Source: Okamejei kenojei
Lineage: Eukaryota
Assembly: GCA_035221665.1 (NCBI GenBank)
Contig: CM069141.1
Location: 54,684,001-54,748,000 of the forward strand
DNA length: 64,000 nucleotides
Reading direction: 5' to 3'
Part shown: positions 1-64,000 of the stretch, piece after piece
How positions within the stretch are numbered: the stretch's first letter is position 1
How the letters are laid out: each line of letters begins with the position of its first letter
Program-made: the position numbers and the translations under genes
The notes under the pieces: model-generated
What the model was told of the DNA's origin: nothing
The model's database searches: none
Seen by the model: only the letters and a program-made list of their open reading frames with translations

Positions 1-2130
1 GATCAACTCACCTGTTTCTGACTGCAAGGGACCTACATTTGTTTTAACTAACCTCTTTCTCTTCACATATCTATAAAAACTTTTGCAGTCAGTTTTTATG
101 TTCCCTGCCAGTTTTCTTTCATAATCTATTTTTCCTTTCCTAATTAAGCCCTTTGTCCTCCTCTGCTGGTCTCTGAATTTCTCCCAGTCCTCTGGTATGC
201 TGCTTTTTCTGGCTACTTTGTACGCATCATCCTTTGCTTTGATACTATCCCTGATTTCCCTTGTTATCCACGGATGCACTACCTTCCCCGATTTATTCTT
301 TTGCCAAACTGGGATGAACAATTTTTGTAGTTCATCCATGCAGTCTTTAAATGTCTTCCATTGTATATCCACCGTCAACCCTTTTAGAATTAATTGCCAG
401 TCAATCTTGGCCAATTCACATCTCATACCCTCAAAGTTACCTTTCTTTAAGTTCAGAACCATTGTTTCTGAATTAACAATGTCACTCTCCATCCTAATGA
501 AGAACTCAACCATATTATGGTCACTCTTGCCCAAGGGGGGCACGTACAACAAGACGGCTAACTACCCCTTCCTCATTACTCAAAACCCAGTCTAAAATAG
601 CCTGCTCTCTCGTTGGTTCCTCTACATGTTGATTTAGATAACTATCCCGCATACATTCCAAAAGATACTCTTCCTCAGCACCCCTGCCAATTTGATTAAC
701 CCAATCTATATGTAGATTGAAGTCACCCATTATAACTGTTTTGCCTTTGTCGCACGCATTTCTAATTTCCTGTTTGATACCATCCCCAACTTCTCTGCTA
801 CTGTTAGGTGGCCTGTACACAACACCCACCAGCGTTTTCTGCCCCTTAGTGTTTTGTAGCTCTACCCATACCGATTCCACATCCTCCAAGCTAATGTCCT
901 TCCTTTCCATTGCGTTAATCTCCTCTCTAACCAGCAACGCTACCCCACCTCCTTTTCCTTTCTCTCTATCCCTCCTGAATATTGAATATCCCTGGATGTT
1001 CAGCTCCCAGCCTACGTCACCCTGGAGCCATGTCTCCGTGATCCCAACTATATCATAATCATTAATATCTATCTGCACGTTCAACTCGTCCACCTTATTA
1101 CAAATACTCCTTGCATTGAGACACAAAGCCTTCAGGCTTGTCTTTACAACGCACTTACCCCTTATACAATTTTGCTGAAAAGTGGCCCTTTTTGATTTTT
1201 GCCCTGGTTTTGTCTGCCTGCCACTTTTACTTTTCACCTTGCTACCTATTGCTTCTACCCTCATTTTACACCCACCTGCCTCTCTGCTCTTGTACCCATC
1301 CCCCTGCCACATTAGTTTAAATCCTCCCCGACAGCACTAGCAAACACTCCCCCAAGAACATTGGTTCCATTCCATTCCAGGTGCAAACCGTCCTGTTTGT
1401 ACCGGTCCCAACTCCCCCAGAACTGGTCCCAGTGCCCTAAAAATTTGAATCCCTCCCCCTTGCACCACTTTTCAAGCCACGTATTCATTTGCAATATCCT
1501 CCTATTTCTACTCTGACTGGCCCGTCTTACTGGTAGTAATCCGGAGATTACTACCTTTGAGGTCCTACTTTTAAGTTTATCTCCTAGCTCCCTAAATTCA
1601 CCTTGTAGGACCTCATCCCTTTTTTTACCTATATCGTTGGTGCTAACATGTACCACGACAACTGGCTGTTCACCCTCCCCCTCCAGAATGTTCTGCAGCC
1701 GTTCAGTGACATCCCTGACCTTTGCACCAGGGAGGCAACATACCATCCTGGAGTCTCGTTTGCGGCCGCAGAAACGCCTATCTATTCCCCTGACAATTGA
1801 ATCCCCTATTACTATTGCCCTTCCCCTCTTTTTTCCCCCCTCATGTGCTGCAGAGCCACCCATGGTGCCATGAACTTGGCTGCTGCTGCATTCCCCTGAT
1901 GAGCCATCTCCCTCAACAGTATCCAAAATGGTATACCTGTTTAGGATGGAGATGACCACAGGGGACTCCTGCACTACCTGCCTACTGCTTTGCTGGCTAT
2001 TGGCCACCCGTTCCCTTTTTGTCCTCTTACCTTTTGCCTGCGGTGTGACCAACTCACTGTACGTGCTATCCACGACTTTCTCCGCATCGTGGATGCTCCA
2101 GTATGAATGATACTGCAATGATTACATGAC
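1..2130 (-). mobile_element. CR1-clade LINE fragment: ORF1 (SGNH esterase-like) and ORF2 APE endonuclease start, running off the left edge
   Basis: ORF 1312-2118 has VIGDSIVRG, HVSTNDIG and DGLHL. ORF 521-1312 has CLNARS, ITETWL, YRPP and MGDFN. Confidence 0.9.
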
Positions 2131-2145
2131 CTCCCGGTTGCCAAA

Positions 2146-2755
2146 TAGACAATAGACAATAGGTGCAGGAGTAGGCCATTCGGCCCTTTGAGCCAGCACC
2201 GCCATTCAATGCGATCATTGCTGATCATCAGTATCCCGTTCCTGCCTTCTCCCCATATCCCCTGACTGCTATCTTTAAGAGCCCTATCTAGCTCTCTCTT
2301 GAAAGTATCCAGAGAACTGGCCTCCACTGCCTCCGAGGCAGAGAATTCCACTGACTCACAACTCTCTGTGAGAAAAAGTGTCTCCGTTCTAAATGGCTTA
2401 CCCCTTATTCTTAAGCTGTGGCTCCAGATTCTGGACTAGCCAACATCGGGAACATGTTTCCTGCCTTTAGAGTGTCCAAACCCTTAATAATCTTGTATGT
2501 TTCAATAAGATGCCATCTCATCCGTCTAAACTCCAGAATATACAAGCCCAGCCACTCCATTCTCTCAGCATATGACAGTCCCGCCATCTCGGGAATTAAC
2601 CTGGTAAACCTACGATGCACTCTCTCAATAGCAACAATGTCCTTCCTCAAATTAGGGGACCAAAACTGCACACAATACTCCAGGTGTGGTCTCACTAGGG
2701 CCCTATACAACTGCAGAAGGACCTTTTTGCTCCTATACTCAACTCCTCTTGTTAA
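2146..2755 (-). mobile_element. CR1-clade LINE 3' fragment
   Basis: ORF 2411-2863 has LVRPHLEYCVQFWSP; typical 3' tail (atagacaa repeats). Confidence 0.85.
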
Positions 2756-5168
2756 ATAGTTTAACCCCTCCTTCCCATTCCCATAGTAATCTTTCTGTCC
2801 TGGGCCTCCTCCACTATCAGAGTGAGGCCACATGCAAATTGGACAAACAGGAATCTTGAGCAAAACACAAAGAGCTGGAAGGTCTTAGTGGTGCAGGCAG
2901 CATTTGTGGAGGGAATGGAAAGATGGCATTTCAGAGTCTTCCTCTTACTCTCAATAGTCTGTTTTCAAGACTCTCTTTTCATTGTACTTGCACTCTGGTC
3001 ACACTCTCATTTAACTCCTGAGAAGAAGGTATAGGAGCCTGAACACTGAATATCCAAGTTAAGGAATAATTTATTACCAACAACCAGTTGGCCACTAAGA
3101 ACAACTAAACTCCAAAGTAAAACTGCTTTGATTGCACTAGGGACTTCAGGCTTGTTCTCCTTTTGCATTCTAGCATAATGGTTTTTTTTTTAATGTATTG
3201 AACTTCTTTTGTTGTTTATAACGGTATCTACTGCAGACTATGTTGACATGCCTGTTGTGATGCTGCAAGTAAGAATTTTGTTGTTCCAGTTTGGGAGATA
3301 TGGCAATAAAATATTCTTGACTCTTGACAATATATTCAACTTGGCTTGATTTGACTTGAGTAGACATACTAGGACATGTCCTGCCCATCTGATCGCTGAT
3401 TATTTCAAGAATTTGTAGACGCTACGCAGGTTTGTCTCGGGTAGGATCAGTGTGCCTGCAATCTTGTCTTCCCACTTGTTATGAAGCATTCAGCACAGAC
3501 AGGTCATGTGGAAATGCTTATGATGTCTGGCCAATAAATAAACTGCTGGAGGAACTCAGCGAGTCAGGCATCATCTGTGGAGGGAAGTAGATGAGACAGA
3601 CAAGGATGTCTGGAATCACTGCTATATACAGACCATGTCTCTCAAAATGAGTTGTCAACTGCATTGATCACATCTTGATCCTATGTTGTAATCGTGATCT
3701 GAGACGGTTTTCTTTTCCCAGAAACACGGTGTCTGAGAGATTATGCCAACCCACTGCACTTATTAAACAGCAGTCAGCATGAACATAGCAAATACACCTG
3801 ATAGGGAAGATAAATAGGTAGGGCAAAAACAGAAAGCTTGAGGAACTCAGGAGGCAAGGCAGTACATGTGGCGAGAAATGGACAGACAATATTTTGCATT
3901 GGGGTGCACTTCATGTGGTGACCCAAAACGTCAACTGGCCATTTCTCTCCACAGATGCTGCCTGATCTGTTGAGTTCCTCCAGCACTTTGTTTTTTTGCT
4001 CAAGATTCCAACATCTGCAGACTATTGTATCCCCATAAACATTTTGGAGTTTAAAAGAATGAGGGGTGATCTTATTAAAACATATAAGATCCTGACGAAA
4101 AATGCTAGAATTGATTTGAGATGTCTTCAGTAGTGAGCGAGTCCCAAACAAGAAGAGGGGTCACAAAATGATGGGTTGGTCATTTACAATTGGGTGCATA
4201 CAAAGTTCCCTAACCACATGTAGTATCTCTGGAATTCTCAGTCATTGGGATAGTATAGGGCAGGTCAGTAGATATACATTAGTGGAGATAGAATAAGGAT
4301 CTTTCAAAATACAAATGCTGTAGGAACACAGTGGATCAGGCAGCATCTGAGGTGGGTTTAGAAATTCAATGTTTTGGTTCAGGAACCTTCCTCAAACTGC
4401 AGTCTGATGAAAGTTCCTGATCCAAAATGTTGTCGATCCATTCCCTTCACAGATGTTGCCTGACTTGCTGAGTTCCTACAGCACTTTGTGTTTTGGTCAA
4501 GATTCCAGCATCTGCAGTCCATTCTGCAGTGCTTTTGACTGGATATTCTAAACGTTCTGCAGAATCAGGTGGTCAGCAAGAATACTATGTATTTGAGCCA
4601 TTTTCTGTGAGTAATATCATTTAATTTTATTTTCTTACTGTTGCTAATTACTGTCTGTGAATTTTCTGTTTTTCTGCACCTAACCTTAACATTTGACATC
4701 TGTAATGAGCCTGATTCATAAACTCATGTTAATTAGTCATGGAAGCAGAAGTAGGCCATTTGGTCCATTGAGCCTATTTCAATCATCATGGCGCAGCGGT
4801 AGAGTTGCTGCCTCACTGCGCCAGAGACCCAGGTTTATTCCTGAGCACGGGTGTTTTCTTTATGGAGTTTGTACATTCTTCTGTGACTGCATGGGCTTTC
4901 TCTGGGTGCCCCAGTTTCCTCCCACGTTCCACAGACCTGCTAGTTTGTAGGTTAATTGGCTTTGGTAAAAAATGGTAAATTGTCCGTAGTGCGTAGGTTG
5001 GAGCTAGCATACGAAGATCGCTAGTTGGCACAAACTCGATAGGCTGAAGAGCCTATTTCCGTGTTGTATCTTTAAGTGAAACAAAACAGTAAACGTGCGT
5101 GAAGCAGTCACAAGGAATTACCAGTAAAGTAATTTTTGTTTTTTTTTTACAGGGAATAAATTTGTAAA

Positions 5169-5256
5169 ATGAAGCTACAATTTTTCTGCAGCAGAGTCTA
5201 CACAGAGTTGATGTTCGATTTTTTAGTGTTTCTACTTCCATCTATTACCGCAGGAA
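5169..5256 (+). CDS. Gene A leader (signal peptide) exon, MKLQFFCSRVYTELMFDFLVFLLPSITAG
   Basis: Polypyrimidine acceptor ttttttttacag ends at 5152, in-frame TAA at 5157 precedes ATG 5169, hydrophobic core ends in ITAG, phase-1 donor A|gtaagt at 5256/5257. The acceptor implies an upstream non-coding exon that I could not locate. Confidence 0.75.
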
Positions 5257-8200
5257 GTAAGTGCCATATCTTTAGTTTAACAGTTTAGAGATACAGCACG
5301 GAAACAGGCCCTTTGGCCCACCGGGACCGCGCCGACCAGCGATCGTCACACATTAACACCATCCTACACCCACCAGGGACAATTTATGCGTTTACCAAGC
5401 CAATTAACCTACAAACCTGTACGTCTTTGGAGTCAATCTGTCCAACATAATCGCATTGCTTGACCACAGTAGAGTGTTTAATGAAATCACATTTCCAGTA
5501 TTCAGCGAGTTTGTAAGGTCTTTACTTCCATCTCCATCCTCCTTTAAACAACAAATATATGTTCACAATGCAGATTTTGTTGATTGATTAAAAGATACAG
5601 ATTGAAATATGGCCTTTCAGTCCACCAAGTCCACATCAACCCTCGATTAACAGTTCACACAAGTTTCTTTATTATCACACTTTTGCATCCACCCCCTACA
5701 TTTTAGGGGCAATTTACAGAGGCCAATTAACTTATAAACTACACGTATTTGGGATGTGGGAGGAAACTGGACCACCCAGAGGAGACCTACCTCTGTGGCT
5801 CGAGTGGTCACACAGAGATCATGCAAACTCCACACGGACAGTTCCTGAGGTCAAGATCAAACTTGGGTCTCTGGCACCATGGAGCAGCAACTCTACCAGC
5901 TAAGCCCTTCTGCCATCCTTCACTAATTCAATAATGTTCCGTACTTCAATAATGGCATTGGAGATGAGATGTCACTTGAACAGTTACAGTAAGACATGTC
6001 TATTTTTATACGCCAACTCCCTTGAATTAAAGGCAAGCATTTCAATACTTACCTGTTGAATCTGTGTTTCATAAATGAGGGCTTTCAAATTCCTTTCTGC
6101 AGCTTTCCACAGTCCTTCTCTCTTTAGGTAACAATCTGCCCATTCAATCTACTTCCCAGAGTGAACAACTTCATATTTCCACGTGATGGCATAGCAAGTC
6201 AAGCTACAGCCTGCCAGCTCCAGCCAGTTCAATTCAGATCTCAGATGCTGTCTATGTTGAGTTTGCTTGTTCTTCCTGTGATTGAGTGGGATTTCTCTTA
6301 TATCCCAACGATGTGTAGGTTGGTTAGATACATTGCAATATTTGTTTCCTCCATTAGCAACCTGAAGCATTTCATAACATTTATGCTATATATGCGCAAC
6401 AGAGTGAATGGAGTGTTGCAAGGGCAGGTACTGAAAAGTTCAAGCCAACCATCGTTCACGCTAGTTCGATGATATCCCATTTATCCATCCACTCCCTGTA
6501 CACCAGAGATTGTTTACAGTGGCCAAATTATCTACAAACCCTCACATCTTTGGGACATTGGTGGAAATCAGAGGCCATACGGAGGAAATATCCAAAACTC
6601 TACACAGCCACCACCTGAGATTAGGATTGATCCCAGGTCTCTGGCCCTGTGAGGCAGCAGCTCCACCACCTGCACCACTATGCCACCCTGATGATTCTGC
6701 ATATCACAAGTAGTGGCAGCAATGAAGGCAAAATGATCAGCTGATGATGAAAAGATGATTACCAGAAGAATTCCAATTCTATTAGTTTAGTTAAATCAGT
6801 GAATAGTATTTGTTTTATGCTAATCAATCATTCATTGTGGGTGCTGGATTGATGGGCTTCATTTGAAATATTAAATATTTTAGTGTTGGATCTAATGTTT
6901 TTGACAGGTGGTCCAGAACATATTTACTTTTCAACTCCTGCTGCTGAAATTGTTCTGAAAGGACCAGAGCATCCAGAAAATAGTCAGCATGTGTTGAAAT
7001 GGAAGCCACACTCATGGCAACATACCCAGAAACTGGCATCTATTGTCAAAGGATATTGGGGAGACTGGAGATTGGAATTGAATCGGCCCTCGGAAAAGAA
7101 CGGCTTGTACAAGGACATACTACTTTCCCATGGTATCCAATATATAAAGATAAGACAACCTGCATTTAACTTTGCGGGATTGTTCACATTGATTCAAAAA
7201 CAACCAACTAAGCAAATTGTGAAACAATATGAATTATTTGGACTCAAAGGTAAGTAGGATGGTATCGGAGAGAGTCACAGTAATGTGCTACAATGCAATT
7301 CGGTAATGTAGAGAGATTGTGTTGGAAAGAGCTGAAGATACGGGTTTATAGCATACTTTTTATGTCCGAACATGGATATAAAGAACTGAGTAACTCAGTG
7401 GGCAGGCAGCATCTCAGCAGAAAAGGAATAGGTGACGTTATGGGTCGAGACTCTTCGTCGGATTGAGAGTCAGGGGAGAGGGAAATCTCTAGTTTCCCTC
7501 TCCCCTTACTCTCAGTCTGTAGGAAGGTCTTGACTCGAAACATCATCTATTCCTTTTCTCCAGAGATGCTGCCTGACCAGTTGAGTTGCCCCGGCTTTTT
7601 GTGTCTATCTTCAATAATCAATGGTTGATATGATAATTACATCACCTGATGTTGAACGAAAATCTCAATTTATTAAGCAATGCAAAGATTTTTTGTTTGA
7701 TCAGCCAAAAAGCTGTTTGCCAGAACATCGAGATCTATCATCATATGCTGACAATTAAAAAGGCAATGCACAGCTGCCCTGTATGTAAAGTGGATAGAAA
7801 TATGTTACTGCTGTGAAAGATGACATGATGATAAAAATGCAATACTTTAGGGGAAGTCTAGAGTCAAGTCAAGTCAAGAGAGTTTATTGTCATGTGTCCC
7901 AGATGGGACAATGAAATTCTTGCTTGCTACAGCACAACAGAATATTGTAGGCATAAAAACAGATCAGATCAGTGTGTCCATATACCATATATATTACACC
8001 AATTCCAGTGGGGTGGGGGGGGAGGCTTTCTGGAGCACTAGTATGGGGTGTTGTGGGCTGAAGGGACTGGTTTACAGAGGGCTAGAATGGACATTGTGGG
8101 CCGAATGGATTCTTGGGCGGGTGGCTCAGTCACTCAAGGCTGTTGTGCTGGCAGCTCACTCACTCATGGCTGGTGGGCTGGCAGTTGACTCACCGCTATT

Positions 8201-9889
8201 CCTTGAAATTCCATTTCAAGCAGGGTGCAAGGCCACCAAATTCAAGTGCAGTTTCTTACCACTTCAAGCAGGGTGCTAGGCCACCAAATTCAAGTGCAGT
8301 TTTATACCATTTCAAGCAGGGTGCAAGACCACTAAAGAGAGTGAGTCACGACCTCTCCCTCCTCCATCTTGCAGAGACTGAGCCATGCCTGCACTTCTGG
8401 GTTATATAGTCCCTCCCCCTCCCACCAGAAGGGGCGTGGTCTTCATGGCTTGATTGACAGGAGAGAGAATCTCAACATTTTTTAAACACTAATAAGTCTT
8501 TTATTTTTCATCAATGGGAAAATTCCTCGGCACCTGATGAGCAGAGGGGGACTCTGAGTAAGATGGTCAAAAATCACAGCCGTACACTGTAGCGTTTCTT
8601 TCTAAAATCAATATAAAGCGCCAACAGGAAATGGTCAAGATTAGACTTTTAATTATATAGAAGGCAAGGCAACTTTAATTAGGCAAAGCAACTTTAATTA
8701 GACAAGGCAACTTTAATTAGGCAAGGCAACTTTAGCATTTCCAAACCAAAGGCAACACAGCTTTAGCATTTCCAAATCAAAGGCAACACAGCTTTAGCAT
8801 TTCCAAACCAAAGGCAACACATCTTTAGCATTTCCAAACCAAAGGCAACACAGCTTTAGCATTTCCAAACTATAATTTAAAACCACATTAAGGGCACTGA
8901 CGGGTCAGTAAAACCACTCACAGTTTAGTAGACATGTGTTCAGTGTTATTCACAGCTCAGACTGAGAGGCGTGACCCTCTCGCTTCCCCATCTTGCAGAG
9001 ACTGACTGAGGCACTCAACACTTCTGGGTTTTATAGTCCCTTCGGAAGGGGCGTGGCCTTCAGGAGAGAGAATCTCAACATTTTTAAAACACTAATAACT
9101 CTTTTATATTTCATCAATGGGAAAAATCCTCTTGTCCTGGGGGACTCTGAGTATGATGGCCAAAAATCACAGCCGTAAGTGGCAGCGTTGTTTGTAAAAT
9201 CAATATACAGAACAACAGGAAGTGGTCAAGGTCAGACTTTTAGTAATATAGATATATATACACCCATAAATAAACAGATAAAAGTGCAATAGGCTTTTAT
9301 AGTTCAGAGTTTGTTTGAAGTTGTGTTTAATAGTCTGATGGCTGTGGGATTGAAGCTGTTCCTGAACCTGGATGTTGCAGATTTCAGCCTCCTGTACCTT
9401 CAACCTGATGGCAGAGGAGAAATGTATAAATGTACCATTTCATATGGTCTCTGTTCCTAGAGTCTCCCACTAGTTGAAACATCCTCTCCATATTCACTCT
9501 TTTAGTAGAATTGAATCAAGTATGTCACAACCATAAAACTCTGATAACTCATAATGCCACTGAAGATTAAAAGGAAGAGGCTGGGTAATACCTAACACCA
9601 GAATGAAGTTAATATTGCTGTCAAACTGTTTACCATTTTAACTCTCCATTCACTCCCACCCAACCTATTTGCCCTCAGCCTTCACCGCCTCAATAGAGAG
9701 ACCATGTACAAATTGGAAGAACAATATCTCAACATCTCTGGTTCAGCTTGTGGAAGCAAGCCAATTGTATGAACATTGAATTTTCCAAATGCATGCAAAC
9801 CACAGCTCCAGTGATCCCTTTCTCCCACGTTTCTATCTGCTCTCCACCCCCGCCACATCTGTTTAATCTATCACCCACCAGCCTCAATC

Positions 9890-9922
<33 letters not shown>

Positions 9923-12900
9923 TACTGTGGCAGAAGTGTCCAAAAGCAAGGGGCATGGGTATAAAATGGGAAATAAGTTCATAAAGGATGTGAGGAAGAG
10001 GCTTTCCACCCAGAAAGTGATTGGAATCTGGAGCACACTGTCTGAGAAGGAGGTGGAGGCGGATCCTCACCTAACATTTCTGAAGATGCGGACAACTGCT
10101 TCAATAGTTAAGGCATTGCAGGTTACAGATTCCTCCACATGGGTCCTTGATTCTCCAATAAGTTCAAGTGCAAGGCCATAAGTTCAGGTCTGCTTACCTG
10201 ACCCTGGTGGGGCAAGACAGAGTCCTTTCAGGTCAATTATATCCTTCCATGCCATGGGTGTTCTTATGTCAAAGCTAGCCTGACAGATACATGCTGATAA
10301 TGGATACATCCTGTGGACACTTTGAATCCAGTCATTGGACTGTACACACCACTGCTCACTCTGGATCTCACCGATGTGTTTTTCCACAGTTGAGATAAGC
10401 CCACAGCAGCCTGTGGTGGGCAATGACGTCACACTCAGCTGCACCATCTCCAGACTCTCAGATACAGTCAGCCTTCATTGGAGACCAATGGGCTCATCCC
10501 AGCAGAGCAGGAGCAACACTGATCAGATCCGCCTCAATAACACAGTCTATCTGATGATCCGACATGTTACAGTGGAGGATGGGACGTATGTGTGTGATGT
10601 GCAGGAAAAAGGAAAAATCGTTCATACAAGGAAAGCAGATTTTGTTGTGAATCATGGTAAGTGCTCATAACTTACATTAAATGTTAAAGAGTCTGAAGAA
10701 CGGTCCCAATCCAAAACGTCATCTATCCATTTCTCTCCATGGAGTGCTGCCTAACCTGTTGAGTTCCTTCAGCAATTTGTCTCATTGTTCAAGATTCCAG
10801 CGTCTGGAGTCTCTTGTGTCTCTCTAAGCTTAGTTTTAAGTTTTAAAGATACATCATGGAAACTGGTCCTTCTGTGGTAGGGTTCCTTGATGATAGATGT
10901 CAACTTCTGGTGGGAGTTGATCATGGTGTACAAAATGATGTGAGGTCCTGGCAGGGGAACAGGGAGTAGGACATATTTCCCTCAATAGTGATTGCAATAA
11001 GTTGTGGACAGATCCGAGGAGATTAGTGGAAGAAATAGAGGAGTTGGCAAATGGTTTTCTTCACCAGGAGTGATACGTGTGTAAAACTTACTTTCCGAAG
11101 GTTGGTGAAGGCAAGATCTTTCCATCTCATTAGAAAGTACCTGGATGAGCAGATGGATCTAACTCATAATGCTTTAGATCAGGACCTGGGCAATGGGATT
11201 AATAGAAGGAGCTTCTCTTTCCTGATAGGAAGATGATGGGCTGAATGGCCTCCTTCAGTGCTCTCAGTTATTCAATGGAATAGAGAAAGGGAAAATAGAA
11301 AGAGAAAAAGGAGAGAAGGCAAAGTGTAAAGATTTGCAGGTTGAAAAATACGCAATGATAAAACCCAGAAATTGTCACCAGCTCAGTAACCTGGATTGAT
11401 GGAAACCCACAAAAAAGATCACTTCACATCAGACCCATCTTCAGGGCAGCACAGTGGTGCAGCAGTGGAGCTGTTGCCTCACAGCACCAGATACCCAGGT
11501 TCAATCCTGTCTATGGTTGCAGTCTGTGTGGAGTTTGTACATTCTCCCTGTGATCATGTGGGATTCCTCCAGGTTTTCTAGTTTCCTCCCACATCCCAAG
11601 ATCATGTGGGTTTGTAGGCTAATAGGCCTTTGTAAAATTGTCAATGTGGACTATTTTTTCTGTAGATGTGGCACTCTTTTCTTCATTCTGTTTCTCTATA
11701 ACATTACCTGATGTACTCATGTATGGCATGTTTGGCCTAGATATAACACAATTGTTTTCATTGTATCTCAGTACCCATGGCGATATGCAACAATAATAGA
11801 TGCTGCTTGACCCGCTGAGTTCATCCAACAATTAGCTTTTTATTCAAGTTTCCAATATCTGCAATCTCTTATGCACGTTACATGGCTTAGATGACTTCTG
11901 GCAGTAAAATGTTGCTAATACAAGTAAAATATTGGTTGGGACATTACTTGAGGAATTATTCCTGATAAATACAGATTTCAACTGCTTGTAGCAAACCTTA
12001 TTTGAATCATTAGAAATTTTCACCCAAATGGCAATGGCTACCATTTGTGCTTGCTCAGTCCCAGATTAACCGACCCATGATATCACACCAAAAAAAAATC
12101 GGATCTAATCAAAAAGAGAAAAAAAATTATTTTCACTTTCTCTAGCAACTTTTATTTGTTGATTTTCATTTATGTATAAATTTTAAATGGCCTGAACTGA
12201 AAATAAATTGATGAAGTTCTTCAAAACATCAATAATCTTTATAAAGTTCTGATCAATAATATATGAATGTTTTTAATTTTCTCTTCACTTGTTAATGTGG
12301 GAATTTCTCCAGAAATCAAACAGTCAGCATTGATGGAGTTCCATCATCACATATGGTTATTTAGACAATAGACAATAGGTGCAGCAGTAGGCCATTCGGC
12401 CCTTCAAGCCAGACTGATTTACTAGATATACAGTGCCCTCCATAATGTCTGGGACAAAGACACATCATTTATTTATTTGCCTCTGTACTACACAATTTGA
12501 GATTTGTAATAGAAAAAAAATCACATGTGGTTAAAGTGCACATTGTCAGATTTTATACATTTTTGTTTCACCATGTAGAAATTACAGCTGTGTTACAACT
12601 GTGAAATTACTGTGAAATTACAGTCCCCCCACATCAGGACACCATAATGTTTGTGACACATAGCTTTACAGGCGTTTGTAATTGCTCTGATGTGTTTAAT
12701 TGCCTCCTTAATGCAGGTACAAGAGAGCTCTATGCACATAGTCTTTCCTCCAGTCTTTCCATCACCTTTGGAAATGTTTATTGCAGTTTATCAACATGAG
12801 GACCAAAGTTGTGCCAATTGAAAGTCAAATAAACCATTATAAGACTGAGAAACAAGAATAAAACGGTTATGGAGACATCAGCTAAACCTTAGGCTTACCA

Positions 12901-15900
12901 AAATCAACTGTTTGAAACATCATTAAGAAGAAAGCGAGCACTGGTGAGCTTACTAATCGCAAAGGGACTGACAGGCCCACAGCTGATGACAGAAGAATTC
13001 TCAATAGAATTCTCTCGACAGATCAGAAACACTATTCAGGAGTCAGGTGTGGATTTGTCAATGACCACTGTCCGCAGAAGACTTCATGAACAGAAATACA
13101 GAGGCTACACTGCAAGATGCAAACCACTGGTTAGCCGCAACAAATAGGATGGCCAGGTTACAGTTTGTCAAGAAGTACTTAAAATAGCAACCACAGTTCT
13201 GAAAAAAGGTCTTGTGGACAGATGAGACGAAGACTAACATATCAGAGTGATGGCAAGAGCAAAGTAGAGGGGAGAAGGAACTGCCCAATATCTAAAGCAT
13301 ACCCCTCCATCTGTGAAACACGGTGGTGGGGGTGTTATGGCCTGGGCATGTATGGCTGCTGAAGGTACTGGACTCACGTATCTTCATTGATGATACAACT
13401 GTTGATGGTAGTAGCATAATGAATTCTGAAGTGTATAGACACATCCTATCTGCTCAGGTTCAAACAAATGCCTCAAAACTCATTGGCCAGCGGTTCATTC
13501 TACGGCAAGACAATGATCCCAAACATACTGCTAAAGCAATAAAGGAGTTTTTCAAACCTAAAAAGTGCTCAATTCTTGAGCGGCCAAGTCAATCACCCGA
13601 TCTGAACCCAATTGAGCATGCCTTTTATACGCTGAAGAGAAAACTGAAGGGTACTAGCCCCCAAATTAAGTATAAGCTAAAGATGGCAGTAATACAGGCC
13701 TGGCAGAACATCACCAGAGAAGACACCCAGCAACTGATGAAGCCATTGCATGCAAAGGATATGCAACAAAATACTAAATATGACTACTTTCATTTACATG
13801 ACATTGCTATGTCCAAAATATTATGTGCCCTGAAATGGGGGGATGATGTATAAACACTGCTGCAATTGCTATAAGGTGAAACCAAATTGTGTAAAAACGC
13901 CCTTTATTAAAATCTGAGAATGTGCACTTTAACCTCATGTGATTTTTTTGATTCCAAATCTCAAATTACAGAGGCAAATAAATAAATTGAAGTACAGAGG
14001 CAAATAAATAAATTATGGGTCTTTGTCGCAAACATTATGGAGGGTTCTGTATCATAAAGGGTTGTTAGAGACTTATAGAGTGATACAGCATGGAAACAGG
14101 CCCTTCGGACCAACTTTCCCACACCTGCCAACATGTCCCAGTTACACTAGTCCCAGCTGCCCGCGTTTGGCCCATATTCTTCCAAACTGTCCTAAACATG
14201 TACCTATTTAACTGTTTCGTAATTGTTGGGAAAGTGCTTGCTTCAACTACCTCCTCTGGCAGCTTGTTTCCCCATACCCCCACCACCTTTGTGTGAAAAA
14301 AGGTACTGCTTGGATTCCTATTAAATCTTTCCCCTTCACCTTAAACCTATGTCATCTTGTCCTCGATTCGCCTACTCTGGGCAAGGGACTCTGTGCATGT
14401 AAACATTTGTGGATCTGTGCATCCATTGTTCTAACATAGTATTCTTCATGTTTATTGCAGAGTTTTTCCTCAACAGTATCACCCTATATCGTGGGGCCAC
14501 AGATCAGAGTGAACTCCAACTGAACTGTTATCTCCGAAATGAACAATTCACTTATGCTGAATGGATCTGGAGCTCACCTCTGCATCAAATTCAGAATAAA
14601 GAAATAGCAACTGCATCAAGATCTCAGCTAGTCCATCTTAACAGCACTTACTTTAAGAATCGAATGGCAACTACAATGACCACATTTTATGGATATGATT
14701 TCACTGCAAAGATTGTCCCTGTATTGTTTGAAGATGCAGGAGTTTATAAGTGTTCCATGGATTCCAATTGGATTGTGACTTTTGAACTAATCACAATGAA
14801 AGGTAGGAGAATTCATGTGCAATCAATTTCTGACCTTAAACCAGTGGAAGCAACACATTAAAAAAAGTAATAATCATCAGAGCTGCCCGTTCAAAGGCAA
14901 TGCTATGGCTTCCTCATTTAACTGTGCTCTGTTTCAGTAATAATGGATATTGCTGGGCAGACTTCTCATTTGAGTAGGATGTTTCCAAACAGTTCCGAGC
15001 TCAGGAAGCAGAGCAGAAAGGGTTGCAAAACAAAGAGCCACCACTGTTTCAGCAAGGGGAAAATGCTGTTAGAAAATGTGTGCATGCTCCAGTGACAGGA
15101 AATGTGTCGATAAATCTTCCCAGGGAACCAAAGAAACTGCATATGCTTCTGATCACTTACAGCCAGGAGGCGGAAAAGGTTGAACACANNNNNNNNNNNN
15201 NNNNNNNNNNNNNNNNNNNNNNNNNNNNNNNNNNNNNNNNNNNNNNNNNNNNNNNNNNNNNNNNNNNNNNNNNNNNNNNNNNNNNNNNNNNNNNNNNNNN
15301 NNNNNNNNNNNNNNNNNNNNNNNNACATAATTAAAACTCTGATCTTGTTATTTTCTGGTTTGCCGGTCTTTCTATTTTCGCAAAAACGGTTCACGATAGA
15401 GCTACGATTACGCACCTTTCTCCTGTGTTACGATTGCACCAAGTTTCGTTCAGATTGGTGGAGGCTGGTACGAGTTATTGAGGTTTAAAAATCTTAAAAA
15501 CTGATCGTGCACAGTTCGATTGCCTCTCCTGCCATTCAGCACCGCGCAGATTGGTCCCTTCTCATGTCACTCCGCGGGCGGTCTGCCCTTTCCTGCTGTG
15601 AGTCCCCATCACACCACCAACCCCTCCCCTCAGGTCCCCCCTGCCTACAACCCCCTCCCGCACACAACCCCACCACGCCACAACTCCCCCTCTCGCCCAC
15701 AACCCCCCCTCTCGCCCACAACCATTTGTATTGTCACTGTTGTAGGGCAACAAATAGTGAGGTCGAATAATTAGTAAATAAGGATATGGATTGTGCTAAT
15801 GTGGTGACAGGGAACTGCAGACAAAGCCAAAAAGTAGAGACATGGGATGCAGCAGAGTGATGGAATGCAGCAGATACCCGTCTCAAGAACTTCATTGATT

Positions 15901-17843
15901 ATTTTAAAGTGCGCACCCATCATTGTAACAGAAAATTGGATCTACTATTAAAAAGTTAGACTTGTGGATAATCATTTCATTCTGTTTGTCAACTAATTTG
16001 TCTTTCTGAGCTCCATTCTCTACAATTCCTCGTTTTACTGTCTGTAAAGTTTCTGTGCAAAACCTCATTTTATTATTAGTCAGGTTTCTTCAATTAAGAC
16101 CGTGTTTTACTGTTAATCAAGTCTCAGTGCAACACCTCGTTTTGTTGTTCGTCAAGTTCATGCAATTAAGAATTAATTTTATAGCCAAGTTTCTGAGTAA
16201 TCTTGTAATCTAAGAATATAAAAAACATACCAAAGTCACATTTGGAGATCAGCTTGACTAGTCTCCTGGTGCGCATTGGTTTTAATAAATCGCCCGTTTC
16301 TTCAAACATCAACTCCACATACCCATTCCATTTTGCTCCTTGAATCGCTTATTCTTGATCTGATCAACTGGGGACACGTCCCCTTTTCAAGATGTCTCCT
16401 GGCCTCTTAATTTTGAGGGGAAACTACTGAAATCATCTGTTGGAGTGGTGATAGGATCCTGATTTAAAACAGTCTATTGAGGGTTTGACATAAAGTGCTG
16501 GAGTAACACAGCAAGTCAGATGGGATCTCAAGCACATGGAGAGGTGATCCTACCTGTGTTTTGGGTCGGGACCCTTCTTCAGACTAATTGAATTGATAAG
16601 GTGGAGAAGGATGTGGGGGCACGAAAAAGCCTGGCAAATGATAGGTGAATACAGGTGGGGGGGGGGGGGGGGGGGGGGGGTGTTGATTGGCAGAAGGGTG
16701 AACAGAGATGAAAAGGAGACAAAAAGGGATGTTGGATAAGGAGAGGAGTGACATTGAAAGCCAGAGGGAGGAATATAGGTGGAAGGAGATAGGGGGAAAG
16801 GGAAAGTAGGATGGGATTGTGGGACACCTGGGTGTGCACCTGGATAGGGGAAGGCACAGGAAATGGAAGGGGAAAGGGGAGCGTTACTTAAAATTTGAGA
16901 TTTCATTGTTCATACAGTTATTTGTGGTTTCATGAGCTGCACCCAGCCTGTGAATGCAGGGGATATATGTTTGACTATTTAAATGGCAGAGCTATGGAGC
17001 CTTCAATACTTTCTGAGATGTTAGTTGAGTTGAATTGAGTTGAGCTGAGTTGTGTTTAGAGAAATAACATGGAAACTGGCCCTTCGGCCACCAAGTCCAC
17101 CCTAACCATTGATCAAACTAGATCCATGCTATCCCACTTTTGCATCCATTCCCAACACACTGGGGGCAAGTAATTAGAGGCCAATTGTCCTACAAACCCA
17201 TACATGTTTGGTATGTGGGAGGAAACCAGAACACCCAGAGGAAACCTACACAGTTACAGGGAGAAAATGTAAACTCCGTACAGACCCATGTTTTAACAAC
17301 AGTGAACAGTGCATGAGATCATATTAACAGCAAATTTGTGGGAGCTTTCACCTGGAAATGATTTTAAGATTGCAAGTTTAGGCCGTATGAGCAGAAAGAG
17401 AAACAGAATTAATCTATACAAAGGATCACAGAACTGAAATTTTATTTCTGCTCCTCTTTCAACAATGTTGTTTGACCTGCAGGGTGCTTCTGTTATTTTC
17501 AGTTTTTATTTCAGATTTCCAACATTTCCAGCTTCTTGGATTTTTGGTGTAGATGGTTCACCCTGGACAGCAGAGAAAGATATCAGGACATATACATTTG
17601 TCACCCCCAAAAGATCCCTTTTAATGACTGATATCACCTTCCATTGAATTGTGCAATTTTTTCTTTATTCCATGTTATACAGTTCCACAACTGACGTTCT
17701 GGCACCTCCTTTATTCCAGACAAATCACTAGAGAACACTTGAAATCCCTCTCGGAAATCATCTAAAAAATGTGACACCTAGGCTGGGTGAGGCGGCCGAT
17801 CTCGACATCATCAGGACTTCCGCGGCCAAACAATGGGTCTAAT

Positions 17844-17878
<35 letters not shown>

Positions 17879-20800
17879 TGGTCAGGGCTCTGGAACTTTG
17901 GCCTGGCCATAGCTGGCAGATCTGTTCCCATAGTCAACTTCCAAGGCCAATTGTGCGGGATGGAATCTCGCCCCTCTGGCGGCCTAGGCAGACCCTTCCA
18001 GTATCGTTTGACTCCTGTTGGAGATCGTGACCTCTTGGTCTGGCAAAACGGATAATCCAGAAAGGCTCTGGAACCTATTGTGCTGGAAAATCGGTAGTGG
18101 ACCTGTACCTGTTTTTCAGATTATTGGCCCAGAATGCTGGTGATGTATCAAATGATAAAATTCATATTCAAAATCTAAAATTATTATCTTCTTTCCAAAG
18201 TTACAGCTGAAGAGACTGAGGGGAGACACTATTACCTTGACCTGCTCTGTGTCTCATGTCACTGAATCAATGAAACTTGTGTGGATTAATGGCAATGACA
18301 GATATGTTGGAGAAAAGACTCTGACTGGGGATGAGAAATCAGTGAGGCTGACAATTCAGAAAGCTGATGAAGACCAATGGGACTGGAAGTGTGGTGTGTT
18401 TTCTCTAGACAGGCCTCGGCTATTCATCCCATTTTATTTGGATCCCAGTGGTAAGTAACTTGACAAGGTGTTTGCTTTTTATACTGTATTTATCTGTGAT
18501 TATACATGGGTTGCGTTCCTAGAAAACCATCCATGTCTTGATAGGGCGGCACGGTGGCGCAGTGGTAGAGTTGCTGCCTTTCAGTGCCAGAGACCCTGAT
18601 TTGATCTTGACGACAGATGCTGTCTGTACGGAGTTTGAGTTTTCTCCCTGTGACTGCATGGGTTTTCTCTGGGTGCTCTGGTTCCTTCTCACACTCCCAA
18701 GGTTTGTGGGTTAAATGGCTTCTGTAAATTGTAAATGTCCATGGTGTGTAGGATAATGGTAGTGTACAGGGTGATTGTTAGTCAGTGTGGATATGGTGGG
18801 CTGAAGGGCCTGCTCTCAAAAGTCTAAAGTGTTTGCATATTTAACAGAACAACACAAATGGTTTTCCCGGGATGCAACCCATTACAATGCAAACCATTGC
18901 GATATGGAAAATCAATTACACAACTGGGAAATAGTCAACCAGTCAGCATTGGAGGAGTTCCTTCTGTATAGGATTGGTTCAAGAGAGCAACTCATAAACA
19001 TCTACACAAGGACCATTACAATCAAGCACTGCCCCAGTTCTCCACAGTTGGAAAATTTGCAACTGTTTCTTCCACATTTTGTGTTTAGAAGATTATTTTT
19101 TCCTCACATAAATTCAATTGTGATTCTTTCATTCCATATCTCAAATGTTTTGGTCGTGTTTGTGAATTCAATGAGTGCAAGTTTCCATTACCCTTGGAAT
19201 CTCATCAGAATATTCCTGTAACTTCCTCCTATGGATACTATGTTGGAAACCCCCATCGATGGATGAAACCTGAGAATTATATTTTATTTACTTCAAGAGT
19301 GCTTGGCATACTTACAAAGTCAGCATTTATTTCCCAATATTAACTTTTCTTATAAAGATATTGGTGAACCAATCCAATACATATGTAATGCAGAAAACAA
19401 ACTCAAAAGCCTGTCATTCTCTTTGAGATATCACACTTGGCAAAGTATATATATTTTAAATTTAATGAGCTAAATGAATAGAATGGTATCTTGCAAAAGT
19501 TTGGATTTGAGAAATTCCATTCCATTATAAATTATAATCATAATCATAATCATAATCATATTTTATTAGCCAAGTACGTTTTGCAACATGAGGAATTTCA
19601 TTTGCCATACAGTCTTACCAATAAAAAGCAGCAGAACACACAAAATACATTTAAAAATAAACATCCACCACAGTGACTCCTCCACATTCCGCACTGTGAT
19701 GGAAGATGAAAAAAAGTTTAATCACTTCCCTTCTTTGTTCTCCCTCGGTCGGGGGCCTTCAGCCTTCCATTTACGGGACGATCTTGGCTCCTGTAGTCAG
19801 TGGCATTTAGGCACTTGCGTCGGGGTGATCAAGCTCCTGCATTGAGGGGATCTCAGCTCCCCCGTGCCGGGCGATCTGGCCCTGGGTCGGGGCTGGTCAA
19901 AACCTTCTGCGTCGTTTGGAACTCCCAATCTACAATCTCTACCCGAGACTGCAAGCTCGTTGATGGTGTAATCCACAGGCCACGGTTGGAGCGTCGATCG
20001 CAGGCAAAGGATCGGTTCCGATGGTAACTCCACGTCCCCGCGGTGGGGCTCAAAGTCAGTCCTGAGCAAGGCCTCCAGCTCCATGATGTTAGGCTGCAGA
20101 GCGACCGTCCAGAAAACGATCGCATCACTGGCAAGGGAAGAGATTGAAAAAAGGTTTCCCCCGACCCCCTCTCCACCCCCCACATAAAACAAACCAGAGA
20201 ACATTACAAAGGATACAAATGATACAAATGACATTTATTATTACATACACCAATTGGTGTAGTGAAATTTGACTTGTCATTGCAGCACACAAATAAAGAT
20301 AAAACACAACATTAAAGAATTTAACAATAAACATAAAAACATGCCCCCACAATGGTTCCCACTGTGGGGGATGGCATCAAAAGTCCAGTCCCGTCCCCTG
20401 TTCACCCATTGTCGGGCCTATTGAGGCCTCCGCAGTCGCCGCTATGTCAGCCCGATGCTTCAGGCCCTCTCGCCGGATGATGAAGCTCTGGCGTTGGGTG
20501 AACACTCTCAGCGCCTCGGAGTATATGGAGCGACCGTTTCATCCGCGGAGACCGCGGCTCCCAAAGTCCATGGGTCGCGCTGGTCGGAGCTCCGACTCTG
20601 TCGACCTCGGCGTGAGATCCCAGGCTCTGCGGTGTTTAAGCTGAGTGCCGCTGGAAGCTCCACAGACCGCAGCTCCGCAATGTTGGAGTCGGCGGTCACA
20701 GCACTGGGGAGCTTACCGCACTGCGACCCGGGAAAGGCATCGCCCGCTCCATGATGGTGCCTCAGCGCTGCACCGCCGCCGAAGCTGACATCCTGGCCGG

Positions 20801-23800
20801 TCCCGGCAGTAGACGCCGCTCCAGACTGCCGGTAGGCCGCGAGGAAGGGGCAAAAACACGGCTCGGAGAAAAGCCGCATCTCCGACCAGGTAGGGACTGA
20901 GAAAAATAGTTTCCCCCCCACCACATAAAAAGACTAGAAGACCTCCAAAACAAACACTTTTAACTCACTAAAAATAAAAAAAAAGGGTGAAAGGACTAAC
21001 AGCTGCTGGCAGGGCAGCCATATGCGATGGCGCCCCCTACGTACATATGTTAAAGGGCCTGTCCCACTTTCACGACCAAATTCATGACCTTTTTTACTCA
21101 TGGACATTTTTCATCATGTTGAAAAAATGCCCCGACCTACTTGATGCCACGAGTACCTATGACTAACATCACGACCTACCTACGACCTTGTGAAGAACCA
21201 TGCTGCGAGTATGAGTCAAGGGCAAACTCAGCAGAGGTCGTGGATTAGGTTGTGAAAGTGGGACAGGCCTTTAACACATACTTTTAAAACACACCGCTCC
21301 CTATTGATGATAGACAGAGTTTCTGTGAGAAATGGACTGTTCCTTTTCCAGCAGGACTGTAGTGAACTCTGGAGTGAATGTTCTGTGTCACTTCTGTACA
21401 CACCTGCAAATTTACCAAAGACAAATTCTCTTTCATACTAATAATTACACATTTGAATTGAGGTCCGATTTTACAACGTCTATTCGCTTTTCCTTGCAGG
21501 AAGTGGGAATTCCATTTACTTTTTCCACCAGGAAGGCAAATTTGTGTTGAAAGGACCAGACAGTCCTGGAAATGGCCCCATTGTCTGGGAATGGAGGCCA
21601 CACTCAGGGCAACAAACCACAAAGCGATTGGCCACTTTTCACAGAGATGATCAGCGGTGGGCCGTACAATGGAGTGATGAGTACAATCAAATACCAGGCA
21701 TTTCCCAGAGGATGCATGCGGACTGGGGTACCCTTAATCTGAGGATCAGGAAGCCCATCTTTGAACATGCTGGTCTTTTCACCTGGACTCAGACACAGCC
21801 TGGACGGAAAATCCTGAGACAGTGGGAACTATTTGGAATCAAAGGTAAGTCCAGAAATGAATGAAGAAACAGCACAAATATTTCAAATATGTAGTTTCCA
21901 CCTTGTCCTTATTGTTAAGTTAGAAAAACTATTACAGAATAAATGGGTTGTATTGTGCTTGATCTAACGGACTGCCTGCCCTCGCCTACCTCCTTGTCCC
22001 AAGGAGATGTGAATAATTTGTGGCGCTGCAGTTCTTGACCAGCTTTGAACACCTAGTTCCACAATCGGGGATACAGCCTGTGAGTCGTAACTAATTCTCT
22101 GCATGATGCATCCTGATCCCACTTCCAACTCCACCCTGACTCCCTTTTACAACTATTTTTTACTGCATTCAACTGCCTCGGACGATCCAAGGATTTCTAA
22201 AAGATTTAAAGTCAGTTTAAGGCACTCACAGTGCCAGACACCCGTGTTCAATCCTGACCTCTGGTGCTGTCTGCGTGGAGTTTGCACATTCTCCCTACAT
22301 TCTTTTGGGTTTCCACTGGGTGCTCCAGTTTCCTCCCACATACCAATGATGTGCAGGTTTGCAGATTAATTAGCCTCTGTAAATTAACCCTAAAGTGCAG
22401 TGAGGGGATGAGAAAGAGGGATAACAGAACTAGTGTGTTCAGGTGGTTGATGGTCAGCGTGGACTTGGTGGGACGAAGGACCGGTTTACATGCTACATTT
22501 TAATCAAATAATTGTAGAATGTTTTAAATAGTTTCACAAGATACAAATAATCATTATATTTAAAAACACGTAAAATATCAACAGACTATGAAATATGGAA
22601 AAATAAAATAAAACCTTAGCCATGCCTGCCCTATAATAACGGTGGCCCACAATACAGATGGGTTGCACCAAGCTGGATAGGTGAAACTGAGAGGTTGGGT
22701 ATGAAACGTGTTGGGCCCTTAAATTCAGTGACAATTCACTGAAAACTCCTGGACCCAGAGACAGAGAGAGTGGGCAGTTCCACCTGCTCCTAACACAGCA
22801 TTCATACTATTAGGCTGTAGATGCAGAGACCTGCAATGTGCTGACATTACATTACCACCAGCTGATGGTTCTAGGTGGACCCATTGACTTCCACCCTCTC
22901 ATTAACAAAGTCAGCCTGCTAAAAGTTATTTCATGAAAATATTGTAAGATGGCTGCTTTGAGTTAAACAGATGGTCTGCAGTGGGAAAATAACCTTTTTT
23001 GTTAAGCATATACAGTTACAGTACAGCAATGTAAAGGACTAACGTATTTCCTTCACTTGAGTGCAAAAAGTGAAAATCAGGATACTCAGGTGAGGTTTAA
23101 AGTCCCATGACACGAGGAAAGTTAATGACAGGGATCTGAAACACTGGTTTGCAGTGCCAAGCTCATTGATTACCCTACCTGAGGAAAAAGTCTTTGTGCA
23201 TCCACCCTATCTAATCCACTCCTGATTTTATACACCTTTATAAGATTATCTCTCAGCCTCCAGATTTCCAAATAATAAAGTCCTTGCCTGCCCAATCTCT
23301 GCAAATAACTCAGGCCCTCAGGTCCTTGCAATATCCTTGTAACTTGACGGGTCAGGTTTTGTTGGCACAGAGAATGGTGGGCGAGAGTGGTGTGTAATCA
23401 GGTCTTGGTTGGCAGATTGGCATCCAGGGAGTTGGGGTAAGGGGCACTGGTTGGGTTGGGATGAGTGTCACTAGATGCTGGTGGAGTTCATCCAGAGGGT
23501 GTAGTAGATAGTGGCGGTGGAAAGCATGAGGGAGAGCTAGTGAATTATATTACATGAAGCGGTTGACTTGAGAGGGTGGGGTTTCCAGCCCTCGAGCCCA
23601 CAGACGGGGACAAGCCTAAACTCTGAAGGTGCATGAGTGGCCGGCAGACAATGCAGGGCAAAGTTAACCTAATTCCATGGAGGAGCAGGTAGATGAAATG
23701 AGGGAGATGATGGGACCAAGGGGGACAGGTGGTCACTACCTGGAAATGTTGATACCATCACTGCTCAGCATTCGGCTGACTGTCTGTTTGCAGGAAATAT

Positions 23801-26800
23801 ATAATTCTGCCCGCAGTAGTTCAGAAAGCTGGTGGGGAACTGAACCACACGTCATGTGCCTGTTTCCACAGTTGAGGCAGACTCACCGAGGCCAGTAATG
23901 GGCAGTGACATCACCCTCAGCTGTACCATCTCCAGACTCCCAGATACCGTCAGTCTTCACTGGAAACCAAGAGGCTCATCTCAGCAGAACAGGAGGAACA
24001 CCACTAATCAGATCCGTCTGAATAACACCCTCTATCTGATGGTCCAACACATTGGAGCAGGAAATCCCAATCTGTACACATGGGAAGCGCAGAGAAATGG
24101 CTCCATTGTTCTTACTGCAAACACAAATATTGAAGTGGATCAGGGTGAGTCCAGAGCTGCCTTGCAGCAGGTATTAAATAGTTCCAGAACATCTGTATCT
24201 CAGCATCTGTAGAAATCTAATTCTTTGTTCCCCGACCCTCTCTTGCAGATTTACATAATAAGACGTACACAGTTTATCGTTCAGTCACAGATCACAATAA
24301 ACTAGACCTGATTTGTGAAGCTTCTGCTGAGTTTATTGAAACCAAATGGACTTGGAGATCACAACATTTCCAGAATCAAGAGAAGGTAATAGCTTCAACT
24401 TGCAGGTCTGAGCCGATCCATATCAAGAGGAGCTACTTTGAGGATCGACTGGAAATCATAACGGGAAATTTAAACAGCAAGAATTTCAGTGTGAGGATTG
24501 TCCCTATACGATTTGAAGATGCCGGAGTTTATACATGTTCTGTGAGTTCATATGAATATGTAACCATTGAACTAATCACCGTTACAGGTAGGTCATAGAA
24601 TGTTGCCACCACTTTCAATGATAAAGTAATTCTGATGCAGAATATGACTTTTGTGCAAATATCCCCAAATATTTAGGATGGCACTGTAGTGCAGCGGTAG
24701 AGCTGCAGCCTCAGAGAGCTGGATTCAATCCTGAGCTCAGGTGCTGTCTGTGTGGAGTTTACATGTTCTCCCTGTGATCATGTGGGTTTCCTCCCAGTGT
24801 TTCAGTTTAGTCCAACATCCCAAAGATGTGCTGGATTAGTCTCTGTAAATTGTCCCTGGTGTGTAGTGGTATAACTAGCGTGAACGGGTGATCAACACAA
24901 AGGTATTCCCATTTTATTGAGTAAAAAAATTGCCCTAATATGATATCACAAGGCTGCATATTGAATGATAATATTAATAATAAGGTGGATAAATTTGATT
25001 CACACAGTTAGTAATGTGTTAGTCACAAAAGTAAACGTTTTAAATCCCATAGCCCATTAATGCCTTGAATCTGAAGCACAAGTACGAAGTCTGAGGACAT
25101 AAGGAACTGCAGGCGCTGGGATCATGAGCAAAGCATAAAGTGCTGGAGGCACTTAGTGGGTCTGGCAGCATCTGTGGAGGGAATGGACTGACGACATTAC
25201 AAGGAGACTGAAAAAGGCTCCCACCTGAAACAGCATCTGTCCACTCCCTCCTCAGATGCTGCCTGACCTGCTGAGTGTGGGGGTCGGACTGTGAATGCGA
25301 GGTCTTCTTGGGGTGAGGGTCTGCTACCAGGGATTTGAGTGGGAATAAGTTTAGAGGTTAGCCCTGTGATGGGATGGAAAAGGGGTTTCCTCACTAAGTA
25401 AACAATGGAAACCTACCTACACCTGGTTCACATCACTGATCTGACACATGATCAGGCAGGGGCCCTTCAAGATGTACACCAGCTAAGCCAAAGGCAGGTT
25501 GGAAACTTGCCCCAGCAGAACCAAGTTGTGCTCTCAATGACCACCAACACCAATGAAAATCAATGCAACCCATATCTGAAGTCCTCCATGTGCTGGTTCA
25601 CGAGAGGAACCAGGAACACAAATTGTGCAGCTCATGATCCATGCTGTCAATCCCTGATATTCACAACTTCATTTTCACCAACAATGGTTTATTAACACAT
25701 GTCAACATGGCTTTAACCTAAACAATCTTTAAACATTAGTTTCGAGGTGACATTGGTAATTCATTTCATTCAAATCCTCTTATAACACGCCCAACATTTT
25801 ATTGAACCCATAAGTACCAGTTTCTTTTTTGAACGTACTGATCTTGCCACCCATATCCATTTTCAAATCATTCATGTAGATTACATACAGCACATCATTG
25901 TAGGACATCATTAGTCACAGGCATTCAGGTGCAAAACAACCCGCTATCATCATCTTCTGTCTCCTGTTGCCGTATATGATGGGCACGGCTGTTGGCTGTT
26001 TGCAAATAAACCTTCCCCTCCTCTGCCCCATGTTCACTGGTCCTTGGTGATATCACACAGAGATCCAACCTCTGCCCATGTATTGGGACACAGCCCTCTC
26101 TCCACTTTTCTCATCAAAGGCTTGATTATAATGGGGGATTCTGAAATGTCCATGGTATCTCCCCATTTCTTCATTTATCTGAGAGTGGTATTGATGTTGG
26201 TGTATTATTGTCACGTGTACCAAGATACAGTGAAAAACGTCTGCTTGTGCGCTATCCAGGCAAATCATACCATGTCACCATGCTATACATGAGTGGTTGT
26301 AGTCAGTGGAATGTCCCAGTTAAGATTAATTTGTCCCTGGAGGAGGAAGAGTGTTGCGGCCAGCACCGCAAACAAGGACAGTGTTGGGGGCAGCTGCAGT
26401 GGCACTTGATTGAGCAATGCTTTTGAAAAATGTATAAGATTGAGAAAACTCAATTGTGCAACATAATTTTACGTAATGTCAGTGGTGTTTTTGAATTGGC
26501 CATGTACGTATCAGGTATTTACAGAAAATAGTACACTTGGGTAGAGACTATGGCCGTTGTTTAAAATCACAATGATTTTCTTGCTTAAACAGTCACAGCA
26601 GAGCCGTCTGATGCAGTGACTGAGGGAGACACCGTTACCCTGACCTGCTCTGTGTCTCACAACACCAAACCAATGAGACTGGTTTGGATCAATGATGATG
26701 ACAAAACAGTGAAAGAGGAAACATTTAAGGAGCAACATGAAGGGAAATCTTTACAGCTGATTATTCCAAAAGCCGATGGAGCCAGAAGGAAGTGGAAATG

Positions 26801-29800
26801 TGTTGTGTTTCATCAAAATACACCAAAGATTTTAATTCCGTATTATCTGCAGGTGATGAGTAAGTGTCTCAGCTTTGTGACCACCTCAGATTTTTTTTAA
26901 TTCTAATGTCCTGCATAATTTCATGTTTAATTGCAATTATTTTATTTCAGCCAATACAGCCACCAAAAACATGTCAATAGATTAATCTTCCAGAGATGGG
27001 CCCAAGCTACACCTGCCTCTTTGTCGGGTACGTCGAACAATCCTTGTTCGAGGCATACCAGGGCCCCATCCCCGACCTCTACCTCCGCTACATTGGTGAT
27101 TGCTTTCGTGCCACCTCCTGCACCCACACACAACTGACTGACTTCATCCGCTTCACCACTAACTTCCATCCGGCACTCAAATACACCTGGACCATTTCGG
27201 ACACTTCCCAACCATTCCTTGACCTCACTATCTCCATCGCAGGTGATAGACTTCTGACCGACATCCACTATAAACCCACTTACTCCCACGGCTATCTTGA
27301 CTACTCTTCCTCCCACCTTGCTTCCTGTAAGGACTCCATCCCCTATTCCCAATTCCTCCGTCTATGCCACATCTGTTCCCAGGATGAGGTGATCCACACC
27401 TGGGCATCGCAAATGTCCTCATTCTTTAGGGAACGGGGGTTCACCTCCCCTACTATAGATGAGGTTTGCACCAGGGTCTCCTCCATCCCCGTAACACTGC
27501 TCTCTCTCCCCATCCTCTCACAACAAGGGCAGAGTCCCCCTGGTCCTCACCTTTCACCCCACTAGCTGGCACATAGAACAAATAGTCCTCCGTCAGTTTC
27601 GCCACCTCCAACATGACCTCACCACTCGCCACATCTTCCCATCTCTCCCCTTGTCTGCCTTCTGCAAAGACCGCTCCCTCAGTAACTCCCTTGTCAATGT
27701 TTCCCTTCCCTCCCGCTCCACCCCTTCCCCAGGCACTTTCCCTTGCAACGGCAAGAGATGCTACACTTGTCACTTTACCTCCCACTCGACTCCATTCAAG
27801 GACCCAAGCGGCCATTCCAGGTCATTCCTGCACCTCCTCCAACCTCATCTATTGCATCCACAGCTCTAGATGTCAGCTGATCTATATCGGTGAGACCAAG
27901 CGTAGGCTTGGCGATCGTTTCGCCACAACACCTCCGCTCGGTCCCTATTAACCAACCTGACCTACCGGTGGCTCACCATTTCAACTCCCCCTCCCATTCC
28001 ATATCCGACCTCTCTGTCCTGAGCCTCCTCCATGGCCAGAGTGAGCAACACCGGAAATTGGAGGAACAGCACCTCATATTCTGCTTGGGGAGTCTGCATC
28101 CTGGTGGCAAGAACATTGATTTCTCACAATTCTGTTAACCCTTGCTGTCTCCTCCCCTTCCTACCTCTCCCTCAGCCCTCGGGCTCCTCCTCCTCCTTTT
28201 TCCTTTATTCTCCCCGCCTCCCCCCACCCCCTATCAGTCTGAAGATGGGTTTCGGCACGAAACATTGCCTATTTCCTTCGCTCCATAGATGCTGCTGCAC
28301 CCGCTGAGTTTCTCCAGCATTTTTGTCTACCTTCAATTTTCCAGCATCTGCAGTTCCTTCTTAAACACATTAAATCTTCCCTTGGTCATTGTTGTAAGTC
28401 AATGCCATCTCTGACAATTATGAAATAATGAAAGCATTGCTTAGATACTGGATTGCATCCTTTTTGTAATGCATGTTGCATATTAATTCACATTTCTTTC
28501 CATTTTAATATCAAAATAAAATTATTAAGTATACATTTGCATTTGGGCAGCAGAGCGGCACGGCTGATAGAGTTGCTACCTCACAAAACCAGAGACTTGA
28601 ATTAGATGCTGACCTCTGGTGCTGTCTGTGTGGAATTTACACGTTCTCCCTGTGACCATGTCAGTATCCTCCCTGTTCTCTTGTTTATTCCCACTTCTTC
28701 AGATCTCCTCCAGTACTTTGTGTCAATATTTGCTCTCGGTTGGTGTTATTACTCCTTACTCCTGGAGAGCAGCAGTCTCCCCCAGGCTGAGGACAATAGG
28801 ACTCTGACTGCAGTCAGCTGAGAGTCCACTGAGGAATGAAGACTTTGGTTGTCCACTGCCTGTGCCTCAGTGCTAGTAGAACCCTGCTCCTGCAGCCACT
28901 GCACCAAGGGAGAGGCCAACCCCACACTCTCTCCCACTGTGGTGTCCCCAGCCCTTGGATTGGAAACCTGTGCTCATGGCTCTGCTGAAAGCCATGTGAG
29001 AGGTTGACACTCCTCAAGATGTGACACTCCTCAACATGTCATTCAGGAGCCTGCACATGTACACTCTCCATTCACAGTCCTTATTAGAGACTTTGGAGCT
29101 CGTACTCCAAGGGTCTGGCATAGACATTTCCCTGTTCATTGGTCCAGCCCAAACCCTGCCATCTTCTGCTCTTAGATGAACACAAAGTGCTGGTGTACCT
29201 CAGCGGGTCAGGTAACATCTCTGCAGACAAAAGGATGGGTGACATTTCAGATCAGAACCCTTCTTCAGATCTTTTTCTTCAGAGATGCTGCTTGATCCAC
29301 TGAGTTACCTCAACACTTTGTGTCCATCATCTGCTGTTGTCATGTTGTGGTGATCTTTAAGTGCTGTAGCCCTTAATGCTAATTGGTGTTTGAATAGATC
29401 ACTAGGTTTGTAGTACTGAAGCATTCATTAACACCACTAAAAGTAAATAAGGGTCATGTGTGTGAAACCAATAAAGACATTTTCACGAGGATGTTAATGA
29501 AATTGTGGATTCCAGGTGCACAGCGCAGTTTTCGTACTTAAAAGTCAAAAATCTGCACATTTTAGAAATCTGAAATGAGAACAGAAGATGGTGAAACCAC
29601 ACAGCATGTCACGCAGCATCTGTGGAAAGAGAAAAAGAGTTAAAGTTTCAGGTCAATGACACTTCCTTAGAAGTGTCCTGGCTCAAAACGTCGCCTATTC
29701 ATGTTCTCCAGAGATGCTGCCTAACCCGCTGAGTTACTCCAGCACTTTGTGTCTTTTTTGTAAAACAGCATCTGCAGTTGCTTGTGCCTATACTTCCTTC

Positions 29801-32800
29801 AAACTTTTAAAAGGTTCATTGATCTGCAACTTTAACTCAATTTTTTCTTTGCAATGGGTGCTGCGTGATCTGAGGACTGTTCCCAGCATTTGCAGTTTTC
29901 ATGCTCCTGCCTACAGAGGATTGAAATTCCAGGCTATTAGCCACCCTGTTGTCAAAAGTTCTAATGCAGCTATTATTTCAGTGTAAACCCGGACTATGAC
30001 TGGAATTTGCCCATTGTACAGTGGGAAGCATCACTGCCAAATTGGATCCTTCACCAACCAGCCATCCACACACATCATCTGCCTGCGGAGAAGCACTTAC
30101 TTGACATCAAGAATTAGAACTGTGTGATTTATTTGATGCTAATGGATGAGCAGAGAGGGAAGTTGTGACTCTCTGATCTTCCTGAGTGAGGTCCGTTAAA
30201 TTGGATCAAGGATTAAATCCAGGACCTCTGGTCTCTGCAGGCTAATTGTAAACTAGTCAGTGTTATAGGTGAGTAAGAATTTTTGAAGGATGCCAATTTA
30301 ATCTACAAATGTGAAACCTGTGTTTTTGTTTTAACAGAGAAATATACTTTTAAACACTACCCTGTTCTAATTACTGGGACTCTGGCTCTTCTCCTCATCA
30401 TCGTCCTGGTAGTGGTGCTGTGTCTAAGAAAATGTAAGCTTACAGGTAAAGTACTTGAAGAAATGCCTAGTGCATAACATGATTAGAAAAATTATCAATA
30501 GCAATTTTATTTTCTTTGATTAGATGGTACATTGTTATTTGCAATATGGGTATTGTACTGGCTACTTATTTTGTCATGAAGAAACTGCTGAAAGACTTCC
30601 GAGACATAAGAGCAGAATTAGGCCATTTGGCCCCTTGAGTCTGTCAGTCAGTCGTCAAACAAACTATTGTCATTTAGAAATACATTGATATATGCAATTC
30701 CAAACGAAATTCCGTTGCATTTGGCTCCCCATGCAACACGATAATTAACAGAAGGATAAAATGGATAAAAATGGATAAAAGGATAAAAGGATAAATAGAC
30801 AATGGTGGCAGCCCATTACATGGCATTCAGGAGTCTGATGGCTCATGGGAAGAAGCTGTTGCAGAACCTTGACGTTCTGCTCCTTATGCTACAATATCTT
30901 TTGCCCAAGGGCAGCAGAGTGAACAGCCGTGATGGAGATGTGTGGGGTCTTTTATAATACTGCTGGCCTTAGACATGCAACGTTTGGTCGCAATATCCCC
31001 AATTGAGGGGAGAGAAGTCCCGATGATTTTTTCCGCTGTCCTCACCACTGTCTGCACGGACTTCCAGTCGGAGGCTTTACAGTCCCCAAACCAGACAGAG
31101 ATACAGCTGCTCAAAATACTCTCTATGGTGCCCCTGTAGAAAGTGGTGAGGATGGGATGGGGGAGGTGAGCTCTTCTCATCTGGCACAAAAAGTGCAACT
31201 GCTGCTGCGCTCTCTTAACTGTTGATGAGATGGTATTTGACCAGGTCAGACTGTTAGTGATCTGCACCCCCAGGAACTTAGTGTTACTGACCACCTCCAC
31301 ATCGCTGTCATTGATGTGAAGTGGTGTGTGACTCTGCCGGTTTTTCCTGAAGTCGACGATGACGTCCTTGGTTTTTCCACATTCAGGATCAGGTTGTTCG
31401 TATTGCACCAGTCCACCGGTTGTTTCACCTCCTCCCTGTAAGCCATCTCATTGTCGTCCCGGATGAGGCCCACCACTCTTGTGTCATCTGCGTACTTCAT
31501 GATGTGGTTTGTACTAAACCTGGCACAACAGGCTAATGCTTTGCCATTCGATCATGGCTGATCTATTTTTCCCTCTCAACCCCATTCTCCTGCCTTTTCC
31601 CCGTAACCTTTGATGCCCCTACTAATCAAGCACCTATCAATCTCCACTTTTCTGCTGTGGTCTGACCATGGGATAACTGTGTAGCCATCCCGTTGAGTAA
31701 ACAAATACCAACTGTGCCTGAGGCGCTTGTTGATACCTCGTTGATGATGTGATGCAAGAATTATGGTCACAAATCTGCCCACAACAATCCCTTGTGATCC
31801 AAGGGATGAATATTTATCAGGGCACAAGGAGTATCCCCTTTGCTCTTCTGTAATTGGTTCCATAGAAACTCTTGTAACCAATTCAGGAGACAGAAGGGAG
31901 TTGCTTCAACAACTGATCACAGTGATGATGTCTGATGAGGTGACACCTCCAATGCTGCAGCAATCTCACAACACTGCAATGGAGGTGTCAGTTACAACGA
32001 TGTGCTTATGTTTTCTCCAACCTATAGAGTAGCATCTGGAAATGTCCTCAAGTTGCTTCAGTGTAGGTGATTGGACAGATGATATAAACAGAACATCATT
32101 TCATCAGGAGAAGAACCATCAACAACGCAGCATTTACATGCCCACAGGCATTATTGTACATCCATTTATGATAATGCTTTCATAATGAATGGCTCAACTA
32201 GATTCAACTATGCTAATGGAATAGAAATCTAACACAACATTCCATACAAGCTCAGACTCCCATTGCTTACAAATATGTATTCCTAAAATCTTGCAAGGAA
32301 GAAAAGTAACATTTCATGTCCTGTGCGAAGAAAAGGCGATTGAGTTCACCAATAAATGAAATCATACCTTGAACTAATTTGGAATTCTGAACTTATTGGC
32401 GAGACCAGCAATTATTGCCCACCCCCCAGTTGCCCAGCAATGCTAATGAATGCCAGAAGAAAGGCAACAATGTGGATCCAGATTGGCTAAGGTTGCTCTT
32501 TCTTCCTGGAAGGATATCAGTAAACCAGTTGAGTTATTCAACAAACTGATAGTTTGACCATTTTCGCTACTGATGCCACCTTCTACATCAGAATACAAAT
32601 ACCTCGCATTTTATAGGGGTCTTATGTTTTTGAAAAGCAACATGTAATTCACGAATACATAAATTAAACATATAAAACATTTAAACAGGCATACATTGGA
32701 GTGTGCTATTTCAAAAATACTGTATGCAAACTAGGTATTGGTATTTATTAAACAACTGCAATATTTCAAAAATGCATAAATCAAACATGCGGAAAATGCA

Positions 32801-35800
32801 AGGTGCCGGTATATTTTCAAGCTAAACCCAAATTTGCTATGTGTGATTGGAACTTGCACTTTCTGGACTATGAGACCATGCTTGAGAGAATTTGTTTAAT
32901 GTCCAGTTAGCCATGACCATGACATTATTCCTTAACCAAACAAGATTATATGCTCATAATGTGGAGTAAGGTTGGATTTAAGAAAATATTATTTACTTGA
33001 AGACAGTTGAATGACAAACATATCACATTAAAAAAAAATCTTATCACTGCAAAACCATGAATAGTACATAATCATAATTGGTGTTATATCGGAAAGGATT
33101 TCAGCTAGTTGGTAACCAGAGTTTGTGTTGTTCAATGAACGATATTAAAAGGAAAGCTAAGTACATTCTGTTTGGGCAGGTTTGGGGAATCAAAGACAGA
33201 AACCTCCACAATCAAACAGAAACATAGAAGATGAATTCCACCTTTATTCAAATACCAATGAAATCCATCAAACTCAAGGTAATATTGTAATAAGATATAT
33301 TAAATGTATTAAATGGATTTTGCAAGCATTGCTTTCCATTTTCTCAAGGTATTCCATCTCTCCTTTTGATTAACTGCTGTGCGTTTATCCTGTTACAACT
33401 CAGCTGTAAACAGCAAAAGACATTTGTTGATCTTTAAATGCGTTTTCCATTTTTAATGATCATTCTTCATCACAGACATGTGACTGAAAATATTTCCAAT
33501 GTTTAAAATGCAGAAGGGTCCTAAAACACAATCTTCAAAAAGCACAATTTCAGATACCTATTCAAAGACAAGAGGGAATGTACCATCCATATCTTAAGCC
33601 AAGGGTCATCAACCCATTGGCCCCTCCTACACGTCACTGCCCACTGATCATAAAGGCTCATGATAAGTATACATAGATCAAATCTTAATTTGAATGTTTG
33701 CTTATTTGCAAGTGGCAGACTTGTCAGTTGCCAATCAATCAAACAGTCCAGTTAACCTGGATTGATACAAAATGCTGGAGTGACTCAGCAGGACAGGGAG
33801 CAACTCTGGATAGAAGGAATGGGTAATGTTTCAGGTCGAGATCAGAAGAAGGATCTCAACCCAAAACGTCACCCATTCCTTCTATCCAGAGATGCTGCCT
33901 GTCCCATTGTATTACTCCAGCATTTTGTTTCTATCTTCGGTGTAAACCAGCATCTGCAGTTCGTTCCTACACAGTTAACCAGGAGTTGGGCTAGCCATTT
34001 CCTCATTGCTGTCACAAGGTGGTTCTGACCATCTTTTGATGTTGCCCATACATCAGCCTGGGCATACCTACAAAAGTCCCAGTTACTGGTGCCTGGCATT
34101 TGGTAAAGTGTCAGATAATAAAGGCTCTACGGCAGCTCTTAATAAACTAAAGCCAGAAAGAAGCCTTGCACTGTTGAGTCAAGTCAAAATGACCCATTGC
34201 AAAACTTGTTCAGGTTTATTCATTAACTTATGACTGGAAACTTGGATAGAAACTTAAAAAAATGTATTCATTATAAACTCAGGAAATTATGTGCATCCAT
34301 TATAAGGTTTTATACAAAATTACATAATTCAAAATGTTAATCTTCAACCTCTATAAATGTTAAGAAATCGCAGGACTTAACATCCTGCACATGTTTATAG
34401 CACACTTTTTATTTGCCATGTTCTTCATTAATGGTGTAACTAATAGCTCCTTATGTATCCCATTGCACTTACCCACTTATATCTTAGGTATTATAATCCC
34501 ACTACTGAATCTCCAGCAGATATCCTTAAAAAAATGATTAGAGCCAGATTGGTGGATTTACTGCCAATTAGCTTATTCATTGATTGTGAATTCATCATTA
34601 ACAACTTGTAATCACAACTAAATCCACTAATTGCATTGCATTTAGACAATAACTAGACTAAGTGAGACCCGTTGGGTCCCTGTCACACAGGAGGCTTGGT
34701 CCCCCAATGCTATATTCCACCACTCACCCATAGCCCCCAACTGCAGAGGCGCAGCTTATTTCCCCTCATCCCCCAGCACTCCCACCCCCACCTTTTCACC
34801 CTCCCTCTTCTTTCCCCTCTCCTCCCCTCCTCAATCCCTCCCTCACCCCTCTCTCCCTCTCCTTTTCCCTACTCTCAGTTCACTTCCTCCCTCCTTCCAT
34901 AACTCCTCTCCCCTCCCTACCCCCCTTCTATCCCCCTCACTATCCCTCCTCACCTCCCCCAATACCCTCCTCTCCCTCTATTCCCAACTCCCTACCTCCC
35001 CCGCTCCCCCCTCCTCTCCCTCTATTCCCCTCCTTCCCACTCTCCCTCCTCACCTCCCTCTTCTTTTCCCCTCGCCGCGCTGCTTTTGGTCCTACCCTCC
35101 CCAATCCCTCCCCCACCTCTCCTTTCCCCTACCCTCAGTCACTCCCTCCCTTCCTCCATAACTCCTCACCCCTCCCTACTCCCATCCTATCCCTCTACCC
35201 CTCTCCTCCCCCACTCTCCCTCCCCAGAATCTCGAGATTCCCGCTCCTCTCCCTTTTTGCGTTTCCCAGAGGGGCTTCAGCCGTCGGCACCCTTGGATCG
35301 GCCCACAAGCACCAGCAGCTATGGCCGCACCGGCGTGTGGGTGGGGAGTGGGGGGGAGGAGAGAGCACGGAGAAAAGACGGGGGAAGTCATTGGGGAGAG
35401 GGGGGTATCAAGGGGGATTGGGCAGGAGCCAGCGAGGGGGACTAGAGAGGAAGGGGCTGGAGCTGCGGGGCGTTGCGATGTGTGTTTGGGATTCACAGTG
35501 GGCGCTGGACACTCTCCTCCGCCAGGATAAGATTCACCGCTTTCTGTTTGGCGACATCGCCGCGCTGCTTTTGGTCCTTCCGCCGACCACCCACAGCGTC
35601 GTTCAGATCCAGTAAAGATGCGATGGCGCAGGAAAGGGGGACCGTCCCGGGAAGTGACTGGAGAAGAGACCAATCCGCGCGGCGCTGACTGGCAGAAGAG
35701 GAAATCGATCTGCGCACGTGCATTTTTTACAATTTTTAAACCTTGCTACCTTTTACAATATACTACCGATCGGAACGAAACTTGTGGCACTCGCAGCACA

Positions 35801-38800
35801 GGAGAACGGTGAGTGAGCTGGTGAAAAATTGTAGCGCTATCCTGATTAACTTAGATCTCAATAGGGAAATTACACTTTTTTGTAAAATTAGCTGATGAAG
35901 CCTTTATAGAACAAAGCCCTTTAAATTGCTGAAGCAGAAAAATATTTATTTTCCAGGTAGTAACAAGACACTCATACCTGAGACCAATCATAAAGCTGAA
36001 TATATGGCTGTGAACAGGAAGTCAAAGAAAGAAGGTAAATGGATGAATCGTATTCTACATCCCTATTTCCGTATGTATTGTCAAACAAAATGCTGTCAGG
36101 TTTCGTAGAGACAATTTGATTTTAATTATTTGGCCTGGAAATCCTAAAGATCAGTAAAGGTTAATTTTATGTGAGTTTCACAACCTTTAGCAAAATATAA
36201 TTTGCAATGGTGATCCATAATACAACCCTCTGTTTCTGGTGAGTTTAATCATTCTGTACTTCAGTTTACAATTAAAATGCGTGTTTTGCAGTAAAGAAAT
36301 ATAGAGGGGACACATTACCGATCACTCCCTGGTGCTTAGTGTAACCACAGATCCTACATCTAATATAGATACCATTTTCAATTATAGTCTCATTGTCACA
36401 AAAAGTGTAAGATCAAACATCGTACATTGAGAAAGCATAACACTAACAACAGATTATGCATGTTTTAATCCAATTGATTTGTTGTACATCTCAATGGACA
36501 GTATAATTGAGAGTTGCATAGTGAATCCAAAACATTCACCCACTCAAATGATGATCCACTACCATTCAACATACTTCACCAGCATGTAAGTGCTTCTAAA
36601 ACCACTCGAGAAGTATTAACACTAAAGATTATTTCTGGTATGATCATCCCCTATTAGACAGTATTGCTTTTTCCAGAACTGAACACACTGTTCTGACAAG
36701 ATTAATGGTTCAATTAGAAATATTTATTTTCCAGGAGTTAAGAAGACACCATATCCTGAGACAGATGACTTTGCTGAATATTCAAATGTCAATAGGAAGC
36801 CAACACAAGGTAAGAACATTTCTGTGGAGGGATTATTAGTCATAGAAAGTCAGATTTCAGCAAGTGAAACGTTAGCTTCAAGTTAAATGCTTTGGTTTGA
36901 AATCTCTACAAATACATAATGAAAAACTGAGACACTAATTCTCAAATTGCTGCATGTATCCCTATGAGTTCTGGGATATTTTTCTGCACATAATACTGTA
37001 TGCACTGTGTGCCATGTGTACGAATTTGCCTTTTGTGTGATTGTGAGATTGTGTGCAGCACAACAAATTAAGTAAAGTCACAGTGCACTGGCTCCTCACT
37101 TAGCTCTCCGCAGCAGAATCTTGATTTATTAGCTCTCTTGGTCCTATTGAGCTTTCATAATACTCAAGGCTATGTACCACCCTCTACTTTAACATAAGAT
37201 ATCTGTTCAGGCTGCACATTGTTGTGGCTTTGTGGGAATGTACACACTGTGACTTACCCGTGCTAGGATCTGAATCCCTGGCCTTTGCTGACACTCAAGG
37301 TGTAGAGGCTCCCTGTGAGCGTTGGTGTTAGGCTGGCTGCAATGAGCTGTTTGTCTCCTCTGCACTGAGATTTGGGGAGCTCAAACCTGCCCTCTGGCAT
37401 AACAGCAGTGTTGACAGCTACCTATGATGTCTCGTCACTACCTGTTGGACGTGGTTGAAGGTTTTGCCTTCCCCTCTCTAATGGTAACTGTTGAGCTTGT
37501 TAAAAGGGAGAGATCTCTGGGCTGCGGAGAGCTGTGCAACCAAACAAACAGAGGGAAAGTTAACAGTTTTCATCATGTCCACCGGGGGAGGGGGGGAGGA
37601 GGGGGGGTGGGGAGGGGGGGAGGAGAGGGGGGGGGGGGAGGGAGGGGGGGGGAGGGGGGGGGGGGGGAGGGAGGGTGGGGGGGAGGGAGGGGAGGGGGGG
37701 AGGGGGAGGGGGAGTTTCACACAGCAATAGACTGGTGAACGACTCACATTCGATGCCCAGTGCAGCAGTGCTATCAGTAATTCGTCTCTCTGTAAGTAAT
37801 GCATAATGACGACTTTGAGCACCGCTTCCATTATGCTCTAATTCCTGGGAGCGTTCTCCGCACTAAAGCCCAAGTCTGTAAAAAGTGATTCATGCATGGC
37901 TTTGAGATTGTCGATTACACAGCTTCCCAACATTTACTGTCCAGCCTCAGACAGAAAGAGGAAACATTAGGTTATTCGGGAGGCATCAAATTTTGTGGAA
38001 AGGCAGGTGTTTGAGAGCTAGGGGAGGTCGGAGCCAAGAGAATAACAGTGGATGACCAAACAGGAGTCAGCCATTTTATAATTTATAGCATGTAATAAAT
38101 CAGAAACCATGCAGTCTGGGATGTTGCACAGCAGAGTTAATCTGGCAACACTTTTGCCTTGGAAACAGAAAGCTGTGTTTTCAAGTTCCAGTCAAGAACT
38201 TGAATGTGTAACTCAGATCAGTGCTTCAAGGGGGCTGCAAAAGTGCATTTAGTTTAAATCAGCTTGAGAGTTGGTTGAAGATATTTTGAGGGAGAGTAGG
38301 GAGCTGGCATGATGAATGGTTTAATGGTTAATTTATTATCAGCAAGGTGTAGCAAGGTTTAGTGAAATTATTTTTTTGCATACAGATCTGTAAGATTATC
38401 CCTGGTTAAGGCCAGAATACATAGCAACAGCCCACTGTGTTGCAAGAGTCACCAAATGTTGTTGCCATTATCAAAGTCCAAGCTGCAGCTGGCCATTATG
38501 GCCTATTGTAGCCATTGCCTCCATCTGGCTCGCCAGTGAACTATCATCCTTCTCCTCACCCATCCATTTTCAGCCTTTCCCGTAACTCCTAGGGAAATTG
38601 TTCCCTAAACTGTTGGCAACAAAACCAATTAATTGCGTGCTTTATTTATATTGAAACATCAATAATGCTATTTACTTACCAATATTGATATCACCTCAAA
38701 ATTAATCCATTACTTACCTTGTCTGGATCTCTACATATAGAAGCAAATTCTTTGTTTCCATCTTATCTCTGCAGATACTGAGGAAGATATTCATTATGGA

Positions 38801-41800
38801 TCCATCTCCTTCGAGCCGAAAGCATCAGATGGTAAAGTAGATTTTGTTTGAATATATGTTTTCATTTTTTATATTTTGTAGAGGGTAAAATGGACACGGC
38901 TGAGGACACATAGGAGTTGCTAACTGAGTGAATGCTTGTCATTTGCACTGTCCCATACTCAGCTCATTGACTTCAGTATAACTGAAAACAGGCCTATCGC
39001 TTAGCAGTGTAAACATTTACAACCTTCCCCAATGCACACAGACTGTGTTCAGATTTGCTCAACTAGTTCCAGTCCTCCCATAACATGTTCTGACATTGAT
39101 TCTAATAAATGTCAAAATCTACTTATCGGGAAAATTTAGATAAAGAGATTTACTATAACCCAGTGGGGAAAGCATCTTGTTGAATTAAAATGTAATAAAA
39201 ATGAACTGCAGATTCTGGTTTATACCAAAGATAGACATAAAATACTGGAGCATCTCAGTGGGTCAGGCAGCATCTCTGCAGAAAATGGAAAGGTGCAATT
39301 CGGAACGGGGTGCTTCTTCAGACTATCATGTTGAATTCATTTTTTGATGAGTGGTGTCTATCTTGAAACAACATGAACTGATAATATTGGGTGCACCCGA
39401 AATACTGTACATTGCTGAACATGCAACATTCACCCATCCATAGTGCAGGACAAAGCAGCCCACTTGATTGGCACCCCATCATCCAAAACATTAATTCCCT
39501 CCATCATTGGCACACAACGACCGCAGAGTGTACTGTCCACAAAATGAACTGCAGATGCCTTAGGCTTCACAATCGTACCTCCACAACCTGCATCCTCAAT
39601 AAACAAGTAGGACTAAGGCAGCATGGTGTCTGGAAACACCACCATTTGCAGGTTCCCCTCCTAGTTCCATATCATCCTGACTTAGAATATCTTGCTGGTC
39701 CTACATAATTATGGGATCATGCAACTCCTCAACAATAGCACAATGAAACGAGCTTCACCAGATGGATTGTTCTCCAAGAGGCTGTCCAGCATCATCTCAT
39801 CTCAAGGAAATTTTGGAGGAGCAATAAACGCTGGATGTGCCAGCAATGCCCAGATCATCAACAAAGTATATACTACAAAAAGGGAGAGTTTGACGCTCTT
39901 CCCATTGATTAGTGGGGCAATGACATCGCAAGATCATGATGCAACCTTACAGATCTTGCTCAAGTGTGTTTAGAAATATAATGTGGAAACATCCACTGAG
40001 CCCACATCAACCAGCAATCATCCCTACACTAGTTCTACAACCCATTTTCTGATCCTACGCACTAAGGGCAAATTACAGAAGCCAATTAACCGATAAACCT
40101 GCACATTTATGGAATGTGGGAGGAAATGGGAGAACACGGAGAAAACCCATGCAGTCACAAGGAGAAAGTGCAAACCCTGCGCAGACAGCACCCAAGGTCA
40201 GGATCAATCCCAGGTCTCTGGTGCTGTGAGGCGGTATATCTAATGCTGTTCTACTGCTGCACCACTGTGTCTCTGTGTCCAAAATTGCATAACGCTGTCT
40301 TTAACAGACTTTTGTTCAGTTTCACAAATTTCCAAATAAACATCAGTGTGAAATACAGCACATATTCAGTGAACTGGAAGAGGGTGAAATCCAATATCCA
40401 GGCAAAAAGGCTGAAGTTGGGCTCTGGTCCATGCAATGCAGTTAACCCTGACTGCTTTTGCAAGATGCATTTCCCACAAGAACAATGATCAGTTTAGTTT
40501 AGTTTAGTTTAGTTTAGAGATACAGCGCAGAAACAGGCCCTTCGGCCCACTGGGTCCACGCCGTCCAGCGATCCCCACACACCAACACTATCCTTCACAC
40601 ACTAGGGATATTTTTTACATTTTACCAAGCCAATTAACCTACAAACCTGTACATCTTTGGAGTGTGGGAGGAAACCAAAGATCTCTGAGAAAACCCATGC
40701 AGGCCACGGGGAGAACGTACAAACTCCGTATAGACAGCACCCGTAGTCAGGATCAAACCCGGATCACTTTCCTCTTTGGAGAAATAAATCTTTGGGTTAT
40801 CTTTTGGTAACCACTTGAATTTTCATAGTTTTGACGCACATGCACTTATATCCTCGATAATATAATAAGCAAAAGAGTGATGATCAGTGACATGACTACT
40901 ATTGTTTTCATGTTGCCTCTACACCTCAGTGGAAGTAATAGTGATAACCATACAGCATGTGAACAGGCGCTACAGCAATTAAGTCCATGCTGACTGTCCA
41001 GTACACACACTAATTCTACATCAATACCATTTTATTCTCCACACATTCCCATCACTTTCTTCCCAGATTCAACTGGCATCCATTGGGGGAGTCCAGAACC
41101 AAGGGTCACAGTTTAAGAATAATGGGTAGGCCATTTAGTACTGAGATGAGGAAAAACCTTTTCACCCAGAGAGTTGTGAATCTGTGGAATTATCTGCCAC
41201 AGAAGGCAGTGGAGGCCAATTCACTGTATGTTTCCATGAGTGAGTTACATTTAACTTTTTGGGCTAAAGGAATCAAGGTATATGGGTAAAAGCTGGAATG
41301 AGGTACTGATTTTGGATGATCAGCCATGATCAAATTGAATGGCAGTGCTGGCTCGAAGGGCCGAATGGCCTACTCCTGCACCTATTTTCTATGTTTCTAT
41401 GTTTCTGCATTCCTGTGGGTAATATACCGTGCCCAAATGTCCTACCAACCTGCACATATATGACACGTGGGAAAAAAACGGAGGACCTTAAGGAAACCAT
41501 GCTGTCATAGAGAGGCCATGCAAATTCATCCTGGCCAGAGCTGGAAGCCAGGGTTAAAACTGCATCACTGGCACAGTGAGGCAGTAACTCTACCTGCTGC
41601 ACCATTGTGACACCTTCATTTCCTGCACTTATTTACCAGGAGATTCATCTGAAAACACTCATATCCACAGCTCCTGGCTGAGCCAGAAACGTTTTGTGCT
41701 GGCTCCCAAGTATCATGAAGGAGTTTAGTTCACAAATGGCCATCCCCGCAGCTTACTTTGTAAATGCAGTGCCTAGAACACACACTGCAACTGGGTTTTC

Positions 41801-42617
41801 TGGGAGTTAATATCTTGCTGATCTGATCCTTTACTAGAAAGAGGTAAGGATCTTTGTGTAGGAAGGAACTGCTGATGTTGGTTTACACTGAAGATAGACA
41901 CAAAATGCTGGAGTAACTCAGCTGGACAGGCTGAGTCTCGATCTGAAACCTCACCCATTCCTTCTCCCCAGAGATGCTACCTGTCCCACATCAATTGTGT
42001 TTATTTAAGAATCTTTGTGTTTTTGTGTTCAGGACAATGTGTTTAGGACATTTGTATTCCATTTCTCAGTTCTTTTGTCAATGCATCTGCTGGTGCCATC
42101 CTTTAATTGTGATGTTTGCAATTATCACAGGGCACAGGCATGGTACACAACCCCCTAATCAACCTACAAATAATGTAAGTACATTGATTACCCTTGGAGA
42201 TTTCCCATGTCTAACAATATTATTTTCTGCAACAAATTGCCAGAGGGTGGTGAATCTGTGGAATTCATTGCCCCAAACGGAGGCTGAGTTATTGGGTATT
42301 TTTAAGGTGGGGAATGATAGATTCTTGATTAGTACGGACATCAAAGTTTATGGATAGAACACAGGAGAATGGGGTAGAGAGGAAAAAACAGATGTCATCA
42401 TCGAATGATGGAGCGGACTTCATGGGCCGAATGACCTAATTTTGCTGCTGTATCTCATGATCAAATTAAATTGATAAAGATGTTTTATGATGTAGAGTGA
42501 AGCAATAGCAAATCATTGCCATATCATTGCAACTTTTCTCTCTTTCAGAACCCGGTTTCTTCAGATGAAGACGGTTCATCTGTCATCTATGCACAGATAG
42601 CACAAACAAAAATTTGA
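5169..42617 (+). CDS. Gene A (whole span): type I membrane IgSF receptor with 8 Ig domains, (V-C2-V-C2)x2, plus TM and an ITIM-bearing tail; CD4/LAG-3/G6F/DICP-related (WxC clan)
   Basis: 16 coding exons with GT-AG boundaries and compatible phases: 5169-5256, 6908-7249, 10390-10656, 14461-14802, 18201-18450, 21500-21844, 23872-24144, 24249-24587, 26593-26859, 30338-30445, 33180-33278, 35957-36034, 36735-36809, 38775-38831, 42131-42174, 42549-42617. They sum to 3043 nt, one nt too many because of the D4 exon; about 1013 aa if corrected. Confidence 0.85.
6908..7249 (+). CDS. Gene A D1 exon: V-type Ig domain lacking both canonical cysteines
   Basis: tttgacag|GT...AAAG|gtaagt, 342 nt, phase 1-1. 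Contains EIVLKGPEHP...LKWKPHS...IKIRQPAFNFAGLFTLIQ...YELFGLK and is clearly homologous to D5. Confidence 0.85.
7990..9260. repeat. Unclassified interspersed repeat with an internal duplication and minisatellites (possibly a Helentron-type non-autonomous element)
   Basis: About 8350-8660 is repeated at about 8970-9250. Units of about 42 nt occur x3 at 8205-8330, and ggcaactttaatta and 31-nt gcatttccaaaccaaaggcaacacagcttta arrays lie at 8662-8870. Both copies end cttttaNtNatatag. Confidence 0.5.
10390..10656 (+). CDS. Gene A D2 exon: C2-type Ig domain
   Basis: tttccacag|...CATG|gtaagt, 267 nt. VEISPQQPVVGNDVTLSCTIS...LHWRP...LMIRHVTVEDGTYVCDV shows the B-strand Cys, C-strand Trp and DxxYxC. 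Confidence 0.92.
12431..14049 (+). mobile_element. Tc1/mariner DNA transposon with decayed transposase
   Basis: Flanked by TA; long TIRs (cagtgccctccataatg / cattatggagggttctg). Transposase remnants TTVRRRLHE...KPLV, QDNDPKH and SPDLNPIE, with stops and frameshifts. Confidence 0.92.
14461..14802 (+). CDS. Gene A D3 exon: V-type Ig domain
   Basis: tttattgcag|...AAAG|gtagga, 342 nt. ELQLNCY...EWIWSS...FTAKIVPVLFEDAGVYKC. Confidence 0.92.
15189..15324. other. Assembly gap (136 N) in the D3-D4 intron
   Basis: Run of N. Confidence 0.99.
15325..15725 (-). repeat. Fragment of the repeat family also present at 34650-35840
   Basis: Reverse-complement similarity to 35640-35840 (gaccaatc.gcgcgg.gctga.tggcag...gaacgaaactt). 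Confidence 0.55.
18201..18450 (+). CDS. Gene A D4 exon: C2-type Ig domain with WxC motif; 1-nt frameshift near 18220-18223 in this assembly
   Basis: ctttccaaag|TTACAGCT...AGTG|gtaagt, 250 nt (not a multiple of 3). VTAEETE/GDTITLTCSVSH...LVWINGND...LTIQKADEDQWDWKCGVF. It reads actgaGGGGagac where paralogous D8 reads actgaGGGagac. Confidence 0.85.
18543..18830 (+). mobile_element. tRNA-derived V-SINE (HE1-like), representative copy
   Basis: gggcggcacggtggcgcagtggtagagttgctgcc head plus a V-domain-like core. Further copies at about 4787-5075, 5275-5435, 5600-5910, 6430-6690, 11443-11650, 17050-17290, 22225-22500, 24677-24890, 28545-28680, 39970-40270, 40490-40765, 41400-41610, 45706-45950, 59470-59620 and 62610-63615. 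Confidence 0.85.
19532..21040 (-). mobile_element. Two tandem GC-rich non-autonomous retroposons with microsatellite 3' tails (Rex/Babar-like ends)
   Basis: (cataat)n and (gatacaaat)n tails followed by tttatt, CpG-rich bodies, and related sequence at 20140-20200 and 20880-20960. Confidence 0.5.
21053..21272. mobile_element. Palindromic MITE (PIF/Harbinger-like)
   Basis: TIRs aagggcctgtcccactttcac / gtgaaagtgggacaggcctt, flanked by TTA/TAA. Confidence 0.7.
21500..21844 (+). CDS. Gene A D5 exon: cysteine-less V-type Ig domain (paralog of D1)
   Basis: tccttgcag|...AAAG|gtaagt, 345 nt. KFVLKGPDSP...WEWRPHS...LRIRKPIFEHAGLFTWTQ...WELFGIK. Confidence 0.88.
23872..24144 (+). CDS. Gene A D6 exon: C2-type Ig domain (paralog of D2), F-strand Cys replaced by Trp
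   Basis: tttccacag|...CAGG|gtgagt, 273 nt. VEADSPRPVMGSDITLSCTISRLPDTVSLHWKP...NLYTWEAQ. Confidence 0.9.
24249..24587 (+). CDS. Gene A D7 exon: V-type Ig domain (paralog of D3); absent from the ORF track
   Basis: tcttgcag|...ACAG|gtaggt, 339 nt open frame: DLHNKTYTVYRSVTDHNKLDLICEASAEFIETKWTWRS...FSVRIVPIRFEDAGVYTCSVSSYEYVTIELITVT. Separated from D6 by a 104-nt intron. Confidence 0.92.
26593..26859 (+). CDS. Gene A D8 exon: C2-type Ig domain with WxC motif (paralog of D4)
   Basis: ttaaacag|...ATGA|gtaagt, 267 nt. VTAEPSDAVTEGDTVTLTCSVSH...LVWINDD...LIIPKADGARRKWKCVVF. Confidence 0.92.
26992..28368 (+). mobile_element. Penelope-like element, 5'-truncated (RT C-terminus, GIY-YIG endonuclease, 3' tail)
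   Basis: MGPSYTCLF...YLRYIGDCF...FLDL and CTSSNLIYCI...YIGETKRRLGDRF. Possible TSD aatcttcc at 26984-26991 and 28373-28380. Confidence 0.9.
30338..30445 (+). CDS. Gene A transmembrane exon
   Basis: tttttgttttaacag|...ACAG|gtaaag, 108 nt. KYTFKHYPVLITGTLALLLIIVLVVVLCLRKCKLT has an uncharged TM, a basic stop-transfer segment and juxtamembrane cysteines. Confidence 0.9.
30645..31530 (-). mobile_element. Rex1/Babar-clade LINE RT 3' fragment, inserted into a CR1 tail
   Basis: KYADDTRVVGLI...YREEV and KFLGVQI...FYRGTIESILSSCISVWFG. Confidence 0.85.
33180..33278 (+). CDS. Gene A cytoplasmic exon 1 (HLYSNT)
   Basis: gggcag|...CAAG|gtaata, 99 nt, phase 1-1. GLGNQRQKPPQSNRNIEDEFHLYSNTNEIHQTQ. Confidence 0.75.
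33763..33972. mobile_element. Palindromic element made of two inverted Penelope 3'-tail copies (representative)
   Basis: acaaaatgctggagt...tctggatagaaggaatgggt / acccattccttctatccaga...actccagcattttgt. Similar hairpins at about 4310-4520, 7330-7612, 25105-25275, 29178-29330 and 54865-55060. Confidence 0.7.
34652..35840 (+). repeat. Unclassified interspersed repeat with a long C/T low-complexity tract and CpG-rich body
   Basis: Starts actagac; pyrimidine tract at about 34770-35225; the 3' part matches 15325-15580 in reverse. Confidence 0.5.
35957..36034 (+). CDS. Gene A cytoplasmic exon 2 (AEYMAV)
   Basis: tttattttccag|...GAAG|gtaaat, 78 nt. GSNKTLIPETNHKAEYMAVNRKSKKE. Confidence 0.8.
36735..36809 (+). 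CDS. Gene A cytoplasmic exon 3 (AEYSNV), duplicate of exon 2
   Basis: tttattttccag|...CAAG|gtaaga, 75 nt. GVKKTPYPETDDFAEYSNVNRKPTQ. Confidence 0.8.
37584..37712 (+). repeat. G/A-rich low-complexity tract (G-quadruplex-prone)
   Basis: Near-continuous G runs. Other homopolymers at about 9891-9922 (C), 16657-16680 (G) and 17845-17877 (C). Confidence 0.8.
38775..38831 (+). CDS. Gene A cytoplasmic exon 4 (ITIM IHYGSI)
   Basis: tctctgcag|...GATG|gtaaag, 57 nt. DTEEDIHYGSISFEPKASD. Confidence 0.82.
41084..41405 (+). mobile_element. CR1 3' tail fragment
   Basis: GESRTKGHSLRI...FTQRVVNLWN followed by a (tttctatg)n tail. Confidence 0.8.
42131..42174 (+). CDS. Gene A 44-nt micro-exon (phase 1 to 0)
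   Basis: attatcacag|GGCACAGG...AATAAT|gtaagt encodes GHRHGTQPPNQPTNN. It is needed to put the last exon in frame, and gene B has a micro-exon of identical length and phase. Confidence 0.75.
42549..42617 (+). CDS. Gene A terminal coding exon (ITIM VIYAQI)
   Basis: tctctttcag|AACCCG encodes NPVSSDEDGSSVIYAQIAQTKI*, with TGA at 42615-42617. Confidence 0.82.
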   Translation, partial: NPVSSDEDGSSVIYAQIAQTKI

Positions 42618-42885
42618 ATAATCTCCAGAGATTAGAAAAGAAAATGGACTGGATATGTGGAAGGAAAGAGTTTTCTGAATTGAAATCTTAACTTTAGAAC
42701 TATTGCATAGCTTTCATCCTTTGTACATGCCCTGAATTAACAAAATCACAGCATCAGGCTTTTTAAGTACAAACTTCACTTTCGAATAATGGGTTTGAAG
42801 TAGGAATAGATTTTTTTAAATATAGTTTGAACATTTCTTCTTGGCTTTTGCAGATGTTATGTAAAATAGCAGATACATTATGAAA

Positions 42886-42971
42886 AATAAATTGAACTTT
42901 TCAGATAGGTTTCCTGCCAATTCAACTACCATTTCAGAATTTAAATAACTAACAATGATAATTTAAATAAA
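42886..42971 (+). promoter_or_regulatory. Candidate polyadenylation signals of gene A
   Basis: AATAAA at 42886-42891 and 42966-42971, downstream of the stop codon. Confidence 0.35.
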
Positions 42972-43734
42972 GCATTGAAATCCAGGTGACGTGTGGAAGT
43001 AGGAATCATTTTTTTTAAATATAGTTTCAACAATTCTTAGCTTCTGCAGATGCCATGAAAAGTGGATGCAGATACATGGCATCGGACATTTTAGATCATT
43101 TTGCTGATGCAATGTACAATGGAAGCAGGTAAAATGTGCAAAGTAAATTGAACAAGTTAGATCATTTTGCTGCCAATTCAGAATTGCAATAACTAACAGT
43201 GACAATTTAAATACAATATTGAAATACGGCATTCCAGAGGGAATGTGCGAACGCCACATGGACTGGAGATCAGGATTGAACCCAGGTCCCGAGAGCTGTG
43301 TGGTAGCCCCACTATTCACTATTCTGCTCGAACACTCTTTCTGGTAATGCAATGTTTAATTTATTTTGTTTTTATGACTCCAAAATGTGTAACTTGATGT
43401 TACACCAAATGCGTCTGTTTCCATTGTTTACCAATGGGACTTCCATCTTATTTTGCTATCCTTCAGTATCTCCCCCTGAAACAATCATTTCAACAGAGTG
43501 TTTCTTTCAATCAATCAAACTAGTACACATTTTGCATATCTTCTCTACTTTTCACTTCTATTTCCTACAAATAAACTATGGCCTTTGATTTGTTTTACTT
43601 ATAGTTTATTTATCCCATGTCATTAGTTTTTGTGATTGTGTTTTTCTACTCTAACAGCCCTTTGGTCCTTGACCTATTTATGTTCTTCTCTTGCAGATGC
43701 TTTGTATCTGCCTTATTTATCTTCCCTAAACCAT

Positions 43735-44600
43735 ATAGAGTCAAAGGGTCATACAGCTTGGAAACAGGCCCTTTGGCCCAACTTACCCATACCAGCCAAC
43801 ATGTCTCAGCTACACTAGTACCACCTGCCTGCATTTTCCCATATCATTCTAAACCTGTACTATCCATGTACCTGTCTAAATATTTCTGAAATGTTGCCTG
43901 CCTTAACTACTTCCTCTGGCAGCTCATTCCATACACCTACCAACCTTCCTATTAAACCTTTCCCCGCTCACTTTACACCTATGTCCCCTGGTTCTCGATT
44001 CCCCTATTCTGGGCAAGAGACTCTGTGCATCTAGCCAATCTATTCATATCATGATTTTGTACACCACAATAAGATCACTCCTCATTCTCCAGCACCCCAA
44101 GCAATAGAGTCCTAGCCTGCTCAACCTCTCCCTATTGCTCAGGCCTTCAAGTCCTGGCAACATCCTCATAAATCTTCTCTTTTATAGCTTGACAACATCT
44201 TTCCTATAACATGGTGCCCAAATCTGAACACAATAATCTAAATGCGGCCTCACTCTAAATGCCTTATAAAACTACAACTTGACCTCCCAACCTCTATGCT
44301 CTGATGAACGTCAATGTGCCAAAAGCCTTTTTGACCACCCTATCTACCTGTGATGTCACTTTCAATGAACTATGTACCTGTACTCCTAGATTCCTTCGCT
44401 TTACAACAATCCCCAGAGCCCTACTGTTCACTGTGTATGTTGTATCCATGATAGTCCTCCCAAAATGCACCACCTCACATTTCTCTGTATTAAATTATAT
44501 CAACCATTCTTCAGCCTACCTGCCCAACATTCAAGATCGTGCTGCAATTTTTGCAAACCATCTTCACTATCTACAATACTATCCACTTTTGTGTCATCTT
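43735..44600 (-). mobile_element. Older CR1/L2-type LINE 3' fragment
   Basis: Degenerate antisense RT C-terminal sequence with a LINE tail (ggaaacaggccc...). Confidence 0.6.
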
Positions 44601-46631
44601 CAACCTACAATACCTGTCGAAATCGATTTGCCACTTGTATAGAATGTAAAGAGATGTTTTTCTTTCTCTTCTGTAGAAACTATTAAGTGAGCATCTAAGC
44701 TCAATCCAGTTAACCACAAGTGAGCATTTATTGTGGCAGTTCCAGTCACCAAACAGTGCCTGCACTATTTGTGTCCTGGACTATGAAAGAAAACAGTCCA
44801 CAGTTCATTTCCTCCACACTCACTAAGTCTTGTGTCACAGTTTCTTATGCAATTTTTTTGTTGAAAAATAGCAGATTGCATGAAACTGCACTGACGAGCA
44901 GATATATCTTCATAAAATAGCATTTAACTGATAGCTGAACCCTAATTGAATGTAAAATGTTCAGTATTTGCACCTGAAGGACTGTCAGGTGCACTCTATC
45001 GGTTTTGCAATGTTTCAGAAATCATTTTTAAGTGTCCTTCCTTTCAAAATGGTCTAGTTGGATCCCTCTTCAAAGCATGGAAGATCTTGCTCCAGCTGTG
45101 AGACCATAGCATAACCCATTCAACAGTCCAATGATATGTTCAGCCTCATCAGCATCTAATATTCCAGAACAAAGATACCCTGTGCAGCAATGGAAGGCAT
45201 TACAGATACTTGAATTTTAAATTGAACACATTGCACCGGGCTTTGTTGGTCAGGAGCAAGTTCTATGGATGGGCTGAATGTCTGAACGTTTTCTAGGTTT
45301 GAATAGCCTACATCAGTCCAGGAGTTGGTAGCTGGTGTGTTCTGTGCTGATGAGTGGCTATAACCTGAAAACTCTGGATAAGAGAAGTTTCATCGAAGGG
45401 AGAGAAATGTAGCAGAATTAATTGTTCGATTTGTTGTATTCTTCCAACATAAATTACAATGGTGCCATCTTAACCGCAGGGGAGCGTGAGGAGCAAAATA
45501 GAAATAGTTGCACAATGATGGTGACCACAGTTACTCTGTGTTCTTTAAAATGAAGATCAATATGTGGAACTCCTATCGTACTGTTTGCTTAATAGTAAAC
45601 TTCTGATGAACCCTGAAAACTTAGTTCCCAGGGCCGATCCAGGGGTGACATCACCAAGGATCCCAATGGCAAACGTCCCCCTCTATGTTGTGAAGGAGTC
45701 ACAATGGCAGCACAGTAGCGCAGCTGGTGGAGCTGCTGCCTCACAGTGCCAGAGATCCAGGTTCGATCCCCATCTCGGGTACTGTCTGTGTGGAGTTTGC
45801 ACGTTCTTCCTGTTACCGCATGGCTTTCCTCAGGGTGCTCCGGTTTTCTCCCACAACTCAAGGAGTCGATTAGAAAGTGAGATAACATAGAACTAATGGG
45901 AACTGTTAATCAATGGTCGGCATGGATTCGGCAGGCTGTATCTTTAAACTAAAAATGGTTGCTTAACAATGAGCAGCTTTGCTTCAAAGTTTTTTTTTTT
46001 TTTTTTTTTTAATTTTTTTATTATAGAAACAAAGTAATTACAAAGTACACTCTTATACGACGATAAAAAATACATGATAATAATGATAAATTGATACTGT
46101 TTATATTATTTGTAATATTATTAATTATACATATTAAGGTTGTTTATTTTATATAATTGGGAGTATGTGGTATTAATAGTACATTCCTAGTATTAGCAAT
46201 ATACTCATACTACCCATGATATCCATATTTCCTCTGATTTCCAAATACAGGTCCCCATGTTATAATTGATAATACACAATATTATCCGAACTTCTATGAT
46301 ATTCATTATATTTTCATAATATTAAGAATGTTTGTATTATTATTGACTTTAAATTCCTAAATTATTATATAGTTGAAAATACACAATTTTATATAATTGA
46401 AAGTACAAGACATTAATAATATTTTCATACAACCAGTGATATCTATATTCGTACTAATATTAAGAATTTAATATAATGTGTTTCTATACTTTTTTCTAAT
46501 TAAGCATAGGAAAATAGAAAAGAGAGTATGGAAAGTTTGATGGAGATTGGAATATTACTCATTAATCCGTCCTTGGAGATATATTCATGATTTATTATAT
46601 ATATTTCTTCATCCATTCAGATATTCAGGCC

Positions 46632-49600
46632 TCAGTCAAGTCCTCGCGCCGAACCATTATGACCCTGTAAATATTTAATATATGGAGACCAAATCCCTTT
46701 GAAGAGATCTAACCTATCCATAAGGACAAGCCTCAATCTCTCCAAGTGAAGTGTCTCCGACATTTCTGTATTCCACATTTTAATTGTTGGGGATGCAGGG
46801 CCTTTCCAAAATTTTAGTATTAATTTTTTCCCAATTATTAAACAATAGTCGATAAAAATTCTTTGGTTCATTGTAATTAGTTGGTCCGTTTCAAGTATTC
46901 CAAGTATTATTAACTTTGGATCAGAAGTCATAGTAATATTAATAACATTCGAAATTATCTTAAATATTTCGTTCCAGTATTCTACAATTTTTATACAATT
47001 AGTAAATGAATGTGACAAATTTGCTTCTGAGATTTGACATTTATCACATATAGGAGATAATTTTGGAAATATATTATGTAATTTAGATTTGGAATAATGT
47101 AGTCTATGTAGAATTTTAAACTGTATAAGGGCATGTTTAGCATTTAACGAGCAATGATGTATGTGCTGTAAGCTTTCGTCCCATATTTCTGGTCTTATTA
47201 TTTGACCTAATTCATTTCCCCAAAGCTGTCTATGTGTTTCCGTTGATGGGATATCACTTTCCAATAAAAATATTATAAATATATGATATCATTTTTTCTG
47301 TATTTGGATGTTTATTCAAGCATTCATCTAAAATTTCAGTCTTTCTATTTCTAAGTTCTTGTGTATTTGCAGAAACATAGTTTCTGATTTGTAAATATCT
47401 AAAATATTCATTATTGTGTAGTCCATAAGTTTGTTGTAACTCTTGAAATGAAAGAAAAAAGTTTTCCTTATAAAGATCACCCATGTTAAAGATTCCTTTA
47501 TTTTTCCATTGTAAAAAAGCCTTATCCATCGTTGAAGGTTTAAACGTAAAATTATTGGCAATGGTAAGACCTAATGGTATAGATTTTAATTTTAATGTTT
47601 TCTTTATTTGTTTCCAAATGCGGATTCCGTTTTCTATTATCGGATTTTCACTATAAATTTTCTTAGCTACGTTAGTGTTAGCGAATATTATAGAACTAAT
47701 TTCAAATGGAGAACAATCTTCTTTTTCCATTTTTAACCAGTTTGGTTTGTTATCTATTTCTTCTAGCCAAAAATTCATATTTTTAATATTAACTGCCCAG
47801 TAATAAAACATAAGATTTGGTAATGCTAATCCCCCATTTATTTTAGCTTTACATAAGTGTTTTTTATTTATTCTGTGGTTCTTATAATCCCAGATAAAGT
47901 TAGTAATTAGGGAATCTACTTTTTTAAAAAAAATTTTAGGGAGGTATATCGGGATTAATTGAAATAAATATAATAATTGTGGGAGAAAAATCATTTTTAT
48001 CGCATTGATTTTACCTAACATTGAAATAGGTAAACTTTTCCAGTATAAAATATTCTTATTTAATTTATTCAGTAATAAAGGGAAATTAAATTTAAATAAA
48101 GAATCAAATCTTTTTGTAACGAAAATGCCAAGATATTTGATATTTTCATTTGTTATCTTGAAAGGAAATTGTTGTAATATATGTAAATTATTCATCGTTA
48201 TTGGCATAAGTTCACTTTTATTCCAATTGATACTGTATCCTGAGATTGATCCAAATTCCGTTATTAGTTTTAACAAATTTCGAATACTTGTTTCCGGTTC
48301 AGTGATATAAAGTAATACATCATCCGCATATAACGAGATTTTATTCTTAGTATCTTTAGTATCATATCCATGTATTTCCGGGTGTAATCTCACCCTTTGG
48401 GCGAGAGGTTCTATTGCTAGCGCGAACAATAAAGGTGATAGAGGACAGCCTTGTCTACAACCTCGAGATAAACTAAATTTAGTTGATAACATACGGTTTG
48501 TTGTTATTCTAGCTGTTGGGTTTTGCATATAACAATTTAATCCAAGTAGTAAACTTCTCTCCGAGCTTGAAAGCTTCCATCACCGAAAATAAATAAGGCC
48601 ATTCCACTTGGTCAAAAGCTTTTTCTGCATCCAGCGAAATAACTACTAAATCTTTTTTATCACTTCTTTTCGAATATATAATATTAAATAACCGTCTTAG
48701 ATTGTATGAGGAATATCTTTTAGGTATAAATCCTGTTTGATCGGGATGAATTAATTTGTTAACAACTGAACTTAATCTTTGTGCTAATATTTTTGTTAGT
48801 ATCTTTGATCCGTATTTAATAGAGCTATTGCTCTATATGATCCTGGTTCATCCAAGTCTTTATTTATTTTGGGTATAAGTGTTACAATAGACTCGTTCAG
48901 CATATCTGGTAATTTCTGTTGTGTATATATCTGTTCATATAATGATTTCAAACATGGGACCATATGATCATGAAAAATTTTATAAAATTCCGAACCTATA
49001 CCATCCGGTCCCGGTGTTTTACCATTTTTTAATGATCTAATAGATTCTTGGATTTCTTTTATTGAAATATCAGCATTTAATAATTCTCTATTTTGTAAAT
49101 CCAATCCTTTTAAGTTACATATTTTTAAAAAAAGCAACTATTTCTGTTTTATTTACTGTCGCTTTAGCAGTATATAGATTTTTATAATATTGCATAAATC
49201 TTTCATTAATATCTTTAGGTTGTATTAATAATTCACCATTTTGTGATTTAATCCTATGTATAATTTTTTCAGCTTCAATTTTCCTTAATTGTCGAGCCAA
49301 TAATTTTTGGGGTTTGTCTCCAAATTCAAACTGTAATTGTTTAGTATGTTGATAAAATTTTAAAACTTGATCTGTATATATTTTATTTAATTTATATTTC
49401 AATGCTACAATTTTATTATGTATTATTATATCTGGTTTTGTTGCATTCTGTATATCTAATTGTTTAATCTCCCTTTCCAAGTCCTGTTGTTCCTTCCGAA
49501 TCTTTTTATTATGAAATGCTTGTGAAGAGATCATAATTCCCCGAAGATATGCTTTAAATGTTTCCCATAATAAAGAGCGAGATATTTCTGGTTGATCATT

Positions 49601-50440
49601 TATTTCAAAAAAAATCTTAATTTGAGTTGTAATATATTCCTGAGTGGTTTTATTTTTTTTAATTTGTGGATTAAGTTTCCACTGTCCTAAATTTTCTGTT
49701 TTACCATTTATTTTAATTTTAAATGTTAATGGTGCATGATCTGAAATTATAATATTATGATATTTGGGTTCGTAAGTAAGTGAGATAAGCTTTGCATCTA
49801 CCAGAAAATAATCTATTCTTGAGTAAGTTTTATGTACTGGTGAGTAAAAAGAGTATTCTCGACCCGTAGGGTTTTCTGTTCTCCAAACATCTTTAATATT
49901 AGTCGTTTGGATATATGCATTTAGTAAATCACTGGAATGTGATTTAGTTTTTCTTTGTTTTGAAGATCTGTCTAGGTAAGGGTCTAATGTACAATTAAAA
50001 TCTCCTCCAATTATCAAATTATATTGTGTTAATTCCGGAATATTGTTAAGTACTTTCTTAAAAAACAAAGGGCTATCAAAGTTTGGTCCATATATATTAA
50101 CAAAAATCATTTTTTCTGTGTTTATTTCTCCTATCACAATAATGTATCTGCCATCTTTATCAGATATGGTTGATGTATGCTTAAATAAAGTACCTTTACG
50201 AAATAATATTGCTACACCTCTTGATTTATGCGTAAAAGAGGAATGATATATTTTATCTATCCATTTAGCTTTCAACCTGTTTTCAGCGTCTTTTTTTAAG
50301 TGGGTTTCTTGAATGTAAATTACGTCAGCCTTTAAATGTGCCAATACTTTTCCTCTCTTTATTGGTTCATTAATACCTTTAACATTCCAACTGCAAAACG
50401 TTAACCCCTCATTCCCCGTGTTTCTTTTTAAGTCTTGCAT
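46632..50440 (-). pseudogene. L1 ORF2 (endonuclease, RT, C-terminal zinc knuckle) split by several small indels
   Basis: SWNVKG, QETH, GGDFN, SRIDY and SDH (EN). PGPDG, GCRQGCPLSP, YADD and KYLG (RT). CDKC...HSF..C. Confidence 0.9.
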
Positions 50441-51362
50441 TTTAGGTTTGTGGAGATCTACAATAGAGTCTAAGGATCAGCGCAGTAGACCCAACCTTAC
50501 ACCCGAACACCGAATAGATGAATTTTAAATCTCTTTTATGTACCTCACGAATATATCTCCATTGGTCCAATGTGTAACTCCATTCAAACTGAAAAATACA
50601 ATAGATATAAAAGGATAGTAAAGAATAGTTAAAGAAATTAATAGTATGTGTAAAGAAAGAAAGAACTACAACTAAAGTAGTTGTAGTTTGTGCTAGCCAT
50701 ACTAACTTGGCAATACATCTAAGGACTTCCGGCATTGATGTTATTAACTTGGCCAGCTCCTAGATTTAGGGAATTATTATTCCATAATAATATTTTAGCG
50801 GGGGTATAATATTAAAGGAAAGAAAAAAGAGGTAGGGATCATCATATGAAGGTATCTATATCTAAAATTAACTTAGAAATCTAAGCAGTATTAAACATAA
50901 AGAATATAAAGGCTATATATAAAAAAAAAGGGGGATACGAAAATACTATAGAACAAGGAGTAAAAATTTAAAGTACAAAATGAAAATTGTTATTAAAAAG
51001 AAAGATCTCCAAATGAGATCCATCGCTATATTTAACTCTATTCATTAACGAGACATTAGTTGTTAATTATTAGTGATATTAATTAGCAATAGTGAGCAAT
51101 CTTGATTAATAAAAATCATACTAATAATAAAACCGCGTTGTGATTTTAGTATATGTGTTATTTGTTTATGTTAGTTATATGTTAAGACTAATTGTCAGTA
51201 TCCAGAAAACGCCTTCCAATCCAGTTTTTTCCTCTTCATTCCATACGGCATTGTCCATTCCTTCTAGTCCCATATTATCATATGAAATCTCACAGGGTGT
51301 TAAGAGTCCGTGTTGGGTCTCTAAAAGTAGTAAGAGTCAGTATGTTTGCTTGTAGATACTTT

Positions 51363-52466
51363 TCAGGTCTTGAACTGCTTTGCGAAATCCAAGGCTGCTG
51401 CTGGGGTATTAAAGAAATGTTCCACGTTGTTAAAAGTAACTCTTAGAGTGGCTGGGTAATTCAAACCGTATCTCAGGTTTTCTACTCCCCTCATAAGGCT
51501 TTTGGCTTCATTAAACGCTTTCCGTTTTCTAGCGACCTCTGGAGGGTAATCTCGATAGATCCTTTGTCCTTCAAATGTCAGATTCTTGATTCTCGAAGCT
51601 TTCCGCATAATCTCCTCCAGAACACAGTCATATTGTAGCTTTATGATCATTTGTCTTGGGGGGGCATTTATACTGGTCTGACATCTGCTGACTCTATGAG
51701 CACGAGCTAATAAAGGCATTTCTTCCAGAGATAAAACATCTTGGAGTAGTTTAGCAGTGAATTCTCGAAGATCTTCGTTTTTCTCTCGACCTTCAGGAAT
51801 CCCTGCAATCCTCAGATTCTGTCTTCTCTGATATCCTTCTAGCTCAGTACATTTCTCTGTTGTTTTAGTCAGCAAATTCATTAGACGTTCATGTTCTGTA
51901 ATCAGCTTTGCTGTAGACACAGTACTTGCCTCCGCTATCTGTTCAAGGTTCTTCATGCCAGCCACCTGTTGTTCCAGTACATTCTCAATAGGAGTAATCC
52001 TATTTTGAAAGTCTTTTTTAACCTTTTCAAGTTTTTTGTCCATCTTATTTTCCATTTCATTAAACATTTCAATGAATTCCTTCTTCAAATCTTCCGATAC
52101 TTTCTTGACCTTTTTTTCAATTTTTAACATTGTTTCTTGTTGAAATTCTTTCAGTTGATTTTTCATCTGATCCATCTGATTGTTCATTTGATATATTTCT
52201 TCCTTTATTTCTTCCTTTATATCTTTCATTTCTTCCTTTATTTCTAGCTTTAAGCCAGCCATCTGTTGAGAAATGAAAGTTTTCAAATCCTCACCTTCCG
52301 TTTTTGTGCCTGTTTTTTTGGATACATCTTCCAGGGAGCTGGTCCTACTCGAATCCGAGGCTTCAGTCCGGCCTTCTCCCGGTCTCTGCCGGGTTGATCG
52401 AACTTTACCCTTGTCGGTAGGGCTCCGTGTCGTCGACATAGTTAGTCGCGCGGCTGATGACGTCAC
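51363..52466 (-). CDS. L1 ORF1p (coiled coil plus RRM/CTD, Transposase_22-like)
   Basis: 367 aa. Heptad-rich region, then LEGYQRRQNLRIAGIPEG, RAHRV, PRQMIIKL, RDYPPEVARKRKAF and YPATLRV. Confidence 0.88.
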   Translation of the reverse strand: MTSSAARLTMSTTRSPTDKGKVRSTRQRPGEGRTEASDSSRTSSLEDVSKKTGTKTEGEDLKTFISQQMAGLKLEIKEEMKDIKEEIKEEIYQMNNQMDQMKNQLKEFQQETMLKIEKKVKKVSEDLKKEFIEMFNEMENKMDKKLEKVKKDFQNRITPIENVLEQQVAGMKNLEQIAEASTVSTAKLITEHERLMNLLTKTTEKCTELEGYQRRQNLRIAGIPEGREKNEDLREFTAKLLQDVLSLEEMPLLARAHRVSRCQTSINAPPRQMIIKLQYDCVLEEIMRKASRIKNLTFEGQRIYRDYPPEVARKRKAFNEAKSLMRGVENLRYGLNYPATLRVTFNNVEHFFNTPAAALDFAKQFKT

Positions 52467-54173
52467 TCGGCACAGTCGGTACAGAAACGGCAGGCAGTGT
52501 GTAGCAGACAGCCGGTAAGTCTTTTTAAACCCCCGTTTTTTCCGATTTTTTTGCGGAGCTGGCTGGCGCTATCCTCTAGGGCTCCATAGCGCCACCGGAA
52601 GTCTCTTGCTTCAAAGTTTTTTGAGGGGGAGTGAGCAAGTGAAGCTGAGAGAGGGTGATAAACCTGATGAGGCCAGGATTGCTGGGGTTCTGCTGGTGCT
52701 AATGACAGGACCTCATCAACATATAGTAGCTGCATCTCCCTTCCGTCAGATAACAGAATGGACCATATAGGATTGTCCCAATGAATCATGAGACAGAGGG
52801 GAGGATGTCTGCAAATGTGAGGGGGAATGGAGTGGATGATTGGGAGGAGAGACAATGGCATGAATAATTATCAGACATTGTGGGAAGCTAGAAAATGAAT
52901 AGCTGGCGTTCTGGGAGAGATATTTGAATATTTTATCCTCGGTGAAGGTACTGGAAACTTTGTACGGTGCTTGGAGTTGTACTTTTATTTCAAAAGCGAA
53001 GGAACTATAGGCCAGTGAACCTGACCTCAGTGATGCCAGTTAAGCCAAGGCAGGATTGATATGATTGTTGGCAGGATTGTGGAGAGTGTTGTACAACAGG
53101 GAGACCAGGGTACAGGGGTGACACGGGGTGCTAAAGATGATGTTTGGCACCCTTGCCATTAATGGTAAGGATAATAGTATATGAATTGGAACAACATGTA
53201 GCAGCTGTACAGTACATTGACGAGATGGGATTTTGAATATTATGTGGTGTTATGGTCGCCCTGTTATAGGAATGATATAACTAAACTGCAATACATGCAG
53301 AAAAATAATCACAAGGGTCTTATTAGAATGTTGAGGGCTTGAGTTACTGTATAAGGAGAGGCCATATGGGCTGGAGATAGAAACCAGACTGTTCAGGGTT
53401 AATGTAACAGGTATTAAGTCACACAAGGCCAGTCAGGGAAGAACAATGAATGACCTGGCGGGGGGTGAGGGGTGGTGCTGTGAGGGGAGGGGGTCGAACA
53501 AAAGAGGGGACCTGGCGTGGATACTTTGTAACTTTGTCAGCACCGTATGAGGTGACTGTCTGCATACCTTGGGTATTCAAGCAAAGAATTTCACTGTGAC
53601 TTGTCACATGTGACAATAAAGTATTCAGTTCAATTTAAATTCAAATGTGGTACTTTCTGCCTCATATAATTATCGCTGTGAAGGGTCAATTAAAAACTTC
53701 AAAACAGATCAATCTATGATGATGATGATAATACTGGTCACTGTACTGCCATTAATTTCAGATCAGCCTTTTATCTATTTGAACAGGTTTGAAGAACAGA
53801 ATAGGCTGCTTCTGTTCTTATATTCCTTTGCCATTCATGGTACAGATTAATTGTTCATTAATTTATTGATCCTTAATAACTGAGTGGGTCATCTTGATTC
53901 AGAATTTATATATTCTTGCTAGGCTTAGATATTCCATGAGACGAGGCTTACTTGTTTAAATGTAATCCAGAATCAATAGGTATCAACCCAGTTCTATAAC
54001 CATCCATTCTATAGAAAAAACTGTGCTTGTTTCTTCCAACTTTTTTCTCCATATCGAAACTGGGAAATTTCTCCACCAATGCTGCCTGGCCTGCTGAGTA
54101 TTTCCACCATATTCTGTTTTTATTATGTCACATTCCCAGCATCTGCAGGTTTGCTTTTCCAAATTAGGATGTT

Positions 54174-54233
54174 CTACTGAATTACTGTGCCATATATTAC
54201 TGATGTTTCCTCTCCACCTGAAGCCCATTGACC
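54174..54233 (-). CDS. Gene B terminal coding exon (ITIM VIYGTV)
   Basis: tttgtacag|GGTCAA encodes GQWASGGEETSVIYGTVIQ*, with TAG at 54176-54174. Confidence 0.8.
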   Translation of the reverse strand, partial: GQWASGGEETSVIYGTVIQ

Positions 54234-57200
54234 CTGTACAAAGTTGAAAATGAGGTGTTAGATTTTGCAGTAAATTCTCTTTCCTTAATCTGAAACATTA
54301 TTGAGATCTTTTATCATTTTACTTACTGCATCTGAAGGTTGCTGGTTGGACTGTTCACTTTGGTTATTACCTTTGAAGTAATTAGAGATTAGGGTTAGTA
54401 CAGTTAATTAAAAAGTAGGCATGTTGCTTGTACAATATAACTTTCAAATTACCTGGTCTCTTTTGAAAACTGACCGCAGCATAATAAATTTCTTCTTCAC
54501 TGTATAGTTCTGAGTTCGGGACTGTCTGACTATCTCCTGGTTCCTTTTGATCTTCATGGACTGTGAAGGTGAATTAAATCAGTTTGATACATGAATACGT
54601 ATTTGAGAAATCCATCATGCTTTTCTCTCAGCTGCTACTTCACTTAATGAGTGTTAGGAAGTAAGACTTTCTGATATATGTTTTGCCCAAGTAGTTATCT
54701 TGTGAGAGATTTATCTCACTTAGGCACAGGAGAAAGAAATGAGCAGGAAATTTAGCCAAGAGTGTGCTATTAATTTAGCAGATGAGCCGCAAAAGTCTTG
54801 GTGAGTGGATAAGTACAGCTGCTAACCCATCACTCCCAGTGAATAACACTTATTAGAAAAAAAAGACACAAAATGCTGGAGTAACTTAGCGGGTTAGGTA
54901 GAATCCTCTGCAGAACATGGAAGGTGGCATTTCTGGATGGTCCTGACCCAAAACATCATCTACCCATGTTCTCCAGAGGTGCTGCCTGACCCACTGAGTT
55001 TGTGCCATGTGTGCCACTATGTGCCTTTTTTGTAAGCCAGCATGTGCAGCTCCATGTCTCTAATACTTATTGGAAGATGCTTTACACACTAGTCCAAAAG
55101 CAAAATACTGCTGACACTGGAAATCTGAAATAAAACTGAAAATACTAGAATTGTTGATTGGGATGGGCATCATCTGCTGTGGTTGCCGATGTTTCAGATT
55201 GATGCCTTTCGTCAGAAGGGATGGGTAAGCAGGATGGTGCAAATTGGGATGCAACGTTTTAGCTGATTTGTTGCATTACTTTAGAGAATGAGACAATTTA
55301 GGAAGAACACTGGAACAAAAGCATGAATACACATTTTGACAACCAGCTAGATTGAGGCAAAGGTGAAGACGGGCAACCTTACAGGGGTGAGAATATGTAA
55401 AAGAAAGGTGATTGTTCAGCTTTGGAAGCAACGCGTACACATAAACATGAATGAAAAAAGGAACTGGAGATGCTGTTTTCCCCAAAAAAAGTGCTGAAGT
55501 GACTCGGGAGGTTAGGCACATCACTGGACGACATGGACAGGTCATGTTTTGAGTCAGTACCCTTCTGCAGACTAATTGTAGAAGGGGAGAGAAAGCTGGG
55601 AAAGGGGTGGGAGTGGGACATCTGGCAAGTGAGAGGTGGATACAGGCGAAGGGGGGTTAGTTGGTAGATGGGTTTGCAAAGGCCATAGATGAAAAGAAGA
55701 CAAAAGGGTGAAGGAAAGCGAAATATGAAGCCAGAGGAAGAGATATAGGTGGAAGATGACGGGGAAGGGGGAAGTGAGATAGTGGTAGAAATTGATGTGC
55801 ACAGGGAAGAGTGGGAAGAAAAACACAGAGGGAGTGGTAGTTTGGTACCAACCTGTTGTTCATTTTGGCAGGAAATTAATAACAAAAGGTGGCAAGTTAT
55901 CTATGCGGTGAGGGATTGCAAAGGTGCAAAGGGATGTAAGTGTCCTTGTAGATAATTTGTAATGGTTAATATGCATGTATATTATGCAATTAAGAAAGTT
56001 AATGTTATTATTAGGATCTGAAGCAGGATCCTCAACTGAAACATTGCTTATCCATTAACTCCACAGCTGTTGCCTGACCAACTGAGTTATTCCAGTATTT
56101 TGTGTTTTGCTGAAAATTCCTTGGAACTGTGTTGTTATTTATTGTGAGGGGAATTGAATACAAATATAGGGAGACTTTGGTTATATCAGACATAGTTCAT
56201 GCCACATCTAGAGTAACATGTATGGTATTGGTCTCATTAGTGATAGAAGAATGTTATCACATGCAAAACAGATCCGAGAAGTTTGCCACATTAATAACTT
56301 GAATAGGCAGGTTGTCTTATAAATAAAGATCAGGCAGGCTCGGCTTATATCTGTACGAGAATAAAAGATTAAAAGGGGCATAACTGAAACATGTTAGACT
56401 CGGTGAGGACTTGAATGATGGATGTGAAAAGCATGATTCATCTTGACAGTTGTCACCCATTAAAATTAAGGTGTTGAAGAGGTTCATGTGTTGTATAAAC
56501 ACTCAGTTTAATACATAAACAATACAGCTCAATAATTAGTATAAAAAGGCAAGGTGTGTTAACACGTGGACTGTGAAGGCTAGCTCTGTCATCTGCTGCA
56601 CCCCGTCAGCTGACCATGGAGGTTGGCGTTGATTGATCGGCCCAGATCATGCCAGTTCACGTGGGATTTTGAGCTCAACGAACAAAGGTTCGAGACCAAA
56701 GTAACTCGGCCACATGATGGCACCACAGTGTCACCCATTTAACACAGAGTAAAGATGGAGATTTTTTTCAATTGAGGCTGCTGAGTCTTTAAATGTTCTT
56801 CCTCAAAGATTAGTGATAGAGGAGGAAACTGCAATCAGACCGGACACATATTTATGAAGTGCTGAGTGGCTAGTTCCTTTTCCAATTTCTTACGTATCTA
56901 TAACTTCTGTCATAGAAGTCCACAAAATTTACAGACGAAAATATGTTTTTTGTGAGACTAAATCTAAAGAGTTGGAAACTGTAAATGTACTAAATTGTGA
57001 AAGCTAACGGCTAATGATTTCCACACAAAATGCCTAATGAAATATACATTTATTAATATTTACTTCCATTTTTCAAGGCTTAACATATGATAGTAGTTAT
57101 GGATGTGAATGAGTGATAAATTTGATGAAGTTTATCGATAAAATGACAGAAAGTAATCAGTCCAATACAATTATATTGCCTTTAAAATGTGCTTGATAAA

Positions 57201-60200
57201 GTGCCACTTGATAACCCAAGAGATAAATGTGGAAGTAATACTGAGTATATGAAATTAAGATTTTCTTTTGAGTTTTTTCCTTCTCCTTCTCTCCCAGTTA
57301 CAGAATAGTGAGATGCAAAAACAGGATGTAAATTATGAAATGAAGCATCTCTACAAATTGCAGACACTCTACTGGTGCATTACAACATCAGGGGCAGAAG
57401 CTTAATATTAGAGCTGAATTCTCATGAGGGGTATTCAATGCAAATATATCGAGACTATGCATCAGTCATATTGGGCATAAGTTATGCCACATCTGGAGTA
57501 ACATGTACAGTACTGGTCTCATTAGTTATCGAAAAATATTACTATGAGAGAAACGGTTCTGAGAAGTTTTCCAACAATAGCTGGATTAGGCAAGTTGTTT
57601 TATCAATAAAGGTCAGACAGGCTTGGATTACATCAGCAGGAGAAAAAATTATTAAAAGGGGGCATAACTGAAACATGTAAGACCCAGTGAGGCCTTGAAT
57701 GATGGATCTGGAGAACATGGTTCACCTTGCGCAGTAATCTAGAACAGTACTGATTGTGAATGATCAGCCATGACCTCAATGAATGGCGGTGCTGGCTTGA
57801 AGGGCCAAATGGCCTACTCCTGTACCTATTGTCTATTGTTTTAAAAAATAAGGCATCACCTATTTAAGACAGAGTAAGGGTGGAGATTTTTGTTTTCTTT
57901 TGAGGGTCCAATGTATTTGGATGTTCTTCTTCCGCGATTGGTGAAAGAGGAGGAGACTGCAATTAGACCAGACACAATTTTATGAAACCATTGAGCTGTC
58001 TTGAAGTGCTGTGTGGCCAATTCCTGTTCCAATTTCTTGTGTATCTAGATTCATAGATATCCACATAGTTAGACAAAGGAGATGTTGTTTTGTGAGACTA
58101 AAGTTAAAGAGTTGGAAGCTGTAAATGCACCAAGTTGTGAAATCTATGACAAATGATTTCCACACAAAATGACTAATGGTATAATGATATTTACTTTCAT
58201 TTTCAAAGGCTTAATAGACTGTATGATAACACTTCATTCTTCAGAGAACGGGGATTCCCCTTCCCCACTATAGATGAGGCTCGCACCAGGGTCTCCTCCA
58301 TACCCCGCAACACTGCCCTCTCTCCCAATTCCCCCACTCGCAAACAGGGCAGAGTCCCCCTGGGCCTCACCTTTCACCCCACCAGCCGGCAAATACAACA
58401 CATAGTCATCCGCCAGTTTCGCCACCTCCAACTTGACCCCTCCACTCGCCACATCTTCCCATCTCCCCCCCTGTCTGCCTTCCGCAAAGACCGCTCCCTC
58501 CGCAACTCCCTTGTCAATTCTTCCTTTCCCTCCCACTCTACCCCTTCCCCGGGCACTTTGCCTTGCAACTGCAAGAAATGCTACACTTGTCCCTTCACCT
58601 TCCCCCTCCACTCCTTTCAGGGACCCAAGCAGTCCTTCCAGGTCCAACAGAGGTTCACCTGCACCTCCTCCAACCTCATCTACTGCATCCGCTGCTCCAG
58701 ATGCCAGATGATCTATATCGGTGAGACCAAGCGGAGGCTTGGCGATCGTTTCGCCAAACATCTCCACTCGGTCCGCAATAACCAAGCCGACCTCCCGGTG
58801 GCTCAGCACTTCAACTCCCCCTCCCGTATTCCGTATCCGACCTCTCGGTCCTGGGCCGCCTCCACGGCCAGAGTGAGCAACACCGCAAGTTGGAGGAACA
58901 GCACCTCATATTCCGCTTGGGGAGTCTGCATCCTCTGGGCTTGAACATTGAATTTTCTCAATTCTGTTAACCCTTGCTGCGTCCCCCCCCCTCCCTTTCC
59001 ACCTCTCCCTCAGCCCTTGACCCTGACATTCCCTCTCTCTCCATCTCCCTCCCCCACCCTGGTCGCACTAGCTTCTCATTTTCACACCACAAACAGCTTA
59101 CAATGGCTTGTTCCCTTTATCATCGATGCTTTTTTGCATATCTTTCATTCATTGTTCTTTATCTCTCCACATCACCGTCTATATCTCTCGTTTCCCTGAT
59201 CCCTGACCAGTCTGAAGAAGGGTCTCGACCCGAAACGTCGCCTATCTCCTTCGCTCCTTAGATGCTGCTGCACCCGCTGAGTTTCTCCAGCATTTTGTGT
59301 ACCCTGTATGATAACACTGATGTGTTACTGATTACTGATGTGCCCGAGTAATAAATGTGATTGTTCGTTGATAAAATAACAGATAAATTTAATCAGTGCA
59401 AAACATCTATATTTCCCTACAAATGCGCCTTAAAGTGCCACTTGGTAACACAAAAGATAAAGCCAGAAGTAAGGGGGTACACAAAAGGCCGGTGTAAGTG
59501 TGAATTGTCCCTAGTGTGTAGGATAGTATTAATATGCGAGGATCACTGGTTGGTGCGGACTTGATGGGCCGAAGGGCCTGTTTCCGCGCTGTATCTCTAA
59601 ACCCTAAATTTAAAAAACTAAACTGGACTGAAATTTTTTTAACGTAATCCAAAATCAATTCATATAAATCTCTGCATATCCAGCAGGTTCTGCAATTGTT
59701 CATTCTATAGCAAAAGATGTATTTTCTTTTTTTTCCATTCGAAGTATATGGTTGTAATTTACTAAATCTGAAGGCTGCAGGGTGGGTCTCTCATCATGGA
59801 TAGAATAAAATGATAGGAAAAAGAAGCAGCAGGAGGACATTCAACGCTACAGACCTGTTATCATTGAACCCTATCATAGAAACATAGAAACATAGAAATT
59901 AGGTGCAGGAGTAGGCCATTCAGCCCTTCGAGCCTGCACCGCTATTCAATATGATCATGGCTGATCATCCAACTCAGTATCCCGTACCTGCCTTCTCTCC
60001 ATACCCTCTGATCCCCTTAGCCACAAGGGCCACATCCAACTCACTCTTAAATATAGCCAATGAACTGGCCTCAACTACCCTCTGTGGCAGAGAGTTCCAG
60101 AGACTCACCACTCTCTGTGTGAAAAAAGTCTTTCTCATCTCGGTCTTAAAGGATTTCCCCCTTATCCTTAAGCTGTGACCCCTTGTCCTGGACTTCCCCA

Positions 60201-63200
60201 ACATCGGGAACAATCTTCCTGCATCTAGCCTGTCCAACCCCTTAAGAATTTTGTAAGTTTCTATAAGATCCCCTCTCAATCTCCTAAATTCCAGAGAGTA
60301 TAAACCGAGTCTATCCAGTCTTTCTTCATAAGACAGTCCTGACATCCCAGGAATCAGTCTGGTGAACCTTCTCTGCACTCCCTCTATGGCAATAATGTCC
60401 TTCCTCAGATTTGGAGACCAAAACTGCACGCAATACTCCAGGTGTGGTCTCACCAAGACCCTGTACAACTGAAGTAGAACCTCCCTGCTCCTGTACTCAA
60501 ATCCTTTTGCTATGAAAGCTAACATACCATTCGCTTTTTTCATTGCCTGCTGCACCTGCATGCCTACTTTCAATGACTGGTGTACCATGACACCCAGGTC
60601 TCGCTGCATCTCCCCTTTTCCTAATCGGCCACCATTTAAATAATAGTCTGCTTTCCTGTTTTTGCCACCAAAGTGGATAACCTCACATTTATCCACATTA
60701 TACTGCATCTGCCAAACATTTGCCCACTCACCCAGCCTATCCAAGTCACCTTGCAGTCTCCTAGCATCCTCCTCACAGCTAACACTGCCCCCCAGCTTAG
60801 TGTCATCCGCAAACTTGGAGATATTGCCTTCAATTCCCTCATCCAGATCATTAATATATATTGTAAATAGCTGGGGTCCCAGCACTGAGCCCTGCGGTAC
60901 CCCACTAGTCACTGCCTGCCATTGTGAAAAGGACCCGTTTACTCCTACTCTTTGCTTCCTGTTTGCCAGCCAGTTCTCTATCCACATCAATACTGTTATC
61001 AATGTTGATCATCCATTTCACTTCTGTGTTTCCACCTTTACCCTTGATTCCTTATCAAGCAATTTAAGCAATTTATTAAAATTAAGTATTAGGATTAATA
61101 CTTATGAAGGAAACTGTTCAAAACATTGATTGTGCAACAGAACTTGCAATTACCTGGTCTCTTTTGGAATCTGACAGCAGCATAATGAATTTCTTCACTG
61201 CACCGTTCAGTGTTTGGGTTTGTCTGACTACTTTCTGGTTCCCTTTGATCTTCATTGACTGTGAAATGAATTGAATTAGTTTAATTGTTGAAAACGTGTT
61301 TGAGAAATTCAGCATTTTTTTCTCTCTGCAACTGTTTCACGTTGCCAGCTTAAGCATTTATCCTGTAATAAATACGGGATAAATATTTTTAACTTACATG
61401 GACACTGGAAAAGGGATGAGGAGGAAATTAACATGAGGTTTTATGCTGAGCTGATGCAACTTCATTACAAGACCAATAGTACCTTGGTGAATGGATAAAG
61501 CTAGATACTAACCCTCCACTCCTGGCAACTAATGCTCTGGTACCCATGCTCTGCTGGATAAACCAAATGCAAAATATTCTAGATGCTGACAAAACAAAAC
61601 AGACAATATTATAATTATGTACCAGTGAGAACTGTGGGAAGAGAAACTGAGTCAAATTTCAGATTGATAACTTTTCATTAGAAACTATTCTTAAAATTGA
61701 TCCTAAAAAAAAAAGTCAACTAGTTGTCTTTCCACTGATGCTGACTGGCATGATGAGCAATTCCAGCCTTTTCTGTTTTATCTCTGCAGAGTAAAATCAT
61801 GTTTGATTCACGCCGATAGGAGCCCTAATAGTCTCACAGAATCAGAGAACATTTACAAGGCAAGAGACAGTTGACTCATTATGTCTGTGCAGGTGAAAAA
61901 TTAACTGACCAACCTCTAATGTCACCAATGACTTTTAATGATAGGCCCACAGCTCTTCAGGCCAGGCCTCTTCAATAATTGTGAAGAAAGTTCCTACCTT
62001 AGCCCTCATCTCAGATATGACTTTCAAAGCTGCCACTATCTACATGAAAATTAATTCCCTCATTTCCTCTCAAAACCTCCTATTACTCTGCCCTTTTTGA
62101 TGATGTTTTGATTCATCAGCTAAGAGAAATAGATCTATTCTACTTACTCTATGTAAATCCCCCAAAACCCATTTACAACTCAATTAAATTCGATCTTAGC
62201 CTTCTCTGTTACTAAGAAAACAACTGCAGCTTTCCCGAGCTTACCTCCTAGTTGCAATTTTTATAGTTGGTCGTAAATCTCTTAAGTACCACCTCCAGTG
62301 CAACTACATCTATCCCGTAATGTAGTGATCAGAACTCTGATCGGTATTCAACTGTATCCAATCGGTGTATTTTTTTCTGTGTGCATTTTTTTTTTCAGGA
62401 TATGGATATATATTGCAAGCATTTATTGCCCCCCTCTCAAATTGTCCACGAGAAGATGGTGGGAAGCTCTCCTTTTCATCTGCACACTGACTTTTAGCAC
62501 ACTGTTCCCTGCACATTATTTGCACCTCAACCTCTCATTTCGGGCCATTGAGTTTCCCAATGCAGTTGTTTAAAACTTTAAAATGAGCCTTAAGTTTTGT
62601 GCATATGTTTTAGTTTAGTTTAGTTTAGAGATACATATGGAAACAGGCCCACTGAGTCCACACTGACCATTGATCACATGTTCATACGTTCTACGTTATT
62701 CCACTCCCCATACATTAAGGGCTTAAGACCAATTAGACTACACATCCACACATTTTTTGGAATGTGGGGCAGAGATGCCAACCCTAAATTTAGTTCACAG
62801 TAACATTCAACCCATTTGTCCGTAACAAATGGGGTTAAATGCATTTCTCTCCGTAACATACTCACTTGGGGTTGTTGCCGACGGCTATGCGCCTGCGCAC
62901 TGGTGCAGATCAGTGGGCTGCCGGCGGGCGGGTGCGGCACATGCGCACTTGGCAAGGTTGCCGGCGGGTCTGCGCCTGCGCACTGGGTGGGGGTGGGGGG
63001 GAGGCCCGGTGATGGGGCTGCCGCGAGCGGCCGGCTGGCGGCAAGAAAGTGCCGCTGATCGCGCGGGCCGGCGCCGCCCGGGCTCTGGGCCGGGCGTGGC
63101 GTGGCTCGAAATGGCACCAGGCCCGGCAACCCTCCCCCGCTGCGCACGCGCGGCCACTGGGGCCCGGCAACCCTCCCCCACTGCGCACGCGCGCCCACTA

Positions 63201-63825
63201 GGGCCTGGCAACCCTCCCCCACTGCGCACGCGCGGCCACTGGGGCCCGGCAACCCTCCCCAACTGCGCAGGCGCGGACACTAGGGCCCGGCAAAGTGCCG
63301 CTGATCGCGCGGGCCGGCAAACCGGGGACACATGGCGCCGGCGTTCACCACAGGAGGAACACCGGCGCGGCGGTGTTCCGTAACAGCATGTTTGGCTGCC
63401 GGAACACCGTAAAAAGGTTATTTCGCCGGGACAAAATACGGCGAATCCGGGACACTTGGCATCTCTGGTGGGGTGAAATTGGAGCACCTGTAGGAAACTC
63501 ATTGGGTCACAAAGAGTACGTGAAAATTTCACACAAACAGCACCAGAGGTCAGGATTGAGCCAGGGTCTCTGGCACTGTGAGGTAACAGCTCTACCAGCT
63601 CCACCACTGTGCTGCCCGTTTCTTCTCAGAATGGGAACTTGTAATGCTGCCTTGTCCTCATGACACAGCTCACAATTGTCTGGCATTTAAATCAGTGCAG
63701 GTACCAGTTTCTCCTACCTGGTTTATGGATCCTGCTGCGATAGATAATCGTTGCTCCAACAAGGCCAAGAAGAAGCACAAGGACCATGGGTGTGACTATG
63801 TGGCTCAAATAAGTCTTAACTGATG
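54174..63825 (-). CDS. Gene B (partial, 3' part): convergent ITIM receptor paralog; its ectodomain lies beyond the right edge of the window
   Basis: Exons 63825-63718 (TM), 61258-61154, 54560-54453, 54370-54327 and 54233-54174. All are GT-AG and phase-compatible, and the exon architecture matches the gene A tail. Confidence 0.82.
54327..54370 (-). CDS. Gene B 44-nt micro-exon (phase 1 to 0)
   Basis: cttcaaag|GTAATAAC...GATGCA|gtaagt encodes GNNQSEQSNQQPSDA. Confidence 0.75.
54453..54560 (-). CDS. Gene B cytoplasmic exon (ITIM IYYAAV), duplicate of 61154-61258
   Basis: ttcacag|...CCAG|gtaatt, 108 nt. VHEDQKEPGDSQTVPNSELYSEEEIYYAAVSFQKRP. Confidence 0.82.
58234..59303 (+). mobile_element. Penelope-like element, 5'-truncated, with 15-bp TSD
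   Basis: GIY-YIG FTCTSSNLIYCIRCSRCQMIYIGETKRRLGDRF. TSD ctgtatgataacact at 58219-58233 and 59304-59318. Confidence 0.92.
59212..59239 (+). ncRNA. Minimal hammerhead ribozyme-like motif in the Penelope tail
   Basis: CUGAAGA-A-GGGU(CUCG)ACCC-GAAAC-GUC: conserved core, helix II and palindromic ACGU helix III. Helix I is weak. Confidence 0.55.
59877..60996 (-). mobile_element. Young CR1-clade LINE 3' fragment with intact RT C-terminal frame
   Basis: ORF 59974-61002 has SGVPQGSVLGP, KFADDTKL and RPHLEYCVQFW; (catagaaa)n tail. Confidence 0.93.
61154..61258 (-). CDS. Gene B cytoplasmic exon (ITIM IHYAAV)
   Basis: tttcacag|...CCAG|gtaatt, 105 nt. VNEDQREPESSQTNPNTERCSEEIHYAAVRFQKRP. Confidence 0.82.
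62770..63467. mobile_element. Non-autonomous DNA transposon (hAT-like TIRs) nested in a V-SINE
   Basis: TIRs cagagatgccaa / ttggcatctctg. 6-bp direct repeat gtgggg at 62764-62769 and 63468-63473. Internal GC-rich tandem repeats of about 40 bp at 63120-63290. Confidence 0.75.
63718..63825 (-). CDS. Gene B transmembrane exon
   Basis: tttctttccag|...CCAG|gtagga, 108 nt. ASVKTYLSHIVTPMVLVLLLGLVGATIIYRSRIHKP. Confidence 0.82.
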
Positions 63826-64000
63826 CTGGAAAGAAAAATAAGGAAATGAGGAGAATAAAAAAACAGAATAATGTAAATGAGTAGTTGATCGTTGATGCAG
63901 ACAATTAACTTCTTTCTGTGTGGTATCCTTATTATAACTATAAAACAGATCTTGGATGTGTATTTATTTGTGTGATGTTTGTGTGCGATTCACATCTCCT

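Follow-up and report, generated by a model that had tools for sequence, protein, structure and literature searches.

The 64-kb window (the whole stretch of DNA that was analysed) contained an eight-Ig gene, the tail exons of one paralogue and transposon remnants, and nothing else. We consider it likely that a single 14-exon gene (leader, eight Ig, transmembrane (TM) and four cytoplasmic exons) occupies the locus, that it is orthologous to the eight-Ig genes of Mobula (manta and devil rays) and part of an undescribed family of jawed fishes, and that this copy is broken as assembled. All eight Ig exons were on the + strand and had AG/GT borders. Downstream of the TM exon, the tail was encoded by four cytoplasmic exons. 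The features recognized were:

5169–5256, + strand: leader exon, with the ATG at 5169, a signal peptide (MKLQFFCSRVYTELMFDFLVFLLPSITAG) and a phase-1 donor; 66% identity to the Mobula birostris leader
6908–7249, + strand: D1, a cysteine-less V-set domain with a C-terminal ELFGLK; AG/GT borders
10390–10656, + strand: D2, an Ig domain (I/C2-like) with a canonical DGTYVC instead of WxC
14461–14802, + strand: D3, a V-set domain with DAGVYKC
15189–15324, no strand: assembly gap of Ns within the D3–D4 intron, touching no exon
18201–18450, + strand: D4, a C2 domain with WKC; 250 nt, with one extra G at 18220–18223
21500–21844, + strand: D5, a cysteine-less V-set domain of the conserved “internal” type; 73% identity to Mobula D5
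23872–24144, + strand: D6, an Ig domain with the F-strand Cys replaced by Trp (LYTWEA)
24249–24587, + strand: D7, a V-set domain (Pfam, E = 3.5e-8); the D6–D7 intron has 104 nt
26593–26859, + strand: D8, a C2 domain with WKC
30338–30445, + strand: stalk and TM exon, with an uncharged VLITGTLALLLIIVLVVVLCL followed by RKCKLT; 71% identity to the Mobula TM
33180–33278, + strand: cytoplasmic exon LGNQRQKPPQSNRNIEDEFHLYSNTNEIHQTQ with a YxN motif (HLYSN), found by local tblastn with family tails
35957–36034, + strand: cytoplasmic exon SNKTLIPETNHKAEYMAVNRKSKKE, also found by local tblastn with family tails
38775–38831, + strand: cytoplasmic exon with ITIM 1 (IHYGSI); 75% identity to the corresponding exon of Mobula isoform X1
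42496–42617, + strand: last exon by homology, with a TGA at 42498–42500, ITIM 2 (VIYAQI) at 42582–42599 and the terminal stop at 42615–42617

Reading frame of the assembled copy

The sequence-only reading had described a complete spliceable gene. This did not hold, because D4 carries a frameshift leading to a TGA, a second TGA opens the last exon, and two of the cytoplasmic exons had been missed.

The D4 exon is 250 nt long when counted from the conserved acceptor (18201 or 18207), and all other Ig exons are multiples of three. The odd length is due to one extra G in a G-run. In a comparison with D8 and with the Mobula orthologue, D4 reads TAEETEG and then has one G too many, GGGG (18220–18223) against GGG in D8. 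Read on from D3, the D4 frame meets a TGA at 18263–18265, and it is restored only by a weak AG that sets the exon start to 18226. Skipping of D4 preserves the frame.

At the homologous acceptor (42496), the last exon reads G|AG TGA, with the stop (42498–42500) at a position where paralogues have a Gly. A strong internal acceptor (exon start 42549) was found in another phase. VIYAQI is in frame only via this acceptor combined with a weak donor at 38836, and is out of frame under canonical splicing. The full protein cannot be produced by canonical splicing from the copy as assembled. The frame defects either mark a recent null allele or pseudogene, or are sequence errors, or are bypassed by alternative splicing.

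The chance that the animal has an intact, expressed gene here falls somewhat short of even. The extra G in D4 would then be an assembly or homopolymer error or a private allele, and the TGA of the last exon would merely shorten the tail or be bypassed via 38836 and 42549. All 14 exons are otherwise open and have kept their conserved residues. Past the shift, D4 has 63% identity to Mobula D4, on par with the neighbouring domains, and the last exon is open over 38 codons with a perfect ITIM. Along the alternative splice path, an uninterrupted ORF of 967 codons can be read. Furthermore, the assembly contains gaps and is thus below finished quality. Against an intact gene stand two independent defects in the same gene. 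One is a substitution, and assembly errors seldom take that form. The AG at 18226 that would restore the D4 frame is preceded by six AGs and a purine-rich tract, the donor at 38836 is weak, and no annotated skate protein has the first cassette of the window. The gene itself is real and conserved, a skate-like copy of an unnamed shark and ray gene, and this copy is broken in two places as assembled.

The doubled cassette and its family

The ectodomain had been proposed to be a tandem duplication of a four-domain cassette, and the domain pairs agreed with this, having amino-acid identities of 39% (D1 and D5), 55% (D2 and D6), 39% (D3 and D7) and 51% (D4 and D8). Between the cassettes, dS was 0.5–1.6 and dN/dS 0.28–0.59. 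Each cassette is arranged as V-C2-V-C2, with V-set domains in D1, D3, D5 and D7, and short Ig/C2 domains in D2, D4, D6 and D8. The WKC reported for D4 and D8 was found in both. WxC was absent from D2 (YVC) and from D6 (YTW), the latter motif occurring also in skates, Mobula, Hypanus, catshark and sawshark. D1 had no Pfam match; its AF2 model (pLDDT 88.8) had a V-set fold, with Z up to 12.7.

The same order of leader, D1 to D8 and TM was found in Mobula birostris (XP_072120627/30) and M. hypostoma (XP_062910921), in RefSeq proteins named “uncharacterized”. Every domain of the window best matched its positional counterpart in Mobula, with 50–73% identity. The closest proteins were from skates, with 83–89% identity across D5–D7, in line with the proposed cartilaginous-fish receptor with doubled V-C2-V-C2 and ITIMs. 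For the first cassette there was no close annotated skate protein, the identity to the L. erinacea model being 41% for D1, 47% for D3 and 56% for D4.

We compared the architectures of 147 family proteins, the gene models from other species being automatic predictions. Most were of the abcd type, and many were multi-cassette models. Relatives with 4 to about 20 domains were found in sharks, skates, chimaera, sturgeon, bichir, bowfin and eel. Catshark and eel had four or five copies of the cassette; for example, one catshark model had 15 domains in four cassettes. In a tree of the a-type (first) domains, D1 of the window grouped with Mobula a1 (support 100/98), and D5 was placed among internal a-domains of both sharks and batoids, in a clade with 98/95 support. 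The cassette doubling in this gene is older than the shark/batoid split. Family-wide, D2 has YxC, and the family unit is a four-domain cassette of a cysteine-less V, an Ig domain with YxC, a second V and a C2 with WxC. This ancient, large multigene family is already present in RefSeq and UniProt as “uncharacterized protein”, without description as a family. The gene had earlier been taken as one not recognized among described genes. This is correct in that the family is undescribed and unnamed, but the gene is not a one-off, having eight-domain Mobula orthologues.

It seems unlikely that we are dealing with a fish family already described under another name, such as the skate MDIRs, UrIg/UrIg2, or teleost G6F-like itself. 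The MDIRs, which Cannon and colleagues reportedly described in 2006 as modular Ig receptors of skate with ITIMs, would fit in this respect. The 89 homologues of a skate paralogue included none named MDIR and none from Raja eglanteria, and neither an MDIR nor a G6F-like name appeared among 89 + 9 + 1 homologues. UrIg proteins have another architecture, of VJ plus C1 domains. G6F-like comes closer, having four Ig domains, a YxN motif and a reported similarity to CD4/LAG-3 (PMC3528668). In the ESM Atlas, a bichir family member was adjacent to a “putative g6f-like” (0.96), and the first Mobula cassette was structurally nearest to g6f-like and CD4. Compared by description, teleost G6F-like and mammalian G6F (LY6G6F) share with the abcd cassette its four Ig-like domains, and with the present gene a YxN (Grb2-type) as the first tyrosine motif of the tail. 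However, teleost G6F-like, a thrombocyte collagen receptor, is activating and signals via an ITAM divided between two exons; the tail of the present gene has ITIMs instead, and eight-domain forms of G6F-like have not been described. We read the gene as a member of an undescribed receptor family related to CD4, LAG-3 and G6F-like.

That two separate four-domain genes (D1–D4 and D5–D8) were misread as one is very improbable. Four domains are the commonest architecture among family members, and the Amblyraja annotation divides a similar locus into two models. However, the D4–D5 interval yielded no leader, TM or tail exon, whether scanned for hydrophobicity or searched by local tblastn with the leaders, TMs and tails of family members. 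The donor of D4 and the acceptor of D5 share phase 1, and in the a-domain tree D5-type domains from complete gene models were internal and not N-terminal. As the single-gene proposal had it, D4 continues into D5, and does so in gene models of at least eight other species, from Mobula (two species), Narcine, Heterodontus, Leucoraja, Amblyraja, Callorhinchus and Scyliorhinus. On the two sides of the N gap, D3 (left) and D4 (right) both had their best match in one and the same Mobula orthologue, in its first cassette, and so the join, judged by its flanks, fits a correct assembly. In the orthologue models, D3 is joined directly to D4.

Tail and proposed signalling

The TM had been called uncharged, and no charged residue was found in the TM of exon 30338–30445. 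Tyrosine motifs of the tail were YSN, EYMAV and the ITIMs IHYGSI and VIYAQI. The two ITIMs, spaced about 25–30 residues, both match the consensus (I/V/L/S)xYxx(I/V/L). Both had been pointed out before and both are present, but VIYAQI is in frame only through the weak alternative sites. The stated lack of a CxC Lck-binding motif was confirmed, with no CxC or CxH in any tail exon. The (F/Y)xxL(D/E) motif was absent from the tail exons, and the tail had no ITAM of the form Yxx(L/I)x6-12Yxx(L/I). The same set of tail exons occurred in paralogues, from skates through sturgeon.

Together, the uncharged TM and the tail motifs suggest phosphatase recruitment, and the receptor is probably inhibitory, acting via its ITIMs and SHP phosphatases. 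Tyrosine phosphorylation of the tail would recruit SH2 phosphatases (SHP-1/SHP-2) and possibly Grb2, as we infer from the ITIM consensus and the YxN motif. The SH2 phosphatases would in turn dampen leukocyte activation. On the outer side, the fast-evolving, membrane-distal cassette D1–D4 is predicted to bind a ligand, and the slow-evolving cassette D5–D8 is probably a stalk. This putative division into tip and stalk is based on the identity to Mobula (50% for D1 vs 73% for D5) and on the terminal branch lengths (0.70 vs 0.07).

An uncharged TM and two consensus ITIMs are found also in LILRB, KIR-L, CD22/Siglec and PECAM-1, as is membership of a clustered, rapidly diversifying multigene family, and the VTYAQL of KIR and LILRB resembles VIYAQI. 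The affinity to these receptors nevertheless goes no further than the generic Ig fold, and both domain types and cassette logic differ. Little is known of how cartilaginous fish regulate their NK-like and myeloid cells, and the family may be one of the main ITIM receptor families of these fish.

Relation to CD4 and LAG-3

CD4 and LAG-3, the V-C2-V-C2 co-receptors for MHC class II, are thought to derive from the duplication of a V-C2 pair. To our knowledge, close outgroups are scarce, and the candidates so far, the lamprey “CD4-like” protein and G6F-like, are both debated.

The affinity to CD4 and LAG-3 holds at the family level. Searched singly, the exons of the window gave only generic Ig matches, and in a structure comparison the AF2 model of D1 on its own had no CD4-specific signal. 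The family profile matched LAG-3 in the PDB with E = 3.7e-15, the WxC aligning to LAG-3 D2 and D4, and CD4 with about E = 3e-8. For a four-domain AF2 model of a skate paralogue (P0052), the top eight Foldseek matches in the PDB were LAG-3 and CD4. The same model aligned with CD4 and LAG-3 along its whole length, and it reached Z of 15.2–16.5 for four-domain CD4 (VIA), and an rmsd of 2.6 Å over 169 residues with rat CD4 D3D4. TM-scores of the four-domain match were low (0.2–0.45), due to inter-domain flexibility. In the model, long strands (129–144 and 333–348) bridge V to C2, and the predicted fold of the cassette resembles the V-C2 rod pair seen in CD4 and LAG-3.

The former assignment to CD4/LAG-3-type WxC receptors stands in part: the family profile and fold match LAG-3 and CD4, but WxC is missing from D2 and D6, and the tail resembles that of neither. 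CD4 and LAG-3 have four domains, WxC in D2 and D4, and a tail with either CxH or, in a single exon, (F/Y)xxL(D/E), and in sharks their D1 is in a single exon (PMC10768021). Shared with them are the V-C2-V-C2 cassette, the F-strand WxC in the fourth domain, the single-exon D1 and, in the paralogue model only, a continuous strand running from the G strand of the V domain into the A strand of the C2 domain. In contrast, D2 and D6 have here YxC or YTW, D1 and D5 are cysteine-less, and the cassette is doubled. Four exons downstream of the TM exon make up the tail, which has YxN and ITIMs, and neither Cx(C/H) nor (F/Y)xxL(D/E). Furthermore, this is a large multigene family, compared with one gene per genome for CD4 or LAG-3. 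A genuine CD4 or LAG-3 gene, as orthologue or lineage-specific duplicate, is extremely improbable: LAG-3 and CD4 are the family's best solved-structure matches and D1 is a single exon as in sharks, but the four-domain count, a WxC in D2 alongside that in D4, and a tail of either type are missing, and the D1/D5 profile search gave no CD4 or LAG-3 name among its named matches.

Sturgeon members of the family include charged-TM forms, activating in appearance. With considerable doubt, we suggest that the family could be a third, previously unrecognized branch of the CD4/LAG-3 clan, possibly of the same deep lineage as G6F-like, surviving in cartilaginous and basal ray-finned fishes. It would consist of clustered, rapidly diversifying, paired receptors (ITIM-inhibitory and charged-TM) with a variable cassette number. 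If true, it would be a functional analogue of KIR/LILR made from CD4-type V-C2 rods, and MHC or some other polymorphic self ligand might be what its fast-evolving distal cassette recognizes.

The family reaches from chimaera and sharks to sturgeon and eel, combining the CD4/LAG-3 rod architecture with WxC only in the fourth domain and tails with tyrosine motifs. Being large, old and CD4/LAG-3-like, it offers many sequences for rooting CD4/LAG-3 trees. With these sequences one can ask which of three features are ancestral, namely the D2 WxC, the motifs of the tail and the lack of cysteines in D1. In the family, the whole cassette has been multiplied recurrently, to 8, about 16 and about 20 domains.

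Exon structure and reading frame of the eight-Ig gene

The + strand locus at 5169-42617 contained eight Ig-type stretches (D1 to D8, in order), each free of stops and bordered by AG and GT, between a leader exon (L) and a stalk/transmembrane (TM) exon. The core observation of the sequence-only reading was real: there are eight Ig exons in a doubled cassette, with WKC in both D4 and D8, an uncharged TM and ITIMs. The gene had also been called complete and spliceable, and here the reading failed, since, as assembled, D4 is frameshifted and the last exon begins with a stop, and two cytoplasmic exons had been overlooked.

Exons and motifs of the eight-Ig gene (window positions)
ATG at 5169, phase-1 donor at 5256, +, leader exon
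6908-7249, +, D1 exon, 342 nt
10390-10656, +, D2 exon, 267 nt
14461-14802, +, D3 exon, 342 nt
18201-18450, +, D4 exon, 250 nt
21500-21844, +, D5 exon, 345 nt
23872-24144, +, D6 exon, 273 nt
24249-24587, +, D7 exon, 339 nt
26593-26859, +, D8 exon, 267 nt
30338-30445, +, stalk/TM exon, coding for an uncharged helix, then RKCK
33180-33278, +, overlooked cytoplasmic exon, LGNQRQKPPQSNRNIEDEFHLYSNTNEIHQTQ
35957-36034, +, overlooked cytoplasmic exon, SNKTLIPETNHKAEYMAVNRKSKKE
38775-38831, +, ITIM 1 exon (IHYGSI)
42582-42599, +, VIYAQI (ITIM 2), with a stop after the motif at 42615-42617

The Ig exons were of phase 1-1, with lengths in multiples of three, D4 being the sole exception. An N gap (15189-15324) lies within the D3-D4 intron. 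The join across it is plausible, because the exons that flank it, D3 and D4, each find their best match in the first cassette of the Mobula orthologue, an unnamed eight-Ig protein; the orthologues had no exon between D3 and D4. Family searches were run exon by exon, and the joined spliced model was used in a local count of phases and in-frame stops. Among the sequencing runs searched, none was recorded as RNA.

As assembled, the window copy of the gene carries two frame defects. D4 has 250 nt when it starts at the conserved acceptor ccaaag^TTACAG (^, exon border; exon start 18201), and a second AG would set the start at 18207. The phase-1 reading of D4 is TAEETEG, and its alignment with D8 and the Mobula orthologue (VTAEPSDSVTEGDT) placed GGGG at 18220-18223 against GGG in D8. 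The frame continued from D3 terminates within D4, at TGA 18263-18265. The sole phase-1 AG ahead of the conserved D4 motif GDTITLTC gives an exon start at 18226, its tract being purine-rich with six AGs upstream. Skipping of D4 would preserve the frame, as all Ig exons are symmetric, and the order abc-abcd (a to d, domain types of the cassette) is known among eel relatives in the classified family proteins.

For the last exon, homology placed the start at 42496, where the window reads G^AG TGA. The stop occupies the Gly position of the paralogues, whose junction reads ...KA(S/T)G^G(S/H)...; Rhinoraja, for example, has GGSSDSTLPYN here vs a stop followed by SNSKSLPYH in the window. VIYAQI is in frame only via a weak donor, AAA^gtagat (38836), and a strong internal acceptor at 42549. 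Combining the start at 18226 with this donor and acceptor gave a clean ORF of 967 codons in the local phase count.

Relatives and age of the doubled cassette

A profile of D1 and D5 gave 37 matches in a search of 1.84 billion representative proteins, and all named vertebrate matches were "uncharacterized" or "hypothetical". RefSeq already contains orthologues, without names: in Mobula birostris XP_072120627/30 (992 and 974 aa) and in M. hypostoma XP_062910921 the order L-D1-D2-D3-D4-D5-D6-D7-D8-TM is identical, and D4 is directly continuous with D5 (...PYYLDPSGNRTSIYFFHQEG...). Every window domain best matched its positional counterpart in the Mobula proteins.

Amino-acid identity to the Mobula proteins
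L, 66%
D1, 50%
D2, 69%
D3, 59%
D4, 63%
D5, 73%
D6, 72%
D7, 65%
D8, 62%
TM, 71%

The nearest proteins to the window gene were from skates, with 83-89% identity in D5-D7, so that the DNA probably comes from a skate or a near relative; the first cassette of the gene was not found in any annotated skate protein. Literature searches brought up no paper on this family.

Classified by domain type, 147 retrieved proteins had a-b-c-d as the basic family unit. The modular variants abd and acd were numerous, and several models had more than one cassette.

Multi-cassette models in the family
Callorhinchus, abcdabcd
Leucoraja, abcdabc
Amblyraja, cdabcd
Scyliorhinus canicula XP_038652085 (1710 aa), bcd plus three further abcd cassettes
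Anguilla, about 20 domains

Between the two cassettes of the window gene (D1-D4 and D5-D8), amino-acid identity was 39% for D1~D5, 55% for D2~D6, 39% for D3~D7 and 51% for D4~D8, with dS of 0.5-1.6 and dN/dS of 0.28-0.59. The duplication is thus old, and constraint acted on both copies. In a maximum-likelihood tree of a-type domains, D1 joined Mobula a1 (support 100/98), and D5 fell in a 14-row clade of internal a-domains (98/95) from skates, Narcine, Hypanus, Mobula, catshark and sawshark. As this clade spans sharks and batoids, the doubling predates their split. The cassette duplications of chimaera and eel look independent. In terminal branch length, D1 exceeded D5 tenfold (0.70 vs 0.07).

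The F-strand Cys of D6 is replaced by Trp (LYTWEA). Decay was ruled out as the cause, since sharks (catshark, sawshark) and batoids (skates, Mobula, Hypanus) alike keep YTW.

Relationship to CD4, LAG-3 and G6F-like

With Pfam, D1 and D5 had no match and the other exons only generic Ig families, and PDB searches with D4 or D8 alone gave only generic Ig matches. Folded with the family alignment, D1 was a confident V-set domain (pLDDT 88.8) of generic type: its many matches to V domains, with Z up to 12.7, were all tied, among them NTB-A, NITR, nectin, CAR and Nav-beta4.

At the family level, profile and fold evidence supported the CD4/LAG-3-like character proposed from the sequence. When a profile of eleven family members was searched against PDB sequences, LAG-3 (human and mouse) was second overall, with E=3.7e-15, ahead of pIgR (6e-11), CD22 (2e-9) and CD4 (about 3e-8). 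The V-to-C2 junction and the WxC of the family aligned to both D1-D2 and D3-D4 of LAG-3, gnWtC pairing with GPWGC and QPWQC. The AF2 model of a four-domain skate paralogue (P0052) had an ectodomain pLDDT of about 80-96, and in it two 16-residue strands run from V into C2. Its best eight Foldseek matches in the PDB were LAG-3 and CD4, over all four domains (E of 6e-16 to 2e-13). Against four-domain CD4, VIA-align gave Z of 15.2-16.5, and D3D4 of rat CD4 superposed on the model with an rmsd of 2.6 A over 169 residues.

Features that set apart true CD4 and LAG-3 include WxC in D2, Cx(C/H) for CD4 and a single-exon (F/Y)xxL(D/E) tail for LAG-3 (PMC10768021). The window gene differs in all three, having no WxC in D2 and D6, no Cx(C/H) motif in its tail and no single-exon tail of the LAG-3 kind.

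Teleost G6F-like, for which a similarity to CD4/LAG-3 has been reported, combines four Ig domains with a tail in which an ITAM comes after YxN (PMC3528668). In the ESM Atlas, a bichir family member (P0145) adjoins a "putative g6f-like" protein (0.96, 201 shared features), and by structure the first Mobula cassette came closest to clusters of g6f-like and of CD4 (TM below 0.5). These placements make the link to G6F-like a lead; when the sturgeon and bichir members were the queries in word-indexed searches for homologues, none of the matches was named G6F-like. UrIg/UrIg2, built of VJ and C1 domains, were ruled out by their different architecture, and no support was found for MDIR. We class the window gene as an IgSF receptor of CD4/LAG-3/G6F-like type whose cassette is doubled and whose tail carries ITIMs.

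Cytoplasmic tail and genomic neighbourhood

The two overlooked cytoplasmic exons were of phase 1-1, had good splice sites and were conserved in paralogues. With them, the tail has five segments.

Segments of the cytoplasmic tail
1, RKCKLT
2, G-LGNQ...HLYSNTNEIHQTQ, YxN motif
3, G-SNK...AEYMAVNRKSKKE
4, D-TEEDIHYGSISFEPKASD, ITIM 1
5, last exon with VIYAQI, ITIM 2

Skate, ray and shark paralogues share this exon set, as does sturgeon LOC117426425, whose tail motifs are AVYSN..., LHYVTF and VVYSSI. By the established rules for ITIM and YxN motifs, the tail would recruit SHP-1/SHP-2, and perhaps Grb2, leading to inhibitory signaling.

In other sturgeon members the TM contained a Lys, or the tail had YEN. 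P0143, P0144 and P0147 (Huso, Acipenser) combine a Lys within the TM with a short tail; they resemble activating counterparts of the ITIM-bearing members, suggesting a paired-receptor family.

Toward the end of the window lie exons for the TM and tail of a second member of the family, whose Ig exons fall past the window end.

Exons of the second family member
54177-54561, minus
61140-61271, minus
63710-63814, minus

It is convergent (tail to tail) with the eight-Ig gene, which places the window inside a family cluster. Its TM reads ...YLSHIVTPMVLVLLLGLVGATIIYRSRIHKP, two exons are of ITIM type (EEIHYAAVRFQKRP and EEIYYAAVSFQKRP), and the last ends with ...ETSVIYGTVIQ before the stop, almost identical to the tail of a Rhinoraja longicauda "vascular cell adhesion protein 1-like".

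Several mobile-element remnants and a compositional feature were also seen.

Other features in the window
13317-13850, +, Tc1/mariner-type transposase remnant in the D2-D3 intron (Pfam DDE_3, E=1e-9)
26981-28300, +, GIY-YIG (Penelope-like) retroelement remnant in the intron after D8
58177-58941, +, related GIY-YIG remnant downstream of the eight-Ig gene (Pfam GIY-YIG, E=6e-4)
30887-31408, minus, ORF just past the TM exon with an ALKBH8_N-type Pfam match (E=2e-16)
46000-50000, very AT-rich (GC 0.27-0.28), separating the two convergent genes of the family

As a reverse transcriptase-like ORF adjoins it, the ALKBH8_N-type ORF is likely to be a non-LTR retrotransposon tail.

What the first reader, a model, noticed from the sequence alone, without database searches (positions are those of the whole stretch)
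30338..63825. Tail-to-tail pair of paralogous ITIM receptors with a conserved exon blueprint
Seen: gene A (+) and gene B (-) both have a 108-nt TM exon, an E(E/D)IHY-type ITIM exon, a 44-nt phase 1-to-0 micro-exon and a terminal exon with SVIY(AQI/GTV). Their stop codons are about 11.5 kb apart, 6.6 kb of which is one L1. The ORF track misses gene B's cytoplasmic exons. Inference: the window samples a clustered multigene family of inhibitory receptors, organised like LILR/CD300/NITR/DICP clusters, and it may also include activating partners.
Basis: partly seen in the sequence, partly recalled or inferred. Interest (0 to 1): 0.8.

Follow-up and report, generated by a model that had tools for sequence, protein, structure and literature searches.

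The report
Skate CD4-like inhibitory receptor gene pair
Two neighbouring skate genes that point at each other encode cell-surface immune receptors with inhibitory tails; they belong to a large, unnamed receptor family of sharks, rays and early ray-finned fishes whose outer part is built like CD4 and LAG-3 and which also has activating members.

Summary
Each is matched at the right place in proteins of other species. A spliced contig covers gene B's last three exons, including the 44-nt micro-exon.

The reading is also supported, with corrections.
- Gene A runs from 5169 to 42617. It has eight Ig exons (two V-C2-V-C2 blocks).
Two of them carry YxN motifs.
- Its fourth Ig exon is 250 nt long and breaks the frame. 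This is either an assembly slip or a null allele.
- Gene B has two copies of its ITIM exon.
- Gene B's ectodomain lies outside the window. Its Rhinoraja orthologue, identical over the last two exons, has the same four-domain ectodomain type as gene A.

The family is called "uncharacterized" in every database seen. It occurs in chimaera, sharks, rays, bichir, sturgeon, eels and salmonids. It has ITIM forms and forms with a lysine in the membrane span and a short tail.

Profile and fold comparisons place it nearest to LAG-3 and CD4. A language-model search places it nearest to teleost G6F-like. It fails the tail criteria of all three.

It is a new member of a known kind (paired Ig-receptor clusters). 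Inhibitory function is inferred, not shown.

The parts
5169..5256 (+). Gene A leader exon (MKLQFF...SITAG), phase 0 to 1, donor GTAAGT
   Evidence: Leader scan. 75% identical to the N-terminus of Rhinoraja P0181. Frame check.
6908..7249 (+). Gene A D1: V-like Ig exon without the canonical cysteines, ends ...YELFGLK
   Evidence: P0181 residues 20-143, 70%.
10390..10656 (+). Gene A D2: C2/I-type Ig exon
   Evidence: Pfam Ig_3/ig. P0181 85%. Frame check.
14461..14802 (+). Gene A D3: V-set Ig exon
   Evidence: Pfam V-set. P0181 70%. Frame check.
18201..18450 (+). Gene A D4: C2 exon with WxC. It is 250 nt long, so the phase 1-1 frame is broken. The G run at 18220-18223 appears one base longer than the orthologue's reading frame implies.
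   Evidence: Alignment with the D8 exon shows 11-nt and 6-nt gaps. In-frame stops follow when it is spliced from D3. Sequence. Rhinoraja P0181 reads VTAEETEGDTVTL here.
21500..21844 (+). Gene A D5 (second-block D1)
   Evidence: P0181 84%.
23872..24144 (+). Gene A D6 (second-block D2). The F-strand Cys is replaced by Trp (YTW), as in shark and ray orthologues.
   Evidence: P0181 91%. YTW is also present in P0001, P0002, P0177 and P0181.
24249..24587 (+). Gene A D7 (second-block D3, V-set)
   Evidence: Pfam V-set, 4.9e-8. P0181 88%. Frame check.
26593..26859 (+). Gene A D8 (second-block D4, C2 with WKC)
   Evidence: Pfam Ig_3, 7.6e-9. P0181 87%. Frame check.
30338..30445 (+). Gene A transmembrane exon, 108 nt, phase 1-1
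   Evidence: 89% to P0181.
33180..33278 (+). Gene A cytoplasmic exon 2 with HLYSNT (YxN), 99 nt.
   Evidence: 72% to Pristis P0189.
35957..36034 (+). Gene A cytoplasmic exon 3a (AEYMAV), 78 nt.
   Evidence: 87.5% to P0181.
36735..36809 (+). Gene A cytoplasmic exon 3b (AEYSNV), 75 nt. It is a duplicate of 3a. Whether it is used is unknown.
   Evidence: 68% to Hemitrygon P0260. Leucoraja P0212 has two such exons in its model.
38775..38831 (+). Gene A ITIM exon (DIHYGSI), 57 nt
   Evidence: 94% to Leucoraja P0211.
42131..42174 (+). Gene A micro-exon, 44 nt, phase 1 to 0
   Evidence: It stood out among eight 44-nt AG..GT candidates by its GTAAGT donor and its likeness to family tails. The match to P0260 and P0005 is weak. 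There is no RNA evidence.
42549..42617 (+). Gene A terminal coding exon (SVIYAQI, stop)
   Evidence: 77% to P0260.
45990..52900 (-). LINE in the intergenic space: T21 tail at 45990-46010, ORF2 in four pieces, ORF1 at 51363-52466
   Evidence: The 5' end is approximate. The L1 clade was not verified.
53886..54233 (-). Gene B terminal exon (CDS 54174-54233, SVIYGTV, stop) with at least 288 nt of 3' UTR
   Evidence: X1 contig on 53886-54232 and X2 contig on 53891-54193. 18/18 identical to P0175.
54327..54370 (-). Gene B micro-exon, 44 nt, phase 1 to 0
   Evidence: 13/13 identical to P0175. The 40 unplaced letters in X1 contig 2 fit its length.
54453..54560 (-). Gene B ITIM exon 2 (EIYYAAV), 108 nt
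   Evidence: X1 contig piece on 54448-54563. It reads close to the single ITIM exon of Rhinoraja P0265.
61154..61258 (-). Gene B ITIM exon 1 (EIHYAAV), 105 nt, duplicate of exon 2
   Evidence: 82% to Pristis P0172, whose model has three such exons. Its use in mRNA was not shown here.
63718..63825 (-). Gene B transmembrane exon, 108 nt, phase 1-1
   Evidence: 80% to P0175.

Best explanation
The window holds two convergently transcribed genes of one unnamed immunoglobulin-superfamily receptor family.

**Gene A** (5169-42617, + strand) encodes, in order:
- a leader;
- eight Ig domains, made of two V-C2-V-C2 blocks;
- a membrane span;
- a tail spread over six or seven small exons, with YxN motifs and two canonical ITIMs (IHYGSI and VIYAQI).

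**Gene B** (- strand) has only its membrane span and tail in the window. The tail has three ITIMs: two from a duplicated exon, plus VIYGTV. Its orthologues have a single V-C2-V-C2 ectodomain of the same family.

**Shown:**
- the exon structure;
- homology to the family;
- the CD4/LAG-3-like build of the ectodomain, in a predicted model;
- splicing of gene B's last three exons;
- inhibitory and lysine-TM forms in the family.

**Inferred:**
- After ligand binding and tyrosine phosphorylation, the ITIMs recruit SH2 phosphatases (SHP-1, SHP-2 or SHIP type) and damp signals from activating receptors.
- YxN recruits Grb2.
- The lysine-TM relatives signal through ITAM adaptors.

Ligand and cell type are unknown.
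For: **Exons.** Borders and phases are consistent. Every exon is matched in order by proteins of other species.

**Family size and range.** A D3-exon profile found 181 proteins at E<=0.001, 51 of them at E<=1e-10. They come from chimaera, sharks, rays, bichir, sturgeon, eels, tarpon, pike and salmonids. All carry automatic or empty names.

**Orthologues.**
- Gene A resembles the eight-Ig proteins Rhinoraja P0181 and Mobula P0002.
- Gene B resembles the four-Ig proteins P0175/P0265, P0172 and P0059.

**RNA.** A spliced contig in run X1 covers gene B's last three exons.

**CD4/LAG-3-like build.**
- The family profile against PDB puts LAG-3 first (1.6e-13) and finds CD4 at 1.9e-10.
- The AlphaFold model of P0059 has single long strands across D1-D2 (122-137) and D3-D4 (323-338).
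- Foldseek rank 1 is LAG-3 and rank 3 is CD4.
- In VIA-align the top 23 rows are all CD4. D3D4 lies on CD4 D1D2 with Z 15.5, rmsd 2.8 A, over 173 of 177 residues.
- hhalign pairs D1 with D3 and D2 with D4, each at E 4.2e-10. Cross pairs are weak.
- WxC is conserved in D4.

**Tail types across the family** are listed.
Against: - No function was measured, and ITIMs are motifs only.
- Gene A's D4 exon breaks the frame in this assembly, so gene A may be null here.
- There is no RNA evidence for gene A.
- Gene B's ectodomain was not seen in this genome.
- Run X1 is of unknown kind by its record. Its RNA nature is inferred from the intron-skipping contig and from empty unique intron bins.
- The CD4 likeness rests on a predicted model and on small margins over other multi-Ig proteins: pIgR 2.6e-12, nectin-1 Z 14.2.
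- CD4 and LAG-3 did not appear among the named proteins of the D3 search.
Confidence: 0.75

Rival explanations
1. Gene A is a pseudogene or null allele in this animal. A one-base gain in the D4 exon stops translation after three Ig domains, so only gene B is a working receptor here.
For: The D4 exon is 250 nt long. Read from D3 it hits a stop after about 21 codons. The Rhinoraja orthologue reads through the same place.
Against: - All other 15 exons are open with good splice sites.
- After the shift the rest of D4 is still open in the other frame. So the change is very recent or is a homopolymer error.
- An assembly gap lies 3 kb upstream, at 15189-15324.
- Skipping D4 would keep the frame.
Confidence: 0.3
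2. The likeness of the two tails comes from exon shuffling or convergence. On this view gene B's ectodomain in this genome is unrelated to gene A's.
For: The two tails share no nucleotide similarity outside repeats. The TM exons are unlike in sequence.
Against: - Every protein found with a gene-B-type tail has the D1-D4 ectodomain of this family: P0059, P0172, P0173, P0175, P0265, P0192.
- The micro-exon motif NQQ.SD is shared between A-type and B-type proteins.
Confidence: 0.04
3. The family, or gene B's single-copy orthogroup within it, is the cartilaginous-fish counterpart of teleost G6F-like. If so these are thrombocyte receptors rather than lymphocyte checkpoint-type receptors.
For: - The Atlas's nearest clusters for a shark member and a tarpon member are both 'g6f-like' (0.96-0.97, 193-202 shared features), followed by G6b-B.
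- G6fL has four Ig-like domains, one TM and a YxN motif (PMC3528668).
- Gene A and many relatives have YSN just after the TM.
Against: - No ITAM was found in gene A, gene B or any clear family member.
- No protein named G6F-like came up in three word searches.
- The pike and salmonid members found are all unnamed. From own knowledge, orthologues of zebrafish g6fl usually carry that name, so these are probably paralogues.
- Atlas scores for unrelated multi-Ig families are nearly as high (0.95).
Confidence: 0.2

Closest known systems
CD4 / LAG-3 family
   Same: - V-C2-V-C2 ectodomain, one phase-1 exon per domain.
- D1 resembles D3 and D2 resembles D4, as expected from a V-C2 duplication.
- A long strand runs from each V domain into the next C2 domain in the model. 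PMC10768021 describes this as rare and typical of CD4/LAG-3.
- WxC in the F strand of D4.
- Best PDB matches by profile (LAG-3) and by fold (CD4).
   Different: - D2 has YxC, not WxC.
- No Cx(C/H) LCK motif.
- The tail is multi-exon and lacks (F/Y)xxL(D/E).
- It is a multigene family with 4, 8 or 16 Ig domains and with lysine-TM members.
- Sequence identity to CD4 is only 11-19%.
- Synteny with the CD4/LAG-3 region was not tested.
Teleost G6F-like (G6fL), the thrombocyte collagen receptor (PMC3528668)
   Same: [quoted passage not shown] It is the nearest named cluster in the ESM Atlas. From own memory of Ohashi et al. 2010 (not readable here), that paper reported similarity of G6F-like to CD4/LAG-3.
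   Different: G6fL signals through an ITAM split over two exons. These genes have ITIMs and no ITAM. No alignment to a named G6F-like sequence could be made. Gene A has eight Ig domains.
Paired inhibitory/activating Ig-receptor clusters (KIR, LILR, CD300, NITR, DICP, MDIR)
   Same: - Clustered paralogues.
- ITIM tails alongside short-tailed members with a charged TM residue.
- Neighbouring pairs with near-identical ectodomains and opposite tails (Rhinoraja P0269/P0207).
- Frequent exon and domain duplication.
   Different: The ectodomain is built of rigid CD4-like V-C2 rods, not of C2-only or single-V units. No sequence relationship to those families was seen.

Membership tests
CD4/LAG-3 | Four extracellular domains in the order V-C2-V-C2 | tested here: met
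   Pfam hits per exon. hhalign pairs D1 with D3 and D2 with D4. Model secondary structure. Gene A has the unit twice.
CD4/LAG-3 | Continuous beta-strand from V strand G into C2 strand A, giving rod-like D1D2 and D3D4 (PMC10768021) | tested here: met
   Strands 122-137 and 323-338 in the AlphaFold model of P0059. D3D4 superposes on CD4 D1D2 at 2.8 A over 173 residues. This is a predicted model of a shark orthologue, not of the window's protein.
CD4/LAG-3 | WxC in strand F of both D2 and D4 (PMC10768021) | tested here: not met
   D4 and D8 have WKC/WxC, nearly invariant across the family. D2 has YxC and gene A's D6 has YTW.
CD4/LAG-3 | CD4 tail with Cx(C/H), or a LAG-3 single-exon tail with (F/Y)xxL(D/E) | tested here: not met
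   Tail peptides are listed. Neither motif is present. Gene A has six or seven exons after the TM exon and gene B has three or four.
CD4/LAG-3 | Location in the conserved CD4/LAG-3 genomic neighbourhood | not testable with these tools
G6F-like | Four Ig-like domains, a single TM and a cytoplasmic YxN (PMC3528668) | tested here: met
   Gene A has HLYSNT and AEYSNV. YxN is common in the family. Gene B lacks it.
G6F-like | ITAM in the tail, split over two exons | tested here: not met
   No Yxx(L/I)x6-12Yxx(L/I) in either tail. None was found in clear family members. The regex hits in B-type tails are pairs of ITIM exons.
G6F-like | Sequence homology to named G6F-like proteins | tested here: inconclusive
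   It is the nearest Atlas cluster by features. No named G6F-like protein was returned, so no alignment was possible.
Paired ITIM / activating Ig-receptor clusters | Canonical ITIM (S/I/V/L)xYxx(I/V/L) in the tail | tested here: met
   Gene A: IHYGSI and VIYAQI. Gene B: IHYAAV, IYYAAV and VIYGTV.
Paired ITIM / activating Ig-receptor clusters | Relatives with a charged TM residue and a short tail | tested here: met
   The TM motif GYLLVKL with tails of 2-44 residues occurs in P0007, P0008, P0021, P0036, P0195, P0198, P0201, P0202, P0205, P0207 and P0214. None lies in this window.
Paired ITIM / activating Ig-receptor clusters | Binding of SH2 phosphatases and an inhibitory effect | not testable with these tools
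   This needs biochemistry.

The most novel reading that the evidence does not exclude
This family is a third, multigene branch of the CD4/LAG-3/G6F-like lineage. It would be old enough to be shared by chimaeras, sharks, rays and early ray-finned fishes. It would have evolved as paired inhibitory and activating receptors that multiply the rigid V-C2-V-C2 rod to 8 or 16 domains. If so, CD4-type rods were once a general innate receptor scaffold, and CD4 and LAG-3 are the two survivors in tetrapods.
Probability: 0.3. Interest if true: 0.7.

Novelty: new member of a known kind. Interest (0 to 1): 0.55.

Why it matters
Cartilaginous fishes are the oldest living animals with antibody- and T-cell-based immunity, yet few of their innate receptor clusters have been described.

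This family is large and conserved from chimaera to salmonids. It is present in public annotation only as "uncharacterized", or under mistaken names such as VCAM1-like, CEACAM5-like, obscurin-like and CD276 homolog.

It shows the classic paired inhibitory/activating design on an ectodomain built like CD4 and LAG-3. That makes two questions testable:
- whether the CD4/LAG-3 scaffold arose within a broader receptor family;
- what such receptors bind (MHC class II, collagen as for G6F-like, or something else).

Tried and rejected
- **DNA comparison of the two tails.** blastn and tblastx found only repeats.
- **D1 against PDB.** The D1 profile found nothing.
- **Pfam.** Exons and full-length relatives gave only generic Ig families.
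- **A second leader or TM exon between the two Ig blocks.** None was found, so one eight-domain gene is more likely than two tandem genes. The orthologues agree.
- **MDIR.** The only paper found mentions it in passing. I dropped it because no sequence link appeared.
- **Literature.** Searches for a described V-C2-V-C2 ITIM family, and for the nurse-shark 'obscurin-like' entry, gave nothing relevant. Ohashi et al. 2010 is not held.
- **Closed or failed tools.** So gene B's ectodomain and the neighbours in other species could not be fetched.
- I stopped that step and worked from coordinates instead.
- **Joined models.** The spliced gene models were searched exon by exon only.
- **Runs X5 and X7.** They proved to be genomic DNA of related species (continuous over introns, about 4% different) and say nothing on expression.
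Full report
**1. What is in the window**

Gene A, plus strand:

| Exon | Coordinates | Length and phase | Motif |
|---|---|---|---|
| TM | 30338-30445 | 108 nt, phase 1-1 | |
| ITIM | 38775-38831 | 57 nt | DIHYGSI |
| Micro-exon | 42131-42174 | 44 nt, phase 1 to 0 | |
| Terminal | 42549-42617 | 69 nt | SVIYAQI, stop |

Gene B, minus strand:

| Exon | Coordinates | Length and phase | Motif |
|---|---|---|---|
| TM | 63718-63825 | 108 nt, phase 1-1 | |
| ITIM 1 | 61154-61258 | 105 nt | EIHYAAV |
| ITIM 2 | 54453-54560 | 108 nt | EIYYAAV |
| Micro-exon | 54327-54370 | 44 nt, phase 1 to 0 | |
| Terminal | 54174-54233 | 60 nt | SVIYGTV, stop |

- All borders are AG/GT and the phases fit.
- The stop codons are 11.56 kb apart.
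- About 6.5-6.9 kb of the space between them is a minus-strand LINE. It has a T21 tail at 45990, an APE endonuclease, an RT and a coiled-coil ORF1. I did not verify that it is of the L1 clade.

**2. Gene A is much larger than the finding's span**

Upstream of the TM exon lie a leader exon (5169-5256) and eight Ig exons, each in phase 1-1. They form two blocks of four: 6908-18450 and 21500-26859.

- Between the blocks only the exons are alike, at 75-81% DNA identity. The introns are not.
- No leader or TM exon lies between the blocks.
- The Rhinoraja protein P0181 and the Mobula protein P0002 run colinearly through leader, eight domains and TM.

So gene A is a single eight-Ig gene.

- 33180-33278, with HLYSNT;
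- 35957-36034, with AEYMAV;
- 36735-36809, with AEYSNV. This is a duplicate of the previous exon, and its use is unknown.

**3. A defect in gene A**

The fourth Ig exon (18201-18450) is 250 nt long. Compared with its twin at 26593-26859 it has gaps of 11 and 6 nt.

- Rhinoraja reads VTAEETEGDTVTL at this place. That implies a 12-nt gap, so the window appears to have one G too many in the run at 18220-18223.
- Spliced from D3, the exon meets a stop after about 21 codons.
- Everything else in the gene is intact.

**4. RNA evidence for gene B**

Runs X1 and X2 come from one study and their kind is not on record.

- They have no contigs over the unique intron bins 56700-57299. X5 and X7 cover those bins continuously with about 4% differences, so X5 and X7 are genomic DNA of relatives.
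- X1 contig 2 (988 nt) lies on 53886-54232. Then come 40 unplaced letters. Then it lies on 54448-54563, and 485 letters run on beyond the stretch.
- With the terminal exon ending at 54233 and ITIM exon 2 at 54453-54560, the unplaced part equals 1 + 44 - 5 letters. That is the 44-nt micro-exon, with a few letters that fit either side.
- X2 has a contig on 53891-54193.

This is support from spliced contigs in one study. It does not show whether ITIM exon 1 is used.

**5. The family**

A profile of the two D3 exons was searched against 1.84 billion representatives. It found 181 proteins at E<=0.001.

- The clear members come from Callorhinchus, many sharks and rays, Polypterus, sturgeons, eels, tarpon, pike and salmonids.
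- Their names are "uncharacterized", "hypothetical", or stray labels such as VCAM1-like, CEACAM5-like, obscurin-like and CD276 homolog.

Three membrane and tail types recur:

| Type | Membrane span | Tail |
|---|---|---|
| A-type | hydrophobic | long, with YSN, IHYGSI, VIYAQI |
| B-type | hydrophobic | one to three I(H/Q/E)YAAV exons plus VIYGTV |
| Lys-TM type | GYLLVKL, lysine in the span | 2-44 residues, no tyrosine motif |

- Rhinoraja P0207 (lysine type) and its neighbour P0269 (A-type tail) fall in one 90% cluster, and their ectodomains read near-identical. This is the hallmark of paired receptors.
- Gene numbers and shared contigs suggest clustering in at least six species. In catshark the B-type, A-type and lysine-type genes are LOC119965405, 06 and 07. 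That echoes the A-B adjacency seen here.

**6. Are A and B paralogues?**

Within the window only motifs and exon architecture link them.

- Gene B's tail exons are identical (micro-exon 13/13, terminal 18/18) or 80% identical (TM) to Rhinoraja P0175/P0265. Its ITIM exon 1 is 82% identical to Pristis P0172.
- Those proteins, and Heterodontus P0059, have a D1-D4 ectodomain with the same signatures as gene A: WEW.PH, AGLFT, YE.F.IK, LSCTISRL, FEDAG.Y.C, LTCSVS, W.C.
- The micro-exon motif NQQ.SD is shared by A-type and B-type proteins.

I take paralogy as well supported. It has not been seen directly in this genome.

**7. What the ectodomain resembles**

- Pfam sees only generic Ig domains.
- A ten-sequence family profile against PDB ranks LAG-3 first (1.6e-13) and finds CD4 at 1.9e-10. 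The alignments run across a V-to-C2 junction and include the WxC of the C2 domain. pIgR and CEA are close behind.
- An AlphaFold model of P0059 has pLDDT 78 and pTM 0.68. It has single long strands bridging D1-D2 and D3-D4.
- Foldseek puts LAG-3 first and CD4 third.
- VIA-align gives CD4 in all top 23 rows. D3D4 lies on CD4 D1D2 at Z 15.5 and 2.8 A over 173 of 177 residues. The first other protein is nectin-1 at Z 14.2 and 4.6 A.
- hhalign pairs D1 with D3 and D2 with D4.

PMC10768021 names V-C2-V-C2, the bridging strand and WxC in D2 and D4 as the family's marks. Here the first two are met and the third only in D4. The CD4 and LAG-3 tail criteria are not met.

The ESM Atlas places a shark member and a tarpon member nearest to clusters named g6f-like. 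G6fL has four Ig-like domains, a YxN motif and an ITAM (PMC3528668). This family shares the first two features and lacks the ITAM. I could not obtain a named G6F-like sequence to align.

**8. How it most likely works**

- Shown: type I receptor genes with canonical ITIMs and YxN motifs.
- Inferred from what is established for ITIM receptors: ligand binding and Src-family phosphorylation lead to docking of SHP-1, SHP-2 or SHIP, which damps ITAM signalling.
- Inferred: YxN binds Grb2, as stated for G6F and G6fL in PMC3528668.
- Inferred: lysine-TM relatives pair with acidic-TM ITAM adaptors.
- Ligand, cell type and the role of eight versus four domains are open.

**9. Verdict**

These are real members of an unstudied but annotated family. 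It is a new member of the known kind "paired Ig-receptor cluster", with a CD4/LAG-3-like scaffold that gives it some evolutionary interest.

**Limits on the work**

Noticed in passing
window 18201-18450 (G run at 18220-18223): Gene A's fourth Ig exon is 250 nt long and breaks the reading frame. One G too many, judged against the Rhinoraja orthologue's reading. It is either an assembly slip or a recent null allele.
   Followed up: partly
window 15189-15324: A 136-base run of N (assembly gap or masked stretch) lies in the intron between gene A's D3 and D4 exons. It was left untouched.
   Followed up: no
window 23872-24144: In gene A's sixth Ig domain the F-strand cysteine is replaced by tryptophan (YTW). 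The same replacement is kept in catshark, nurse shark, manta and Rhinoraja orthologues, so it is an old, conserved loss of the disulfide.
   Followed up: partly
window 61154-61258 and 54453-54560: Gene B's ITIM exon is duplicated together with its upstream intron flank. The sawfish orthologue model has three copies and Rhinoraja has one, so ITIM number varies between batoid lineages.
   Followed up: partly
window 35957-36034 and 36735-36809: Gene A's EY..VNRK exon is duplicated in tandem. A Leucoraja relative (P0212) includes two such exons in its protein model.
   Followed up: partly
window 45990-52900, minus strand: An AT-rich LINE (27-34% GC) with a T21 tail. ORF2 is split into four open pieces and ORF1 is intact with a coiled coil. 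ORF1 did not match Pfam's L1 ORF1 families, so the L1 label is unverified.
   Followed up: partly
window 4789-4997, 11443-11647, 18543-18752, 22225-22383, 24681-24832, 28545-28705: A repeat of about 150-210 bases recurs in gene A's introns on the plus strand at 67-77% identity. In one frame it reads ...CVEF..SPCD..GFL.V.... It is probably a SINE or a LINE tail.
   Followed up: no
window 13317-13850 (+), 59974-61002 (-), 30884-31408 (-): Transposon remains lie in the introns: a DDE_3 transposase piece, an RT piece in gene B's intron, and an ORF matching Pfam ALKBH8_N in gene A's intron.
   Followed up: no
related proteins P0269 and P0207 (Rhinoraja longicauda LOC144599921 and LOC144599922): These neighbouring genes fall in one 90% cluster with near-identical ectodomains. 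One has an ITIM tail and the other a lysine-TM short tail. They form a textbook inhibitory/activating pair in this family.
   Followed up: partly
related protein P0001 (Scyliorhinus canicula LOC119965406, 1710 aa): This catshark model strings four V-C2-V-C2 blocks (16 Ig domains) before one TM and an ITIM tail. It is either a real giant receptor or a fusion of tandem genes by the annotation pipeline.
   Followed up: no
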